From positions 113,257 through 177,256 of the forward strand of contig QPMI01000414.1 of the NCBI GenBank assembly GCA_004431415.1: DNA of 64,000 bases. The letters are read 5' to 3'. Both the position numbers and the translations under genes were made by a program. The notes under the pieces were generated by a model. It made no database searches and was not told the origin of the DNA. It saw only the letters and a program-made list of their open reading frames with translations. Within the stretch, counting starts at the first letter, position 1. The number at the start of each line of letters is the position of its first letter. Of the stretch, positions 1-64,000 are shown piece after piece. Source of the DNA: Cyanophora paradoxa CCMP329. Lineage: Eukaryota > Plantae > Glaucophyta.

Positions 1-1463
1 CGGGAGGGGCGGGAGGGGCGGGGGGGGCGAGGGGCGGGATACGTATACGGGGGCGGGGGCGTCGGGATCGACGGAGAGGTTCGACAGTTTGACGAAGAGC
101 TCCTCGACGTCCCCCACGACCCGCGCCGCGGCGGGGCCGGCGTCGGGGCGGGCCGGCGGGGCGAGGGCGCGGCTCTCCAGCCTGAGGAGCAGGTCCCAGA
201 ACTTGGCCTCGAGGGATGCGAGGAGGGACGCGGAGGCGGAGGAGGAGGAGGCGGCGGAGGCGGAGGCGGAGACGATATCGATCGGACGCGCGTCTCCCGA
301 GGGCGCGTCCTGCGGCGGACGGGGGTACGCGAAGCCCGCCCCTTCCAGTCCGAGCAGCGCCGCCTCCTCCGGATCCGGGTTCGGATCCCGCGGGGAGAGA
401 AAGGACGGCTCGGGCGGGGCGGGTCGGCCCGGGGCGCTGCGCCCCTCTTCGCCCTCGGAGGCCGATTCGAAGTCGGAGCCCGCGGGGGCGCGGGGGCGCT
501 TGGGGTTGGGGGGTACGGGGCCGCCCCCGGCGTGCTTGGCAGGGAGCGGGGGGTACGGGGCCGGGGCGGTGAAGGGCGTGCCGGGCAGGGAATGGGGTCC
601 GATCTCCGCGATCCCGCCCCCATCGCGCCTCCGAGCCGGGAGCTTGATCACGAGGTACACCATGATGCGGCCCTGCGCGCGCGCCCCGAAACGGTTGGCA
701 GAGGCAACAAAGCGGGGCGGGGCGGTGCGGGGCGCGGGCCACGCGCACGCGGGGCCGCTCGCCAGTGGCCGCGTCGCGGATGCGGAGCTCGAAGGCCGCG
801 CCCTTGAAGCAGCGGCACGAGTCCATCGCGAAGGCCTCCGTTTCCCCAAGCGCGTCCACGCGCGTCACGACGCTCGCCGCGCTCACGAAAGGGAAACAAA
901 GCCGGGGCCGCTTGTCCTGCTTCGAGCTCGAGAACGCTTCGGGGCACGTGTGCTCCTTCAGGGCCTTCTTCGCGCCTGCCGCGTTGCAGAACGGCGCGTG
1001 AGCGACGGCCGCGGAGGGCGGGCGGGCGATGTGCGTATGCACATGCTTGCAGTCGCTCGCGTGCGCGCGCACCCCAGCGGGCCAGCTCCAACACGATCTG
1101 CCTCCCCATCCAAGAGCTGCCCGCCGCCGCCTTCAGCTTGTACTTCCTGCAGTTGCCGCATCTCAGCAGAGCCCCGCAAGCGATCGCACGTGCACGGGTC
1201 CTATCATCTGCAGCGCTAGCGACCACGCGCCTGCATCTCAAGACGTAGGGATAGTGCGCGTAGAGGCCGTCCGGATCCTCGCCGGCGCAGCGCTCGAGCG
1301 ACCAGAGGTTCGGCGGGTGCGGGGCATATGCTTGGAAGGACGCTTGGACGGTGTCCTCCCAGGAACAAGCGGAGCGGCGGAGCAGGATGAACTCGGGCGC
1401 CTCCCGCGATTCGGGGCCGGCGTCGTCGCCGGCGTCGCCGCTCGCCAGCGCTGCTGTCGCCAT
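1..1463 (-). CDS. Host multi-exon hypothetical protein (3' part runs off the window)
   Basis: Coding-like GC-rich segments (MATAALASGDAG..., DPDGLYAHYPYVLRCRR, LEAKFWDLLLRLE) separated by short intron-like gaps; no recognisable domain. Confidence 0.35.
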
Positions 1464-1789
1464 GCGCGCGCGCGCGTATGCGTCACGATGCGTGCCGTAC
1501 AATTGACTACCCCGCCGCGGCTAACCGGCCGCGCGCGGCTCCGATCGCGAGGACCGATCGGCCGCGGCGCTCGCATAATTATAATTATTGGAAACGCAGC
1601 TGATCATGCATGATTATACGTACCATGAATCAGTCTACGATAGCCTGCTTCGACTTATTGAATTCTCTTCTCAACTTCAAGATCTAGTTTCTCGTCCCCG
1701 GGGTCAATCTAGACCGAGTCAGGCCACGCTTGTCAGACTGCTATCGCTACCGGTACCGGTCGGCTAATCCTGGATCCCTATAGCTAAGC

Positions 1790-4700
1790 CTACCACCCGC
1801 CGGGGCCCCGCCTCGCGCCGTCCTGCAGCGCGAAGAGCGCCTGGGCAGCGGCCGTAACGCCCTGCGCGGCGTGATCGTGAGGGGGGAAAGGGGGGGCGAT
1901 GGGGGCGGGGGTACGGGGGCGGGCGGGACCTGGCGGAGGAGGCGGGGGGCGAGCTCGGACTCGGGGTCCTCGGCCCGCCGGTCCTGCAGCCACGCGATCC
2001 CCTCCTCGACCTGGGCCGGGCGGGCGGGCGAGATGAGATGACGGTGAGGATTAAGACGGGCTGCAGCTGAGGAGATTCGATCGATATCGATCGCGAGCAC
2101 CTCTGTCCGCACGCGGCCGTAGAGCTCGGAGCAGAGCTCCGCGTCCTGCAGCCCGGCAGGGTACGGTGCGCGTGAGCCGTGGGAGCGTCGAGGGGGGTAC
2201 GGGATCGATGGTGCACCTTCAGGTCCTTGCGGCTGTACCCCGACAGGTCCAGCGGCTCTCCGAAGCTAAAGAGGGGTCAGCGCGGAGCCGAACGCGGAAC
2301 GGGGTGCGCAGGCGGGGAAGCCGAACGCGGAGCAGTACCGGAAGTAGAGGCGGGGAAGGCGCAGGCCGGGGGCCGGCACGGGGAACCACTCGCCCTGGGG
2401 TACCCCGATCTGCGCGAACCGATCGGTCCGACGGCGTCGACGACGGCGTACCCCTCCGAACTCCATCCCCCCGCACCTCCTCGAGCCGGGCATCCATCTG
2501 GGCCAGCAGCGGGCTCGATTGCAGCGCCGACCTGCAGAGTCGCCGCCCGGGTTAGCCCAAGCGGCGAGGTACACCGCAGGCTCTCGACAAGGGGGTACGC
2601 ACCGCATTTCGTTCGCGTCCAGCGCGATGTCGAAGACCTCCTCGGCGCCCACCTGCGCGGGCACCGTCGATATGGGGTACGAGAAATCTTTGCAGGGGGG
2701 TACGCGTACGGCGGAGAAGGGCACGACGGTCGCGCCGTGCCTGGAGGGCCGAGGAGAAAGGGATCGATAAAATTCAGTTTTTTAAGGGGGGTAGAGGCAG
2801 GCGCGCACCGCATGGCGACGCGAACGAAGTCAGTGTTCTCGCGCCAGAAGAGCTGGTACTGGGGTACACATGAGTCAGGGGCGGCGCGGGGGGATCGTTG
2901 CATTGAACCCTCTAGCCCTCTAGCCCTCGAGCCCCCTTTCTGACGGGGGGAGAGGAGGTAGGGCGGTGGGGAGGGGGGAGGGGGGCACCTTCTCGCCCTT
3001 GCGCTTGCAGACCTCGCGGGCGCCCCCGGGGAAGAGCAGCACCGGCTCCCCCGCCTGCACAGGAGGAGGAGGGGTCAGCTGAGCCCACTATGGTTTTGGA
3101 GGCGCGAGCGAGGGGTCTATAGCTAGCAGGCCTCTCAGATGCATTCTAGCTCGAGCGTCTCCGTGAGGGGCCGGGAGGAGGAGCTTCCTTTTCTCCTCAG
3201 CTTTACGACTCAGCGCTCGGTTGGCTTGGGGGGGGGGGGGGGGGGGGTTACGGGCCTCGAGGAGCTCGTAGAAGTTCCTGGCGGTGGCGCGGACGGAGCC
3301 GAACTTCTCGAAGGTGCTCGCCAGGCCCCGCCCGTTCGACTCCTGCCGGAGCCGGCGGTTTGGTCCGTCGCACCGGAAGGAGAAAGAGGACATCGAGATC
3401 TAGCTTTACAGAGACTAAAATCCTGCGGCTCAGTTAGCTTTACTTGGGTCCCGCACCTCAAAGCTCCAGTGGGACTCGTGCGCCAGCGACCGCATGAGCA
3501 GCCCCTTCTCGTAGTACATCTGGTGGGGGGGTACGGAATAAGTTTCGGAGGAGTTGGAGGGGGTACGGGCGCGCGCCTCGAGGAGGAGCATGGGCGTATC
3601 GAAGAGCCCGTACGTCGTGTGGTTCCTGGGGGGTACGCGGGTCGGAGGGGGTAAGGTAAAAGAGGAAACACGGATAAGCGTACCCAACGAAGAGGATGGG
3701 TCCCTGGGCCTCGTCGGCGTGGGGTACGCGGTTCAGCCCGTAGTACAGGGGGTCCGTCGCCACCTTCCAGGGGCCTACCAGCGCGAACGTCTCGTCGGAT
3801 CAAATCAAGCGGCGGGGGCGGGGGGTTGGGGGTACGGCGTCGCACCGTAGCGGTCGCGGAGGCCGTCCATGTCGGAGGGCGTCGGCGGTTCCCACCCCGC
3901 GGGGAAGGTCTTCCCGCGGAATGCCGCCCGCGGCAGCGCCGCCGCGGGCTTCGATGCCGAAGCCGATGAAGAGGAAGAGGAAGAAGGGATAGCGCCGTCT
4001 TCTGTTCCGTCGTCGACGTCGACGTCGCCCGGGGCGGCGGCGCCCCTTGGCCGGGACCGGGGCGCGGGGGCCGGGGGCAGGAGGCCCTGCTCCTCCAGGA
4101 TGCCCCGCAGGCTCACCCCGCGCTCTGCGGGCCGGAGCGAGGCCGCCGAGTATCAGGAAACGATATCAGGCGCAGGGCGAGCGAGCGAGCACGGCCCGAT
4201 CTTCTCCGATCTAATCTATCCATCTATCTTATAGCGAGGGGGGCGGGGGGAGGGGGGTACCGAGGAGGCAGGCGTGGCCCGAGTCCGGGAGCAGCACCGC
4301 GCGGCAGCCCGGCAGCAGCGCCGCCAGCCGCTCCGCCTCCTCCGCCGAGGGGAGCACCCTGGGGGGGAGCGGCGGGGTGAGCGGGGCGAGACCCAAGGCT
4401 AAGAGTCCCGTAGCTAAGAGAGGCGGGGTGAGACCCAAGGCTAAGACCCTCTGCGACCCTTCGGGTACCGTAGTCCCGGCTGCCAGCTGAGCCCAGGCTC
4501 AAGGCCCAGGCTCAGGCTCAGCTGAGCCCAGGCTACGGGCTTAAGATCTCTAACTCTGCGACCCTTAGGGGCTCGATCGAGGGCTCGATCTAGGACCCGG
4601 CTCGGGCCGCCGACCCAAGGACCTAGGATCCCATCCGGACCGCGAGGCTAGGACCACAAGGACCTAGGATCCCAATCCCAGGCTTAAGGCCGCGGGGCTA

Positions 4701-6122
4701 GCCGCGCACCGGTCGCGGCCCGACGCGATGACGAGGGAGGGGCAGGCGACGCGGCGCAGGGCGCGCTCCGAGGCGCCCTCCGCGAAGGCCCGCAGCTGCA
4801 GCAGCCGCCCCACCGTCGTCCGCTGCCGGAGAGATCAAATTCCGATCAAATTGGAGGGGGGGGAGAAGCGGACCTGGGGTATGCTGGCGATGACGCGGTC
4901 GACGTCGCGGTTCTCCGGCGGGATCCGATCCCAATCCCCGATGAACGGCAGGATGACGACCTGCGCGCGCGGGACGCCGGTTCGAATCCGGGCGGGGGCG
5001 TTCTTCGATTCCGGGGGGGTACGCGATCACGCCTTGGCGAGATCGAAGAGGATGTCGGGGAAGATCGTGAGGAGGGGGGAGCCGAGGGGCAGGATCGGGT
5101 TCGCAGCGAACGAGGTAGCGGGGTTCACCAGCACCAGGCGCTCCTGGGTACGGGATTAGGGATGGGGGAGTGGAGAGAGGGGGGTACAGGATAGAAGAAG
5201 GGCGCACGACGGCGGGTCCGAGGGCGCCCGCGGCGATGACGGCCAGGCAGCCGCCGAAGGACTCTCCGAGGATCCTGCGGTGGGGGCGCGCGGACCGGGC
5301 TCAGAGGGCGGGGGGGGGTACAGGACAGGGAGAGGGGGGGGGAAGGGGGACGGGGGTCACCAGAGCTTCAGATTCGGGCGCGCGGCCAGCTCTGCGCGGA
5401 TCACCTGGGGGCGGAGTTAGAGGGGGGGAAAAGATGAAGCCCTGGCCGCGGATCAAATCAGACTGCTCGCCATCTCGACGCGCGCGGCCATCTCCGCCAG
5501 CGAACTGCGGTCGTCGGGGCCGTACAGCATCGTGATCACCTCGAACCTGTGCGTGAACGCGTGTTCACACGGCAGGCTCGGCAGCACGCTAAGCTTATCA
5601 TTGACGAAGCACGCGTGCCGACCTGTCCGAGAGCGCGGGGGTCTGGTCGCGGAGCGTGCGTCCGGCGTCGAGTCCCGGCAGGCAGATCAAAAGGTTCTCC
5701 GTCGCCACGCCCGCGGCGCACGGCTGCCGCGAGAAGTCGGGCGGAAGCTCGGGCATCGGAGCCGCGGCGGCCGGCGGGGGCCGCGGCCGGTCGGCCGGTA
5801 GATCTAGCGGCACTACATTCACTTTGGCTTTCTCGGGTGCCGCTACCGCTGGCGCCCCGGATTCGGCCTCGGAACGAACAATTTGATCCGCCGCCCAGCT
5901 GCGCTCAAGCCGCCGGCTACCGACCACTCTCCTAGCTACAGCCACTGAGCGCTGGCCAACGGGCGAGCCGAGGAAGCCGCGCGCGGCGGGCCACGTGCGA
6001 ACGGCGTGCGGCCGCGCACGCGCCGGGCAGGCTCTGGGCGAGGCGGGCGCCGCCGATACGAGCAGCTCGTCCCCTACCGCGCGTGCTGGAGCGCCCAGCG
6101 ACGCGGCGAAGGCCTGCGACAT
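1790..6122 (-). CDS. Host phytyl ester synthase / ELT-like acyltransferase (alpha/beta hydrolase plus DGAT-type acyltransferase), multi-exon
   Basis: Exon pieces in the expected order: LICLPGLD, ESFGGCLA, LVLVNPATSF, LPDSGHACLL, GPILFVG/NHTTYGLFDTPMLL, LLMRSLAH, GEPVLLFPGGAREVCKRKGE, YQLFWRENTDFVRVAMR, VVPFSAV/GAEEVFD, RLYFR; N-terminus MSQAFAAS resembles a plastid transit peptide. Confidence 0.75.
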
Positions 6123-6172
6123 GCCGACGCAGAAGATTCGGTACCCCTTTGGGCAGAGTCAGAACCGCGAAA

Positions 6173-6507
6173 ATGAGGCGCATGACCGAGGCGGAGTACG
6201 AGCGGGTGAAGGCGGTGCGGGTCGGGAAGCTGATTCACTTCGGCGCCATCGGCGGCTCGGCCGCGGTCATCGCGTTGATGATCCTCGCCGTGCGCTGAGC
6301 CTCGCGCGCCCCGAGGCAGCCATGGCGTTAATTCCCGCGCAGGCCGACTTCGGCGACAAGCCGCACGTCTTCTCGGGGGTGCGCTCCAGGCCGCGGCGCG
6401 CCGCTCCGCCGCCCCCGCCGTCCTCACGCCGCCCCGCGCGCCCGCAGATCCAGGCGCGTCTGAAAGAGTTCAAGCGCATCGTGACCGGCGAGGATCTCGG
6501 CCGCTGA
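6173..6507 (+). CDS. Small host single-TM protein, head-to-head with the acyltransferase, 3 exons
   Basis: MRRMTEAEYERVKAVRVGKLIHFGAIGGSAAVIALMILA, then ADFGDKPHVFSG, then IQARLKEFKRIVTGEDLGR*, joined across GT..AG introns. Confidence 0.45.
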
Positions 6508-6901
6508 AGGCCCGCGGCTGCGGATCTCGTCGTAGCTAAGTTCTCGCAAGCTCGCTCGGCCGTCTCTGCCGCCCGCCGCTGCGGCGACGTCTGCACTCTA
6601 CAGAAGCGCATCAATGCCATCAGACCGTTCGAACGGCCGCGTCATCCGGCCCCTAGCGCAGCCAGCAGGAATGCGGCGCATTGGCAGCGCGGCATGGCTA
6701 GCTAGCGCAAACCACCTGCAGCTGCAGCCACACAGCGCAGCCAGTCGCCCGCCCCGCGCCGCGGGCCGCGCGCCGCCTAGATGTTCGCTCGTTACACTAG
6801 GCTTATATTTACGATTGAAAAGCTGAAAGATCTGCCTGTCTGTCACTGAACAAAAAGCGCTATGATGCGCCCCAGAACCTCCGCCGGGCCCCGCGCGCCC
6901 C

Positions 6902-9676
6902 TCAGGCAGAGTAAGCGTTCGAGGTCGTCTTGCCGCCGTACCCGGTCCAGTCGGTGTGGAAGAACTGCGGCGAAAGAGCGGGCGTCAGAGGGGGTACCGC
7001 AGAAAGGCGGGCGCGGGAGGGGTACCTGGCCGCGGGCCTTGTCGAGCCGCTCGTAGGTGTGCGCCCCGAAGTAATCGCGCTGCGCCTGTGGAGAAAGTGA
7101 GCGGTGAATTCGAAAGTGAGCGGTGAATTCGATCCGGAAGGGGTACGCGAAAGGCGGCAAAGGGGGTACCTGGATGACGTTGGCGGGGAGGGTGCCGGAG
7201 CGGTATGAATCGTAGTAGAACAGGGCGGAGGACATGGAGGGGAGCGGGATGCCTGCGGAACGGATCAGACAAGGGGGTACGCGATGCGATGCGAACGAAG
7301 CCAATCGAAAGGGGTACCGAGCTCGACGCCGGAGGCGACGACGGCGCGCCAGCCGGCCTGCGCCTTGCGGATAACGTCGGTAAAGTAGGGCGCGAGCAGC
7401 AGGTTCGCCAGCTTCGGCTCCTTGTCGAACGCGGCCTGGGCGGGGTACGCGTTTGAGGGGCAGGCGGGGCAGGGCGAGAGAGGGGAGGGGGGTACCTTGA
7501 TGTCCTTCAGGAAGGCGGCGCGGATGATGCAGCCGCCGCGCCTGGGGGGTACAATTAGAGCGGAAGGGGGAAGTGGGGGGAATATCGAAGGGGGGTACGA
7601 TTAGGGTCGATGGTAAGGGCGGTGGGGGGTATCAAAGTGGGGGGTACCACATGAGGGCAATGTCGCCGTACTTCAGGTCCCACTTGTACTCGTCCGACGC
7701 GGCCCGCAGCAGCGCGAAGCCCTGCGGGGGGTACCGGTTCGAATCGGGCGCGGAAGGAGCGGGAGAGGGGGGAGGGGTACGCGCCTGCGCGTAGCTGCAG
7801 AGCTTCGAAGCGTACAACGCGTCGTGGAGGTTCTGAGAGGTACGGGCTCAGGGGGGTACGCGGACGGGAGGATCGGAGGAAGGGGGGGTACCTGGATGAA
7901 GGCTTCGCGGTCGACCTGCTTGGCGGGGGACGCCGGGCCGGGGAGGACCTGCGGGGGGGTAGGCCCGTTCAGCCAGGACCACCGGGCTCTAGGCCTAGGG
8001 GTTGGCGGAGCTCCAGCCTACTAAGTACGCCGGAGCCGCTGCTCTAAGCCCGCCCGGCCGCGCCCCGGTGCACCGCCCTCCCCCGCCCTCCCCCTCACCT
8101 TGGCGGCCGCGACGCGCTCGTCTTTGACGGCCGAGATCGACCGCGCAAAGACCGCCGCCGCAAGCTGCGGGATCGGAATGCCTGGGGGTGCGGAAGGTGG
8201 TGAGAGCGGGAGGAAGGAGGAAGGGGGGAGAACAGGGGGGGGGTACCGAGGTCCAGGCCGGCCTCGGCGGTCCACTTGCCGGTGCCCTTCTGGCCCGCGC
8301 AGTCCAGGATGACCTGAGGGAGGGAGGAAGGATCGGGCGGGGACGAAGAAGAAGCAAAGCTTAGCCTAGCGAAGGGGGAGAGCTTGGCGGACCTCGACCA
8401 TCGGCTTGCCCGTCTCCTCGTCGTTCTTCTTCAGCAGCGCCGCAGTGATCTCGATCAGGTACGAGTCCAGGGGGCCTGGAGGACAGACAGGGTGAGACGG
8501 GGGCAGGGGGAAGGGAAGGAAACGGGGCCCGGCGGGATTCGAACCCTTGTTCCACTTGTCGAAGACGTCCGCGATCTCGGCAGGCTTCATGCCGAGCCCG
8601 GCGCTCATGAGGTGGTACGCCTCCGCGATCAGCTGCGGCGAAAGCGTAAGCGAGGGGGAAGGGAAGAGGAGGGCGGGTACGCCCACCTGCATGTCGCCGT
8701 ACTCGATACCGTTGTGCACCATCTGTGCGGAAGAGGGGAGGGAGGGGGGCGGGGGAGGGCGAGTCAGGGCAGGGGTACGCGGGATTCGAGGGGGGCGTAC
8801 CTTGACGTAGTGGCCGGAGCCCTCGGGGCCGACCCACTCGCAGCAGGGGCTACCGTCGAAGACCTGAGAAGGGAGGACGGGATCGCACTCGGGGGTACGG
8901 GGATCGCTGCGGGCGGGGTACGGCGCGCCTTGGCGGCGATGGCTTGGAAGATGGGCTTGACGTGCGGCCAGGCGGCGGAGGCGCCGCCGGGCATGATGGA
9001 GGGCCCCTTGAGCGCACCCTCCTCGCCACCGGAGACGCCGGCGCCGATGAAGTGGAGCCCGCGGGCCTCGCAGCTCATCGTCCGCCGGGTCGAGTCCCGG
9101 TAGTAGCTGTTTCCGCCGTCGATGATGATGTCGCCCTTCTCCAGGTGGGGTACCAGCGCCTCGATGAAGTCGTCCACGGGCCTGGCGCGGGAGAAGCTCG
9201 GCGCGGGGCGGGCGGAGCGGGCGGAGCGGGCGGCCCGCGCGGCAGCGCGGATGCGCTCACTTTCCAGCCTTGACCATGAGCATGACCTTGCGCGGCTTCT
9301 TCAGGTTCTTGCAGAGCTCCTCGAGGCTCTTGCAGCCGACGAACTTCTTCCCCTTGCCGCGGCCCTCGACGAACTCGTCCACCTTGCTCGTCGTGCGGTT
9401 GAAGACGGCCACAGTGAAGCCCCGGCTCTCGATGTTGAGCACGAGGTTCTCCCCCATCTGCCCGCGGCCGTCGGCGTCGCGAGAGCGAGGCGCGGGCGGG
9501 CGCCGATCCTAGGCGGGCCGGACGACGGGAAGCTAGTGCGACCGCTCAGGGTCATGACGCGTCGCGTGAATGGCCGTCGCGAGCCGCGCGTACGCTTGGC
9601 GACCCCCGCACACGCCCGCGTTCCAGCGGGAAGGGCGCACCACGGCCAGGCCGACGAGGCCGAAATCCGCCGACAT
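6902..9676 (-). CDS. gnd: 6-phosphogluconate dehydrogenase (decarboxylating), multi-exon
   Basis: [12 protein letters not shown] / [22 protein letters not shown] / IIIDGGNS / [19 protein letters not shown] / GSGHYVK / [12 protein letters not shown] / [10 protein letters not shown] / [13 protein letters not shown] / FFHTDWTG: canonical 6PGD motifs in order. Confidence 0.97.
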
Positions 9677-9964
9677 GCTGCTAGTAGCCGCGAATGAAGG
9701 TTGACTGCACGAGCTGCCGGCCGGAACGCAAGGGTCAGCGATGAAAACCAGAGCGGCCCGACGGCGTACGATCCCATAGCCGTCTCCTCTCTACAGGGAG
9801 CACAGCGTGGGCCGCTCACCTTCTCCGAGCGAGCACCGAACGACGTTCTCGCCGCAGACGACGTACCCCTTCTGACGTCGAAGACTCGTTTTGCGTCAGC
9901 GACCGCAGCGACTTCGGAGGTACGCTGATCTCAACGGCAACTTGGCTTTGGCGACGCGCTAGGC

Positions 9965-11735
9965 ATGGAGCCGCTGCGGGAGCATGACGCGCCTGGCGTG
10001 TCGCTGCTCGACCTGCCGGAGGAGATCTTGGAGCGCATCCTGCAGCTCGCGGGGCTATCGGACGCGTGGCCCGCGCGGCGAACGTGCCGCCGCGTGCGTG
10101 ATGCCGTGGATCGGGCCTCGAGCTCCGGCCGCCTTGCCCCGGCGCACGAGCTGAGGGCGGCGGCGGACGACCCTGCTGTCCTGGAGGCGCTCGCGAAGCT
10201 GATTAGGGCGGGCCGCGTGCGCGCCGAGTCGTTGAGCATCACGCTGGGCCGGCCTCGGGCGTCGGCGCCGTCAGCTGCAGCGACTGGTAATGCGAAAGGC
10301 GGCCGCGGCGCGGGGGCTGCATCCCAGCTCTTTAAGGCGGCGGCGGCGGTCCTGGAGGCGTGGGCGCCGGCGGCGGGCGCGGCGCAGCCGGCGGCCGGCG
10401 AGGCGACGCTCGTCGTTCGAGAGGACCTCTTCGAAGACGGCGCCTTCCTCGACGCGCTGCGCGGGGCGCCGCCGGCGCTGGGGCGCCTGAGCGGCCTGCG
10501 GCTCCCCGTCGGCCTGCGCGTCGTTTCACCGGAGGCGAACGCCATCGTCGAGCTCCTGCCCCGACTCCGCCGCCTCTCCTTCGAGTTCGGGAGCTGGTTC
10601 GCCAAGGCGGCGAGGCGCGCGCCCGAGCGCTCGGACCTCTTCAACGCGCTGGACGTCGTCGTTCGAGCGCTCTCGCGGCTGCCACTGGAGGAGCTCGCGG
10701 TCGACGGCGCGCGCGGCGGGGTCGGGGTGGAGGGCGCCCAGCTCCGGGCCCTCGCCAACGGGCGCGCCGGGCGGTCCCTACGCTCCCTCGACTTCGGGTG
10801 CGCCTCCGATGAGCCTTCCTTTCTTTCTTCCTTGCATTCTGACGCCCTCCTCCCCCCTCGCCCCCCCACCTCCCCCCTCCTCGCCCCCCCCCCCCCCCCC
10901 CCCCTCCCGCAGGAGAACGCTCAGCCTGGACCGCGTGGCCGCCGGCGGCCTCTTCTCCCTCCCCGCCTCGAGCGCGTCGCCTCCAAGCTCGCCTTCGGGT
11001 GCGATCCCGTACCCCCCGCCCCCCCCCCGTACCCCTACCCCCTTTGAGCCCGCGTCGTGTACCCCCCCCCCCAGGCCGGACCCGGAGGCGTGCACGTCGG
11101 CGCTGTACGGCGTACTCCTGCACGGGGCGCTGCGGGAGGCCAGCCTCTCGATTCGGGTACCCCCCACGGGCTTCGACTTCGTTCGGGACCTCCAAATGGC
11201 CCTCGAGAGCCGCCCTACCCCCCTCTCCGACCTCAGCCTCCACCTCGAAATCTTCGCCGGTGCGGCTTCGAACTCAATTTTGCCGAAAACTACGTACCCT
11301 CGACCGCCCCTCACACCTCCCACTGGGCCAGTTCGCACGCGGGGCGCCCTCGTACCCCTGCTCGAGGTCGCGGGCCCCGCCCTCCGCTCATTCGATCTGA
11401 GCTCCGAGGAGCCGCCGGCCCCGGGCGAGCTGGCCGCCCTCGCCGCCTGCGCGCGCCTCGAGCGGGCCCGCCTCTCGCACCCGCTCCCCGAGGGGGCGGG
11501 CGCCTGCGCTCCCGCGGGGTACCTCGCCCTCGCGCCCCTCGCCCACCGCCTCGAGGTCCGCCACCGCCTGTACCCCGCCGAGGCCTCCTTTTAAGGCCTG
11601 CCGCAGGTCCGCCTCGGGGCGGCGTCGACGTCGACGTCGGGCGGGGGCGGGGGCGGGGCCCCGGGGCGGCCGGGGGCCCTCGAGGCGCTCCGGCGGCTGC
11701 TCCCCGGGGCCCGCGTCGAGCTGGACTCCCCCTGA
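9965..11735 (+). CDS. Host F-box / LRR-like protein, multi-exon
   Basis: N-terminal F-box-like LLDLPEEILERILQLAGL...RRTCRRVR followed by LxxLxL repeats (LRRLSFEF, LRSLDFG, LRSFDL). Confidence 0.65.
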
Positions 11736-12598
11736 CCCGCGCCTTCTAAGGACTAGACCCCTTGTTCCTTTTTGTCGACAGGAGACATCTTTGTCATGCT
11801 GAGCTCGGCGCCGGCGCCCCACGCCGGCCCCCGCGTCTTGCCGGCCGCCCTGGCGGAGCCTGCTGACCCGGCCCCCGATTCGCCAAGATATTTCCATGAT
11901 GACGGATCCGCGCCCCCTATAGCTAATTTAAAAGGAGTATAATAAATTTTATAGCTAGGGACGGGGCGGTCGGAAGGGCAGGACCGGAGGAGGGTGCAGG
12001 GTAGGGGGTGAGGGGGTCAAGGGGGGAAGGGTGGAGGGGCGGCGCGGCCGGCGTGGGGGGGGGGGTAGGAGGCACGGAGGAGAGAAGAGGGCGAGACAGG
12101 CGTGGAGGACATCCTCGACCTCGGCCGGGTGGAGGAGAGCAAGGAGGGGGCGAGGGAGGGCGGGTAGGAGGGGTGGCCATGGGGGCCCGGCCGGGGGGGT
12201 GGGAGCCAGGGGGCAGGGGTGGGGGCCTCGGAGCCTGTAGTTGAGCACACTCGCATCGCTCGTGCCGCGCACTTCGCGCTGCTGCTCGCTCGTGGCCGCG
12301 GGCACGCTTGCGCCCGATCCGATGATCGCAAGCTTGCTCGCGCGCAGTCGCTTTCAAGATTTGCTGAGTGCAATCGCTCCTAGCTATACTATAGAGTTTG
12401 CATTTGCACTTCGAAACTCGAAGGATTAATATTATCTCGAAGCATTTTCACACGTACGCGTTCAAATTCAAACTGCTTCAGGGAATCACACAGAATTCGA
12501 ATTTTCTCTGGTTGTATTGCAGTAGGTATACGTAGGCGGGTAGGAGGAGAGGGGGTTACGGGGGGCACTGCGGCAGGGGGCAGGGGGCGCGGGGGCGG

Positions 12599-15500
12599 TC
12601 AGCCTTCCCATGGCCAGCTGTAGGGCGGGCGCCCCGCGAACATCGCCTCGAGCGCCGCCCTTCTGGCCTCGTCGAGCTGCGGGTTGTAGCGCACCCGCAC
12701 AGCGACCTCGGGGCGGAGGCCCCGCAGGACCTGCCGGGCCGTCGGGCTTAAGGGGGGGCGGAGCGGCGCGGCGAAGGGACGGCCGGGCACCTCGAAGGGC
12801 CGGAGGAGGGGGGAGCCGGGGTCGACGCATGGCGAGACGGTGACCTGGAGGCGGCGGAGGGCGGGGAGGGCGAGGAGCGCCGCAGCCTCCGACTCGGCCA
12901 GCGGCCGCTCGGCGTCGAAGAGTAGGCGAAGGTCGACGAGGGCGCGCCGCGCGCCGTCGCCCGAGAGGAGCGCGACGACGTCCTCGGGGCTCGTGTTCAC
13001 GCCTGAGAGAAGGTCGCTTGGAGTCCGGGGGGCGAGCGAGCGCGCAGATCGAATTAAATTCGAACTCACAGATCATCTCCAGGTCGAGCCTCGCCAGGCG
13101 GGGCTGGCCGGACAGCGCCTCGCCGAGGGCCCAAAGGACCGCCGCGGCCCGCCCGTCGCTGGTCGGCCGCCTCGCGTCGAAGAGCACGCCCGCTTCCCAG
13201 AGGCCCGCGAGGCGGGGTGGGGCCGAGAGTGCCCCCACGGCGAGCTCCACGTGTGCGGGCTCGAGCTGCGCGAATCGCGGGTCGATGTCAGCGCGGCAGG
13301 CTAGCCGAGGCCGCAATGGGAGTCGCGGGGGCTACGAGACGCACCCTGAGCGACCCGAAGCGCTCGATTCGGCACGCGAGCGAGGGCCACGAGGCATTCG
13401 TCGAACAGGTGGCGGGGGCCCAAGGCGGCGGGGCAGAACAGAAGGGGGACGGGGCGAGGGGATGCGAACGAGCGGCAAGGGCCGGGGGCTTCCGTGCTCC
13501 TCGAGCCCCGTGCCCCTGGCTGGGGACGGAGGGGGCAGAAAGGAGGGCGGCGGAGGAGCACGAGAATGGATGCGGGGGGGGGAGGGGGGAGGGGGGAGGG
13601 GGGGAGGGGGGGCGGAGGGGAGGGGCGGGGGGGGGAGGGGGGAGGGGAGGGGCGGGGGGGGGGGGGGGGGGCGAGACCGGGGCCTGAGAGCCGCAAAGCG
13701 GGCCGGGGCGGGGCAAAGAGAGCGAGGCGCGAGGCGAGGCGTGGGGAGAGCCGCGGGGTGGGGCGGACAGGGCGAGGGCAAGGGGCAAGGAGGGGGCGCG
13801 GACGAGGGCGAATCGGGTAGAAGGGAGGGGCCGGAGGCGCGAAACCGGTCACCCCTCGAACGGCGGGCGCCCCGCGAACATCTTCCTGGTCGCCACGTCG
13901 AGCTTCGGGTCGGCGTGGCGCACCCCGACGGCGACCTCGGGGCGGAGGCCTCGGAGGATCTGGCGGATCCGGAGGACACGGTCGGGGCAGGGCGGAAAGG
14001 CCTAGGGCGGGGGGGGGGGGGGGGGGAGGGGGGGCGTGCGGGCGTGCGGGCACCTCGAAGGGGCGGATGCGAAAGGAGGGGGAGCCGTGGGCACAACAGG
14101 AGACCAAACGAAGGCGACGGAGGGCCGGCAGCGCCACGATCGCCTCGGCCTCGGCCTCCGCCAGGGACCGATCGGCGGCGGCGAAGTAGAGGGAGAGGTC
14201 CGCGAGGGCGCGCCGCGCGCCGTCGCTCGCGAGGAGGTAGGCGACGTCCTCGGGGCTCGCCTGCACGCCTAGCACGCTCCGCGCGCCCCGCGGCGCGCCT
14301 GCGCGCGCACCCGGCAATCACAATCAGCGGAGGGGGCTCTGGGCTCGAGGTGCGGGCACGCGCGGGCGGCGCCGGCTCACAGGTCATTTGAAGATCGAGC
14401 TTCTCCAAACGTGGCAGGCCGGAAAGGGCATCGGCCAGGGCCCGGAGGACCGCCGAAGCTCGCTCGGGAGGGGACCGTACAAACCCTGAGATATCTACGC
14501 GCATTTCGCGCAGGCTCGCGATTCGGCCCAGCGCCAACACGCCCTCCATGGCCTGCTCCACATCCAGAGAACCAAGCTGCAGCAGAGTCGACGTCAGCGC
14601 GGCGAGCTTATGACACGAGAGTAGCTCCGCGGCGCACCGCGAGGGACCCAAAGCGCTCGAGATTCGGCATGCGAGCGAGGGCGATGAGGGCGGTTGGGGG
14701 TAGCTCAGGCGTAGCATAGCAGACGCCAGAAGAAGACCGCCGCGCGAGCTCGGCCGCCCTGCATTTCATCAATATTTAATATTAATTGTCCTCGGCAAGG
14801 ACGTCCAAATGCGCGGAAGGCGCAGAGTTGGGAGGCGCACTTGCACATGCTCATCGTGTGGCCTTGGTTGAAGGCGATGCTCCTGAGGCTCCTGCCCGCC
14901 GGGCCGTCCGCGAGCGCCGCAAGACCGGCGGCGACCTTGCACATGCGGCCTGGACAGACGCCATAGAGGGCAAGCTCCTGCAGGTGGGCCAGGGGCGCGA
15001 GGGCCGCCAGCACCGCCGGCGTCGACGTTGCGATTGGCGAGGCGCTTGAGCTGAGCCCGAGTCTGACAGAGCGGAGAAAGGGGCAGGCGGCGGCGATGGC
15101 CGCTGCTACATGGGGAGAGATGCCCTCGTCAAGTCCGCTGAAGTGAAATGCCAGCGACCGCAGCGCGCCGAACGGGGCGAGGGCGGCCTGCAGCTCCGGG
15201 GCCCGGGGCCACGGCAGCCAGGTTCTATTGCCGATGTCGCGACTTAGAAATCGATCGAAATCGCGACTGAAACTGAAGCTGACGCTGAGGCTCTCCAGAG
15301 CGCTGGCCGCCCCCTCCGGCGGCCGAAGCGCCCGCAGCACGCCGAGCAGATAGGCGCTGAGGAAGTCCATTTCGCTGTCGTCGAATCGCAGAAGCTCGAC
15401 GGTGACCTCGCGAAGCTGGGCTGGGCCGCTGTTCCTGCATGCGATGGCTGCGAGGAGCCCGCAAGCCGCATTGGCTACGAGCCGGTGACTCCGCCTTAAG

Positions 15501-16072
15501 CTTACAAAAGCTGTGTGGTCGTCGACGGGCTCTTGGTTGGAAAGCGCGGGCACTGGGAGCTCGCCCTGCAGCGAAACGCTGGCGCTGCCAAGCCGGACCC
15601 TCCTGCTCTCGAACAGCTGCATCAATTGGCTGTACGACTGCTCGCCGCCTCCCTCCGTCCCGGGTTCGGCCTTGCGCCTCTTGACCAACCGGCTGCGCGC
15701 TGTGTCGCTGGACCAGTCTGCCGCTTTCCCGCCGCTGATGCGCAGATCGACGTCGGCCCACTCCGTCTCCTCGATGGCCCGCCGCCACCGCCTGCAATCC
15801 GCGCGTTTTCGAGAATTCAGGAATCTCAGCCACCGGGCCGTGAGGGCTCGAAGCGCGGGCGATGCGGCCGCGGACCTGCAAACGCGGCGAAGGGGCCAGC
15901 TCGCCTGCAGCCCGAGAGCCTTAAAGACATCGCCCAGCAAAGCGTCCGGCAGCGCATCGACCAGCGCCGCTGCTTGCGCATGCGGAGGCGCGGCTGAAGC
16001 TGGTGCTGGCGACTCTTCGACTCGCGCCCGCTTCGAATTCTGCCGATTCTCTACCTTTCCCGACCTCGGCAT
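12599..16072 (-). CDS. Host F-box / LRR-like protein with tandemly duplicated C-terminal module (or two adjacent paralogues)
   Basis: LVDALPDALLGDVFKALGLQASWPLRRVCR...RWR; LESLSV, LRSLAF, LRSVRL repeats; two similar blocks SPEDV..LL..DGARRAL.DL.L.F at about 14200 and about 12950. Confidence 0.65.
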
Positions 16073-16677
16073 GGCACATCTGATGGGATGCGCTCGCGGT
16101 CAGCTCGCGCAGCGAAAGTCATGCACGCGAGCGCACCTAGGCCTCCCGCACCTCGCGCTCGTCGCTGGGTGCTGCTTACAGCCTGCTGCAGGCGACTTGT
16201 GACCGCTGCCCCGACTAGTTCCCCCTCGCGCCGGCGTACACTGAAATTCGAATCGAAGTTGCCCTGTAGAGTGAAGGGAGCTGCTTACCCCGATGAATGG
16301 AGCGCTGCATATGCATGGATCAGCTTGAAGATAGGATCGCACATACCCGCTCGTTCGCTCCTGCCCCACCCGCGGCTCCTGCGATTGCGCCCTCCCTGGC
16401 ACGCTTTCCATGTTTACATTCCGCTGCGTACGCCTCGCCGCTTCGGCTGGATCTTCTCAGCTCTGCGCTCGGCAACAGCTTGCTTCGACCAGAGCGGCAG
16501 CACCGCCTTGGAGACGTCGGCCGCGCTCCGCACGCAGCCAGCGATGATGTCGTCCCGTGCGTTGCAGCCATCAGCGCGTGTTGCCATTCAGCCGCATCGC
16601 TGACCTGGTTCGCGCGAGCAGGCGCGGCGGCCTACTTGCCCGCGGACGACGGGATCGCCGCCAGGCCCGCCGCCGCG

Positions 16678-19600
16678 ATGGAGGAAACCGCTCTGACAGG
16701 CTGGGAGGCCCAGCCAAGCGGCGCGACTCTCGCTTCGCCGCCACGCGCCGCCTCCGCTAAGCACCCGCGCGCAGCCCTCTCGCAATCCGCGGACCGCGCC
16801 GCACGGGAGGCGGGACTCACCTCGACGCGTCCTGGCCTCATCTCGCACCGCCACAGCATCGGCGAGCTCCCCCCGCCGCGCCTTGAGCTCGAACCTGCCC
16901 GCCGCCGCGGCTGACACACGCGCGGGCGCGCAGGGGCGGCCTCCGTCGCCTCGGGGCGCTCAGGGCGCACGGACACAACTGCCCTCGCCGACGCGGAGCA
17001 GATGAAGAACCGCCGAACGGAGGACGCCGTGCCCGCCTTTCCTGTCCTCGAAACCCGCGCCCGCGCCGCCGCGTCTCACGCCTCCGCCCTCACCCTCGCC
17101 CCGCCCCGCAGCTCTTCTCCGTCCTGGTGCCTAACTTTCCGCCCCTATTAACGTCCCCCGCGCTCCAAAAGTTCTGCCGCTAAGTCCAGATCCCGCCGCG
17201 CAGTACGTCATGGCTGAGAAGGCGAACGCAAGCACAAGCAGGCGGCCCCCCAAGAGGCGAGCACGTGCCCCCCGCTGCCCATGAGCTCTCACCCATTGCC
17301 GATTTCTCTGAACTCTGTACCCTTTGCAGGTGGAAGCGCGTGCTCTCGTACGGGTTTTTCTCCCTCCTGGACTGGATCCAGGTGCCTGAATCCAGTCTGC
17401 GAGTCTCGTACCCCCCCTGATACCCTTTTTTTTTTGAAGTTTGTGGTGTCATTCCTTACATGCACACCATCCCACCGTCCGTCACACCACCGGCACGAGG
17501 GTACTCTACTACTGTGAGCGGGGTACGTCGTAGTCCAACTAACTATGTGTCCGGTCTTGCCGAGCCAGTTCTCCCAGAGCTGATTGTACCCTTCAGACAT
17601 AATCCTCCGGAGCCTCCAATGGGGCCGCAGCTGAAGATGCGTGTGTCCACAGTCGTGAGTCTTCGGCATGATGTCACCCAGTTGCACGGTCCTAGTTGCT
17701 TGCTTGATGGCTCCTACGCTTGGCCGTGTTGGGACCAGGAGCTCGGTACCCCTCGCGGGGCCCGAGGTCGGGGTTTCTCCGGGATTTGAAGCGGGTTCGG
17801 TTGTTCCGGTCCGGATTCGAACCGGGGTCCTCTGAGCAGTAAGGCCGACACCTTAACCGCTCGACTATGCCTCCCCCGTACCCCCCCTTGATACCCCCCT
17901 CCCAGGTCCTGGGCCTTGCCGTCGCGATCGGCGACAGCTGGATCCCCGAGATCCGCGATGCCCTCGTCGGCGAGTGTACCCCCCCCCCGAGCATTCCTTT
18001 CCTGTACCCCTGACCGGGGCCCGCCCGCAGCCGTCCTCTCCGTCTACGCCCCCCTCACCTCCAGCCTGGCGCGCCCACCCCTCTCTCTCCCCGCTCCCGT
18101 ACCCCGATCTGACGCACCATATCGCGTACCCCCCAGGCGGTGTTCTACGTGTCGTACTGGGTGACGGCGCTGGCGGTGGCGGGGGCGCTGGGGCTCTCGC
18201 TCCACGTGGGGTGGACTTTCCGGCGGGGCCGGGTGAGCCCGATCCTCTGCGTCCGGGCCCTCCGCGTGCTCGTCTCCTTCCTCGTCAAGTCCCTCTACGT
18301 CACCGCCACCGTGCGCCCTGCACCCTCTCTCGAGCCTTAAGCGTTTGCTGAGCCTTGAGCGTTTACTGAGCCTCCAGCTCCTACTGAGCCTCAAGCGTTA
18401 ACTAGGTCTTAAGCGTTTGCTGGGCCTTGAGCGTTTGCTGAGCCTTGAGCGTCTTCCTTCAGAAAATGCTCCTGACGCCGGTGACGTGCGGGGAGCCGGT
18501 CTCGTGCGCCCCGGGCGTCTGGATCCCCCACCTGGTCGTCTCCGTCACCCTCCTCGCCCTCTTCGTACCCTACGCGTGCGGCCCCCCCCCCCCCCCCCCC
18601 CCCAATCCCCCTTCCTTCCTTCCAGCCTACCAGCCTTCCAGCTAGCTAGGGGAGGGCGGCGCGGCAGCTTTCCCTAGCTAGCTAGATCGCCGCCCTATCT
18701 TCTTTCCCCTCCTGGCCGAGGTCCATTGAATCATGCTAACAAAGCCCGCCCGTGCCGGCGCCGGCCGGGGCAGGTTCATGCTGGCGCTGGTGAACGTGGA
18801 CACGAGCCCGCGCTCGCCGGGGCTCGAGGCGCGCCCGCACGGCTACGCCGACCTCGGCTACAACGTCATGGAGGCGGGGCTCGTCCTCACGGTCCGCCCC
18901 CGCCCCGCCCCGTCTTAGCTAGCGCGCCGTCCGATCGGCTTAGATGGGGCGCTGCCCGGCCTCGCTCGCGATTGCCCTACGTATACGCGGCCGCTGCCTC
19001 AGGGACGGCAGACGATAGACTGACTCGGCGCGCAGGTGCAGTTCGCGTCGGGCTCTCCGGCGGCGGCCCACGCGCTCCTCTTCCTCCTCCTCGGCGCCCA
19101 CGCCGCCGCACTCGTCCTCCTCCAGGCGAGCGAGCGCGCGCTCGCTCAGGCTCACCTGATCTCACCCCTGAGCTCACCTCAGCCGTACTACCGGCCGCGG
19201 GTGAACGCGTACCGGAGCGGCCTGGCCGCCTCCGCCTCGTTCTTCGGCCTCGCCTCGCTCTGCCTCGGCTTCGTCCGGGCCGCCGACGAGGACGGCGAAG
19301 CCGGCCATGGCCACGTGGCGAAGCTGGCGGCCTCGGTCGCCGCCGTCGCGCTGCTGCCGGCCGCGTACTACCTCGGCTACCGCCTCTCCCGTGCGCGAGG
19401 CCTCGCCTCTTCCTAGCATCGATCCGCGCTGAGAGGCACGCAGTGCTTCGCCTGCGGCGGCTGGTGGCGCGGCACCGGCGGCCCGAGGCCGGGGCCGGGG
19501 CCGGGGCCGGGGCCGACTGCACGGAGGCGATGCTGACGGGGCGGTCGGGGGAGGACGCGGAGGCGGAGGAGGCGGCGGCGCGGGACGCGGCGCACGCCGC

Positions 19601-22600
19601 CGCCCCGCGCTTCCTCACCGACACCGACGTCGAGGTGGTGCGCCCGCCCGCGCGCCCGGCCCCGCCCCGCCATGCCCGCCCGGCCATGCCTTCATCATAC
19701 AAAGTCTCGACTTCTCATGAAGTCTATAGTCTATCATACAAAGTCTCGACTTCTCATGAAGTCTATAGTCTCGGGCTGTCCGTCGCCGGCTCCGGACTCC
19801 AGTCTAATCCTGCCCCCCCGCCCCGCCCCGCCCCGCCCCGCCTGCCCGGCCCGGCCTGCCCAGCCCCGCTCCCCCCGGGCGCCGGCTCCGGACTCCAGTC
19901 TAATCCTCCCGCCCGCCAGGCGACGCGGTTTCTGCGGGACTCGAAGGCCCCGACCGCGCGGGAGCTGGACGAGGCGGCGCGCATCTTCGCGCAGGGCATG
20001 CGCCAGTTCCCCGACTCCAGCTTCGTCCAGGCGCGCGAAAGACAGCTCTCCCCGACAGTCCCCGCCTCTCTAAGCGCCGCGCGCGCGCGCAGCTCTGCTA
20101 CGCGCAGTTCGTGATCGCGTACCGGGGGGACGTCCCCGCCGGCCTCCTCGAGCTCAAGCGCGGTGCGAACGAAGCGGGGCCCCGCCCGGCCGCTTGCTAG
20201 CCCAAGCTTACGTCGCTTTCGCGGCGGCCGGCAGCGTGGGGCAAGGAGCCCCGCGTCGACGTCCGCTTTCGCCTCTCCAGGCGCCCCCGCCCGCCCGCAC
20301 GCCCGCCCCGCAAACAGCGGCCCCGCCCGCCCGCCCGTCTGACGCGGCCCCGGGCCCCCCGCGCAGCCTGCGGCGCGAGTACGAGCAGGCGAACCGGAGC
20401 GCGACGCTCGGCGAGGGCCACATGAACTTTGTCCAGGCCCGCCCCGCCCCGCCCCGCCCCGCCCCGCTCCGCTCCCTTCCCCGGCCCTAGGCCTGGATCT
20501 AGATCTATATGTAGAGATGACAGCCTCTCCTGGAGCTGGCTTCCTAATCGAGCTCCCCTCCCCGGCCCTAGGGCCAGAGCCGACGGACAGACTTTCCCGG
20601 AGCTGACGGTCTTGAACTCGCAGGTGCTGGAGTTCAAGAAGCTGTACGGGGAGGCCCAGACGCACCACAGTGCGCCCGAGCCCGCCGAGCGCCGGCGCCG
20701 ATGCCGGCGCCCCTCCTGATCGCGTCTCGCGCGCAGACGAGTCGATCGGGCTGCTGCGGCGCTTCTGGAAGAAGCTGGCGAAGATGTCGCAGCTGAGCGC
20801 CGCGGCCCTCGGGCAGGTCCCGTCCCAGCTCGACGAGATCTCCCGCGCCAAGGCCGCCGCCGCCGCCGCCTACACCATCCTCGCCAAGAAGGCGCGCCGC
20901 CCGAAGCGCCCCAGAGGCTTTCGAGCGCCGCTGACCCCAGCGCAGTTTCCCAACTCGAAGGCGCTGCTGCGGTCGTACGGGGCGTTCCTGGCGGACATCG
21001 CGAACCAGGCCGACGCCGCCGCCGTCCACTTCCAGCGCGCCGACGAGATCGAGGAGCGCGAGGCCGCCGAGGCCCGCGGCGCCAAGGCCGGCGGCGCGGG
21101 CGGCGGGGGTGGGACCGGGGCCGGGGCCGGCGGGAGCGACAACCTGTCGAGCTCGCTGGGGACGAGCTCGGCGGGGGAGAGCTCCAAGGCGTCCTCGGCG
21201 CAGGCCGCCGCCCGCAAGAAGCGCCTCGCCAAGACCGAGCTCCAGCTCGCCCGCGTGCGCAGTCCATTCGATTGGCGATCTTCGACGCGCGCTAAACGGC
21301 ATCGTTCTATCGAAACGCAGCGGGAGGCGGCGGCGGTGACGCGGCTGTACTACGGGATCGTGCTGGGCCTGCTCGCCGTCGTCGCCATCTCCGTCGTTAC
21401 CTACCTCGTCATCACCGGCCTCTTCGACAGGCGAGCCGCCTCGCGCCGCCGCGCGAGCCGGCGGACCGATTCCATCTTACATCGCTGCCATCGCTCACTT
21501 GCTCACTCGCTCGCGCGCGATCGACGCCAGCTACTACGACTGCATCCAGCGGTCCCGCGCGATCGCACGCGTCCGCAAGCTCGTCGCAGACGTCCTGTGA
21601 GCCCGCCCGCCATCGCGCGCGCGCGGCGCGCGGCTCCGGCGGCGCCTTCGGCTGAGGCTCGCCCGTCAGGTTCTTCGCGCGGGGCATGCAGCAGGCGGTG
21701 GAGTACGACGGCGGGGCCAAGGCGACGGCGGAGGCGCGCAAGGCGCTGCAGGACGCCGTGGAGGGAATGATGGACCGCGCCCGCGGCCTCTACCTCCCCT
21801 ACCTCACCGAGATCCCCTCCAGGCGCGCCCGCCCGCCCGCCCCGCCGCCCTGCGCTCGCCGCTTTTTGACTTGACGCGCAGCTCGGACGCGGCGGTCGTG
21901 AGGAACTGGGACAAGGTCCTGTACCCCATGTACATGTTCTACTACACGACGGTCCGTCCGCTCGCGATCGCGTCCGCGCCGCCGCCCCGCCGCCCGCGCG
22001 AGCTGCCCGCCCCGCCCCGCCCGCCGCCGCCTCGCCCACCAGTACTCTGCGGCAGGAATTCGGCGAGCGCTGGGTCCGCAAGGAGCTCAACGTCTGGGAC
22101 TGTGCGCCGCGCCAGCCGACGCCAGCGCTTCCGCCTGACGCCGCCTCGGACCCGGGCAGCGCTGAACGAGCTGGCCCTCGGCGCGATGGTGCGCCGGCGC
22201 TCAACTCATCGGCCCCGAGCCGACTTGGCCGATCATGGAGTCTGACGCCCGGGCGCCGCAGAAGCTGGGCGAGTCCGCGGCCAAGGCGACCGCCGCCCCC
22301 TACCAGAACCTCACGTCCTCGGTGCGCCCCTCGCGCCGTCCCTGGCTCGCCGCGTGCACGTGCCGCGCTCGGCGAGCCAGCCCGGCGGGGCGCCCGCAGA
22401 TCAGCGCGCAGCCGAGCGGCCGGTACTTGGCACCCAACGACTTTAATCGGTACCGGTGCGGACCGCCGCTCGCCCCGCCTGCGCTCGAAGCGTCCGTTTC
22501 CGAGCCTTCCCTCGCAGGTACATCATGCGGAACGGTGCGCGAGCGAGGCGCCGCCCCGGCCCGCCCCGTCGCGCGGGCCCACGCTCGGCGTGCGCGCGCG

Positions 22601-25600
22601 CGCGCAGGGCCGGCGAGCATCATGGAAGGGACCTGGCAGCTGGTCCTCGCCTACAACGACGAGGCGCGCTCTCTAAGCCACCTGGCCAACTGCAGCTAAT
22701 CAACTCGGTCTCAACTCGCGCCCGCAGGTGTCGCGGCTGTCGAGCGACTCGAAGGCAAAGCTGGGGGCGCTCGTCGGCGTCCTCGTCGGCCTCCTCGCCT
22801 TCCTCGCCCTCGGCGTCTTCCGCCCCGCCTTCCGCCAGGTCGCAAAGGCGCGCCTTTAATTTGAGCTCTGCGCAGCCCCGCCCCGCTGTGCTGTGCTCGC
22901 CGCCCTGAAGATTAGGGCGCCCTCAGACGTCGCGGGGCGTGACGGACATCATCTCGAACCTGCCCCGCGTCTGTGCGCTGCTTCTTCTTTGATCCGACCA
23001 GAGCCCCATCTGCTCACTCGCTTCGCAGACCTGAAGCAGATCGCGCGGAAGTACGCCAAGGCGCGGCGGGCCGACGCCGACTTCTCGTCCCAGGACGAGG
23101 GCGAGGGCGAGGGCGAGGGCGAGGGCGAGGACAGCTCCAGCGACGACGGGAAGAAGAAGAAGGGGCGCAAGGCGAAGGCGAGGATGGCCAAGGGAGGAGG
23201 CGGGGAGGGCGGCCGGCCGCGCAGGCGCGCTGGGCGCGCGCCGCGGGGCGAAGCGGCAGGCCAGAGTGCGCCGCGCCCTCCGCGCGAGCCCGCTCCGCCC
23301 GATGCTCACACGCGCTGCGCAGGCTCGGACCGCGAGGGCCAGACGGACGACTCGGCGTCGAAGGCGGGGGCGAAGGGGCGGGCGGGCGCCTCTGGCAGCG
23401 AGGGCAGCGGTGCGGACGCGGAGCTCGAGCGGCGGCGAAGCCCGGGGTCGGCGGGCAGCGGCGAGGCGGACGGGGACGGGGACGGCGTCGAGGAGATCGC
23501 GTGGGAGGCGCTGGTGCTCGATCCCGAGGGCACTGAGGGCAAGGGCGGGGCGGCCGGGGGCGCGCTCTCCCGAGCCGAGTCGACGCTCTGCCACGACAAC
23601 CTCGAGAAGCTGCAGGCGCGATCGCGACGCGGCCGCCCCCGCGCCTTCCGGCCCATCGCTTACGCCCCGGGGCGCAGGCGCAGCTGGCGTCGACGTCGGT
23701 CTCCGGATCCTCGGCGGCGAGCGAGGCGGACCGCGTGCTGGGCGTAGCCGCGGGGGCCGGGGGCGTCCACGTCCTCTCGCTCCCCCTGGACCTCGACGCG
23801 CCCTCACCGCCCGCCGCGGCCGCAACCAATGTGCAATCGCCGCCTGCCGCTGTCGCCAGCGACATCCTCGTCGGCGAGGTGGGCGCTATCTAGACGCTCT
23901 TTCTGTGCGGATCTTTTTTACACTTAAGCTTCGGCGCGGCGCGCAGGCGGTGGACTTCGACACGGACGTCTTCGGGCGGACCTTCGCGAGCGCGGGCGCC
24001 GATGCGGGCCCCGCGGCCGGGCTCGACGCGGCGCGCGCCCGGCGGGCCTCCATCGGCGGCTCGCTGCCGCCTGCGCCACCGCCGCCGCCGCCGAAGACGA
24101 CAATGACGACGGCGGCGACCAAGGGCGCGGCAGCGCTGCAGGCCTCGGGATCGGGATCCCGCTCGGAGCGGCGCCGCAACTCGGACTCCGAGCGGCGCGT
24201 CTCGATGCCCCGCCGCCCCCGCATCACCGTGTACGGCTCCGTCGGGGGCGACGGCGATGGCGGCGGCGGCGCCGGCGGCGGGCCCGCCGCCATCCCAGAG
24301 ATCGAGCACGTCCGGAAGGGACACCGCTGGCGCGGCGGCAAGGGGTGCGCTCGAGCTCGAGCTCGACACCGCCGAACGGGCTCGGATGAAGCTGACTCGC
24401 GCTGGCTCGCCCGGCAGGGGCCGCGATGCTGAGGACTCGGACGCGGACGCGAGCGGGCGCGAGGGGCGCGCCGCCGGCCCGAAAAAGAAGCCGGCGCCGG
24501 CTCGCCCCGCGCGGCGCCAGGCCTTCCTCTCGCACGCCTCGGCCGCCCTGCGCAAGTGCACTCCTCCGGCGCCCCGACCCGCCTCCTTCCCCCCGCCTTT
24601 CTGAGCCGCGCCGCAGCTCCTTTATCAGTCGAGTCTTCCCTGACGCGCTGGGCCTCGGGGCTGGCGCCGCCGGCGCGGCCACGGCCACGGCCGCGGCGGA
24701 GGAGGACGAGGAGGGCGCAGGAGCCGACCCGCGGCTCGCCCTCAACACCTCCGCCAACGCCGCCGGCGCCGGCGCGGCCGGTGCCGGGGCGGAGCCGGCG
24801 GGCCGCGCGCCCCCCGCCCCCGCCTCGACCGGGTGGTTCGGGCTGCGGAGGCGGCGCGCCGGGAAGAAGGACGCGGGCGAGCAGAAGGAGGGCGGGAATC
24901 CACCGAAAGAAGGAGGCAAGCCCAAGGCGAAGGGGGAGGCGGGCGGGGAGGAGGAGAACGCGACGGCGCGTTTGCTGCGGGCCCTCCAGACGAAGTACCT
25001 CCTCGCCTTCTTCCTCATCGCCGGCATCTCCGCCGCCAACTTCGGTCCGCCCGTCCTCCCCGCCCCGCCCCGCGCCGCTCGCCCCGCCCCGAGCCGCTCT
25101 CTTACGCCGGCGCGCGCCCCTGCAGGGCTCTGCTACACGTTCATCGACCGGGGCTCGAGCTACGGGACGGAGATCACGTGGAGCGCCAAGGAGCGTGCCC
25201 TCGTCCGCGGTCCGCCCCGCCCCCTCCCTTCAGCTTAAGCTTTCAGCCGGGCACATTCTAGACCCGGAATTTAAGCGTAGAGCTGGTTTCCTTTGATTTC
25301 GAATTCCGTTCTGATCCGATCCGATCCGATCGGCGCAGAGCTGGTGTTCTACGCGAACGAGCTCATGCACGGGGACGGCGTCGCGGGCGGGCGGAGCCCC
25401 GTCCTCGCCCTCTTCGCCGCCCGCCTCGAGGAGCTCCGCGCCGTCGAGTACGGGTGCACCGAAAGCAGCGCAGAGCGGAGCAGGGCAGGGCAGGGCTCGC
25501 AATTGCTGGGCCGCGTGCTTCGCTTTTACCTGCATCAAGGCTTTGCTGACGGCTCCGGCCCGCGCCAGGCTCCGCTTCGGGAACGCGAGCATGGGCCTCC

Positions 25601-26844
25601 CCGGGGACAGCACGCGCTACCCCGCCCGCTCCCGCATCCTCTACCGTCCGCCCGCCCGCCCGCCAGCCCCGCGACGGCCCTCTCGCTTTTCCTAGAGTTC
25701 GACGCGCCGCCGCAGAGGCGCCCTGCGTGTGGGACTCGGCGACGGGCGTCTCGCGGGAGGGCTGCACCCCCGCCGAGATCAGCGAGGGCGCATACGTGCG
25801 CCCCGCCCTCCCGCCGCCGCCGACGACGACAGCCCTTTGACGTCCGGCGCCCCTCGCAGTACGACTTCGGCGTGACGACTATCCTGCAGGCGCGCGCGGG
25901 CAGATCTAGAGCCGAGCCTGCTTCTCCATCCCCCGCCTCCGCTGACCTGCCTCCCCGCCCCGCCCCGCGCCTCGCGCCGGCGCAGTTCTTCATGGAGAAG
26001 TGCCAGGACGTCTACGAGGAGTTCCGATGCAGCGTCGAGGCGCGCGCCCCGCCCGCTTAGTAGTTTACTTTAGTTGTTTTAATTCGTTGAGGCGCGCGCC
26101 CCGCCCCTCGTTGGTTTAATTTATTTTAGGAGCGCGCCCCGCCCCCCGTCGATCTCTCTCGGCCGCCGACTCTCTCCACCGCAGGACTGCGGGAGGGCGC
26201 CGGCGGGGGGCGCCTTCTCCACGACGGACGTGAGCCCCGAGGCCTTCGACGCGTCGCGGCGCGTGGACCCCGCCCGCATCGCGGCGCGCACCAAGGTCCT
26301 AGACGAGCTCATCAACAGCGTGCGCCCCCGCGCGCCGCCCCTGCCCGGCCCGGCCCGCTCGAACTCGCACACAATTAATTTCGCAATATCGCCGGGCAGC
26401 GGCTGGACTCGTCGCTGGTGAGCGAGCTCGACGCCTTCGTCGACGAGGCCCTCTCCAGCAACGCCGTGCGCCGCGCCCTCTCGCATTGTGCTAGAGGAGC
26501 CGAAAAGAGACCTAGGAATCGAAGAAAGCTTCGATCGAAAATGAAATAACGAATCTTCTATCATAAAAAACCTAATTCAGCTCTAGATGTAGTGTGCGAG
26601 ATCCGAGTCGAGCTTAATTTGAACTCGCGCGCAGCTGGTGGGGGCGGTGGAGGCCTCGGTGCTCGCCTTCGTCGTCGCCTTCCTCGCGCTCCTCTACCTC
26701 CTCCTCTTCCGCCCGATGGTCCGCCGCCTGCGCGCCGAGAGCGGCCGCGTGGCGCACCTGCTTGAGCTCGTCCCCGCCGACGTCGTCCGCGCCGTGCCCT
26801 ACCTCCACCAGTACTACACCAACGCCGCCGACCTCGCCCCTTAG
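16678..26844 (+). CDS. Large host multi-exon membrane protein, TmcB/TmcC (tiny macrocysts)-like
   Basis: N-terminal multi-TM exons, PYYRPRVNAYRSG, FAQGMRQFPDSSFVQLCYAQF, YTILAKKFPNSKALLRSYGAFLADIANQADAAAVHFQRADEIEE (TmcB-type TPR-like region), later TM segments and C-terminal LFRPMVRRLRAESGRVAHLLELVPADVV; start codon uncertain. Confidence 0.65.
17426..17876 (-). mobile_element. tRNA-derived SINE with poly(A) tail and about 19-20 bp target-site duplication
   Basis: Minus strand: A box TAGTCGAGCGG, B box GGTTCGAATCC, about 370 nt body, A10 tail (T run 17426-17435); flanked by cgtacccccc(c)tgataccc at 17407-17425 and cgtacccccccttgataccc at 17877-17896. Confidence 0.85.
18331..18452. repeat. 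Intronic 18-bp minisatellite
   Basis: About 6-7 degenerate copies of gagccttgagcgtttgct. Confidence 0.8.
19693..19771. repeat. Intronic 39-bp tandem duplication
   Basis: tcatacaaagtctcgacttctcatgaagtctatagtct present twice. Confidence 0.85.
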
Positions 26845-27781
26845 AAGCCGCCATGTGATCTTTTCCGCCATGTGTAAAGCTATTACCAGCTAGGTTCTAT
26901 ATCGCGGCAGCTTCTAATATTACGTCTTTGTATATTCCAGACATTATGATCGGGTCCAGCACCGGCGCCTACTAGTCTACAGCTTTGTTTTTTTTGGAAA
27001 AGCCCCGAGGGCATATCAGTATATTAGTTAGGCCAGCCCCGCGTATATCCCCGCTGGGGGGCCACAAAGGACGGACTGTGGACATGCTAAGGATGCTGTG
27101 GAGCCTAAGAGCGAGTACTACAGTAGCTACAAGTAGGTGCGGGCCTCGAAGGTACGGATGCGGGTGGGTGGATATGGAGGGGGGAGGTGGGTGCGGTCGT
27201 GAGGTTGCAGTGCTGAGGGGGGGGGCGGGGGTGGGGGGTAGTAGTAGAGCGGGTGTAGGGAGGGGTGGACCTGAAAGGGGAAAGGGAGAGAGAGAGAGAG
27301 AGAAAGAAAGAGAGAGGAGGGAGCAAGGCTGCGAAGAGAGAAAGAAGGCAGGGAGCGGAGCTGAAAGAGTACGCTAGCTGAAAGGGTCTACTGGGTGGTG
27401 TCGGCGTCTGCACCGGCAGCGTCTGCGCCGCCGGCCTCATCCTCATCACCGGCCTCGTCCGCGCCGGTGGCTGCGCCGCCGCCAGCTTCGTCCTCGCCGG
27501 CAGCCTCGGGATCGTAGGCGTTGTCTGCGGCTCCGGCCGTGGGGCCGGGGGCCGCGGGGGCGAGGCGTCGGCGGGCGGACACGGGGGGTGTGAGGAAGCG
27601 GACATGGGGGGGCGTCAGGAAGCGGCGTGGGCGGCAGGGTGCGTGGCGGCGGCGGCGGCGGCGGCAGGGCGCGCGGCGGCGGCGGGGGGGGGGGGGGGGG
27701 GGGCGTGAGGGCGTCACGTACCCTGCCCCTGGGTCGCCGGGGGGGTGGGGGGGGTGGGGGGGGGGAGCTTGTGGAGGCGGG

Positions 27782-27903
27782 CTCGCCGAGGCGGCCGCGC
27801 CAGGCGGAGAAGCCTGTGACCACCTACTCGAGGCGGCCGTCGTCAAGCTCGCCGAGGCGGCCGCGCCAGGCGGAGAAGCCTGTGACCAGCTACTCGAGGC
27901 GGC
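27782..27903. repeat. Direct repeat of about 66 bp
   Basis: ctcgccgaggcggccgcgccaggcggagaagcctgtgacca(c/g)ctactcgaggcggc present twice. Confidence 0.8.
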
Positions 27904-28470
27904 TACTAGTCTACAGCTATATAATGTCGCTTTCGTTGGTGGACTTCGTGTTCTATCATGAATATTAATCAAAAACAATCTGCTCGGATAGGTCCGGCCA
28001 GGCAGGAAGGGGGTTGCCCCCCTCCGGAGTTCCCACGCGCCGCTGTTTCTAGCGGCTCGGCCGGACCCTATATCATGAATATTAATCGAGATAGCCGATC
28101 GATAAGTCTTCGCCGGCTTATTATCAACAAGAACCCTAGGCCTATTAATAGTATTCATCGAAAGCCGCTGACTAGATGACTACTAGGCTAGATTCAGCCG
28201 GTGATCCCGCGTACGGTTCATGATCAACGGTTATTAGTCGGATAATGCCATGATGGTCACGCGTACGTACACGACTCGGCGAGGATGCATGTGGGGAGCA
28301 AAGCAAAACGAGACTTCAGCTGCATGAGAGAAAATTCAAGCTCGAGGGATCATCAGATCGAATTCAGGGGGAAAAGCGATCTGAAATTCAAAATTTAGAG
28401 AAAGATCTGGCTAGAGTACTATCTAGCTAGTCGACGGGAGTCGGGAGGACTAGGACGCCGGCCGAGCGCC

Positions 28471-29760
28471 ATGGCGGCGTCGGCTTTCGCGGCTTTTGCT
28501 GCACCTGTGGCGAACTGCAGCATCCGCCCTTCGGTTTCTGGCGGCGTCGTGCATCAGCTGCAGCATGCGCATGCACCGATTGCAATTGCGATCTCGGCCG
28601 CTCCTCATCAGCCGCTCAATTTGCTCCGTGGGCCCACAAAGCGTGAAATTATCGACGCTCGTGGCGTCGCCCGCTCTAGATCCAGGTGAGCGCGAAACTC
28701 GTACTCGATCGCGGGTTTCCTCGATCGGTCTGTCGCCCCAATTGCAAGCTCACGCGCAGTCCCTTCGCAGATCTCGCGATTGTAAGCGTACTTGGCACAT
28801 CAGCGTGCAGTCCTGGGGAGCGGCGCCACGTGCAAAGCTCTTTTCGCGGCCTAATCGCGAAAATCGCGATGACGACGTCGACGTCGACGCGGGCGGCGGC
28901 TATTTTGAAGGCTCGGGACAGCAGCTTCAGCCACAACCGAATTCGAAGTCGATCGCGAAGGCCGCGAGACAGCTGCAGGCGGACATTATCAGCAGCGCCA
29001 GCAAAGTCTACACCCCCGAGTATCTGATCGCGCTCGCCGCCCCGGTTCTCGTCGTCGCGAGCCTCCCGAAGATGCCGTGCACGTGCATGTGGCCATGGGG
29101 ATCGTGCGCCGTCGCCGTGGCGCTTTCGTTCGGCAGTCTCGCGCAATGGTACTTGGAGTTGCGCGTCCTCAAAGCTGGTTGGAAGTCGCTGAGTGCCGAC
29201 TTCAAAGCTTTTGAGTGCGTACGCGTACTAATATTGCACGTGCACGCTCATGATATCGGCCATCACATCTGTTTTTGTTCCATCGACCTGCATTGAATAT
29301 TAATTGAATATGCGACATTTTGCAATTGCTAAGTAATGCGAGCGCAGGTCTCAACTCCACGAGTGGGAGGCCGAAGGGGGCTTGATCAACAGGCAGATTG
29401 AAGGACTCTCCGAGACCTACGAGGTGCGAAGCGCGTATATAAATGTCGACCCACCCGGCCCGGCCCGCGGCGCGCGCGGCCCACGATCCCTACAGTGGGC
29501 GATTCGGGAGGAGAGCGCTCTAGATCTGCGACTGAGCCATGCGCTGGGCGGGATCGGCCAGGGCGAGCTCCGCTTCCGCCTCTCGCGCCTCGCCGCGCTC
29601 AGCGATGAGCTGAACGGCGAGGGTCTCATCATCCAAACCGCCGCGAAGCACGTGCGCCGATAGCTGGGCCCGCCGCGTCGCGATCGATTTCCGATCATGA
29701 TTATTTATACCTGCGCCTCAGGGCCTAATCGATTTTTGTTTCTTTGCAGTGTACCTCGCG
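28471..29760 (+). pseudogene. Host gene with transit-peptide-like N-terminus, interrupted by the viral insertion
   Basis: MAASAFAAFAAPV start, GT..AG exon chain; last acceptor (tttgcag ending 29749) is followed by only 11 nt before the element begins. Confidence 0.5.
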
Positions 29761-29855
29761 ACACATATTGAAAAACGAATTTAAATCCCTCGTTCATCTC
29801 GATCGCTTCGCGATCTCGATTCACTCTGGATTTAAATTCGTTTTTCAATATGTGT
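29761..29855. repeat. Terminal 95-nt fold-back hairpin (left)
   Basis: 28-bp perfect arms acacatattgaaaaacgaatttaaatcc / ggatttaaattcgtttttcaatatgtgt around a 39-nt loop containing gatcgc-ttc-gcgatc. Confidence 0.95.
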
Positions 29856-30178
29856 TAATTTAACTACTAAAATACATATTTATCGATTAATTTCTTTAAC
29901 TTTTTATGCAAACTTTGTATAAATTAATGCAAACTTTGTATTAAAAAATGATAAACGCGTTTAATTTAATGCATATTCACGATTGATTCGATCGATATTA
30001 TATCGATATATTATGTTCTTTGTCGATTACATATATAACTTCGATTGATTAACATTAAACTACTTAAAGAACGATATAATCGCGATTAATTCGCATAAAT
30101 TCGCATAAATTCGCATAAACTCGATATATCTCTCTGGTATTGAAGTAGACCACCGCCCATTCTGTATCGAAAAACGCA

Positions 30179-30645
30179 AAAAGTGTCACAGAGTTGCATC
30201 ATGTCCAATTAAACAATCGATGGAATTGCGGATTTACATTTTTGCACCGAAAAAGTGTCACAGAGTTGCATTATGTCCAATTAAACAATCGATCAGATTG
30301 CGGGATTTTCTATTGGAATATATCGGAACTGCATCACGTCCAATTAAACAATCGATGGAATTGCGGATTTACATTTTTGCACCGAAAAAGTGTCACAGAG
30401 TTGCATCATGTCCAATTAAACAATCGATGGAATTGCGGATTTACATTTTTGCACCGAAAAAGTGTCACAGAGTTGCATTATGTCCAATTAAACAATCGAT
30501 CAGATTGCGGGATTTTCTATTGGAATATATCGGAACTGCATCACGTCCAATTAAACAATCGATGGAATTGCGGATTTACATTTTTGCACCGAAAAAGTGT
30601 CACAGAGTTGCATGGTCTCCAATTGAACAATCGATTAGATTGCAT
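30179..30645. repeat. Subterminal tandem array of 72-bp and 63-bp units within the left TIR
   Basis: Core tgcatYaYgtccaattaaacaatcgat repeated in order X-Y-X-X-Y-X-Z. Confidence 0.9.
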
Positions 30646-30756
30646 ATGTTCTATAAAACAGAATAATTGAGATCAAGTGTGACAGGTAGTATTCAAATGA
30701 TATTCAGTAAGAGATAGTTTTGTTTTTGAGAAAGTCAGTAAGAGGGGTGGAATGTC

Positions 30757-31192
30757 TGTGACGCCTGTGACGGCTGTGACGCCTGTTTTCAGAAGTCTGT
30801 CATTTTTGAAAATTTTAAAAAGTTTGAAAGTAGGTGTCACAGGCGTCACAGGCGTCACACTCAATTAAATTAGGTGTCACAGCGAAATTGCAGACCATTT
30901 CCAGTAAGACAACTTCGCATTTTCGGAAAGGTGGATTAATGGATAGTGTTTTGTAGGTGTCAGAGGTGTCACAAGACGGATTTCAGTAAGACAAGAATAT
31001 ATTTTTGAATATCTCAGTAAGAGAAAGAGATTCCATTTTTAATTGGGTGTGACGCCTGTGACGGCTGTGACGGCTGTTTTAAGAAGTCTGTCATTTTTGA
31101 AAATTTTAAAAAGTTTGAAAGTAGGCGTCACAGGCGTCACAGGCGTCACAGTCAATTAAAGAGGCGTCACAGTCAATTAAATAGGTGTCACA
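30757..31192. repeat. Two iteron-like modules (inverted arrays of 9-mer TGTGACGCC around an AT-rich core) in the left TIR
   Basis: (tgtgacgcc)x3 ... ttttgaaaattttaaaaagtttgaaa ... (ggcgtcaca)x3 at 30757-30881 and 31048-31192. Confidence 0.85.
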
Positions 31193-31251
31193 CCCGATTA
31201 TCTGACCATTTTCAGTAAGACCATCTGAAATTCTGAATTTCTCAGTGTCAA

Positions 31252-31653
31252 CTAACTCGGAAATCGCAATACTCTATGTTTCTCCGATTTCTCCAACCCT
31301 GAAAACACACCTGTTATTCTCTCATCTATCTCATGAGATACTCTCGTGGTTTTTCTTTCTGCTTCTAATCCACAACTGAATATATCAATCGCCAACATAC
31401 CTTCATTTGAGTAACAATGAGCAGTGCAATGACTCTCATCCAGCAGAAGAACCATTGCAAAACCAGGAGGAGAAATACCACCATCGAAAATCTCGCAATG
31501 CTTGTGAACTACTCGAATACCTTGCTCTTGAACAATAGTTTGTAAGAACTGCATTAACCACCGGGTTGTTGTCTCCAAGTTTTCCACTCCTACTGCTAAT
31601 TGGGTTCTGAATTTGTAATCCAGCATCACATGGAAACCTCGATGAGTATTCAT
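31252..31653 (-). CDS. speD: S-adenosylmethionine decarboxylase-like proenzyme (prokaryotic class 1B, pyruvoyl-dependent)
   Basis: 133 aa; G.H.MLD, PPGFAMVLLLDESHCTAHCY.NEG...IDIFSCG with the E/SH autocleavage site and the D.FSCG motif. Confidence 0.85.
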   Translation of the reverse strand: MNTHRGFHVMLDYKFRTQLAVGVENLETTTRWLMQFLQTIVQEQGIRVVHKHCEIFDGGISPPGFAMVLLLDESHCTAHCYSNEGMLAIDIFSCGLEAERKTTRVSHEIDERITGVFSGLEKSEKHRVLRFPS

Positions 31654-31839
31654 TTATGAATAATTTAGAAAAATTAAAAACGCGATTGGTAGAATGCGAA
31701 CCATCTTAGCAAGAGTGCTACCATATGAGTTGGTGGATATCATTCTGTTGCACTACCACAAGACCTGTCCCAACTGTTTTGATACATGCATAATCACAAA
31801 GGGAAAATGGGGCAAGATCCTCATCTCTCTCTCAAAGAT

Positions 31840-32112
31840 CTAATCAAAGTACAGTACCACTGGTTTATCATCTATAACAATTCCTGATGTCGTCTTTTTT
31901 CTATATGCATGAGAGGATTTCTTGTTGCATTCTCTGCATCCACTTCCCCTTACATGATTAAATGGGTAGGTTTGCAGGATCTTGTTGCATTTAAGGCATC
32001 TAACAGAGACCTTCTCTTGTGCTTTCTTATACACTGTCTCACTATAATCGAATTTAGCATCACCATGAACCATCATTGCAGATTCTATGAATTTCTTTGT
32101 TTTATCATCCAT
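31840..32112 (-). CDS. Small zinc-ribbon protein (DUF723/CapR-like repeat seen with large-virus homing endonucleases)
   Basis: KFIESAMMVHGDAKFDYSETVY...KVSVRCLKC...NHVRGSGCREC. Confidence 0.6.
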   Translation of the reverse strand: MDDKTKKFIESAMMVHGDAKFDYSETVYKKAQEKVSVRCLKCNKILQTYPFNHVRGSGCRECNKKSSHAYRKKTTSGIVIDDKPVVLYFD

Positions 32113-32139
32113 CCCTCTCTCTATATATACCTGAGATTT

Positions 32140-32967
32140 CTATGGAGCAGTATCCTGCCCGAAAATGGGGAAGTATCGATTTGTGCCGTAATATTCTGCA
32201 TATGTATTCTGTTTTGCAATAGCATCGGTTCTCTCAGCATAGAGAATGCATTTGTAGATACCAAACCTGGTGGCTCTCACCAAGAACTGGTAATCTTCAA
32301 GACCGAAATTCACTCCATGATAAGCAATTCCGAAATTGTCATATGGGGTGATCACAACTGCAATATTTGGGGTTCCACCCTCTACTTGACAGACAGCATA
32401 AACATCTGGTGGAATATCCACGACCACCTTGTAGTGGTCACCAATCTCAACAAGAGAATCAACTACTGATGTCTGTTCATTCACAACAATTGGGAAGATC
32501 TTGATAATATATGGTGCATTCATACTGGGGACATAGGTGCGAATTCTGGTGTTGGGATCAATGGGATTGGGTTGGTCATTTACGAAAAGAGGCGCACCAA
32601 CAGCTCCACCAATCCGAAGACCATCACCAATATATGCTCCCCCCGTTTTGCAGTTAATAGCTCCCGACCGAGATTCAAAAGAATAAGTAGAAAGAGGATC
32701 ACCATAACTGTCTGGGTCTCCATAATGGGCAGAAAAGTTTGCATTTGTGACAAGGAGTTTCGTTGTCTTAACTATTCCATTATTTTTATCACATCTGAGT
32801 TCCTGCAATCTCAGTTTATGGGTGGAACCAAATGTATTCATGGTAGGTTGTACTTCTGTCGATTGGAGACCTTCTACATCATCAAAGGTAGCATGCTGCA
32901 AAACGTGATTTGCAGGTGCTGCTAATGAGAGTTGGGGTGTAATAATTCGCTCTACTGGGGCAGCCAT
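32140..32967 (-). CDS. Fibre/spike-like paralogue 4 (shared N-terminal domain, unique C-terminus)
   Basis: ELRCDKNNGIVKTTKLLVTN...GGAYIGDG shared with three neighbouring genes. Confidence 0.6.
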   Translation of the reverse strand: MAAPVERIITPQLSLAAPANHVLQHATFDDVEGLQSTEVQPTMNTFGSTHKLRLQELRCDKNNGIVKTTKLLVTNANFSAHYGDPDSYGDPLSTYSFESRSGAINCKTGGAYIGDGLRIGGAVGAPLFVNDQPNPIDPNTRIRTYVPSMNAPYIIKIFPIVVNEQTSVVDSLVEIGDHYKVVVDIPPDVYAVCQVEGGTPNIAVVITPYDNFGIAYHGVNFGLEDYQFLVRATRFGIYKCILYAERTDAIAKQNTYAEYYGTNRYFPIFGQDTAP

Positions 32968-32990
32968 TTTACATTAAAGTGATATATAAT

Positions 32991-33845
32991 TTATGGGGTT
33001 GGGTCATCAATCACATCTGGTTCCTGGTAAAACCCTGTTGTGAAGATATCTGCAACGTTTACCCCTCGAAGTGCCGAAACAGCTGCTATATCTGTCCTCA
33101 GTCCCATAATCATAGTATTGTAAACTCCAACCTCAGTTACAAACAAATCATAGGTAAATGTCAAATTGTTATAAACACAATATCCTCGACCGAAATGGTT
33201 TGATGCTTGAACAAAGAATAGGTAATTATGACCTGTTTGATTGTTGTTTGCTCTGCACATAGATAGCATTGCTGTGGGAAGCGGAATATTTCTTCTTACT
33301 CGATCAGTTCCTGTTATAATAACCAATTCCGAATTTTCAAGAGTGACAGAGGAAGCAACATAGAAATGTAGAAAAGGTTGCTGTGCAACTGGTGTATAGA
33401 AACGTATTCGTTGGGGATTCTCTACATTTTGTTCAAGAGTATCTGGGACATCATTATACGAAACTGATGAAGAGAGTTGTCCTGAAACATGACAACCACC
33501 ACCAATAAATGCTCCTCCTGATCTCACAGTAACAGCAGCAGAATTCTTGTCGAAATCGAGGGCTTTCAGATCAACACTGTAAGCATCAGGACCTCCATTA
33601 GTAGGTTGGAAGAAATTCGCATTTGAGACAAGGAGTCGAGTTGTTTTAACTACACCCGAATTCTTATCTGCTCTCAGTTCTTTAACTCGAATAATCGAAT
33701 TCTTATCAAATGAGTTACCATTGGAATTGGGTCTCTCTGTGGATTCTAAACCACGAACCTCATCATTAACTTCATGCTGGCGAAAGTGCATAGCAGGGGA
33801 TCCAAGGGAATATATTGGAAGTTGAACTCGATTATATTCACCCAT
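32991..33845 (-). CDS. Fibre/spike-like paralogue 3
   Basis: KELRADKNSGVVKTTRLLVSN...SGGAFIGGG; probable start MGEYNR at 33845. Confidence 0.6.
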   Translation of the reverse strand: MGEYNRVQLPIYSLGSPAMHFRQHEVNDEVRGLESTERPNSNGNSFDKNSIIRVKELRADKNSGVVKTTRLLVSNANFFQPTNGGPDAYSVDLKALDFDKNSAAVTVRSGGAFIGGGCHVSGQLSSSVSYNDVPDTLEQNVENPQRIRFYTPVAQQPFLHFYVASSVTLENSELVIITGTDRVRRNIPLPTAMLSMCRANNNQTGHNYLFFVQASNHFGRGYCVYNNLTFTYDLFVTEVGVYNTMIMGLRTDIAAVSALRGVNVADIFTTGFYQEPDVIDDPTP

Positions 33846-33883
33846 TGCTTCTTTTACTAAGAAGGAAAGAAAAATAATGTACA

Positions 33884-34147
33884 CTACTCTTCTGTGACAT
33901 TGTTATACTCGATGCCTTTCTTTACAGTTCCCCTTTGGAATGCCTGTAAAACAATCGCTTCCTTGGAGGTAGGTATTTGGATACCAGCTGAAATGCAAGA
34001 TTGAATTTCTTTCTGAACAATCTCATCAATTGCAATTCTTGCCCTGTTGTGAACCACATTATCAATCCAATCCTGAACAGAAGCAGCGCAATATTCCATT
34101 CCCAACTTCTCAATATCAGATAGAACTACTTGGTATATATTTGACAT
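33884..34147 (-). CDS. Small helical protein resembling hypothetical proteins beside C1q fibres in aquatic phages (possible fibre chaperone)
   Basis: MEYCAASVQDWIDNVVHNRARIAIDEIV...GIQIPTSKEAIV..AF..G.VK; recalled similarity, not searched. Confidence 0.5.
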   Translation of the reverse strand: MSNIYQVVLSDIEKLGMEYCAASVQDWIDNVVHNRARIAIDEIVQKEIQSCISAGIQIPTSKEAIVLQAFQRGTVKKGIEYNNVTEE

Positions 34148-34168
34148 CTCTACTTAATAGAGAGAAAA

Positions 34169-35187
34169 TTATGTGATACTTAGAAGTTCACCTGTGAAAA
34201 GTGTTCTACTTGAATAACTACCTGTGGAACCTGTGACAAGTGTTACATACTCACCAGCAGGAACATTGATAATTGCACTGAGAGTAAGAGGTTTGGTTGT
34301 GATAGTGGAATTAGCTTCTACTGAAATGTTAACTCCATTGGGTAAAAGATTATTTTTCAGAAAACTAAGACTTATTGCAGCACTTGTTGTTGAATTGGTA
34401 TATGCTGTAAATCTATAATCACCTGCAACAAGAGCTGTAAACCTTCCATTAGTAACATCGAATGACCCTGTATTATTTATCAAAACGGTTGTCCAATTGA
34501 TCAGAGCGGCTGCACTTGTAGCAACATGAGTATATCCAAGTTGAACAGAAAATCGTGGCTGAGAAACATATTTTAAATAGCTTGAATTCAGAGTCAAACG
34601 ATTGGCTTCCAGAGTTGCAACTACATCACTATTGCGTTTCAGAAGAAGATTTACATTCGCTCCTGTATCTATTTCAGGAGTGACCACCTTGGTTGATGCT
34701 GTTATTATTGATTCTGTGGAATTGGGAATACTAATTCCAGCATTTGCTGTTACCAATCCTGTAAATGTGCTTGTTCCTGTTATGCTTACTTGATTGGCTG
34801 TAAGGGTTCCATCAATCCTCGCCCATCTCCAATATAAGCGCCTCCACTTCTTACTACAAGAGCTGAGTTATTGATGGTGTTGTCAAAGGTAACAATCTTT
34901 GGTGTGGTGAACCCTCCCACATCATCATAAATCGCTGAATCTGATAAAATCTGACCTGATTGAACTTGGTTCTTGTTTGAGACTATTAGACCTGTGGTTC
35001 TCACCTTGCCTGCATTTCGATCACATCGAATTTCTTTGCATCTGATCACAGAATGTTGAGAGAATGAATCGGCTCCTGTGGTCTCTGTGCAAATGAAACC
35101 TGGGGTAGCATCTGTTACTGTATGGTTCAGTTGATGCAATTTCGGCGCTGCATAACAGAAAACAGGAACAGCTATTTGTGTAGACAT
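34169..35187 (-). CDS. Fibre-like paralogue 2 with C-terminal C1q domain (one frameshift near 34800)
   Basis: N-term KEIRCDRNAGKVRTTGLIVSN...SGGAYIGDG; C-term PRFSV...NNTGSFDVTNGRFTALVAGDYRF...FTGELL (C1q signature). Confidence 0.7.
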
Positions 35188-35209
35188 TCTTTATATTATA
35201 CAAACAATA

Positions 35210-36268
35210 TTATGTAGCACTTACCAGGTAAACCAACAAGATGTGATTGTTTGGAAAGTCAATACTACCTAACATACAGTAAATTTGAAGACTGTCTCCC
35301 ATGGTGAGGGTAATAAGAGCTTCGTAGCACATCTGATTCCTGCTTGATTGACTTGCATATGAAAGAATCAGATTTGTATTGTTTCCGTTTATTCTTAGTC
35401 CAATCTGGGAGGCAGTTGCAGTAATGTCTTCCGTAATTGTAAAATAGACCCTATAAACTCCTGAAACAGGGGCTGTAAATGTTGCTGGATACAGTTTGTC
35501 AAAATGACCCTCATTATTCACAAGATATGTTCCAACTGGAAAAGAAAGTGTTGGGGTGCCGGAACTAACACTTGTTCCAAAAATCTGAGCGTTTGCTTGT
35601 TGTCCTGAAATACACATTCTTGGGCAATAGCTGCGTTTAAGACCACCGTTTGTTGGAAATGTGATTGCTTTCAGATCTGTTATTGTCTTTTCGAGAGTGA
35701 AAATGATATCTCCGTTTCGTTTATAATTCACATTTGCATCTGTCCCATTATCCATCTCAGGTGCATTAACTCTTGTAGTAGCTATTCGAGTAACATAGTT
35801 AACATCTCCTGAGAGACCACCATTAAAGGTCATCAATCCTGTGAATACACTTGTCCCACTCACATTTAATTGGTTTGCTGTAACAGTTCCTGCTACATTT
35901 GCTCCATCTCCAATGTAGGCACCACCACTCTTCACCACAAGAGCAGAAGTATTGCTTGTGTTACCAAAAGTAATTATCTGTGCTGTGGTGAATCCACCCA
36001 CATTATCATACACTGCTGAATCGGGAACTACTTGTCCTGCTTGAACTTGATTTTTATTCGAGATAATAATACCTGTGGTTCTTATCTTGCCCCCATTTCG
36101 ATCACATCGAATTTCTTTGACTCTGAGTATGTTGTTCTCTGTGAAAGAGGTATTGCTTGTAGTTTCAGTGCATATATTCCCGGGTGTAGAGTCGACTACT
36201 TCATGAGAGGTGCTATGGAGTGATTTGGCTGCAAGTTCATAGTTTGGGATCTCTAAAAGGGAGGTCAT
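35210..36268 (-). CDS. Fibre-like paralogue 1 with C-terminal C1q domain
   Basis: N-term KEIRCDRNGGKIRTTGIIISN...SGGAYIGDG; C-term NNEGHFD....TFTAPVSGVYRVYF...LRING...LTMGDSLQIY. Confidence 0.72.
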   Translation of the reverse strand: MTSLLEIPNYELAAKSLHSTSHEVVDSTPGNICTETTSNTSFTENNILRVKEIRCDRNGGKIRTTGIIISNKNQVQAGQVVPDSAVYDNVGGFTTAQIITFGNTSNTSALVVKSGGAYIGDGANVAGTVTANQLNVSGTSVFTGLMTFNGGLSGDVNYVTRIATTRVNAPEMDNGTDANVNYKRNGDIIFTLEKTITDLKAITFPTNGGLKRSYCPRMCISGQQANAQIFGTSVSSGTPTLSFPVGTYLVNNEGHFDKLYPATFTAPVSGVYRVYFTITEDITATASQIGLRINGNNTNLILSYASQSSRNQMCYEALITLTMGDSLQIYCMLGSIDFPNNHILLVYLVSAT

Positions 36269-36293
36269 CTTTGTAATAGTGTGAGAATCTTTA

Positions 36294-39200
36294 TTATGCT
36301 GATGCTATCCAATGGATTGCAATTTGAAGCCACTGTGGTTGAATGGTTACCCATCCTGCTGCCCAAATAACAAGATTGATTGTGGTAGAGGTTGTTGAGT
36401 TGCTTGATATTCCTATTTTATAATCGATTTCCACATTTGTTGCAGGTAGTCCCTGCAATGTTACAACAACAGATGGAGCAGATGCAAAGGCAGGACTCCA
36501 ATTTACTGTAATGCTATGGTTTTGCCTTGCTGAACTGCCCCCAATTTGAGGATTCGCAATTGTCATTTCATGTCTCCCTTTTCTAATCAGGTTATCAAGC
36601 ATGTATTGAGGAGCCAGCTTAGTAACCTTTTAATTGTCCCGAGGATCCATGACCCACATTTCTCTTGCATATGCATTTCCACGAACAAGTAGGGTTTTAT
36701 CCTGATAGTAAGATATAGAGTTAGTAGAAAGGGTTGAATTGTGGAAATTCCAAATAACAGGAGGATCAGGCATAATATATGGGTCATAATCGAGAAAGTA
36801 ACCTGATCCAATGAGAAGGTTTGCATTTGCAGTGATATTATTTGCTGTAAAGGGATCGAGGGTGGGTTTATTGGTCAGGTCATTGTAGTTGCCCGAAAAT
36901 AAAGCGGGTTTGTTATAGATATCTGTATTCCAATCATGAGTATGTGCAAAATCTGTAATATCTGCTTTGACATGAGTGTGAGCAAAATCTGTAATCTCAC
37001 TCTTGACATGAGTGTGTGCAAAATCTGTAATCTCACTCTTGACATGAGTGTGTGCAAAATCTGTAATCTGTGACTTTGTGTGAGTGTGTGCGAAATCTGT
37101 GATTTCAGATTTAAAATGAGTGTGAGCGAAATTCGTAATATCTGCTCTTGTGTGGGTGTGTGCAAAATCTGTTATCTGGGATTTTGTGTGAGTGTGTGCG
37201 AAATCTGTGATCTCTGCTCTTGTGTGGGTATGTGCTCGATTATTCAGATCAAGGAAGCTACCTGAATATGCAACAGGGTGTAGATTAGATGGGGTGGGTT
37301 TATTAATGAGATCATTATAATCTCCTGTGAAAGATATGATTTTCAGTTCACCCCTTCCAACATAATCAGAAGGGAGGTCAATCTTAATGGGCATGATAGC
37401 TGGATCATCAGGGATCTCATACTCACCTCCTGGGTGAACCACAGGGAATGTTTGATTGCTTTCAGTGTGAACAAAGAAGTTGCATGCTGTTACTGTTCCA
37501 TCAATTACCCCACCTGTGAGAGGGAGGTAATCACCTGTCACACCAATATTGATACCTGCAATGATTGTATTTAGTTCGGTTTCATCTATGTAGTTTTGGG
37601 CTTGAAGGTAATCCTCTGTAACCACTCTTGATATAGTTTCATTGTGAATATTTTTTGCAGCCATTCTTTGATTAGCTTCCAGAACCCCACCATAATTCGT
37701 TTTTATCCATGCAAGTTCTGCCCTTCCATAATTATCATTTGCAGTTCCCACTATGGGAATGTAGGAGTATTTATCTCGAACGAAAACTATCATTGGTCTT
37801 GATCCATCCAGACTGCTCACATCTGCAACATGAACCTGTATAGCTGCATTGTAATTTTGGTAGGTTGCTGGGTCTGTTGGAACTCTAAAAGTATCTGTGG
37901 GTATGTCAACCTCCATGTAGCTTGACACAAAGATATTTGGTATGGTTGCTCCTGGTTCTGGTGGTGGATTATAAGAGCCTGGTAATGTTCTAATATGCAA
38001 TGGTCCTATCATAGCTGAATTTGCAAGTGTCCCTTCCACATGAACATAGTGGTGATTCAAAAAGATCCTTTCAGGGACATTGCAAGTCTGGTAAAGAGAA
38101 ACTCCCAGAGTAGCAAGAGGCTCTACTTTTGCGAATTCTGGTTGGTCATTGATCTCATCCCAGGTGTGTTCATGGTTGCTTGCTGCAAACTTATCTGGTA
38201 TCCCATCCAGATCACCCCAGTCATGCCTGTGATCCTCTGGTGGGAATTTCTCTGGTTTACCTAATATCTCATCCCAGTCATGGTTGTGATCCTCTGGTAG
38301 AAATCTTGCTGGTTTGTTATTGATCTGCTCCCAATCTGGGAAGAACTCCCAAATCTCTGGGCGAAATCCATCTGGTAATAATGCTTCATGGGGTTCATAT
38401 GGTTGCTCATAATCAACAACTGGTGGTTCGAGACCATCTGCTAAATATTCCTCATGGGGTTCATAATTCTGCTCATATTCATACTCTTGTGGATCTAAAC
38501 CATCTGGTAAATACTCTTCCTCATTGGGATCATATTGATCATATTCATACTCTTGTGGGTCGAAACCATCAGGTAGGTATTCCTCCTCGTCTGGAACGAA
38601 TTGGTATTCGTCAAGCTCCAAAATATCGATTTCGGGAGGTAAATATTGCTCATCAATTTGCTTTCTTGGTTCAATTATCGGTTTATTTCGAACCTGCTCC
38701 CAACTCACAATGTGTTGCCCAAAAGGAACTGTCTCATCTGCTGTGTACTCTCTGCCTGGTTGCTTTTTCGGTGTTAAATCTGGTGGATCCCATGGTAGTG
38801 GGAAGGGAACTGGGACAGGTCCATAATATTCAAAGATCTCTCTGATGGTCTTCTCACTAACAAGTTTCTCTCCATTTGCATAGACATTGCTTCCATGGAT
38901 ATTTCGCCATTGCCTGGTTCTGATACCAAGATCTTTGGTGTTTGTCACCAAAGGTAAAAGGTGCCTATCCATTTCGACAAGGTCTGGGTGTAAATGAATT
39001 GTTACTGGTTGAGTGGGGCTACTGTTGACAGTGATAGACGCCTTATTCTTCGATGTATCACCAGGTAGTTGGAAACCGAATTGCGCATTAGAAGCCGAAT
39101 TCGCCACAATATCTCGTGGATAAACATTGTTAGTGAACTCGATTTTGTTGGTTTCTCCATGGGGGGCTATCTGTAATATTTCGGGAATTTGTGCAATTGC

Positions 39201-39605
39201 ATTTGATCCTTCATTATAGATTCTTAAACCACTCTGATGCCCACCCTTCTCATTTTGAACATTGAATATTAACCTACCACTATCGAATCGAGTTGGAATA
39301 TCTGGGTGGGTTCCACTGGTTTTCAGTTTTCTTGGTCTGCTCCTGGTTGCTTTAATCTGGGCTACCTGATTCGATTTCACATTTCCCATGCTGAAAGCAA
39401 CACTCACATCCTCCTTTTCGGGATTCGTTTCTTTTATTGAAAGTGCATGCTCTCTTGGGTGAGTCTTTGAGGGTTCATCTGCACTGTGATCAATTGAGAT
39501 TGACCCCCTGGCTGTCAAGTTATCGAAATTTACATGTTTGTTATCTGCCCTCCCTCTTCCTGATGAGGGAATGGTTTGTAGGTTTGCTGGGTAATTGAAA
39601 CTCAT
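36294..39605 (-). CDS. Long phage-like tail-fibre protein with HxH repeats; C-terminal gp53-like/H-type lectin tip after a frameshift near 36620
   Basis: 991-aa ORF with acidic EEYLPDG.DP repeats, H.H.W..I..KP repeats, YLPLTGG, about 9 FAHTH.K..ITD 12-mers and SG.YNDL.NKP; adjacent 102-aa ORF has VNWSPAFASAPSVVVT...IHWIA. Confidence 0.75.
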
Positions 39606-39654
39606 CCCTGTTTACTCTACTTATAGAGATTTATTAAATTTGAGTTAAGTAAAG

Positions 39655-41191
39655 ATGCCTTTGAAGATTTGCCTCAGTCTCTCAGGTGGGGGAGCTCGTG
39701 GTATAATTATTACGAGATTGTTAAAAGAAATCGAAACTCGAACAGGAAAAAGAGTAATTGACCTTGTTGATCTGGTGAGTGGAACATCCACTGGTGGGAT
39801 AATTGCGATTGGTCTCAATGTGAAAAATCCCGAATTTCCAAACGAACCTAAACTTACTGCAACCGATTTGCATTCCACTTATCTCAATCAACTCCCTTAA
39901 TCTTTGCAAATCCCAGAAATATTATTGATAATGCACTTTTCAACACCAAGTATGATGTGACCCATTGGAGACAGCCATTCTCACTGTTACTGGTGAGTCT
40001 CTCATTCAAGACTCTCTCAAAGATGTAGTGATCACAAGTTTTGACACTGTGAGTATGAAGCCCATTTTTATCACCAATGATAACTCCTACAAATCCATCC
40101 CAGCAAGATTGCTGCAAGATCCACCTCTGCTGCTCCAACATATTTCTCACCTGTGAACTATGATGGGATGTCTCTAATTGATGGTGCAATCTCAGGTAAC
40201 AACAATCCCAGTGTATGTGGTTACAGTCATGCTAAGAAGATCTATGATGATGATGATGATATTATAGTGATAAGTATATCCTGTGGTGAAGTCAATGAAA
40301 CAGATGCTCCAAATGTGGGTTACTCTTATGAAGATGTGAACAGCTGGGCATCCTCTCTTGGATTGCTTCGACCTCTGGAAGTCCATTAATCAATATGTTG
40401 ATGGCTGCAAGTGAACTCTCTGCTCTGGAAAAGATGCAAGAGTTTCTCCCATACAATGATGATCAAGGATATGCAAGATATTATAGACTCTCTGTTCCAC
40501 TTCCAAAGACCATAGTAAACTCTTTGGATGATACCTCTAAGATCCCAGATATGATAGATGCAACCGAAATGTACATAGCAGCAAACACTGTGATGATTGA
40601 TAGACTCTGTGATTTACTGGTTGCAAATTACGAAATCAAGAACCCTGCAAGGTTCTATATATCATCCACTCTGAATAACATACCTCCATTGATGCTAACT
40701 GGTATCTTCTATCAGATGGTGCATTCACTGCTTCATCATCGAAAATTGGAAGGGAGGCATTTAAAGCAAGACCTTCATTAACAGGTTGGGAGGCAAATGC
40801 ATCTGCTCCTGATGGAATATGGAGTGTTCCCACTGAGTATCTGCAAGTATCCTTCCCATATATATTTGAGGTAGCATCTATAATTGCATATGGTTCTGGT
40901 GTGACAGACGCTTTTATTAAGACCTTCAATGTTGCAACATCACAAGATGGTGTTTCCTGGTCATTTATCAAGTATGAAGGTGTCAACAGAGTGTTCATGT
41001 GTGAAACTATCAATAATGCCCATAATAGTGGTGATGTCTCATACAGTTCTGGGTATCCCACCTCTATAAAAGACGTTTTCTATATTGGCTACCCTCTGAG
41101 GACAAGGTATATTCGAATTTATCCACTTGTATACATCAACACCCCAACTATGAGAGTGGATGTGACAGGTGCATTTATTCGAAGTGTATAA
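39655..41191 (+). CDS. Patatin-like phospholipase fused to discoidin (F5/8 type C) domain, frameshifted
   Basis: LSLSGGGARG, GTSTG and DGA(ISGNNNP) patatin motifs; C-terminal frame SDGAFTASS..AFKAR..W...EYLQVSF...SQDGVSW...RYIRIYP...MRVDV. Confidence 0.8.
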
Positions 41192-41387
41192 TATTTCAGA
41201 ATTCCTGACATATGATCCAGTGGCTACTGTATCTTCGCCCACATTATGGCGATTTTTACAGTAGCTACTGTATTTTTGCATTATTTTACTGCATGTTCTT
41301 TGCAGTAGAAAGTAGCCGACAAGTCGTTTTTTCGAAATATATGTATGATATATATACGTATATATACTTGATACCTACACTGCTGAT

Positions 41388-42842
41388 CTATTTCCTTTGA
41401 CCACTTCGTAAATTAAATCGAGTTTGGGGTGCAGTATATGTTTCCTTGGTGGTTGAAAAGTCATTATACCATCTCTGACTGTTAACTTCTGATAATTTCT
41501 GGGTTCCTGCTATGGTCAACTTCTTTAATTCTTTCTCTACTCTACCCTTCTTTTGTGCTCTTGCTTCTGTGAGGGGCTCTTTTGGTACTTCACTTGCTTT
41601 TTCTATGCCCTCCTTTCTGATTGCTGAATCAACCCTGGCTTCTTCTTTTGCCTGTTCAAGGGCATCCACTGTGGGAGTTTCATGATACTCAACACCTTTA
41701 ATGGGCAGCAGTTCATGAAAAGCGAATCTACCATCAACTATCTCACCACTTGGACTTCTGATTCTGAACTTGAAGCCCTCTCTGCCCTCCACACTATAAA
41801 CAATTCGAGACCAATTAACACCCTGCTTTGCAAATGGATTCTTTTCAACTTTCACTCTCACAAACATACCAGGTTTCAGAGCATCAAGATACTCAATTGA
41901 TTTCTTGAATCTCTGATCCTCCATATTCACAATCTCTTTGTAGTGGGCTTCTGTGGTCTCTGCTGGTTTCCTCTTGGTTGCAGAGTGAATGGTATTATTA
42001 TAATTATACTCAATATCACCCAACACATCAAAAAATCGTGCAGTATTATTTGCAATGCAGTAATTTGTGATTAATCTCTTGATCTGTCTGTTAAAGGCTT
42101 CAATCCGACCTTGGGTTCTGTGATCTGCAACATCACTTAGTTGATGCTCAATGAATTTGGTTCCCAAATAATCTGTGAATAATACATTGGTAAATTCGCT
42201 TCCACTATCACTCTGAATGCGAACAATTGGTCTGGGGACTCTTTGTTCAAGTTGCTTGAATGCTGCAAGTGTAGTTAGAGCACTCTTGTCTCTCATTGGA
42301 ATTATGAACCCAGTTCTTAGGGTTGATTCCATTGCACTCATAAATGTATCATAACCATCATTCTGCTTTTTGTATGCAGGAAAGAAGAGCAGATCAATCA
42401 CATATGTATCAAGGGGTTGCCTAATTGGAATCATGGGATCTCTCTTTCGAGATAGAGTGGGTGCATTAATTTGGACAACCTCCTGTTTATCATACCATTC
42501 TCTCATCTTCTTGTAGTTCTCTTCTGGTAGTTCCTGTCTCATTGCTGTGAATCCCTTGTAGCCTGTCCTGGGATCATAGAACTTCTTAGCAATCTTCGAC
42601 TCTTTTGGTGCTGTCTCAGCTGGGAGGGTCTCTGGGATTAATTGCTTGACCATCTCTGATCTTTTCAATATTCGACTGCTTTTCTCTTCCACTGGAACTG
42701 TGATAGGTAGGATATTCCCTCGATCTTCAATTGCCTCTTTTCTCACAATTCTTGGTGGTTGTCTCAATCCTATTTGTGTGGAAGGCATCTTTACCTTATC
42801 TCTCATATAATAAATGCAAGAGTCTGTGTGGAAAGAGAACAC
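41388..42842 (-). CDS. Retroviral-type (rve/DDE) integrase of Polinton type
   Basis: YVIDLLFF, IQSDSGSEF, QGRIEAFNRQIK, YNNTIHSATKRKP; uninterrupted ORF, probable start MPSTQ at 42788. Confidence 0.92.
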   Translation of the reverse strand: MFSFHTDSCIYYMRDKVKMPSTQIGLRQPPRIVRKEAIEDRGNILPITVPVEEKSSRILKRSEMVKQLIPETLPAETAPKESKIAKKFYDPRTGYKGFTAMRQELPEENYKKMREWYDKQEVVQINAPTLSRKRDPMIPIRQPLDTYVIDLLFFPAYKKQNDGYDTFMSAMESTLRTGFIIPMRDKSALTTLAAFKQLEQRVPRPIVRIQSDSGSEFTNVLFTDYLGTKFIEHQLSDVADHRTQGRIEAFNRQIKRLITNYCIANNTARFFDVLGDIEYNYNNTIHSATKRKPAETTEAHYKEIVNMEDQRFKKSIEYLDALKPGMFVRVKVEKNPFAKQGVNWSRIVYSVEGREGFKFRIRSPSGEIVDGRFAFHELLPIKGVEYHETPTVDALEQAKEEARVDSAIRKEGIEKASEVPKEPLTEARAQKKGRVEKELKKLTIAGTQKLSEVNSQRWYNDFSTTKETYTAPQTRFNLRSGQRK

Positions 42843-42958
42843 AATTCCAAACTATTTTGCAATCGAGCCCAATGACCCTGGATTAAGATGTATTTGGCTG
42901 CTGCATTTAATTCGCGGTTTATTACTTCTTGGAGAGCGAAACCAAAGAAAAAGAAAGA

Positions 42959-45900
42959 TTAATGAAGTAGATTAGAGCCAAATGGAATGCTGTGAATTCC
43001 ATCGTCTAATATCTTCCTTTTGCTATCGAGTTGGTTTAGAGCCACCCTTCTGCTCTCCAAATCATATAGGTTGTGGTCTTGTCTTCGCTTGTTTACTACT
43101 GCTACTGTTTTGGTGATGCCTTCAAACAGGCATCTCTTGAAATCATCAAAGTGAACCTCTTTTGAGAAGGTTCCAGACATTTTTATTTTATCAAAGGTCT
43201 CAGTTCTGAAAGCATAGAGTTTCGATCTCAGACCTACATACTCAACAATCTTTGCATTGGGAAACTCGTTTTTATATTTACCTGGAATCAAGCGATTGCT
43301 CCTATCAAAGAGAGGGTGGGAGGGATCATAATTACTGCAATCCAGGTGTTCCGAAATTCGCTTCATCTCATTATTAAGATCATTGGTATGAAGCATTAGA
43401 CAGAAAGAATCTGTATCATGGAATAGTAGCTCAGCTGTTTCCCAAGTTCTCCTCACCACATCATAAAAGAACCTGCTGTTATGGAGTTTCGCGAAATCCA
43501 GCACAAAAGCCCCAATTGCAACAGGTTTATGTAAGTGAACATGCTTTGAGTACATCTCAAAGGCAACAGCATTTTCGTTTAATACATTGGTTGCCTTGAT
43601 CAATGGACTTGCAGCATATTTCTTGCAGAGTTTCTCACTGTTAGCAATCTTTACCACAGAGCGACCCCTGCATGATTCGAGGCATTTACCATAGATTGCA
43701 TTGTTCATTAATTTAAAGAAGTCACTCTCGAATCTGGACATAGATTGGCGCCTCAGTTTCGTATTTAGATCAATATAACTCTTCATGAATGCAGAGGTTG
43801 CAAATGAGAGAACCCTGTGAACCTTCTTAATTATAATACCTTTGCTCACAAGATAGATCAAGAGAGGTTGGGAGATCACATAGTTGCTTTTGGGTGAGAA
43901 TGTTGCAGTGAGTTTGGGGTCTTTGCTTATCTTCTCACCTGTGATATCCAGTAGTTTTTGTTGATACTCACCCAGCATTTCGGTAGTGATTTGCTCTTTA
44001 TTCACTACAAGTGGAAAATCGTAATGATCTGTGAGAGTTTGTGGGTATTCCAGGTCTACTTCAATAAAGGCACTTCGTCCAGAGGTCTCTTTAAGTGCCT
44101 CTGTGACATCTTCCCAACGAAAATCTCCAATGGGCAGTTCTCGACTGAGAGCGTAACCATACAGATTATTTGCATCCAAGAGAACTATATGGTCATCTGG
44201 GTTTTCCACCTTTGCATATCGAGTAGGCATTGTAGCAAACCCACCTCGAATTGCCCTCTCAATAAATTCGTATTGCCCAACATCACTTATCTGTTCAATC
44301 TTTGCTCTGGTGTAAATTAGCATTGCATCCAGGATAATCCAGGAGCGCTCACATAATGGGCAGGATCTAATCCATATTGGGAAACGCCAATTCTCGGAAT
44401 TTCTGGAATTTACTCATAAGATCACCAGAATCCACTGCCTGGAAGTCCATGAAGTGCGAAGCATCTATGAATTTCCACATGCCCCATTGCAGGGACAGGT
44501 ATTGATCGAAATTCTTGCTCAGGATCTCAACGCGAAGTTTATCATCTTGCTGTGCAATTTTGCGGAATATTTCGTGTCCACATTCATCCATGTGATCCAC
44601 CACAATTGCTACTTGGTTTGTTTGGAGATTCTCCTGTGGAGGTTGCAGTTTCGGCATGCTTTCCAATAAAGCTCCTGATTGATGACAATGGTCTCTCACT
44701 GGGAAGTTCTCATGGGTAAATCGTTCTGCACAGATATAACAGTGTTTAGTGATCTTGTATTGTGCTTTCTGCTCTTCTGTGAGTGGGTGCATTGGAATAT
44801 TGGTGAATAGAGTGCGATTACTTGGGGTCTGATCTCTGTGAGAGTGGTAAACAGAGCACCAAGTGGATCTGATCCTTCGAGATTATGAGAGATCACCTCA
44901 TCCCCATCACAACTGTTAGAGAAACCGATTTGACCTCTCTTTTACTGCGGTTCTCATCAATTGGAACCGAGTGACTATCCATTTTCACATAGCAGATAGC
45001 GGGAAGCCACACAGTTTTGCGAAGGTGTTGCAGACCAAATTCAATGTGACTTCCAGATTTCGGGCATTTACCTTTGCTCTCCCTCCAATCAATGCAGCGA
45101 TTCGCTTCTATATGTACATCCAGCTTCTCCTGAGTTCTGAAACGAGACAGACAGGTCTCACAGTAATAAATGCGACCATCATGGGCTTTATCAAAGGTGG
45201 TTTTCAGAAGTCTACTCAGAGACATGATGGTGATATAATGCCCTCTATCATCCTCTTCGTTTTCGATTAATAAAAGGTTAATCTTGGTCTTTCTCCTGGG
45301 GTTGCTGGATTGATGGAGAGGATAGAAACACTGTGCTTGATTATCTGCACCATAAATGTTGATTGAGAGTTCAGGGTTCTGCTCCTCAAATCGATCAATA
45401 ACCTCTGCATCACAGGCAACTGGAAACTGGATGCCTTCGAAATTGAGTTCGTTTAACCATCTTCTATACTGGCTGGGTTCATTGCTCTTGTGTTTATTAA
45501 TATCATTTCGGTGCAGGTAAGCCAAGATTGCATACTTGAAGCAGTCTTGACCATCAATATTCTTAACATTCACAGTTGCTCTCTTTGATCCAATCCACTC
45601 AGGTGTTGAGAAGAAGCAACCACCCACAGGAGCATAAGACATTATTACCACTCTCAGCATCTCAATGCGATCCAGTCTGTAACTGTCAACCTGCATCATC
45701 TGTTCCTGCATAGATTGAAGGGCATTTCGCAGTTCAACATCAATATTTCGTGATCTTGTGATGACAAAGTAATCACTGTAAATGAATTTGGTGATCCACA
45801 CCCTTGGATCACTCACTTTGGTGAATTTACAAATGAAGGTCAACCGAGTTTTAATTGCTCTCAGGTCTTGGAGTTTCTGTCTGAGTCTCTGTGGTAGAGT

Positions 45901-46245
45901 AGTTGCAATTCTCTCCAAGAATTCAATCCCATCTTGGATAACCTCCCCTCTTGCTCGATAGGTCAACCAAGAATATGCTTTGTTCATTGCTTCCCCATCT
46001 TCAATCTCTGGTGCAATCGCTCCCAACCTTAAACCTTCATCCCTGAATTCCTCCATTTTCTCAAAACGATCATACAGTCGATTTGTAATTTCTGTGAGTT
46101 GAGATAATCTTGGTCTCCTATCCAGGATTGCTGCCTGGCGATCATATTCGAATTCTGTAATATCACCAGTAACTAAAAGGGTTCCTAAAAGACCGAGTAT
46201 TTCGTTTTTCTTTTCTTTGATGATTCTATTTGATTGGCGGGGCAT
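42959..46245 (-). CDS. Protein-primed family B DNA polymerase with N-terminal TP/vOTU-like region and EndoVII-like Zn finger (split by frameshifts)
   Basis: IRGG, DANNLYG, FFKLMNNAIYGK, HDTDS, GKYKNE, GLRSKLY; N-term NVKN.DGQDCFKYAIL...GHY; CYIC...VRDHCH. Confidence 0.93.
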
Positions 46246-46266
46246 CTTTTACTTTAAGGGAACATA

Positions 46267-46543
46267 TTATTTTGGGCGTTTTAAACGCATTTCCCATTTT
46301 TCAGGTTCTAATGATTCGCACATTCGTGCCTTTGGGGACATATACATTAACTGTGTCGAGTCTGCTTGCATAAACACGCTTCTTTTGATAGGTTCTACCA
46401 TAACCTGCTCTGATCTTTGCAATATAATCCGCCACCTCTGCAATATCATTCTTTTCGACAAGCTGCTGCCGAATTTCATCAAATAATCCATTTTCTGTCT
46501 TAGTCAAGTGAAATACGCAACCATCCCTTAAATCGCCAGTCAA
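46267..46543 (-). CDS. Small hypothetical viral protein upstream of pPolB (frameshifted)
   Basis: GLFDEIRQQLVEKNDIAEVADYIAKIR... coding-like; runs up to the polymerase start. Confidence 0.4.
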
Positions 46544-46633
46544 TTTTTGTCACAACACAACGATTTTCGATACGTTTTTATATTGTCCAATTATTATTCG
46601 CGAAAGTGATCGACCCACAGGGGGCGTCTGTGG

Positions 46634-46776
46634 TTAATTGGGTGTGACGCCTGTGACGCCTGTGACACCTGTTTTCAGAGGTTTGTAGATTTTTGAAATT
46701 TTAAAAAGTTTGAAAGCAGGCGTCACAGGCGTCACAGGCGTCACACTCAATTAAAAAGGTGTCACAGCTGTCACAC
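46634..46776. repeat. Internal copy of the TIR iteron-like module (candidate replication origin)
   Basis: ttaattggg(tgtgacgcc)x3..tttttgaaattttaaaaagtttgaaa..(ggcgtcaca)x3 ctcaattaa, just downstream of the helicase gene. Confidence 0.85.
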
Positions 46777-46843
46777 AAACCATTTACAGTAAGTTTTTAA
46801 AAAATAAGAAATTAAATCAGTATTAGAATCGATTCTGTTTTGT

Positions 46844-49195
46844 TTACTCATCCCCACCTTCAACATCACTGTCATCCACCAACTTGCGACTATGCTTCTT
46901 TTTGATCCCAAAGTAGCCACGAGCAAGAACACCATTGACTCGCTTTCTCTCAGCCTTCACATTAAAGACTTCGCGAAGTCTCTTCAAGATAGTGCATTCT
47001 GTGATTTTCTCATCAGATTTGCCCATGTGATCTATCTTAAAGTGACTGATAATGGACTCACTTGTGGCGAAATCCCTTGACTCTTGGTGAGTTCATAACT
47101 CTCACGAATCCATTCTCCAATCTTGTCATTCTCATTGAAATATTCAACACCTTGATCAACAATGGACTGGGTGGTTTGGTGACGAATTCATTGAGAGAAT
47201 GGGTTCTCCACATTTCCAGGAGAATGGACATATGCGCCATTTTATAATCGTCATCATTCTTCATTAGGCGCATGAGAGTGGTGTCTGCTTTCTTCTCACC
47301 AGGCTGAGGATCGACCTTGAAGACATTTTCGAATCGGTAGTAGATAATTCGCCTTTGAATTGCTGCATCTGGTTTACTGATTCCCAAGTTGTCATTTGTG
47401 GACAAGAACAACTGGAACATGGGAATGAATGTAACAAGATCTTTGAAAAGAGCTCGAACCTTCATCTCATTCCCACCAGTAACCTGTTTGATTTTGTTCA
47501 GTTGAAGCATATCACCATCTTCTGCTTCATTACTGAAAACAATTCGTTTACCAAGAATGCAAGCGAGTTCTGGGGAAGCCTCTGACGAACTCTTCTTGGG
47601 TTTAGTCCAATATGTCATGTCCAGTGACCCATAATACTCACCAAATGTGTCTTTCACCAACTCTTGGAGCAGTGATTTCCCATTTGCTCCAATTCCAGTC
47701 CAGCAAGTGTATCTCTGATTTTCTGTCAAACCACTCAGGGCATAGGCAATTAATCCCATCATAAATTCGCGGTTTTCATCAGATTCGATAATATCTGCAT
47801 AGATGGATTTAATCTTCGCAACTTTCTCTTGGTCAATTTCTGTGGTGTAATCGTAGCCAACAGTCTTACTCACCATATCATCTGGGAGTCCCTGTCGAAA
47901 AGTCATGGAGTTCAGGTCAAACACACCATTTGTAAATCCAATGATGTTGGGAACAGTATCAAGTCTCTCGAAAAAGGTCTTGTCACTGAACAGAACTGAA
48001 AGATCAGACATAAGTGCAGTTCTGTATGTAGTCTGTTTGAGGCTCTTAGCAATTCCCAGCAGAATCTTTGACCTTTCCTCCAAGGAATTGCGGTTCTCTT
48101 CATCACGAAGTGCTCTCTGTGCGAGTTGAACAGAACGTTGAAGATAAACTGGACAGACCTTGCAGCTCAAACAGAGAAAGATTCGCTTCCCAGTTTCATC
48201 CATCTCCCAAATCCCACATACATCATTGAACTTGAACCAGGTCTTGTTGGAATACTTGTATTTGTCTTGCAGAACAAGATAGGCAACCTGTGCAACATCA
48301 TAATGGGCACCATCAGATCCAGCAGACCGATCAATCAGATTTTCGATCTTCACATCTGTCTCTTCCTTCACACGAACTGTGATGCTTCGCTTTTTGCAGT
48401 TTGCACTGTAACTCGAAACAATATATTTGTCCTTCTCCTTCCTTGAACAATATACCAATTGTTCGAGTCATGGCTTCCCTTGCAGCAGGGACAGATCAGA
48501 CCTTTGTTCTCAGCAGTGAAATTGTATCCCATCTTGGTCTCATTGATGATTGTGGGCAAGATGAAACCGAATTCTTCAGTTTAGAAAGAATATGTTTCTG
48601 CAAATTCTCCTCAGCGCACCTCTCAAATAAGAATGTGCACCTTTGGGAATTCGTAGTTGTCAACAATCCACTTTTGCAACTCAGCAGTAGGTTCATTTAA
48701 CTCACACTCAGATGCCCATGGCTCTCTGATCCATGTTTTGTTGGGACTGGGACAAATATTAATTACCCCAGCAGTCCCAGTGGATGCAATCGTTTTGCAG
48801 TCGATCTTGGGGTTTCCTTTGAATGCACCTGCTTTATCCAGATCTTACAGTGTCGAATTCAACAGGTCGGGCAAAGAATGCATGATATCCTTTTTGGTTT
48901 TAGCAAGAGGATTAACACCACCGAAATCATCAGGGAATTGCTCCTCGAATTTGGCGAAATCCTCCTCTTGGTCGAAGTCAATTACCAGGATATTACGAGC
49001 GAGAATCCCCAAGCAGTATATTACCGGATTTCAGGGCTTCATCGAATTTATCCCAAGTCCAGGTTCCGTCTTTATGAGCGAAAAGCGGTCTCTTGGTATC
49101 AGGATCAACAGGAATTACGAGATTCTCAGACAGGACATCGTCTTCACGAAGCCATCAACAAGGCGTTTCAGGGATTTCTTGGCGGCAGCGTTCAT
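46844..49195 (-). CDS. PrimPol - Zn finger - D5-like SF3 helicase (several frameshifts)
   Basis: Reconstructed N-term ILVIDFD and TKK(G)YHAFF (AEP motifs I/II), CPCCKGSH...C; IIGFTNGVFDL (D5_N), GIGANGKS (Walker A), IVFSNE (Walker B), LSTN, AIQRRI; C-term RGYFGIK. Confidence 0.88.
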
Positions 49196-49407
49196 TTCGA
49201 AAATCGGGGGCTTCTTATACTTAATGGAGAAATTAATTTCTCCGGTCGCTTGTCATTTTTTGGCGGCTAACCTTTAAATACCTTTGGGTTTTCCGATTGG
49301 CGCTCGATATATGGTAATGATCCATCGAAAAGTCGATTGATCATGGTAACAAAAGGATTCAGCGGATATCTGGGACTTTGGGGCGGTTCAGTATTTCCTG
49401 GGACGAC

Positions 49408-49614
49408 CTACTGGGCGTTTACTGGATTATTGGGATCCATCTCAGCAGCTTTCCTGCGATAATATCGTTCCAGTGCCTTTTTACGATATAATTCACGAAA
49501 TTCCTCATCTTGATAGCGTTTCTGGAAATACAAGCGGTCATACAACCTTTTCCTCTCATTGGGATCCATTTCGCTCATTGCAAGTTCGAATTCGACCACA
49601 GATTCAGTTTCCAT
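49408..49614 (-). CDS. Small basic helical hypothetical protein
   Basis: 68 aa, RKRLYDRLYFQKRY...RKKALERYYRRK, similar in character to small nucleic-acid-binding ORFs of large DNA viruses. Confidence 0.5.
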   Translation of the reverse strand: METESVVEFELAMSEMDPNERKRLYDRLYFQKRYQDEEFRELYRKKALERYYRRKAAEMDPNNPVNAQ

Positions 49615-50069
49615 TTGATATGTTCCTTATATTTGGACGAGAAAATAATTTGTCCGGTTCACCAATCAAACACACCTTACCCTTAAATCCCTTGTCATTT
49701 TTTGCAGATCGAGACCAGTTCCTGTCTACGCTTTTTTATTGCGTCTTCTGTTGCATATTCAGCGGATTTCCTTTCAAGGATAGCATAGATCTCAGAGAGA
49801 CTGAGCATTCGATATTAATTACCGAGATTTAATTTCGGATCTGTGAAAGATACAGACTGCGCCTCACTGTCTCTGTTTTAATATGCTCTCGAAATCCACC
49901 GAGTCTGTGGATAATCGCCTACCACCAGATCCATGACTTCAGTGTCAGAGAATTCGATTTCGACTTTGGTTCACAGCAACCACTGTGACAATTGCTCACA
50001 ATGTGGAGATTAAACATCTCAATGATTTTCGCAAGAAATCCATGATGCTCTCTCTCTTAAAGCGAGATA

Positions 50070-50786
50070 ATTAAAGCCAAACTCGTCGTTTATATACTGT
50101 TGGGGCAACACCTTTATCGACCTCTGATTTGGTAGCACCAGGTTCAATGGTCCCTTCTGGGTTTTGGTCTTCATCTCATCAACTGCCTGCTCATCAATTT
50201 GAGTCTCTTTCTTACCAATGAACTGCTTATCTGGAGACCAGTGATTCCCATTCTATACACCTCCTTTCGCAGCATCTCCTTAATTTCGCTCTCTCTTTCT
50301 TCTCAGAGACATACTGTTCAAGAGCACTCGATTTCGCTTCCAGATCTTTAAGTTTCGCAGTCATTTCGTCCCATTGGGCTTTGGGAATTCGTGGATATTC
50401 TGTGTAGGTGCGACCTTGTAGGTACCTCACCAGCCATGGATTGAATTACCTTGTCGATTCTTTGGAGACACCTTCACCTTTGCGGGCAAGTGAGAGATCT
50501 TGCAGACCAGTCCTTTTCATCAGCAGCACCAATATTCGACGAGCACCTTCACCAACTGCCTTCATCTTTGTGGTTCGGGCGAAATATTCAATGATCACTG
50601 TGGATGCTTGGGCGCTTTATCATCGGGATTCTTCGTAAGCAGCATTGAGGGATCTTCTGTTGCTGTGATGCTTTACTTCATTGACACCATTGAATTTCAT
50701 GGGATCTGTGTTAATAGAACCGGTTCCAGAGGATGCAGAATATGACATAGCACCAGCAGGAACACCAACTTTGCGTTTGAAGGCAT
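50070..50786 (-). pseudogene. Fragmented hypothetical viral ORF
   Basis: Coding-like pieces in shifting frames (RYLQGRTYTEYPRIPKAQWDEMTAKLKDLE); no family recognised. Confidence 0.35.
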
Positions 50787-50836
50787 TGTATATTTATAGA
50801 AGCAGAGATTATTTTACAATCCTCTCTTATATCGCA

Positions 50837-51580
50837 TCAGTTTTTTGAATGAACACCACTCTTACCTCTTGGGGCTTCCTCTTTCTGTGGAGTGGTAGTT
50901 CTCTCTTTCTTTTTGGGCTTCCTGTGGAACCGAGGAAATGCGAAATCTTTGACCAGATCCGCTTTATCAACATAATAGTTCACCGAATAATTGCAGAAGA
51001 CCACACAATATATTGGTAGAGTGTACATACTCCTCAAACATCTTATAGAAATCGTCCTTGTTTCGCATGATATTTACTCCTCTTCAATGGCTTCGAGTTC
51101 TTTGCGATTTGCAGCACTCAGGAACACAGCATAATCCGAATTTACTCGAATTGTTGAAGAAACCTTCCTCAGCTTCTGTGTGATGCAGATAATCGAGATT
51201 TTCGAATGGCGACCTCTGGAATAAAGAGATCCACGATTTTGTCTCGGGTCAAATCAATGATTTCGTTGTCTATTAGATCATCTAAGACACACACAGGTGA
51301 TTGACAGGTTCCCTTTTTCGATTTTCTCCTGCCTTTCATCCAGTAATTTGGAAATGTAAGCAGCATCCCATTTCCGAGTTGCAATGTTGCAACTGCATCC
51401 CAGAAATGATTGAAGGACGTCCCACTCACAACAAGAACAGTATCAATCTTTTTCGCATCATGCAGCTGTTTCAACCAATATTTCACACATTCTGACTTGC
51501 CTGTTGCAGACTTTCCTATGAAAAGAGCACGAAATGGTGGGTTATCATCTCAGAGCAACAAATTCTTCTAAATCGTTCAT
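50837..51580 (-). CDS. A32/FtsK-HerA family genome packaging ATPase (frameshifted)
   Basis: Across frames: PPFRALFIGKSATGKS (Walker A), VCVLDD (Walker B), RGRHSKISIICITQ, TIRVNSDY. Confidence 0.88.
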
Positions 51581-51642
51581 GGCTTTGTAGATCTTTCTTA
51601 TTAAAGATAGATAAAAATAACGAAACGTTACTGATAATGGTT

Positions 51643-52991
51643 TTACAGATTGATCGCTCAGCCGTCCTTATCGACTATAATGAAACTGTGCATGAGAGCA
51701 CGAACATTAACAGTGATTGTCTGGTCAGAAGGCATGTATAGAGTGAGGAAAGAGGAGGAGGAGTTCGTGAGATCAACATAGCCAGACTGGGCAATGTTGC
51801 GAATCGCTTTCTCTCCATCAACACAGAATGGTAGACCACTGAGGACATATTTGTCTGCAACCTTGTCCATATTTGAGCACTTGAAGGCATCCGCAATTAA
51901 TTCGGCACCTTTGAGGAGAGGATGGCTCAGTAGCATAGAGACGTTGACCATTAATTTCAACAGTGAAAGTATGTCTTTTGAGTTAGCATGCGTTTTAGAC
52001 ACTGTGGGAACCATTGAAACCATCAATACCTGCGGCATCACGAACTGAAACAAGAAGACCATAGACAAGACCAGAGATCTGTGACAGGTTAATACGATTT
52101 GGTTGAGCATTTCCTTTTGCAGCAAAATTGACACTGTCAACAAAACCAATATCCAGAGCAGGAATAGCCATACCAGTGGTCTTCACCTTCTCAATGACAG
52201 TAGCAAACAGTTCATCAGAAACATTAATAGCATGCATGTAAAGACGAGGAGAAGTGACTTTAATTTCGGGGGTTGTTCACAATTCAAAGTGGTGATTGTT
52301 GACCAACATGGGCAAGAGTAGCATTAGCAGTAGCACCAAGTCCATCATCCTCTGTCTTATCAGCAGCTGTTCCACCAACAACGGAAGAGCACGACCACCA
52401 TAAGAAGTCTCAACATAACCCTTTCCAGCATCCTTGAACCAGACAGTACCACCATTTCTCCTGAGAGAGCACCAAGAGGAGGTAGTGGTTTAGCCATGGG
52501 ACTGGGATTTCAGAAAAATGACCCACCAAGTCGGTTGGTTCCATGGGCAGGGATACCATGAACCATTCCCATTGAACGCTTCTTCTTGGCGAGTTGATCC
52601 TCACTGTAATAGATAAGAGGGAAATGAGCAAGGAAATCAGAAGGCACATGGAAGTGTAAGATCCATAGGTGATTTCAAGTCGAGAGACAAGAGCACCAAC
52701 TGGGCGAACGTATCCATTGCGAACAAGGTCGGTATCACCAGCAAAAGTGACAGCTGGAAGGTCAAACGCAAGTTCGAGTTTTCCACAGAAATTGTAGCGA
52801 GGGAGCTTGAAAGAAATGCGATTTCCAGCATTATTCTCGAAAGTGTTGCTTGGTTCACAACAACAAGAACTGGCTTCGACTTGGATTCAAGACCAAGCAT
52901 GAGAGAGTTGTCCAGAAGAACGCCTTGGCTTCTTCCGGGTTGTTAGAGCTTCTTTCAGAGAAAGACGTTGGAGGGTCGAAGTAATATCCAT
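51643..52991 (-). CDS. Probable double jelly-roll major capsid protein (multiple frameshifts)
   Basis: About 450 codons of beta-rich pieces (LAFDLPAV, GALVSRLEITYG, ISGLVYGLLVSVRD, SGYVDLTN..LTL...TVNVRALMHSFIIVDKDG); lies between ATPase and penton genes. Confidence 0.7.
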
Positions 52992-53107
52992 GATTATCTC
53001 TTTATTATACTGCAACATAAAAAATTCACCAATGATCCTTGATTTTACGCAAAATCGCAATTACAGGATAAGATGGATGGGTTTCCGCCATTCTCCTCTT
53101 GAATATT

Positions 53108-54043
53108 CTACACAGGATCACCAGCAGGTTCATCACCATATCGAATTTCGAAGGTGAGGTGCACAGGTTGACCTCGAAATCAATTGGTTCATTAATGCAT
53201 TCACAATGTCAACCGAAAATGTGGAGAGCCCAGATTCTTGTTATAGTATTTATAAATCGGATGGGCTTCTGTGAATTATAAACGACATGCTCACCATAAT
53301 CTTTATCAGGAACCACGATTTTGTGGAAATATCCAGTGAGGAGACCATCACCACATTGCACAAGATCACCCAGCTCTTTACTCTCACAAATAGGACACTA
53401 TCCCTGGTCTTCTCGGGTTCAAATGAAGATATAATACCATGCACCATCGACCCAGTGAAGATACCATCAGTAAGAGTATTTAACCTGAGATTGGATTGGT
53501 GTGTTACCATATCTCCAGGATCAAGACCAAGCAGTCGAGCAGAACTCAAAAACTCTGAATCTGTGCCTGGGTTGGGTTAATTGCGGTTGAGAAAGCCAGG
53601 TAAAACGGTATGGTTGAATGGAATATAACTCGTTTCAGTGTATCATCCCATTTGCAACGAATAGCTACTGCTGGTTCTCTCAATGCAAGTTTGGAGTTAA
53701 TTACATTCACCAGTTGTTGGTGGTTTTGAATGGGTGTGCTGCGACTTATCACAATGTGTTTCCATGATTCATAATCAGCAGCAGGTCGATCAGTTGGAAT
53801 ACCAGTGCTTCCTGCACCAGAAAGATATTCAGACCAATAAAGGTAGATTGCATTATCAATTGTCACATCTCCTACTTTGGTTTCACCACTCACCATGGGA
53901 ATGCTGTTATAGAATTCTGCTGAGACCAGTCTCACTGCTCTTACAAATTCATATGTGCTGGGGAGGCGAGCAATAAAACTCGAAGTAGGTCCATCTCCCG
54001 AAATTGTATTGAAAGAGCTCACTTCAATGTAATCCACAGGCAT
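53108..54043 (-). CDS. Minor capsid (penton) protein 1, frameshifted
   Basis: YIEVSS...SSFIARLP..YEFVRAVRLVSAEFYNS N-terminus; C-terminal NEPIDF.GQPVHLTFEI across frames. Confidence 0.7.
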
Positions 54044-54071
54044 CTTCTTTTATCTATAAACATATATTAAA

Positions 54072-54998
54072 ATGATTCGGCTGGTCAATATAGATAGCAG
54101 AGACCGATCAGATGGACAAATAGAAAACTCCTACAAAGTTTCACTCACAACCCCAGTGACCAAACCAAGAGAATGTCGAGTTTTGTATGCAGAGATCCCC
54201 AACAGCATCTATAACTCCATTGGAACAGACCACCTTCTTGTCAGATTCTACTACCAAGGCATCTCTGAAACCAAGCAGTCTTCCTTCTCCCAAGTGGTTA
54301 CATAAATCAAGGTCATTTCGGGTCACCACTCCATATAATTATGGTCTGAATTTCACATTTACTGGGAGCAACAATCTCACATATGCATTCAAGGTCTACT
54401 ACAACCCTACCTCCTACAAATTGGAGTTTTACAGTAATGTTCAATTCGATATGGTTGCATCTACACAGAGATTGGGTAAACTTCTTGTGTGAGTTCAGTG
54501 GAGTGGGTGGCTTCCACTGAACAGATTTACGATTTCCAGAGTCTGCAAGGTCTTTATATGCCCCGAGAATTTCCTTTATTTTTCAGGAATACCAATCACC
54601 CCAAACCATCCCCAATGGGAATCACATTCACAGGATATGAATTCGAGGCATCTCGCTTAAACTACAAGTTAGAAGCATCCAAGATGACAGATATGAATGC
54701 AGAACAGTATTTATACATGCACATTAAAGAACTCTCCCCATTTGCTACAAACCACAATATTGTCCCAAGATCACAACCACAGAATCAAGGGGCGATTCTC
54801 AGATTGCAGTTAAGTAAAGATATTGGGCAGTATGTTTATCACAGTGGAGAGCACAGTGAATACATAAAAATAACCGATCGAAACCTTGTGATTAGAGAGT
54901 TAACAGTTGAGTTTCGCGATTATTATGGTGATCTTGTAGATATGAATGGAATTGACAACTCATTCCAGTTAGAGTTCTTGGCTATTGGTAATGATTAA
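54072..54998 (+). CDS. Minor capsid (penton) protein 2, frameshifted
   Basis: LVNIDSRDR...YKVSL...VLYAEIPNSIYN; YLYMHIKEL; IRELTVEFRDYYGDLVDMNGIDNSFQLEF, typical PLV/NCLDV penton termini. Confidence 0.82.
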
Positions 54999-55246
54999 AC
55001 CGATCCTGATAGAAGAACTCCCCATCTGTCTCGAAAATATTAAGAATGGGACTCTTTCGATCTTCTGTATACCATCGGCGAATTGTCTTATCCCATTTAG
55101 CACCATTCTTTTTCAAGAATCTACAAAGAGTTGATCTCCTTGTAATTCGCAATCCATCTCTTGAAAGATCTCATAATGATCTTGTATTCTTTTCACAATC
55201 AAGATGTAAGTCCATGGAAATTGTGATATTGCTGGTTAATCGGCAT
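54982..55246 (-). pseudogene. Small DUF5710-like ORF (frameshifted)
   Basis: Minus frame FLKKNGAKWDKTIRRWY matches the GA.WD....WY pattern. Confidence 0.45.
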
Positions 55247-55293
55247 GTTTCCTTTACAGCATGATGGGAAATCGTTTGTCATTTTTTGGCGAA

Positions 55294-56671
55294 ACGAGAG
55301 TATCTCATGAGATAGATGAGAGAATAACAGGTGTGTTTTCAGGGTTGGAGAAATCGGAGAAACATAGAGTATTGCGATTTCCGAGTTAGTTGACACTGAG
55401 AAATTCAGAATTTCAGATGGTCTTACTGAAAATGGTCAGATAATCGGGTGTGACACCTATTTAATTGACTGTGACGCCTCTTTAATTGACTGTGACGCCT
55501 GTGACGCCTGTGACGCCTACTTTCAAACTTTTTAAAATTTTCAAAAATGACAGACTTCTTAAAACAGCCGTCACAGCCGTCACAGGCGTCACACCCAATT
55601 AAAAATGGAATCTCTTTCTCTTACTGAGATATTCAAAAATATATTCTTGTCTTACTGAAATCCGTCTTGTGACACCTCTGACACCTACAAAACACTATCC
55701 ATTAATCCACCTTTCCGAAAATGCGAAGTTGTCTTACTGGAAATGGTCTGCAATTTCGCTGTGACACCTAATTTAATTGAGTGTGACGCCTGTGACGCCT
55801 GTGACACCTACTTTCAAACTTTTTAAAATTTTCAAAAATGACAGACTTCTGAAAACAGGCGTCACAGCCGTCACAGGCGTAACAGACATTCCACCCCTCT
55901 TACTGACTTTCTCAAAAACAAAACTATCTCTTACTGAATATCATTTGAATACTACCTGTCACACTTGATCTCAATTATTCTGTTTTATAGAACATATGCA
56001 ATCTCATCGATTGTTTAATTGGACATAATGCAACTCAGTGACAGTTTTTTCGATGCAAAAATGTTCATCAGCAATCTCATCGATTGTTTAATTGGACATG
56101 ATGCAGTTCCGATATATTCCAATAGAAAATCGCGCAATCTTCTCAATTGTTTAATTGGACATAATGCAACTCTGTGACACTTTTTCGGTGCAAAAATGTA
56201 AATCCGCAATCCCATCGATTGTTTAATTGGACATAATGCAACTCTGTGACAGTTTTTGCGTTTTCCGATACAAAATGGGCGGTGGTCTACTTCAATACCG
56301 ATGAGATATATCGAGTTTATGCGAATTTATGCGAATTTATGCGAATTAATCGCGATTATATCGTTCTTTAAGTAGTTTAATGTTAATCAATCGAAGTTAT
56401 ATATGTAATCGACAAAGAACATAATCTATCGATATAATATCGATTGAATCAATCGTGAATATGCATTAAATTAAACGCGTTTATCATTTTAATACAAAGT
56501 TTGCATTAATTTATACAAAGTTTGCATAAAAAGTTAAAGAAATTAATCGATAAATATGTATTTTTGTATTAAATTAACACATATTGAAAAACGAATTTAA
56601 ATCCAGAGTGAATCGAGATCGCGAAGCGATCGAGATGAACGAGGGATTTAAATTCGTTTTTCAATATGTGT
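55294..56671 (-). repeat. Right terminal inverted repeat (about 1378 bp) including terminal hairpin 56577-56671
   Basis: Reverse complement of the left TIR; four rather than seven subterminal tandem units. Confidence 0.93.
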
Positions 56672-57164
56672 CGGCAGCGCCTGGGCGACGGGGGCCCGAG
56701 GTGGGGCGGCCGCAGGAGGGGCTCTTCGGAGGCCGGCCCGGGGGCCTGGACGGTGCGGGCCTTCGCGCTCCGCATTGCTGGCGGCGAGAGGCCACGGGCA
56801 CGATTGCAAGGGGGGAGGGCGCTGTGCATCTCGTGCGGGGGGTACGGCAGCGCCTGGGCGACAGGGCCCGAGGTGGGGCGGGAGGCCTAGGGGCTCTTTG
56901 GAGGCCGGCCTGGAGGCCTGGAGGCCTGCAGCTGGAGCCTGGCGGGAGGCCCATCCTCCGAGGCTCCATCTCCCCCCGCTCACGGGAATAGAGTAAACTT
57001 TTACTTCTTGAGTACTTATTCACAAAGAGGGCGGAGGGAGACCAATAGACGGGCGAGGGGTGGGGGGGGGTGGGGAAGGGGGGAGGAGAAGGGGGAAGAG
57101 CCAACAAACCGCCACCGCCGCCAAGGGGAGCGCGTGAGCGCCGCCCGGCCCCTTGCCTGCCCGC

Positions 57165-57660
57165 CGGCTCCGCGCCGGGGCCCTCCCCAGGGAGGGCCCG
57201 CGGGGCCCGCTCGCTAGGGCCGACCCCGCCGCCCGCCCGGCGCGCGGCGCACCTGCGGCGGGCCCTCGATCGCCGCCGGCCGCCCCGCCAGCGTCGCCGC
57301 GCCGTCCCGCACCTGCCGCGTGAGGAGCGCGCGAGCTCCGCCCCGCCTCTCGCCCGCCCGCCGGCCCGCGCCGGGGCCCTCCCCAGGGAGGCCCGCGGGG
57401 CCCGCCCCCTGCTGGTGGCGCGGCGGCGCGCGTCGGAAATCCAGGCGCCGGCCGCGCTGCACGGTCAGCGGGGCGCGGTTTAGAGCGGGCGGGCGGGTTT
57501 AGAGCGGGCTGCGCTGGCTTGAGTTATGATCGGGCGCGCCCGCTTCGGCCCACGGGGCCCCGCGCCCTAGGGCCGGCCCGGCCGCCCGCCTGGCGCGCGG
57601 CGCACCTGCGGCGGGCCCCCCAATCGCAGCCGGCCGTCGTCGCCAGCGCCGCCGCGACGC
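57165..57660. repeat. GC-rich local duplications in host flank
   Basis: cgcgccggggccctccccagggagg at about 57171 and 57367; ctagggccg...ggcgcgcggcgcacctgcggcgggccc at about 57213 and 57567. Confidence 0.6.
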
Positions 57661-60600
57661 CGCGCAGCTGCTTCGCGGAGTCTACAATCAGGCACGCCCC
57701 CTGCGATCGGCTGGACCGCGGTGCGGCGCGCGGCAGCGTCCGGGCTGCACGGGGCGGTCAGCGGGGCGCGGCGCAGAAGAGGGCTCGGGGGACGATGAAC
57801 GTGGATTTGAAGAGTGCGCAGAGCATTGATGTGGTACGCGTCGGCGCGCGTCGTGCGGCGCTGGCTGCAGCGGGGCGAGCGGAGTCGCGAGTGTCAGCGA
57901 AGGAGCTCGAGACGACGGCGCGCGCGGCGCGGGGAGTGCGCGCGGGGAGGACGAAGCGTACCGCGGTGAGAAAGTACTACGCCGAGTGCGTGTGCGAGAG
58001 GGCGAGGCTGTAGGCGGACGGGCCGGGGCGCGGGCCGGGACGCTGCAGCTGGCGCTCGCGGGCCCCGCGCCTGAGAAGAAGACGAGCCGCGGGCTTTCGA
58101 GGACTTCGAACGTGCGTTTCAGGCTGCATAGAGACCGGAGAGCGCGTGCGGCGTGCGATCGCGCGGATACGCTGCGAGCCGGGCCGCCTGGCGCTGGCGC
58201 ACCGGATTCCCGGAAATCTCCTGCCGAAATTCCCGGACCTGGGCCGACCTGCTGCCCCCCCCCTCCCCCCCCCCCCCTGGGCCGTGCCTGCTCGACCTAG
58301 GCCGACTGACTAGGCACACCCCGGCGGCGGTTATTAGTATTTTACTGCCTATGTTAAGTTATCTGGTAATTTTGAAATCTTTTTAGGTTCTTTTTCAAAC
58401 AAATATTAGCGCTGCTGCGCATGACGCATTGATGTTCCTTGAGTTTTAGTACTGCAGCCGAGTCAAAACGGGCCATATTTAATTTGGCACTGACGAAAAC
58501 CTCGAGTCTCGATGTTCTCCGTTGCGCATTCCGTGCGGACCGTGCCTTCTCCTGATGAGCCCGTACAGACATATATATACTATGATAATGTAAGTTTAAC
58601 TTAAGTGCTGCTCACTCATTTATTACATATATCTTTTGAGAGACTACGGTGCGGGGACGCCGGCGCGCGCCGGCGATCGCGAGCCTCGGAGGCTGCCGGA
58701 GCCCCTTTAAATTTAATTTGTTTTGTGGAGCGAGCCCCCCGTAGCCTGGGCCGTAGGTAGAAATATTCTGTCTCTAGAGTCTAGATTATAGACTAGATCT
58801 GCTCGGTACCGGTCTAGCTGGTTCGCTTATCGTCTCTTCTCGATTTGTCTCTGTGTCTTTCCTTTTTTATTGTCGATTCTGGCTTTTTTTTGTCTCAGAG
58901 TCTTGTCTTTCCTCGTGCTCTCGTCTTAGTTATTTTGCTTTTTGTGTCCCTCTGCCCCCGGCCCTGGCCATGGGCAGCCCCCGCAGTGCTGGCGTCTATA
59001 GAGACTGTGGCCGGTAATTCATCAAAACAAAAGGTAGAAATATTAAAGGATATGTCACAGTGTTTGTGGACGTCGCATTGCAATTGGTACACCACGGCAC
59101 ATGTACAATGTTCTACTTGACGTGCCTTCCGACGATCAGCTAGCTAGCCGAAGATGCTAGCTAGGTGCCGGCCATGGGTCGCTCAATATGGGAGGTTCGC
59201 CTGAGTGGGGGAGACATGGTTTTCGCAGATATCGATAGCCGTAAACTTTGAAACCATGCATATGTCTCCCCACTCAGGCCAACCCTTGCGCCCCTTCCCT
59301 CCCCACCGCCCGACCCCGCCCGCCTCGAGCCCGCCTTTTAAAGGCAAGCTTAAGACGCGACCCCCCTCTCCCCTCCCCATGGCCACATGCACGTTAAGCC
59401 CTTCCCCCCTTCTCACCCCCTCCCTCCTCCCCCCCTCCCCCCCCCCCCCCCCCCCGCCCCGTCCCTCTCTGCACGTTCTCCATATGCATCAATTTCCTCA
59501 ACCGACCCCCACCCCCCATCCCCCACCGGTACCCCCATCCCCACCACCCCATCCTCCGGCCTCGAGCTCCTTTAAAACTTTCCGAAGGCGCCTTTACTAG
59601 TTAATTTGTGGAACATGAAAAGCGACCCCGGACCGCCCCCGGCGGCCCCTGGCCATGGCCTGTGTGCATGCCGTGCCCCTGACGCCGACCGTTGAACGGC
59701 GCGGCGCGGCTCGGCTCCGATCGCGAGGGTTCTAGATCTCCGACCCGATTTTCGAGCTCCAATTGACGACCGAGCCCGTGGACCGCGGGCCCAATCGGTC
59801 GTACGAATAAGAGTACCGTAGTCGCCCAATCGGTCTATGATACCGTAGTAACGAGTACTCATTCATAAAAAGGTCAATTCGTAACAATGATGGCCCAGTG
59901 GACTTAAGGTTCTATTTCTTTTTGCAATTGCAATCGACTCGGCGATCTCGATTGCAAAGTTGCATATGCGCATGCATGCGCAATTAATATCGGACTCGAT
60001 GCTGTGTACACGTATACGTACATGTTAACGTTGGATAATCTTCGGAATGAAGATGCATATATATGAACTTTCGAAGCGTCAATGTCGATATCGAAGCTGA
60101 AGGCCTTCCCGAAGCCCAGGCCGATATCGATATCGATATGAGAAGATTTGCATTAGCACACAACAACAGCTTACTAGCCATAGGGTTTCGGAATTCACAT
60201 TGCCCAACATAAACCTCTCCGACTGGGTTCTCAGTCTATCCGGCCGCGGGGACCGTCGAGCGCTGCGTTAAATCCGATCTACTTCGTATATCACGGCGAT
60301 TATAGCCGGAGTTCTATCTAAATTGAGGCTACGGCCCGCCTTAAGCTTGCCGTACGACGTCGACCGTCCGACGGTCTACAGGAGGTGCTCGTTCGCGAAG
60401 AAATGGGCGCCCGCCTCGACCTCGATGGCCGCGAGCCCAGCGTCGTCCATCGCGGCGGGGCCATCGGAGTAAGCGTACGCGTCGGCGTCCGCTGCCTCCT
60501 CCTGGTCCGGGGGGGGGGGGGGGGGGGGGGGTCGGCCTCAGCACTTCGAGAAGGCCCAGCTTGGGGGAAGGAGCGGAGCAGGCACCGAGGTGGGGTCGGC

Positions 60601-61169
60601 GTCGGCGCTGTACTCGTACACGCGCACGACGTTCGCCGTCCTCGGTCGAGCGCCTTGAGCGTCCTGCACACGCGGCGGCGCCGCGCGCGATTAGTGATCA
60701 TAAGTCAGCTTGCAATCCCCGGAACTTCGAATTCAGAAGCATCGATATCATGGCATAGATCGGACCGTATACGTATGTAATCTATATATCTATAATCTAT
60801 CGTACCAGGTCGCCATTCTGAAGCACAGCGATGGTGTTGGCATCGACCAGCCGTGTGATCCTCGGGCTGCATGCGGGCCGCGCGTATATATCAGTAACTC
60901 AAAAACAGAAGAGTACTACAGCTAGATATCATATATGTGCACAGTTGCAGCTTGATCGCGACAGCGCACCAAGAGTAAGAGAACAAGCCGGCAGCGCTAG
61001 AACTGCCCGTGGCTGGCAGACTCGTGAAGGTGCAGGCTGACAGTGGCGAGCCAGAGCCCGGCGGCGAGGTCGGCGACCTAATCGGAAGCGACGCTCGCGA
61101 TCGCTCAGTTATGATCATGTGCGCGCTCGTCAGTTGACATCGCGAATGCGAGGTACGCACAGGGTGCCC

Positions 61170-62358
61170 TTGACAATCACTCCGTCAGTGTTCGCGTAGT
61201 ACTGCTTGCTCAGATCTGCGGACATGCATATGATCAGCAATGCGTTCGGGGGAATAGACCAGAAAAATTGCCCTTTAACATTCATTTGATCAGACGACCG
61301 GCTGCGGGCCGGCGCACCACCCAGCGAGAGAGTCGAGGTCTTGGTGGTGCCACTGAGATCATTGCAGGTGGCGGAGACAGAGGCGTCGCCTTGATTCAGT
61401 ACGTGCATCGCGCTATCAGCAAGCAGGATACATAGCCGCGATCGAAAGCAACCCAATACTCCGCCCGCACGGCCTCACGCACTCATGTCCGCGCTGATGT
61501 TCGTGGTCACTCCGGTGCACTTTGCGAAGGTGTTGCCCACGGCGGCTTGCACGCTGAGTTGCACCGCCTGCGAGCTGCAGTTAGGAGATCTAGAGACCAT
61601 AGATATCGATGTAGCAGCGCTAGCTGCGCATGCAGCCGCTGAGCGGATCATACGCGCGGATCCGGCCTCGGACCTTCGTCGGGACGAGCTTGCCGTCATC
61701 ACCAACTTGGATGACAGATCCCAAATCGAGGCTTGATGAGGCGTTTGTGCCGGCCCCGCAATCGGCGGTGCCACCGTACGAGCCGGGCAACGTGCCGGTT
61801 ATCTTGATGCCGACGGTCGTTCCGCTGAACGTTTGGGAGGCGAACTTGACCCAGTTCGGTGCACTCGTGGCGAGCGCAGAGGCGGCCTGAGTGCCGTCCA
61901 CGGGGTCTGCGCATGCACATAGGACTTATTAGCTGAAAGGAAAACCATCCCAAGCGACACGGCCAGGCTGGAACTGACAACGCGTGACTTGCGGAAACGT
62001 TCCAGCGATGACCACGCCCGTCCTAAGCCGGCAATAAAACTCCCGGCGTTAGGGCACAAGGCGTGTGAGTAGGTGTTCGTTGTGCCAGTGGCTTTCATCC
62101 ATGCTAGGCCGTCCTGGGTCAAGGTGAACTTCACCCCGACATTGCTGTTGAGGTCTGCGCGCGTTGCACGAGTTAATTATAAATTACGCGACGGCTGTAC
62201 GCATGCCTAGGCCAGGTGAGCGCACCGATGGAGGACGTGACGGTGGTGCCGTCGGCGGCCTTGCACGTCGCGTTGAGGATAGAACCCCATCGGTCCGTCG
62301 CATTCTTCTTCGTCAGGGAGATGCCTGAGCAGTTCGTGGTGTTGAACGGAGTCGGCAT
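61170..62358 (-). CDS. Host cyanovirin-N-like (CVNH) repeat lectin, multi-exon
   Basis: F..TNCSGISL...ILNATCKAADGTTVTSSI/DLNSNVG; ADCGAG...SSSLDLGSVIQVGDDGKLV; VSATCNDLSGTTKTSTL/DLSKQYYANTDG. Confidence 0.55.
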
Positions 62359-63328
62359 GGCGGATCCGGAGCTGGAGCTGTAGCTAGGCGATCAGCTGCA
62401 GCTGGACGTTCTGAACCGGCTCGCGATCGGCCGCGGGCGCGGGCGGAGACAACACTGTCACAACAGTCTGACAACTGCTGTCACAGTGCTGTGACTAGCC
62501 TCGTACGCGTCGGCTTACCGTAGTACTACGGTACTGCGGTAGTAGTATACTGTAGAACTGGTTAATTTAGTACAGGAAAATAATTAGTACTTCGCGATTT
62601 TGCTCATTTTAGTGGGCGGGAAATATTTGGTAGGTCCGGCCAAACCGCTCCCTAGGGGGCGTCAGCGGAGGCCCCCCCCCCGCCCCCCCGCGCCCCCGCC
62701 GCTTAGCTTCCTCTGCGAGCACGGCAGCATTCACAGCCACGATCTCCTCCGCCTCCTTCACGCTGGACGCTTTCGATGGGTCGGGCGCCGGCAGCCCGCG
62801 CGCGCAGCATCGCGGGGTCGTTCAGCGCCACGGCGCTGCGGCTGGGCGGCATCTGCTTCTCCGGCAGACGTGCGCTCGACTCGCTCGCCTTCTCGCCTAC
62901 TCTGCCAAAGAACGACCAGGCGCCCGCCAGCGGCCGCGCCTTCTGATAGACCGTCGTCGTGTCGGGCTCGGGCCAAGCTTAAGGCGTGGCTGCTCGGCTG
63001 GCCGGCCTTTCATCGCTGGAGCTCGGCGGCGACGCCTGGCGCTTAGCTACACGCTTGGGCGGCATGCTTTCCCGCGCTCAAGGCCTTTTCGAACGGTACC
63101 CCCCCCCTCCCCGCCTCTTTAGTGAGCGATAAAACTTTGTTACTTCGCTCAAAAATGTTTAGTACTATAAATATGCAGCCCACTAAATATTTCTGGTTCT
63201 CCAGTAACTTGCCCAGTTGTAGACTCTAGTAGACTAGATATAGTACTCAGTGACTAGAATTTCTGCGGACGTACCGCTAGTACCGTAGTAGTACGGTAGT
63301 ACCGGTCCGCTACACTCAGTGACTGTCA

Positions 63329-63645
63329 GGCTGAAATCCGGTAGGGCGTTTTTGGCCAAAGCTTAGCTAATCGCAGGTACTTAGCGCGTTTGCAGAGGTA
63401 CCATTACATCATTACGGAACATGTTAGAGGTTTTACAAGCTAGCGAAGTGCGATTTGGTAACTTTCTTGGCGCCGGTATGGCCATACCGGCGCCAAGGCC
63501 AACTCGCTAGCTTCAAGCAAACCTCTACGATGCTGCTCCTAGTAATTCGCTAGGAGTCGGACTAGTCCGAGTCGGAACTAAGCTAGCGACGAAGCTTAAT
63601 TATATAAGCTAAAACCGCTTAAGAAATCCCTACCGGATTTCAGCC
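63329..63645. mobile_element. PIF/Harbinger-like MITE (317 bp)
   Basis: 18-bp perfect TIR ggctgaaatccggtaggg / ccctaccggatttcagcc, flanked by TCA on both sides; central 32-bp perfect palindrome 63466-63497. Confidence 0.8.
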
Positions 63646-64000
63646 TCATCAGTGTGACACGTGCACTGTGTGACACCGTGCCGGAGACGGAGGGAAATAT
63701 TTAGTATTTTTTTTGAGAGACTACGGTGGGCGAACCCCCGTAGGTAGTGATATTAAAGACAACAAAGCAATCACAAATCAAAGATACAGTAAACTAGCAC
63801 AAAATATATACAGAATCAAGAGGGATCACGAGAAGGGACACGATCAGAAGAACGCAAAAGATAAGGAGAACGAGCACGAGGAGAAGGAGTAGAAGAGCTC
63901 AAGGGCGTCGATGCAGAAGTACTAGTCACACTAGAACGACGAGGAGCACGGGGACGCAGCAAATAAGGAGAACGAGCACGAGGAACTACAGTCGAAGACG

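Follow-up and report, generated by a model that had tools for sequence, protein, structure and literature searches.

The window, a 64,000-nucleotide stretch of the Cyanophora paradoxa genome, contains an endogenous Polinton-like virus (PLV). Its GC content is 0.403, against 0.69 in the left and 0.60 in the right flank, and GC and TIR ends fix its limits exactly at 29761 and 56671. This bears out two claims of the initial annotation, an AT-rich 26.9 kb island in GC-rich host DNA and long bounding TIRs, which measure 1.4–1.6 kb each. With these dimensions and an rve integrase carrying the DDE residues, the element falls within the range used for PLVs (15–40 kb, TIRs, integrase). It comprises the following features.

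29761..56671: whole endogenous PLV, 26,911 bp, delimited by GC contrast and TIR boundaries
29761..31347, + strand: left TIR; includes the terminal hairpin, tandem repeats and origin-like arrays 1 and 2, and reaches into the AdoMetDC gene at its 3′ end
29761..29855, + strand: left terminal imperfect palindrome, 95 nt, with a 28-bp perfect AT-rich stem
30178..30643: 63–72-nt tandem repeats inside the left TIR
30757..30859: origin-like array 1, left TIR; three 9-mer iterons on each side of an AT-rich core, facing each other (0/100 shuffles)
31048..31150: origin-like array 2, left TIR
31252..31653, − strand: S-adenosylmethionine decarboxylase (AdoMetDC, SpeD-family) with E-S-H self-cleavage motif (PF02675, E 4.5e-11)
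31840..32139, − strand: small zinc-finger protein, related to phage endonuclease-associated domains (PHROG 681, E 5e-11; DUF4379, E 3.5e-4)
32140..36629, − strand: fibre-like gene cluster of four paralogues with a common ~125-aa N-terminal domain (32140–32973, 32991–33902, 34169–35190, broken once, and 35210–36304; C1q forms the end of the third and fourth), a small ORF (33884–34153) and an H-lectin-like gene (36294–36629)
36630..39611, − strand: fibre of 993 codons with phage tail repeats (PF12789, E 1.4e-5; PHROG tail families)
39649..41191, + strand: patatin-like phospholipase with a probable fused F5/8 (discoidin) domain; frameshifted
41388..42788, − strand: rve integrase, 466 aa, intact frame, D132-D194-E230
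42959..46242, − strand: pPolB, with putative terminal-protein region, vOTU Cys/His, zinc finger, degenerate exonuclease with Endo VII/HNH insert, and palm motifs
46643..46745: origin-like array 3, ~100 nt 3′ of the primase-helicase stop codon (helicase gene edge 46844)
46844..49344, − strand: primase-helicase, with Prim-Pol (PF09250-type), zinc motif, D5_N, SF3 helicase and C-terminal domain; start approximate
49390..50750, − strand: three further ORFs without protease signal, the last ending with an AT-hook-like GRPRK motif
50840..51549, − strand: A32-like packaging ATPase, Walker A GKSATGKS; frameshifted
51643..52991, − strand: MCP, 57% identical to P0001, with stepwise matches along the whole paralog
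53030..54043, − strand: penton candidate 1
54072..54998, + strand: penton candidate 2, divergent from candidate 1
55294..56671, − strand: right TIR, with one 207-nt unit fewer than the left
55491..55593: origin-like array 4, right TIR
55782..55884: origin-like array 5, right TIR
56577..56671, − strand: right terminal imperfect palindrome, 95 nt, same as the left one when read inward

The phage-like fibre and enzyme cargo claimed for the element was recovered as a tail-repeat fibre, C1q and H-lectin genes, patatin and AdoMetDC, the last also matching TIGR03330 (E 5.5e-11, below cut-off). As for morphogenesis, P0001, the intact paralog of the MCP, was modelled as a double jelly roll (pLDDT 58.7) that resembles PBCV-1 (Foldseek E 2.4e-18; Z 24.4, rmsd 4.2, 326 aligned), and the published HHpred result for P0001 (Bellas 2023, PMC10120064) is an iridovirus MCP at 98.5%. 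The double jelly roll proposed for 51643–52991 is thereby upheld through the fold of this paralog, from which the MCP is predicted to be of a non-virophage type. A virophage-type MCP was rejected, as P0001 reached only Z 12.9 with mavirus and 13.5 with Sputnik. The ATPase matched Pox_A32 on a fragment (E 0.0024) and has Walker A/B and SRGRH motifs. The two pentons are probable from ESM Atlas look-alikes. Candidate 1 scored 0.95 to a viral cluster with DUF5901 in 12% of its members and had no Polinton penton profile score; candidate 2 scored 0.97 to NCLDV clusters and 0.93 to the Sputnik V18/19 cluster (low recognition value, 1674), with a weak Polinton profile score (3/500 shuffles better). 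The single penton fold attempted reached a pLDDT of 33. Both pentons of the earlier claim remain candidates, with look-alikes for each and, from the profile, a weak score for candidate 2 alone.

No recognisable maturation protease had been noted, and the six-frame profile search agrees: the best Ulp1/adenain match among 1283 segments of the element had an E-value of 2.6. As a control, fragments of five of six held-out proteases were recovered at E<0.01, the most divergent one being missed. The 55 pieces scanned with Pfam contained no protease family. Within pPolB lies a vOTU-like domain of cysteine-protease type that has the Cys and the His.

The left terminal palindrome folds as DNA at −32.9 kcal/mol (z −11) and the right one reaches z −13.8, with none of 200 shuffles as good in either case and arms that match 100% in the latter. 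The loops have the same orientation at both ends, without a flip/flop pair, and the element ends begin with a dinucleotide repeat. The TIRs are 95.6–97.6% identical and differ by 23 substitutions and the extra 207-nt unit on the left; their inner 756 nt are 99% identical. No exact target-site duplication (TSD) of 4–9 bp was found at the junctions, which is at odds with clean rve insertion; TSDs were seen in only 23–58% of rve-rich cryptophyte PLV clusters (Bulzu 2025, PMC12220804). The 12 nt of left flank next to the element agree at nine positions with a host repeat unit of the right flank, which is suggestive only, and this repeat hints at a loss of 9 nt at the insertion site.

The replication and integration genes of the initial annotation (pPolB, rve integrase and PrimPol-SF3 helicase) were all confirmed. 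The integrase matched Pfam rve (E 0.002) and NCBIfam IS481 (E 2e-13) and has the D-D(35)E residues. In the primase-helicase, Prim-Pol motifs (DxD, H) align upstream of D5_N (0/1000 shuffles), at a low score of 8.6 bits and with frames picked by eye. pPolB scored 420 bits against a profile built from 21 relatives, with no Pfam PF03175 match at E<=0.05, and is 29–35% identical to IMG/VR Polinton-type pPolBs and 32% to adintovirus PolB. Its palm motifs are intact and the vOTU cysteine-protease-like dyad (Cys, His) is retained. The Exo II motif HN..YD, present in 21/21 homologues, is missing from all three frames, Exo I has K in place of D, and the span from FID to DAML is ~43 aa, against 139–152 in the 10 homologues with both motifs found. 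The predicted pPolB thus lacks Exo I, Exo II and ~100 residues, a gap that rests on a single assembly copy because none of the contigs listed bridges it. Its branch is long (2.3, against a median of 0.51). The Endo VII motif of the insert is intact across a frameshift; homologous pPolBs also carry Endo VII inserts (PF02945 on 4/14 matches).

Five arrays were found in which TGTGAC 9-mers face each other across an AT core, one 3′ of the helicase gene and two per TIR, a pattern that none of 100 shuffles reproduced. The four TIR arrays are non-coding, lie 1.0–1.3 kb from the ends and keep iteron triplets on both sides; the arrays fold into strong hairpins. Facing iterons, an AT core and a position directly 3′ of an SF3 helicase gene correspond to SaPI-type origin geometry, and the arrays are likely to be phage-style replication origins, as predicted from this layout, with array 3 the likely ancestral cassette origin. 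A scan of IMG/VR for the pattern, using DNA letters only, returned 25 loci. Bidirectional arrays lay <=35 nt from the 3′ end of a VapE-like helicase gene in 9/10 cases, against 0/15 for non-bidirectional matches (Fisher p 5e-6, which overstates independence because the loci are interrelated, in four redundancy groups, and several negative loci are truncated). These VapE helicases have no detectable similarity to the element's helicase. A stricter pattern gave 20 loci, 12 of them <=252 nt from the 3′ end of a D5_N/DUF5906 or VapE helicase; four of these 12 helicases are homologous to that of the element, and the profiles used found no helicase at the other eight loci. Phage P185, a tblastn match of the element's helicase, has facing GTGA(C/T)GG repeats directly downstream. 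The C-terminal piece of the helicase, where SaPI/PICI-type enzymes have a winged-helix origin-binding domain, scored 0.5 bits against the C-termini of array-adjoining helicases, no better than shuffles (195/1000 as good), and had no Pfam match; an origin-binding domain there is putative.

The combination described earlier, a Polinton-type polymerase and integrase with a PLV-type reduced capsid module and a second replication module in an alga, holds. The gene set is nevertheless not unusual: published catalogues of C. paradoxa PLVs already include this MCP family and gene content, and the element can be assigned to their set by MCP clusters and tabulated gene content. Bellas 2023 (PMC10120064) has P0001 itself and a closer paralog of the element's MCP in Table S2, and C. 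paradoxa MCP clusters without a group name in Table S4. For 156 glaucophyte PLVs, Bulzu 2025 (PMC12220804) gives no proteases, 85 rve, 49 pPolB, 40 D5_N, eight Prim-Pol, 89 lipase and 66 AdoMetDC; a discoidin-patatin fusion occurs there too and, with PTR and H-lectin fibres, is common to the element and catalogued C. paradoxa PLVs. The suggestion of an undescribed lineage therefore largely fails, although the group is unnamed in these catalogues and the MCP very isolated (five true-looking matches among 1.84 billion representatives). In both papers, the passages and supplement rows covered here make no mention of the exonuclease state, origins or ends of C. paradoxa PLVs, and the word "hairpin" has no occurrence in the main text of Bulzu 2025. 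The main interest lies in exonuclease loss, origin-like arrays and hairpin ends, a replication anatomy that the initial annotation did not list; the gene inventory by itself is ordinary.

Among better-known systems, a classical Polinton (Polintoviricetes) was rejected. Polintons and alpha adintoviruses share the TP-vOTU-EXO-PALM layout of pPolB, rve, A32 ATPase, double-jelly-roll MCP, penton and TIRs, whereas the element lacks the Ulp1/adenain protease and a 5–6 bp TSD, has a degenerate exonuclease, and adds a primase-helicase, a second penton candidate and palindromic ends. Mavirus has the same set of pPolB, rve and SF3 helicase; mavirus and EMALE virophages share with the element a pPolB that has lost its exonuclease, a separate SF3 helicase, rve, long TIRs and an AT-rich island in a GC-rich host. 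Unlike mavirus and EMALEs, the element has a capsid fold nearer NCLDV, no maturation protease, a helicase with a Prim-Pol domain, and a long Polinton/adintovirus-type pPolB that retains remnants of the exonuclease and contains an Endo VII insert. Halocafeteria seosinensis endogenous virophages and PLV subtype 4 have terminal palindromes in their TIRs, and some elements there combine pPolB with a D5 primase-helicase, which was interpreted as a transient state of replacement (bioRxiv 10.64898/2026.07.28.741278). In the available text of that study, however, the palindromes are 52 nt, adjoin TSDs and belong mostly to non-pPolB elements, the dual-replicase cases are virophages, and no iteron origins are described. 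SaPI/PICI and phage origins (PMC9371898; phage A2 rep_origin) likewise have an SF3 helicase gene followed by facing iterons across an AT-rich core; the present element differs in being a eukaryotic virus with four extra array copies in its TIRs, and its origins are predicted from sequence. For entomopoxvirus-associated PLVs, TIRs were hypothesised to be an origin recognised by the primase-helicase, and helicases were modelled to displace PolB via intermediates (bioRxiv 10.1101/2023.10.16.562556). "Iteron" has no occurrence there, and the primase-helicase is paired with a tyrosine recombinase, whereas the present element keeps rve and a decaying pPolB.

We read the element, with a rough probability of 0.58, as a PLV in which the polymerase has no proofreading motifs and the five facing-iteron arrays are likely replication origins bound by the primase-helicase. 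On the excised or incoming linear genome, the SF3 helicase would recognise the arrays and melt the AT core, as SaPI Rep does; Prim-Pol would prime, and elongation behind the helicase would fall to pPolB, whose dead exonuclease predicts poor strand displacement. Phi29 exonuclease-site mutants lose strand displacement (PMC6351526), and loss of the exonuclease alongside gain of a helicase has been described before (PMC11071308), though this is no law, because one PLV has a helicase and a pPolB with complete exonuclease (PMC12721341). Ends may be finished by fold-back of the 95-nt palindrome or by terminal-protein priming, with which the intact vOTU dyad would agree. The A32 ATPase would package genomes into a double-jelly-roll capsid matured without Ulp1 protease, lectin/C1q fibres and patatin would serve entry, and the rve integrase would insert new copies. 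A phage-type primase-helicase and origin cassette may have been captured, its origin copied into the TIRs, with pPolB decaying into a helicase-dependent polymerase. The fuller scenario is tentative, at somewhat below even odds: a replicon takeover caught mid-way, in which a phage/PICI-type primase-helicase brought its own iteron origin (copied twice per TIR), the exonuclease-less Polinton polymerase serves as elongating partner, and hairpin ends replace terminal-protein priming. If true, this would be the first sequence-defined replication origin of any PLV and a third independent exonuclease-for-helicase exchange, in which the domain under decay can still be seen.

Classical Polinton replication, with terminal-protein priming at both ends, strand displacement by pPolB, an accessory helicase as in mavirus, and arrays as relics or transcription signals, is the strongest competitor but unlikely. 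Its support is the conservation of the putative terminal-protein region, the vOTU Cys/His and the palm motifs, and the dinucleotide repeat at the ends, which is compatible with slide-back priming, a mechanism of protein-primed replication; the array hairpins also resemble virophage terminators, which fold into hairpins. Against this, four of the five arrays occupy non-coding TIR positions well inside the ends with triplets kept on both sides, and a Prim-Pol domain is superfluous for pure protein priming. Less probable still is a poxvirus- or parvovirus-like genome in which the palindromes are opened telomeres, replication is self- or origin-primed, the Endo VII insert possibly resolves concatemers and terminal-protein priming is obsolete. 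The AT-rich imperfect hairpins at both ends, the missing TSD with its hint of a 9-nt loss and the intact Endo VII motif fit such a genome, and the same model was put forward for Halocafeteria elements (bioRxiv 10.64898/2026.07.28.741278); the uniform loop orientation, the conserved vOTU dyad and the Endo VII inserts of homologous pPolBs speak against it, and no telomere resolvase gene was found. This reading is compatible with origin use.

The PLV family looks multicopy, apparently with tens of copies, and the reads derive from many divergent copies, with none of the contigs listed spanning the whole stretch. The listed frameshifts are assembly errors according to the reads, including a read-supported one-base error at 48890 in the primase-helicase gene; the element is likely complete, as initially stated, but this copy is frameshift-ridden in the present assembly. 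A mosaic of at least two related copies, such that exonuclease-dead pPolB, helicase and TIRs do not share one molecule, would account for the TIR differences and the missing TSD, and Bellas 2023 (PMC10120064) warns of false consensus in such regions. We regard it as very improbable, as read depth is unbroken across all 30 bins in 4/4 runs, the inner TIRs are nearly identical, and the flanks agree at 9/12 positions, the last point being suggestive only.

In many protists, PLVs account for several percent of the genome, and 366 MCP matches are reported for C. paradoxa. The swap from pPolB to primase-helicase has so far been proposed from gene lists only, whereas this element offers a 103-bp candidate origin, a candidate initiator that belongs to it and a polymerase apparently caught between the two states. 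With a cultivable host alga and apparently many copies, PLV replication becomes directly testable. The facing-TGTGAC signature, also found beside D5/VapE helicases in phage contigs, may be a general origin marker. Translated, the right palindrome matches the beginning of a gene that was published from another locus and mis-called there.

The AT-rich island described in the initial annotation is borne out by base composition, as GC drops from 0.69 to 0.40 at position 29761 and rises again at 56671. When aligned, its terminal inverted repeats (TIRs; 29761-31347 and 55294-56671) show 23 substitutions and four small gaps, with a further 207-nt repeat unit in the left one. At both ends the terminal 95 nt fold into a hairpin whose stem is 28 bp long (z -11 and -14). 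Tandem 63-72-nt repeats in the TIR (30178-30643) adjoin this hairpin and differ by the 207-nt unit between the ends, recalling the ITR repeats of poxviruses. No exact 4-9 bp repeat, as expected of a target-site duplication, flanks the element at either junction. In the available part of Bellas 2023 Table S2 (PMC10120064), the first 29 residues of row 23 are identical to the translation of the element terminus (56577-56671) and are followed by a major capsid protein (MCP) of a different capsid type. Since the same terminus recurs there, the element boundary is fixed, and the fusion suggests that one Polinton-like virus (PLV) was inserted inside another. The left flank (29720-29760) resembles the 3' end of an intron and then 12 bases of exon. 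A 174-nt tandem repeat occupies the right flank (56672-56900), where unit 2 has 9 extra bases and matches the 12 exon bases at 9 positions. Comparison of the flanks hints at a small target deletion, not a duplication, at the insertion site.

Capsid, ATPase and size identify the element as a PLV. Its main replication and capsid genes are:
42959-46242, minus strand: protein-primed-type DNA polymerase (pPolB)
46844-49344, minus strand: Prim-Pol-D5_N-SF3 helicase
51643-52991, minus strand: MCP, broken
53030-54043: penton candidate 1
54072-54998: penton candidate 2

Searching with an MCP fragment returned one full-length relative, P0001, 57% identical and named in the database as a Cyanophora paradoxa protein, which aligns stepwise with 52991-51661 across about 11 frame changes. 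This makes the glaucophyte C. paradoxa the very likely host, the species being inferred from the protein's name. The structural model of P0001 (pLDDT 58.7, 9-row alignment) matched the PBCV-1 capsid with an E-value of 2.4e-18 (Z 24.4, rmsd 4.2, 326 aligned), against Z-scores of 13.5 and 12.9 for the virophage capsids of Sputnik and mavirus, respectively. Membership of the virophages was rejected on this capsid fold. The MCP family is isolated: a search of 1.84 billion representatives gave six matches, of which P0003, a repeat-protein artefact, was dropped. Metagenome contigs held no close environmental relatives of P0001, and no relatives of penton 1 were found among longer proteins (both weak negatives).

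Two pentons had been proposed, and we consider them probable. Both resemble viral entries of the ESM Atlas (0.95 for a DUF5901 cluster and 0.93 for the Sputnik V18/19 cluster), which speaks for the proposal, while profile scores were weak, the single-sequence fold of one penton piece was uninformative (pLDDT 33) and the two candidates showed no significant mutual similarity. The reported lack of a recognisable protease held up when a profile of six Polinton-type proteases was run against 1283 six-frame segments (best E-value 2.6). A leave-one-out control found fragments of five of the six and missed the most divergent one, so a very divergent protease is possible. Assignment to the classical Polintons was rejected, as neither an Ulp1-type protease nor a target-site duplication was found.

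A Pfam scan of 55 translated pieces gave clear or near-threshold matches to AdoMet_dc, C1q (2), H_lectin, PTR, patatin (2), F5/8, rve, Endonuclease VII, D5_N with DUF5906, and Pox_A32. The initial annotation took this to be an unusual gene set, possibly from an undescribed lineage, a view we do not retain: the gene set is the family norm, because the available C. paradoxa and glaucophyte tables of Bulzu 2025 (PMC12220804) and Bellas 2023 (PMC10120064) already list it, as counts per gene, not co-occurrence. Among 156 glaucophyte elements, the former gives 85 with rve, 49 with PF03175, 40 with D5_N, 8 with Prim-Pol, 89 with lipases and 66 with AdoMet_dc, 0 in all nine protease columns, and discoidin-patatin fusions. 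In the latter, 366 C. paradoxa MCP matches fall into two clusters of 272 and 94, neither of them named. Its Table S2 contains P0001, whose HHpred match to an iridovirus MCP is 98.5%, as well as a paralog that is closer still. For C. paradoxa contigs, relatives of Alpha-type PolB are mentioned in the accessible part of Starrett 2021 (PMC8502044). As far as these sources go, the element belongs to a catalogued but unnamed PLV set.

The E-S-H cleavage motif of the SpeD-family decarboxylase (31252-31653) is intact, and the right TIR (55294-55389) contains a copy of its last ~30 codons. This family (PF02675) occurs in 66/156 glaucophyte PLVs without mention in the main text, as available, of Bulzu 2025 (PMC12220804), and our literature search found no paper pairing it with PLVs. 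One guess at its role is polyamine supply for DNA packaging. Tandem repeats of two kinds lie in the coding sequence of the 993-codon fibre (38324-38590 and 36899-37250), one 66 nt long and acidic, the other a 36-nt HTH-T phage tail repeat.

Several genes are broken in the window, which is short of single bases relative to read contigs (among the 12 of 217 indels listed). Examples of the missing bases, each carried by most or all of the depth in 4/4 runs, are:
behind 44381 and 44901: pPolB
behind 48890: Prim-Pol
behind 52479 and 52851: MCP

Because the reads of all four runs carry these bases, the listed frameshifts are assembly errors. A degraded provirus is not favoured, as the listed breaks are single bases missing relative to the reads. 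The left junction, the fibre cluster and the exonuclease gap of the pPolB are described from the assembly, as read support spans 39600-57200 with 12 of 217 indels listed. No RNA data set was among those listed as containing 41400-51300, and we conclude nothing from this. Long element contigs reached a depth of 1,756-2,777 (sequencing runs X2 and X3) versus 49-54 for the right-host-flank contig; with depth not equal to copy number and GC-rich flanks under-sequenced, we read this contrast only as tens of related copies.

Relatives of the pPolB were 29-35% identical only. The palm ORF retains motifs A, B, C and KxY, scored 420 bits against 21 relatives and had a branch of 2.3 versus a median of 0.51 in a tree of relatives without labelled Polinton, mavirus or PLV references. 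Judged by its motifs in one assembly copy, the exonuclease domain has degenerated. At Exo I, YVKMD stands in place of YADFE, and Exo II HN..YD, kept in 21/21 relatives, is absent in every frame of the element. The FID-to-DAML span is about 43 residues versus 139-152 in the 10 relatives that yielded both motifs, and the KGxYPY region is gone. In mavirus and Tlr1-type PLVs, loss of the exonuclease has been tied to gain of a helicase (Krupovic 2024, PMC11071308, part available), although both domains occur together in Oxyrrhis (PMC12721341, part available). Mutants of the phi29 exonuclease site lose strand displacement (PMC6351526, part available).

Prim-Pol motifs upstream of the D5_N-SF3 region aligned with pIT3/pORA1-type Reps (8.6 bits, 0/1000 shuffles, reference of five Prim-Pol sequences, frames picked by eye). 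The read-supported indel at 48890 falls at the junction just before the Prim-Pol His motif. Prim-Pol fragments had no significant match in PDB and phage sets, and no close helicase relatives were found in viral contigs (a weak negative). A small ORF just upstream of the primase-helicase (49390-49626) ends in GRPRK, an AT-hook-like motif, and possibly encodes a DNA-binding helper.

About 100 nt past the helicase stop lies an array in which three TGTGAC 9-mers and three others facing them flank an AT core. A further four copies of the array, all in the TIRs, complete the set (0/100 shuffles match):
46643-46745: past the helicase
30757-30859 and 31048-31150: left TIR
55491-55593 and 55782-55884: right TIR

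A DNA-only scan of viral contigs for tandem 9-mers gave 25 loci, ten of them bidirectional. Nine of these ten had a VapE-like helicase 3' end no more than 35 nt away and the tenth overlapped an AAA_25 gene, compared with 0/15 of the remaining loci, some of which are truncated or collagen-like coding repeats (8/9 versus 0/14 with duplicates merged). A stricter facing pattern gave 20 loci (17 metagenome, 3 viral), not all independent, as one phage family accounts for five and a second for four. At twelve, a helicase 3' end lay no more than 252 nt away, and our own profiles assigned six of these helicases to the D5 type and six to the VapE type; Pfam agreed in 7/7 helicases scanned, and four were homologous to the element helicase (E-values 1e-8 to 1e-18). 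Profile searches found no helicase at the other 8/20. Facing TGTGAC arrays at the 3' end of a VapE-like or D5-type helicase were seen at L019, L022, L024, L025, L031, L034, L038, L041, L044, L047, L048, L052, L055, L057 and L060. In phage P185 the D5 primase is followed by GTGA(C/T)GG repeats that face each other. Phage A2 has an annotated origin in the same place with different iterons, and SaPI has the same helicase-then-array layout (PMC9371898, part available). On sequence grounds, these arrays are likely an origin signature common to two helicase families in unrelated contigs. Facing triple-iteron arrays built around a palindromic core, with no helicase nearby, occur at L046, L050, L051 and L059, one of them adjoining an alpha-amylase gene; they are possibly dispersed non-autonomous repeats.

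We favour origin-driven, helicase-assisted replication, at a probability of roughly 0.58. The genes, arrays and ends are observed; from them we infer every functional step. The helicase, which has a putative C-terminal origin-binding domain of winged-helix type, would load on the arrays, the Prim-Pol would prime, the exonuclease-dead pPolB would elongate, and terminal protein or fold-back would finish the ends. TIRs as helicase origins with stepwise replicon replacement have been proposed, without sequence, in the accessible part of bioRxiv 2023.10.16.562556. Among top matches for broad queries of open-licence PMC and bioRxiv, no paper described iteron origins for a PLV or dealt with the replication genes or the ends of the C. 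paradoxa elements, and the available parts of PMC13215967 and PMC12747079 contain nothing against the novelty of these features.

The polymerase might instead work by classical protein priming with the arrays idle. Its N-terminal ORF has the vOTU Cys and His, assigned to terminal-protein release in the available part of Krupovic 2024 (PMC11071308); by these residues the element has a cysteine-protease domain, not of maturation type. We regard this alternative as unlikely. Closed hairpin telomeres would draw on the terminal stems; we think them distinctly improbable. Terminal palindromes are also reported for Halocafeteria elements, as is the presence of both pPolB and D5 helicase in some elements (bioRxiv 2026.07.28.741278, part available). 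The sequence might also be an assembly mosaic, to which we give very little credence beside origin-driven replication; in 4 public runs, read contigs extend over all 30 bins of 39600-57200.

A multi-exon host gene to the right of the element (61800-62360) resembles by eye a cyanovirin-N-type lectin (CVNH-like), with no Pfam support when single exons were scanned. The host genes on the left are:
6843-9256: 6-phosphogluconate dehydrogenase
9929-11047: F-box protein
14705-16099: F-box protein
20616-21770: TmcB-like protein
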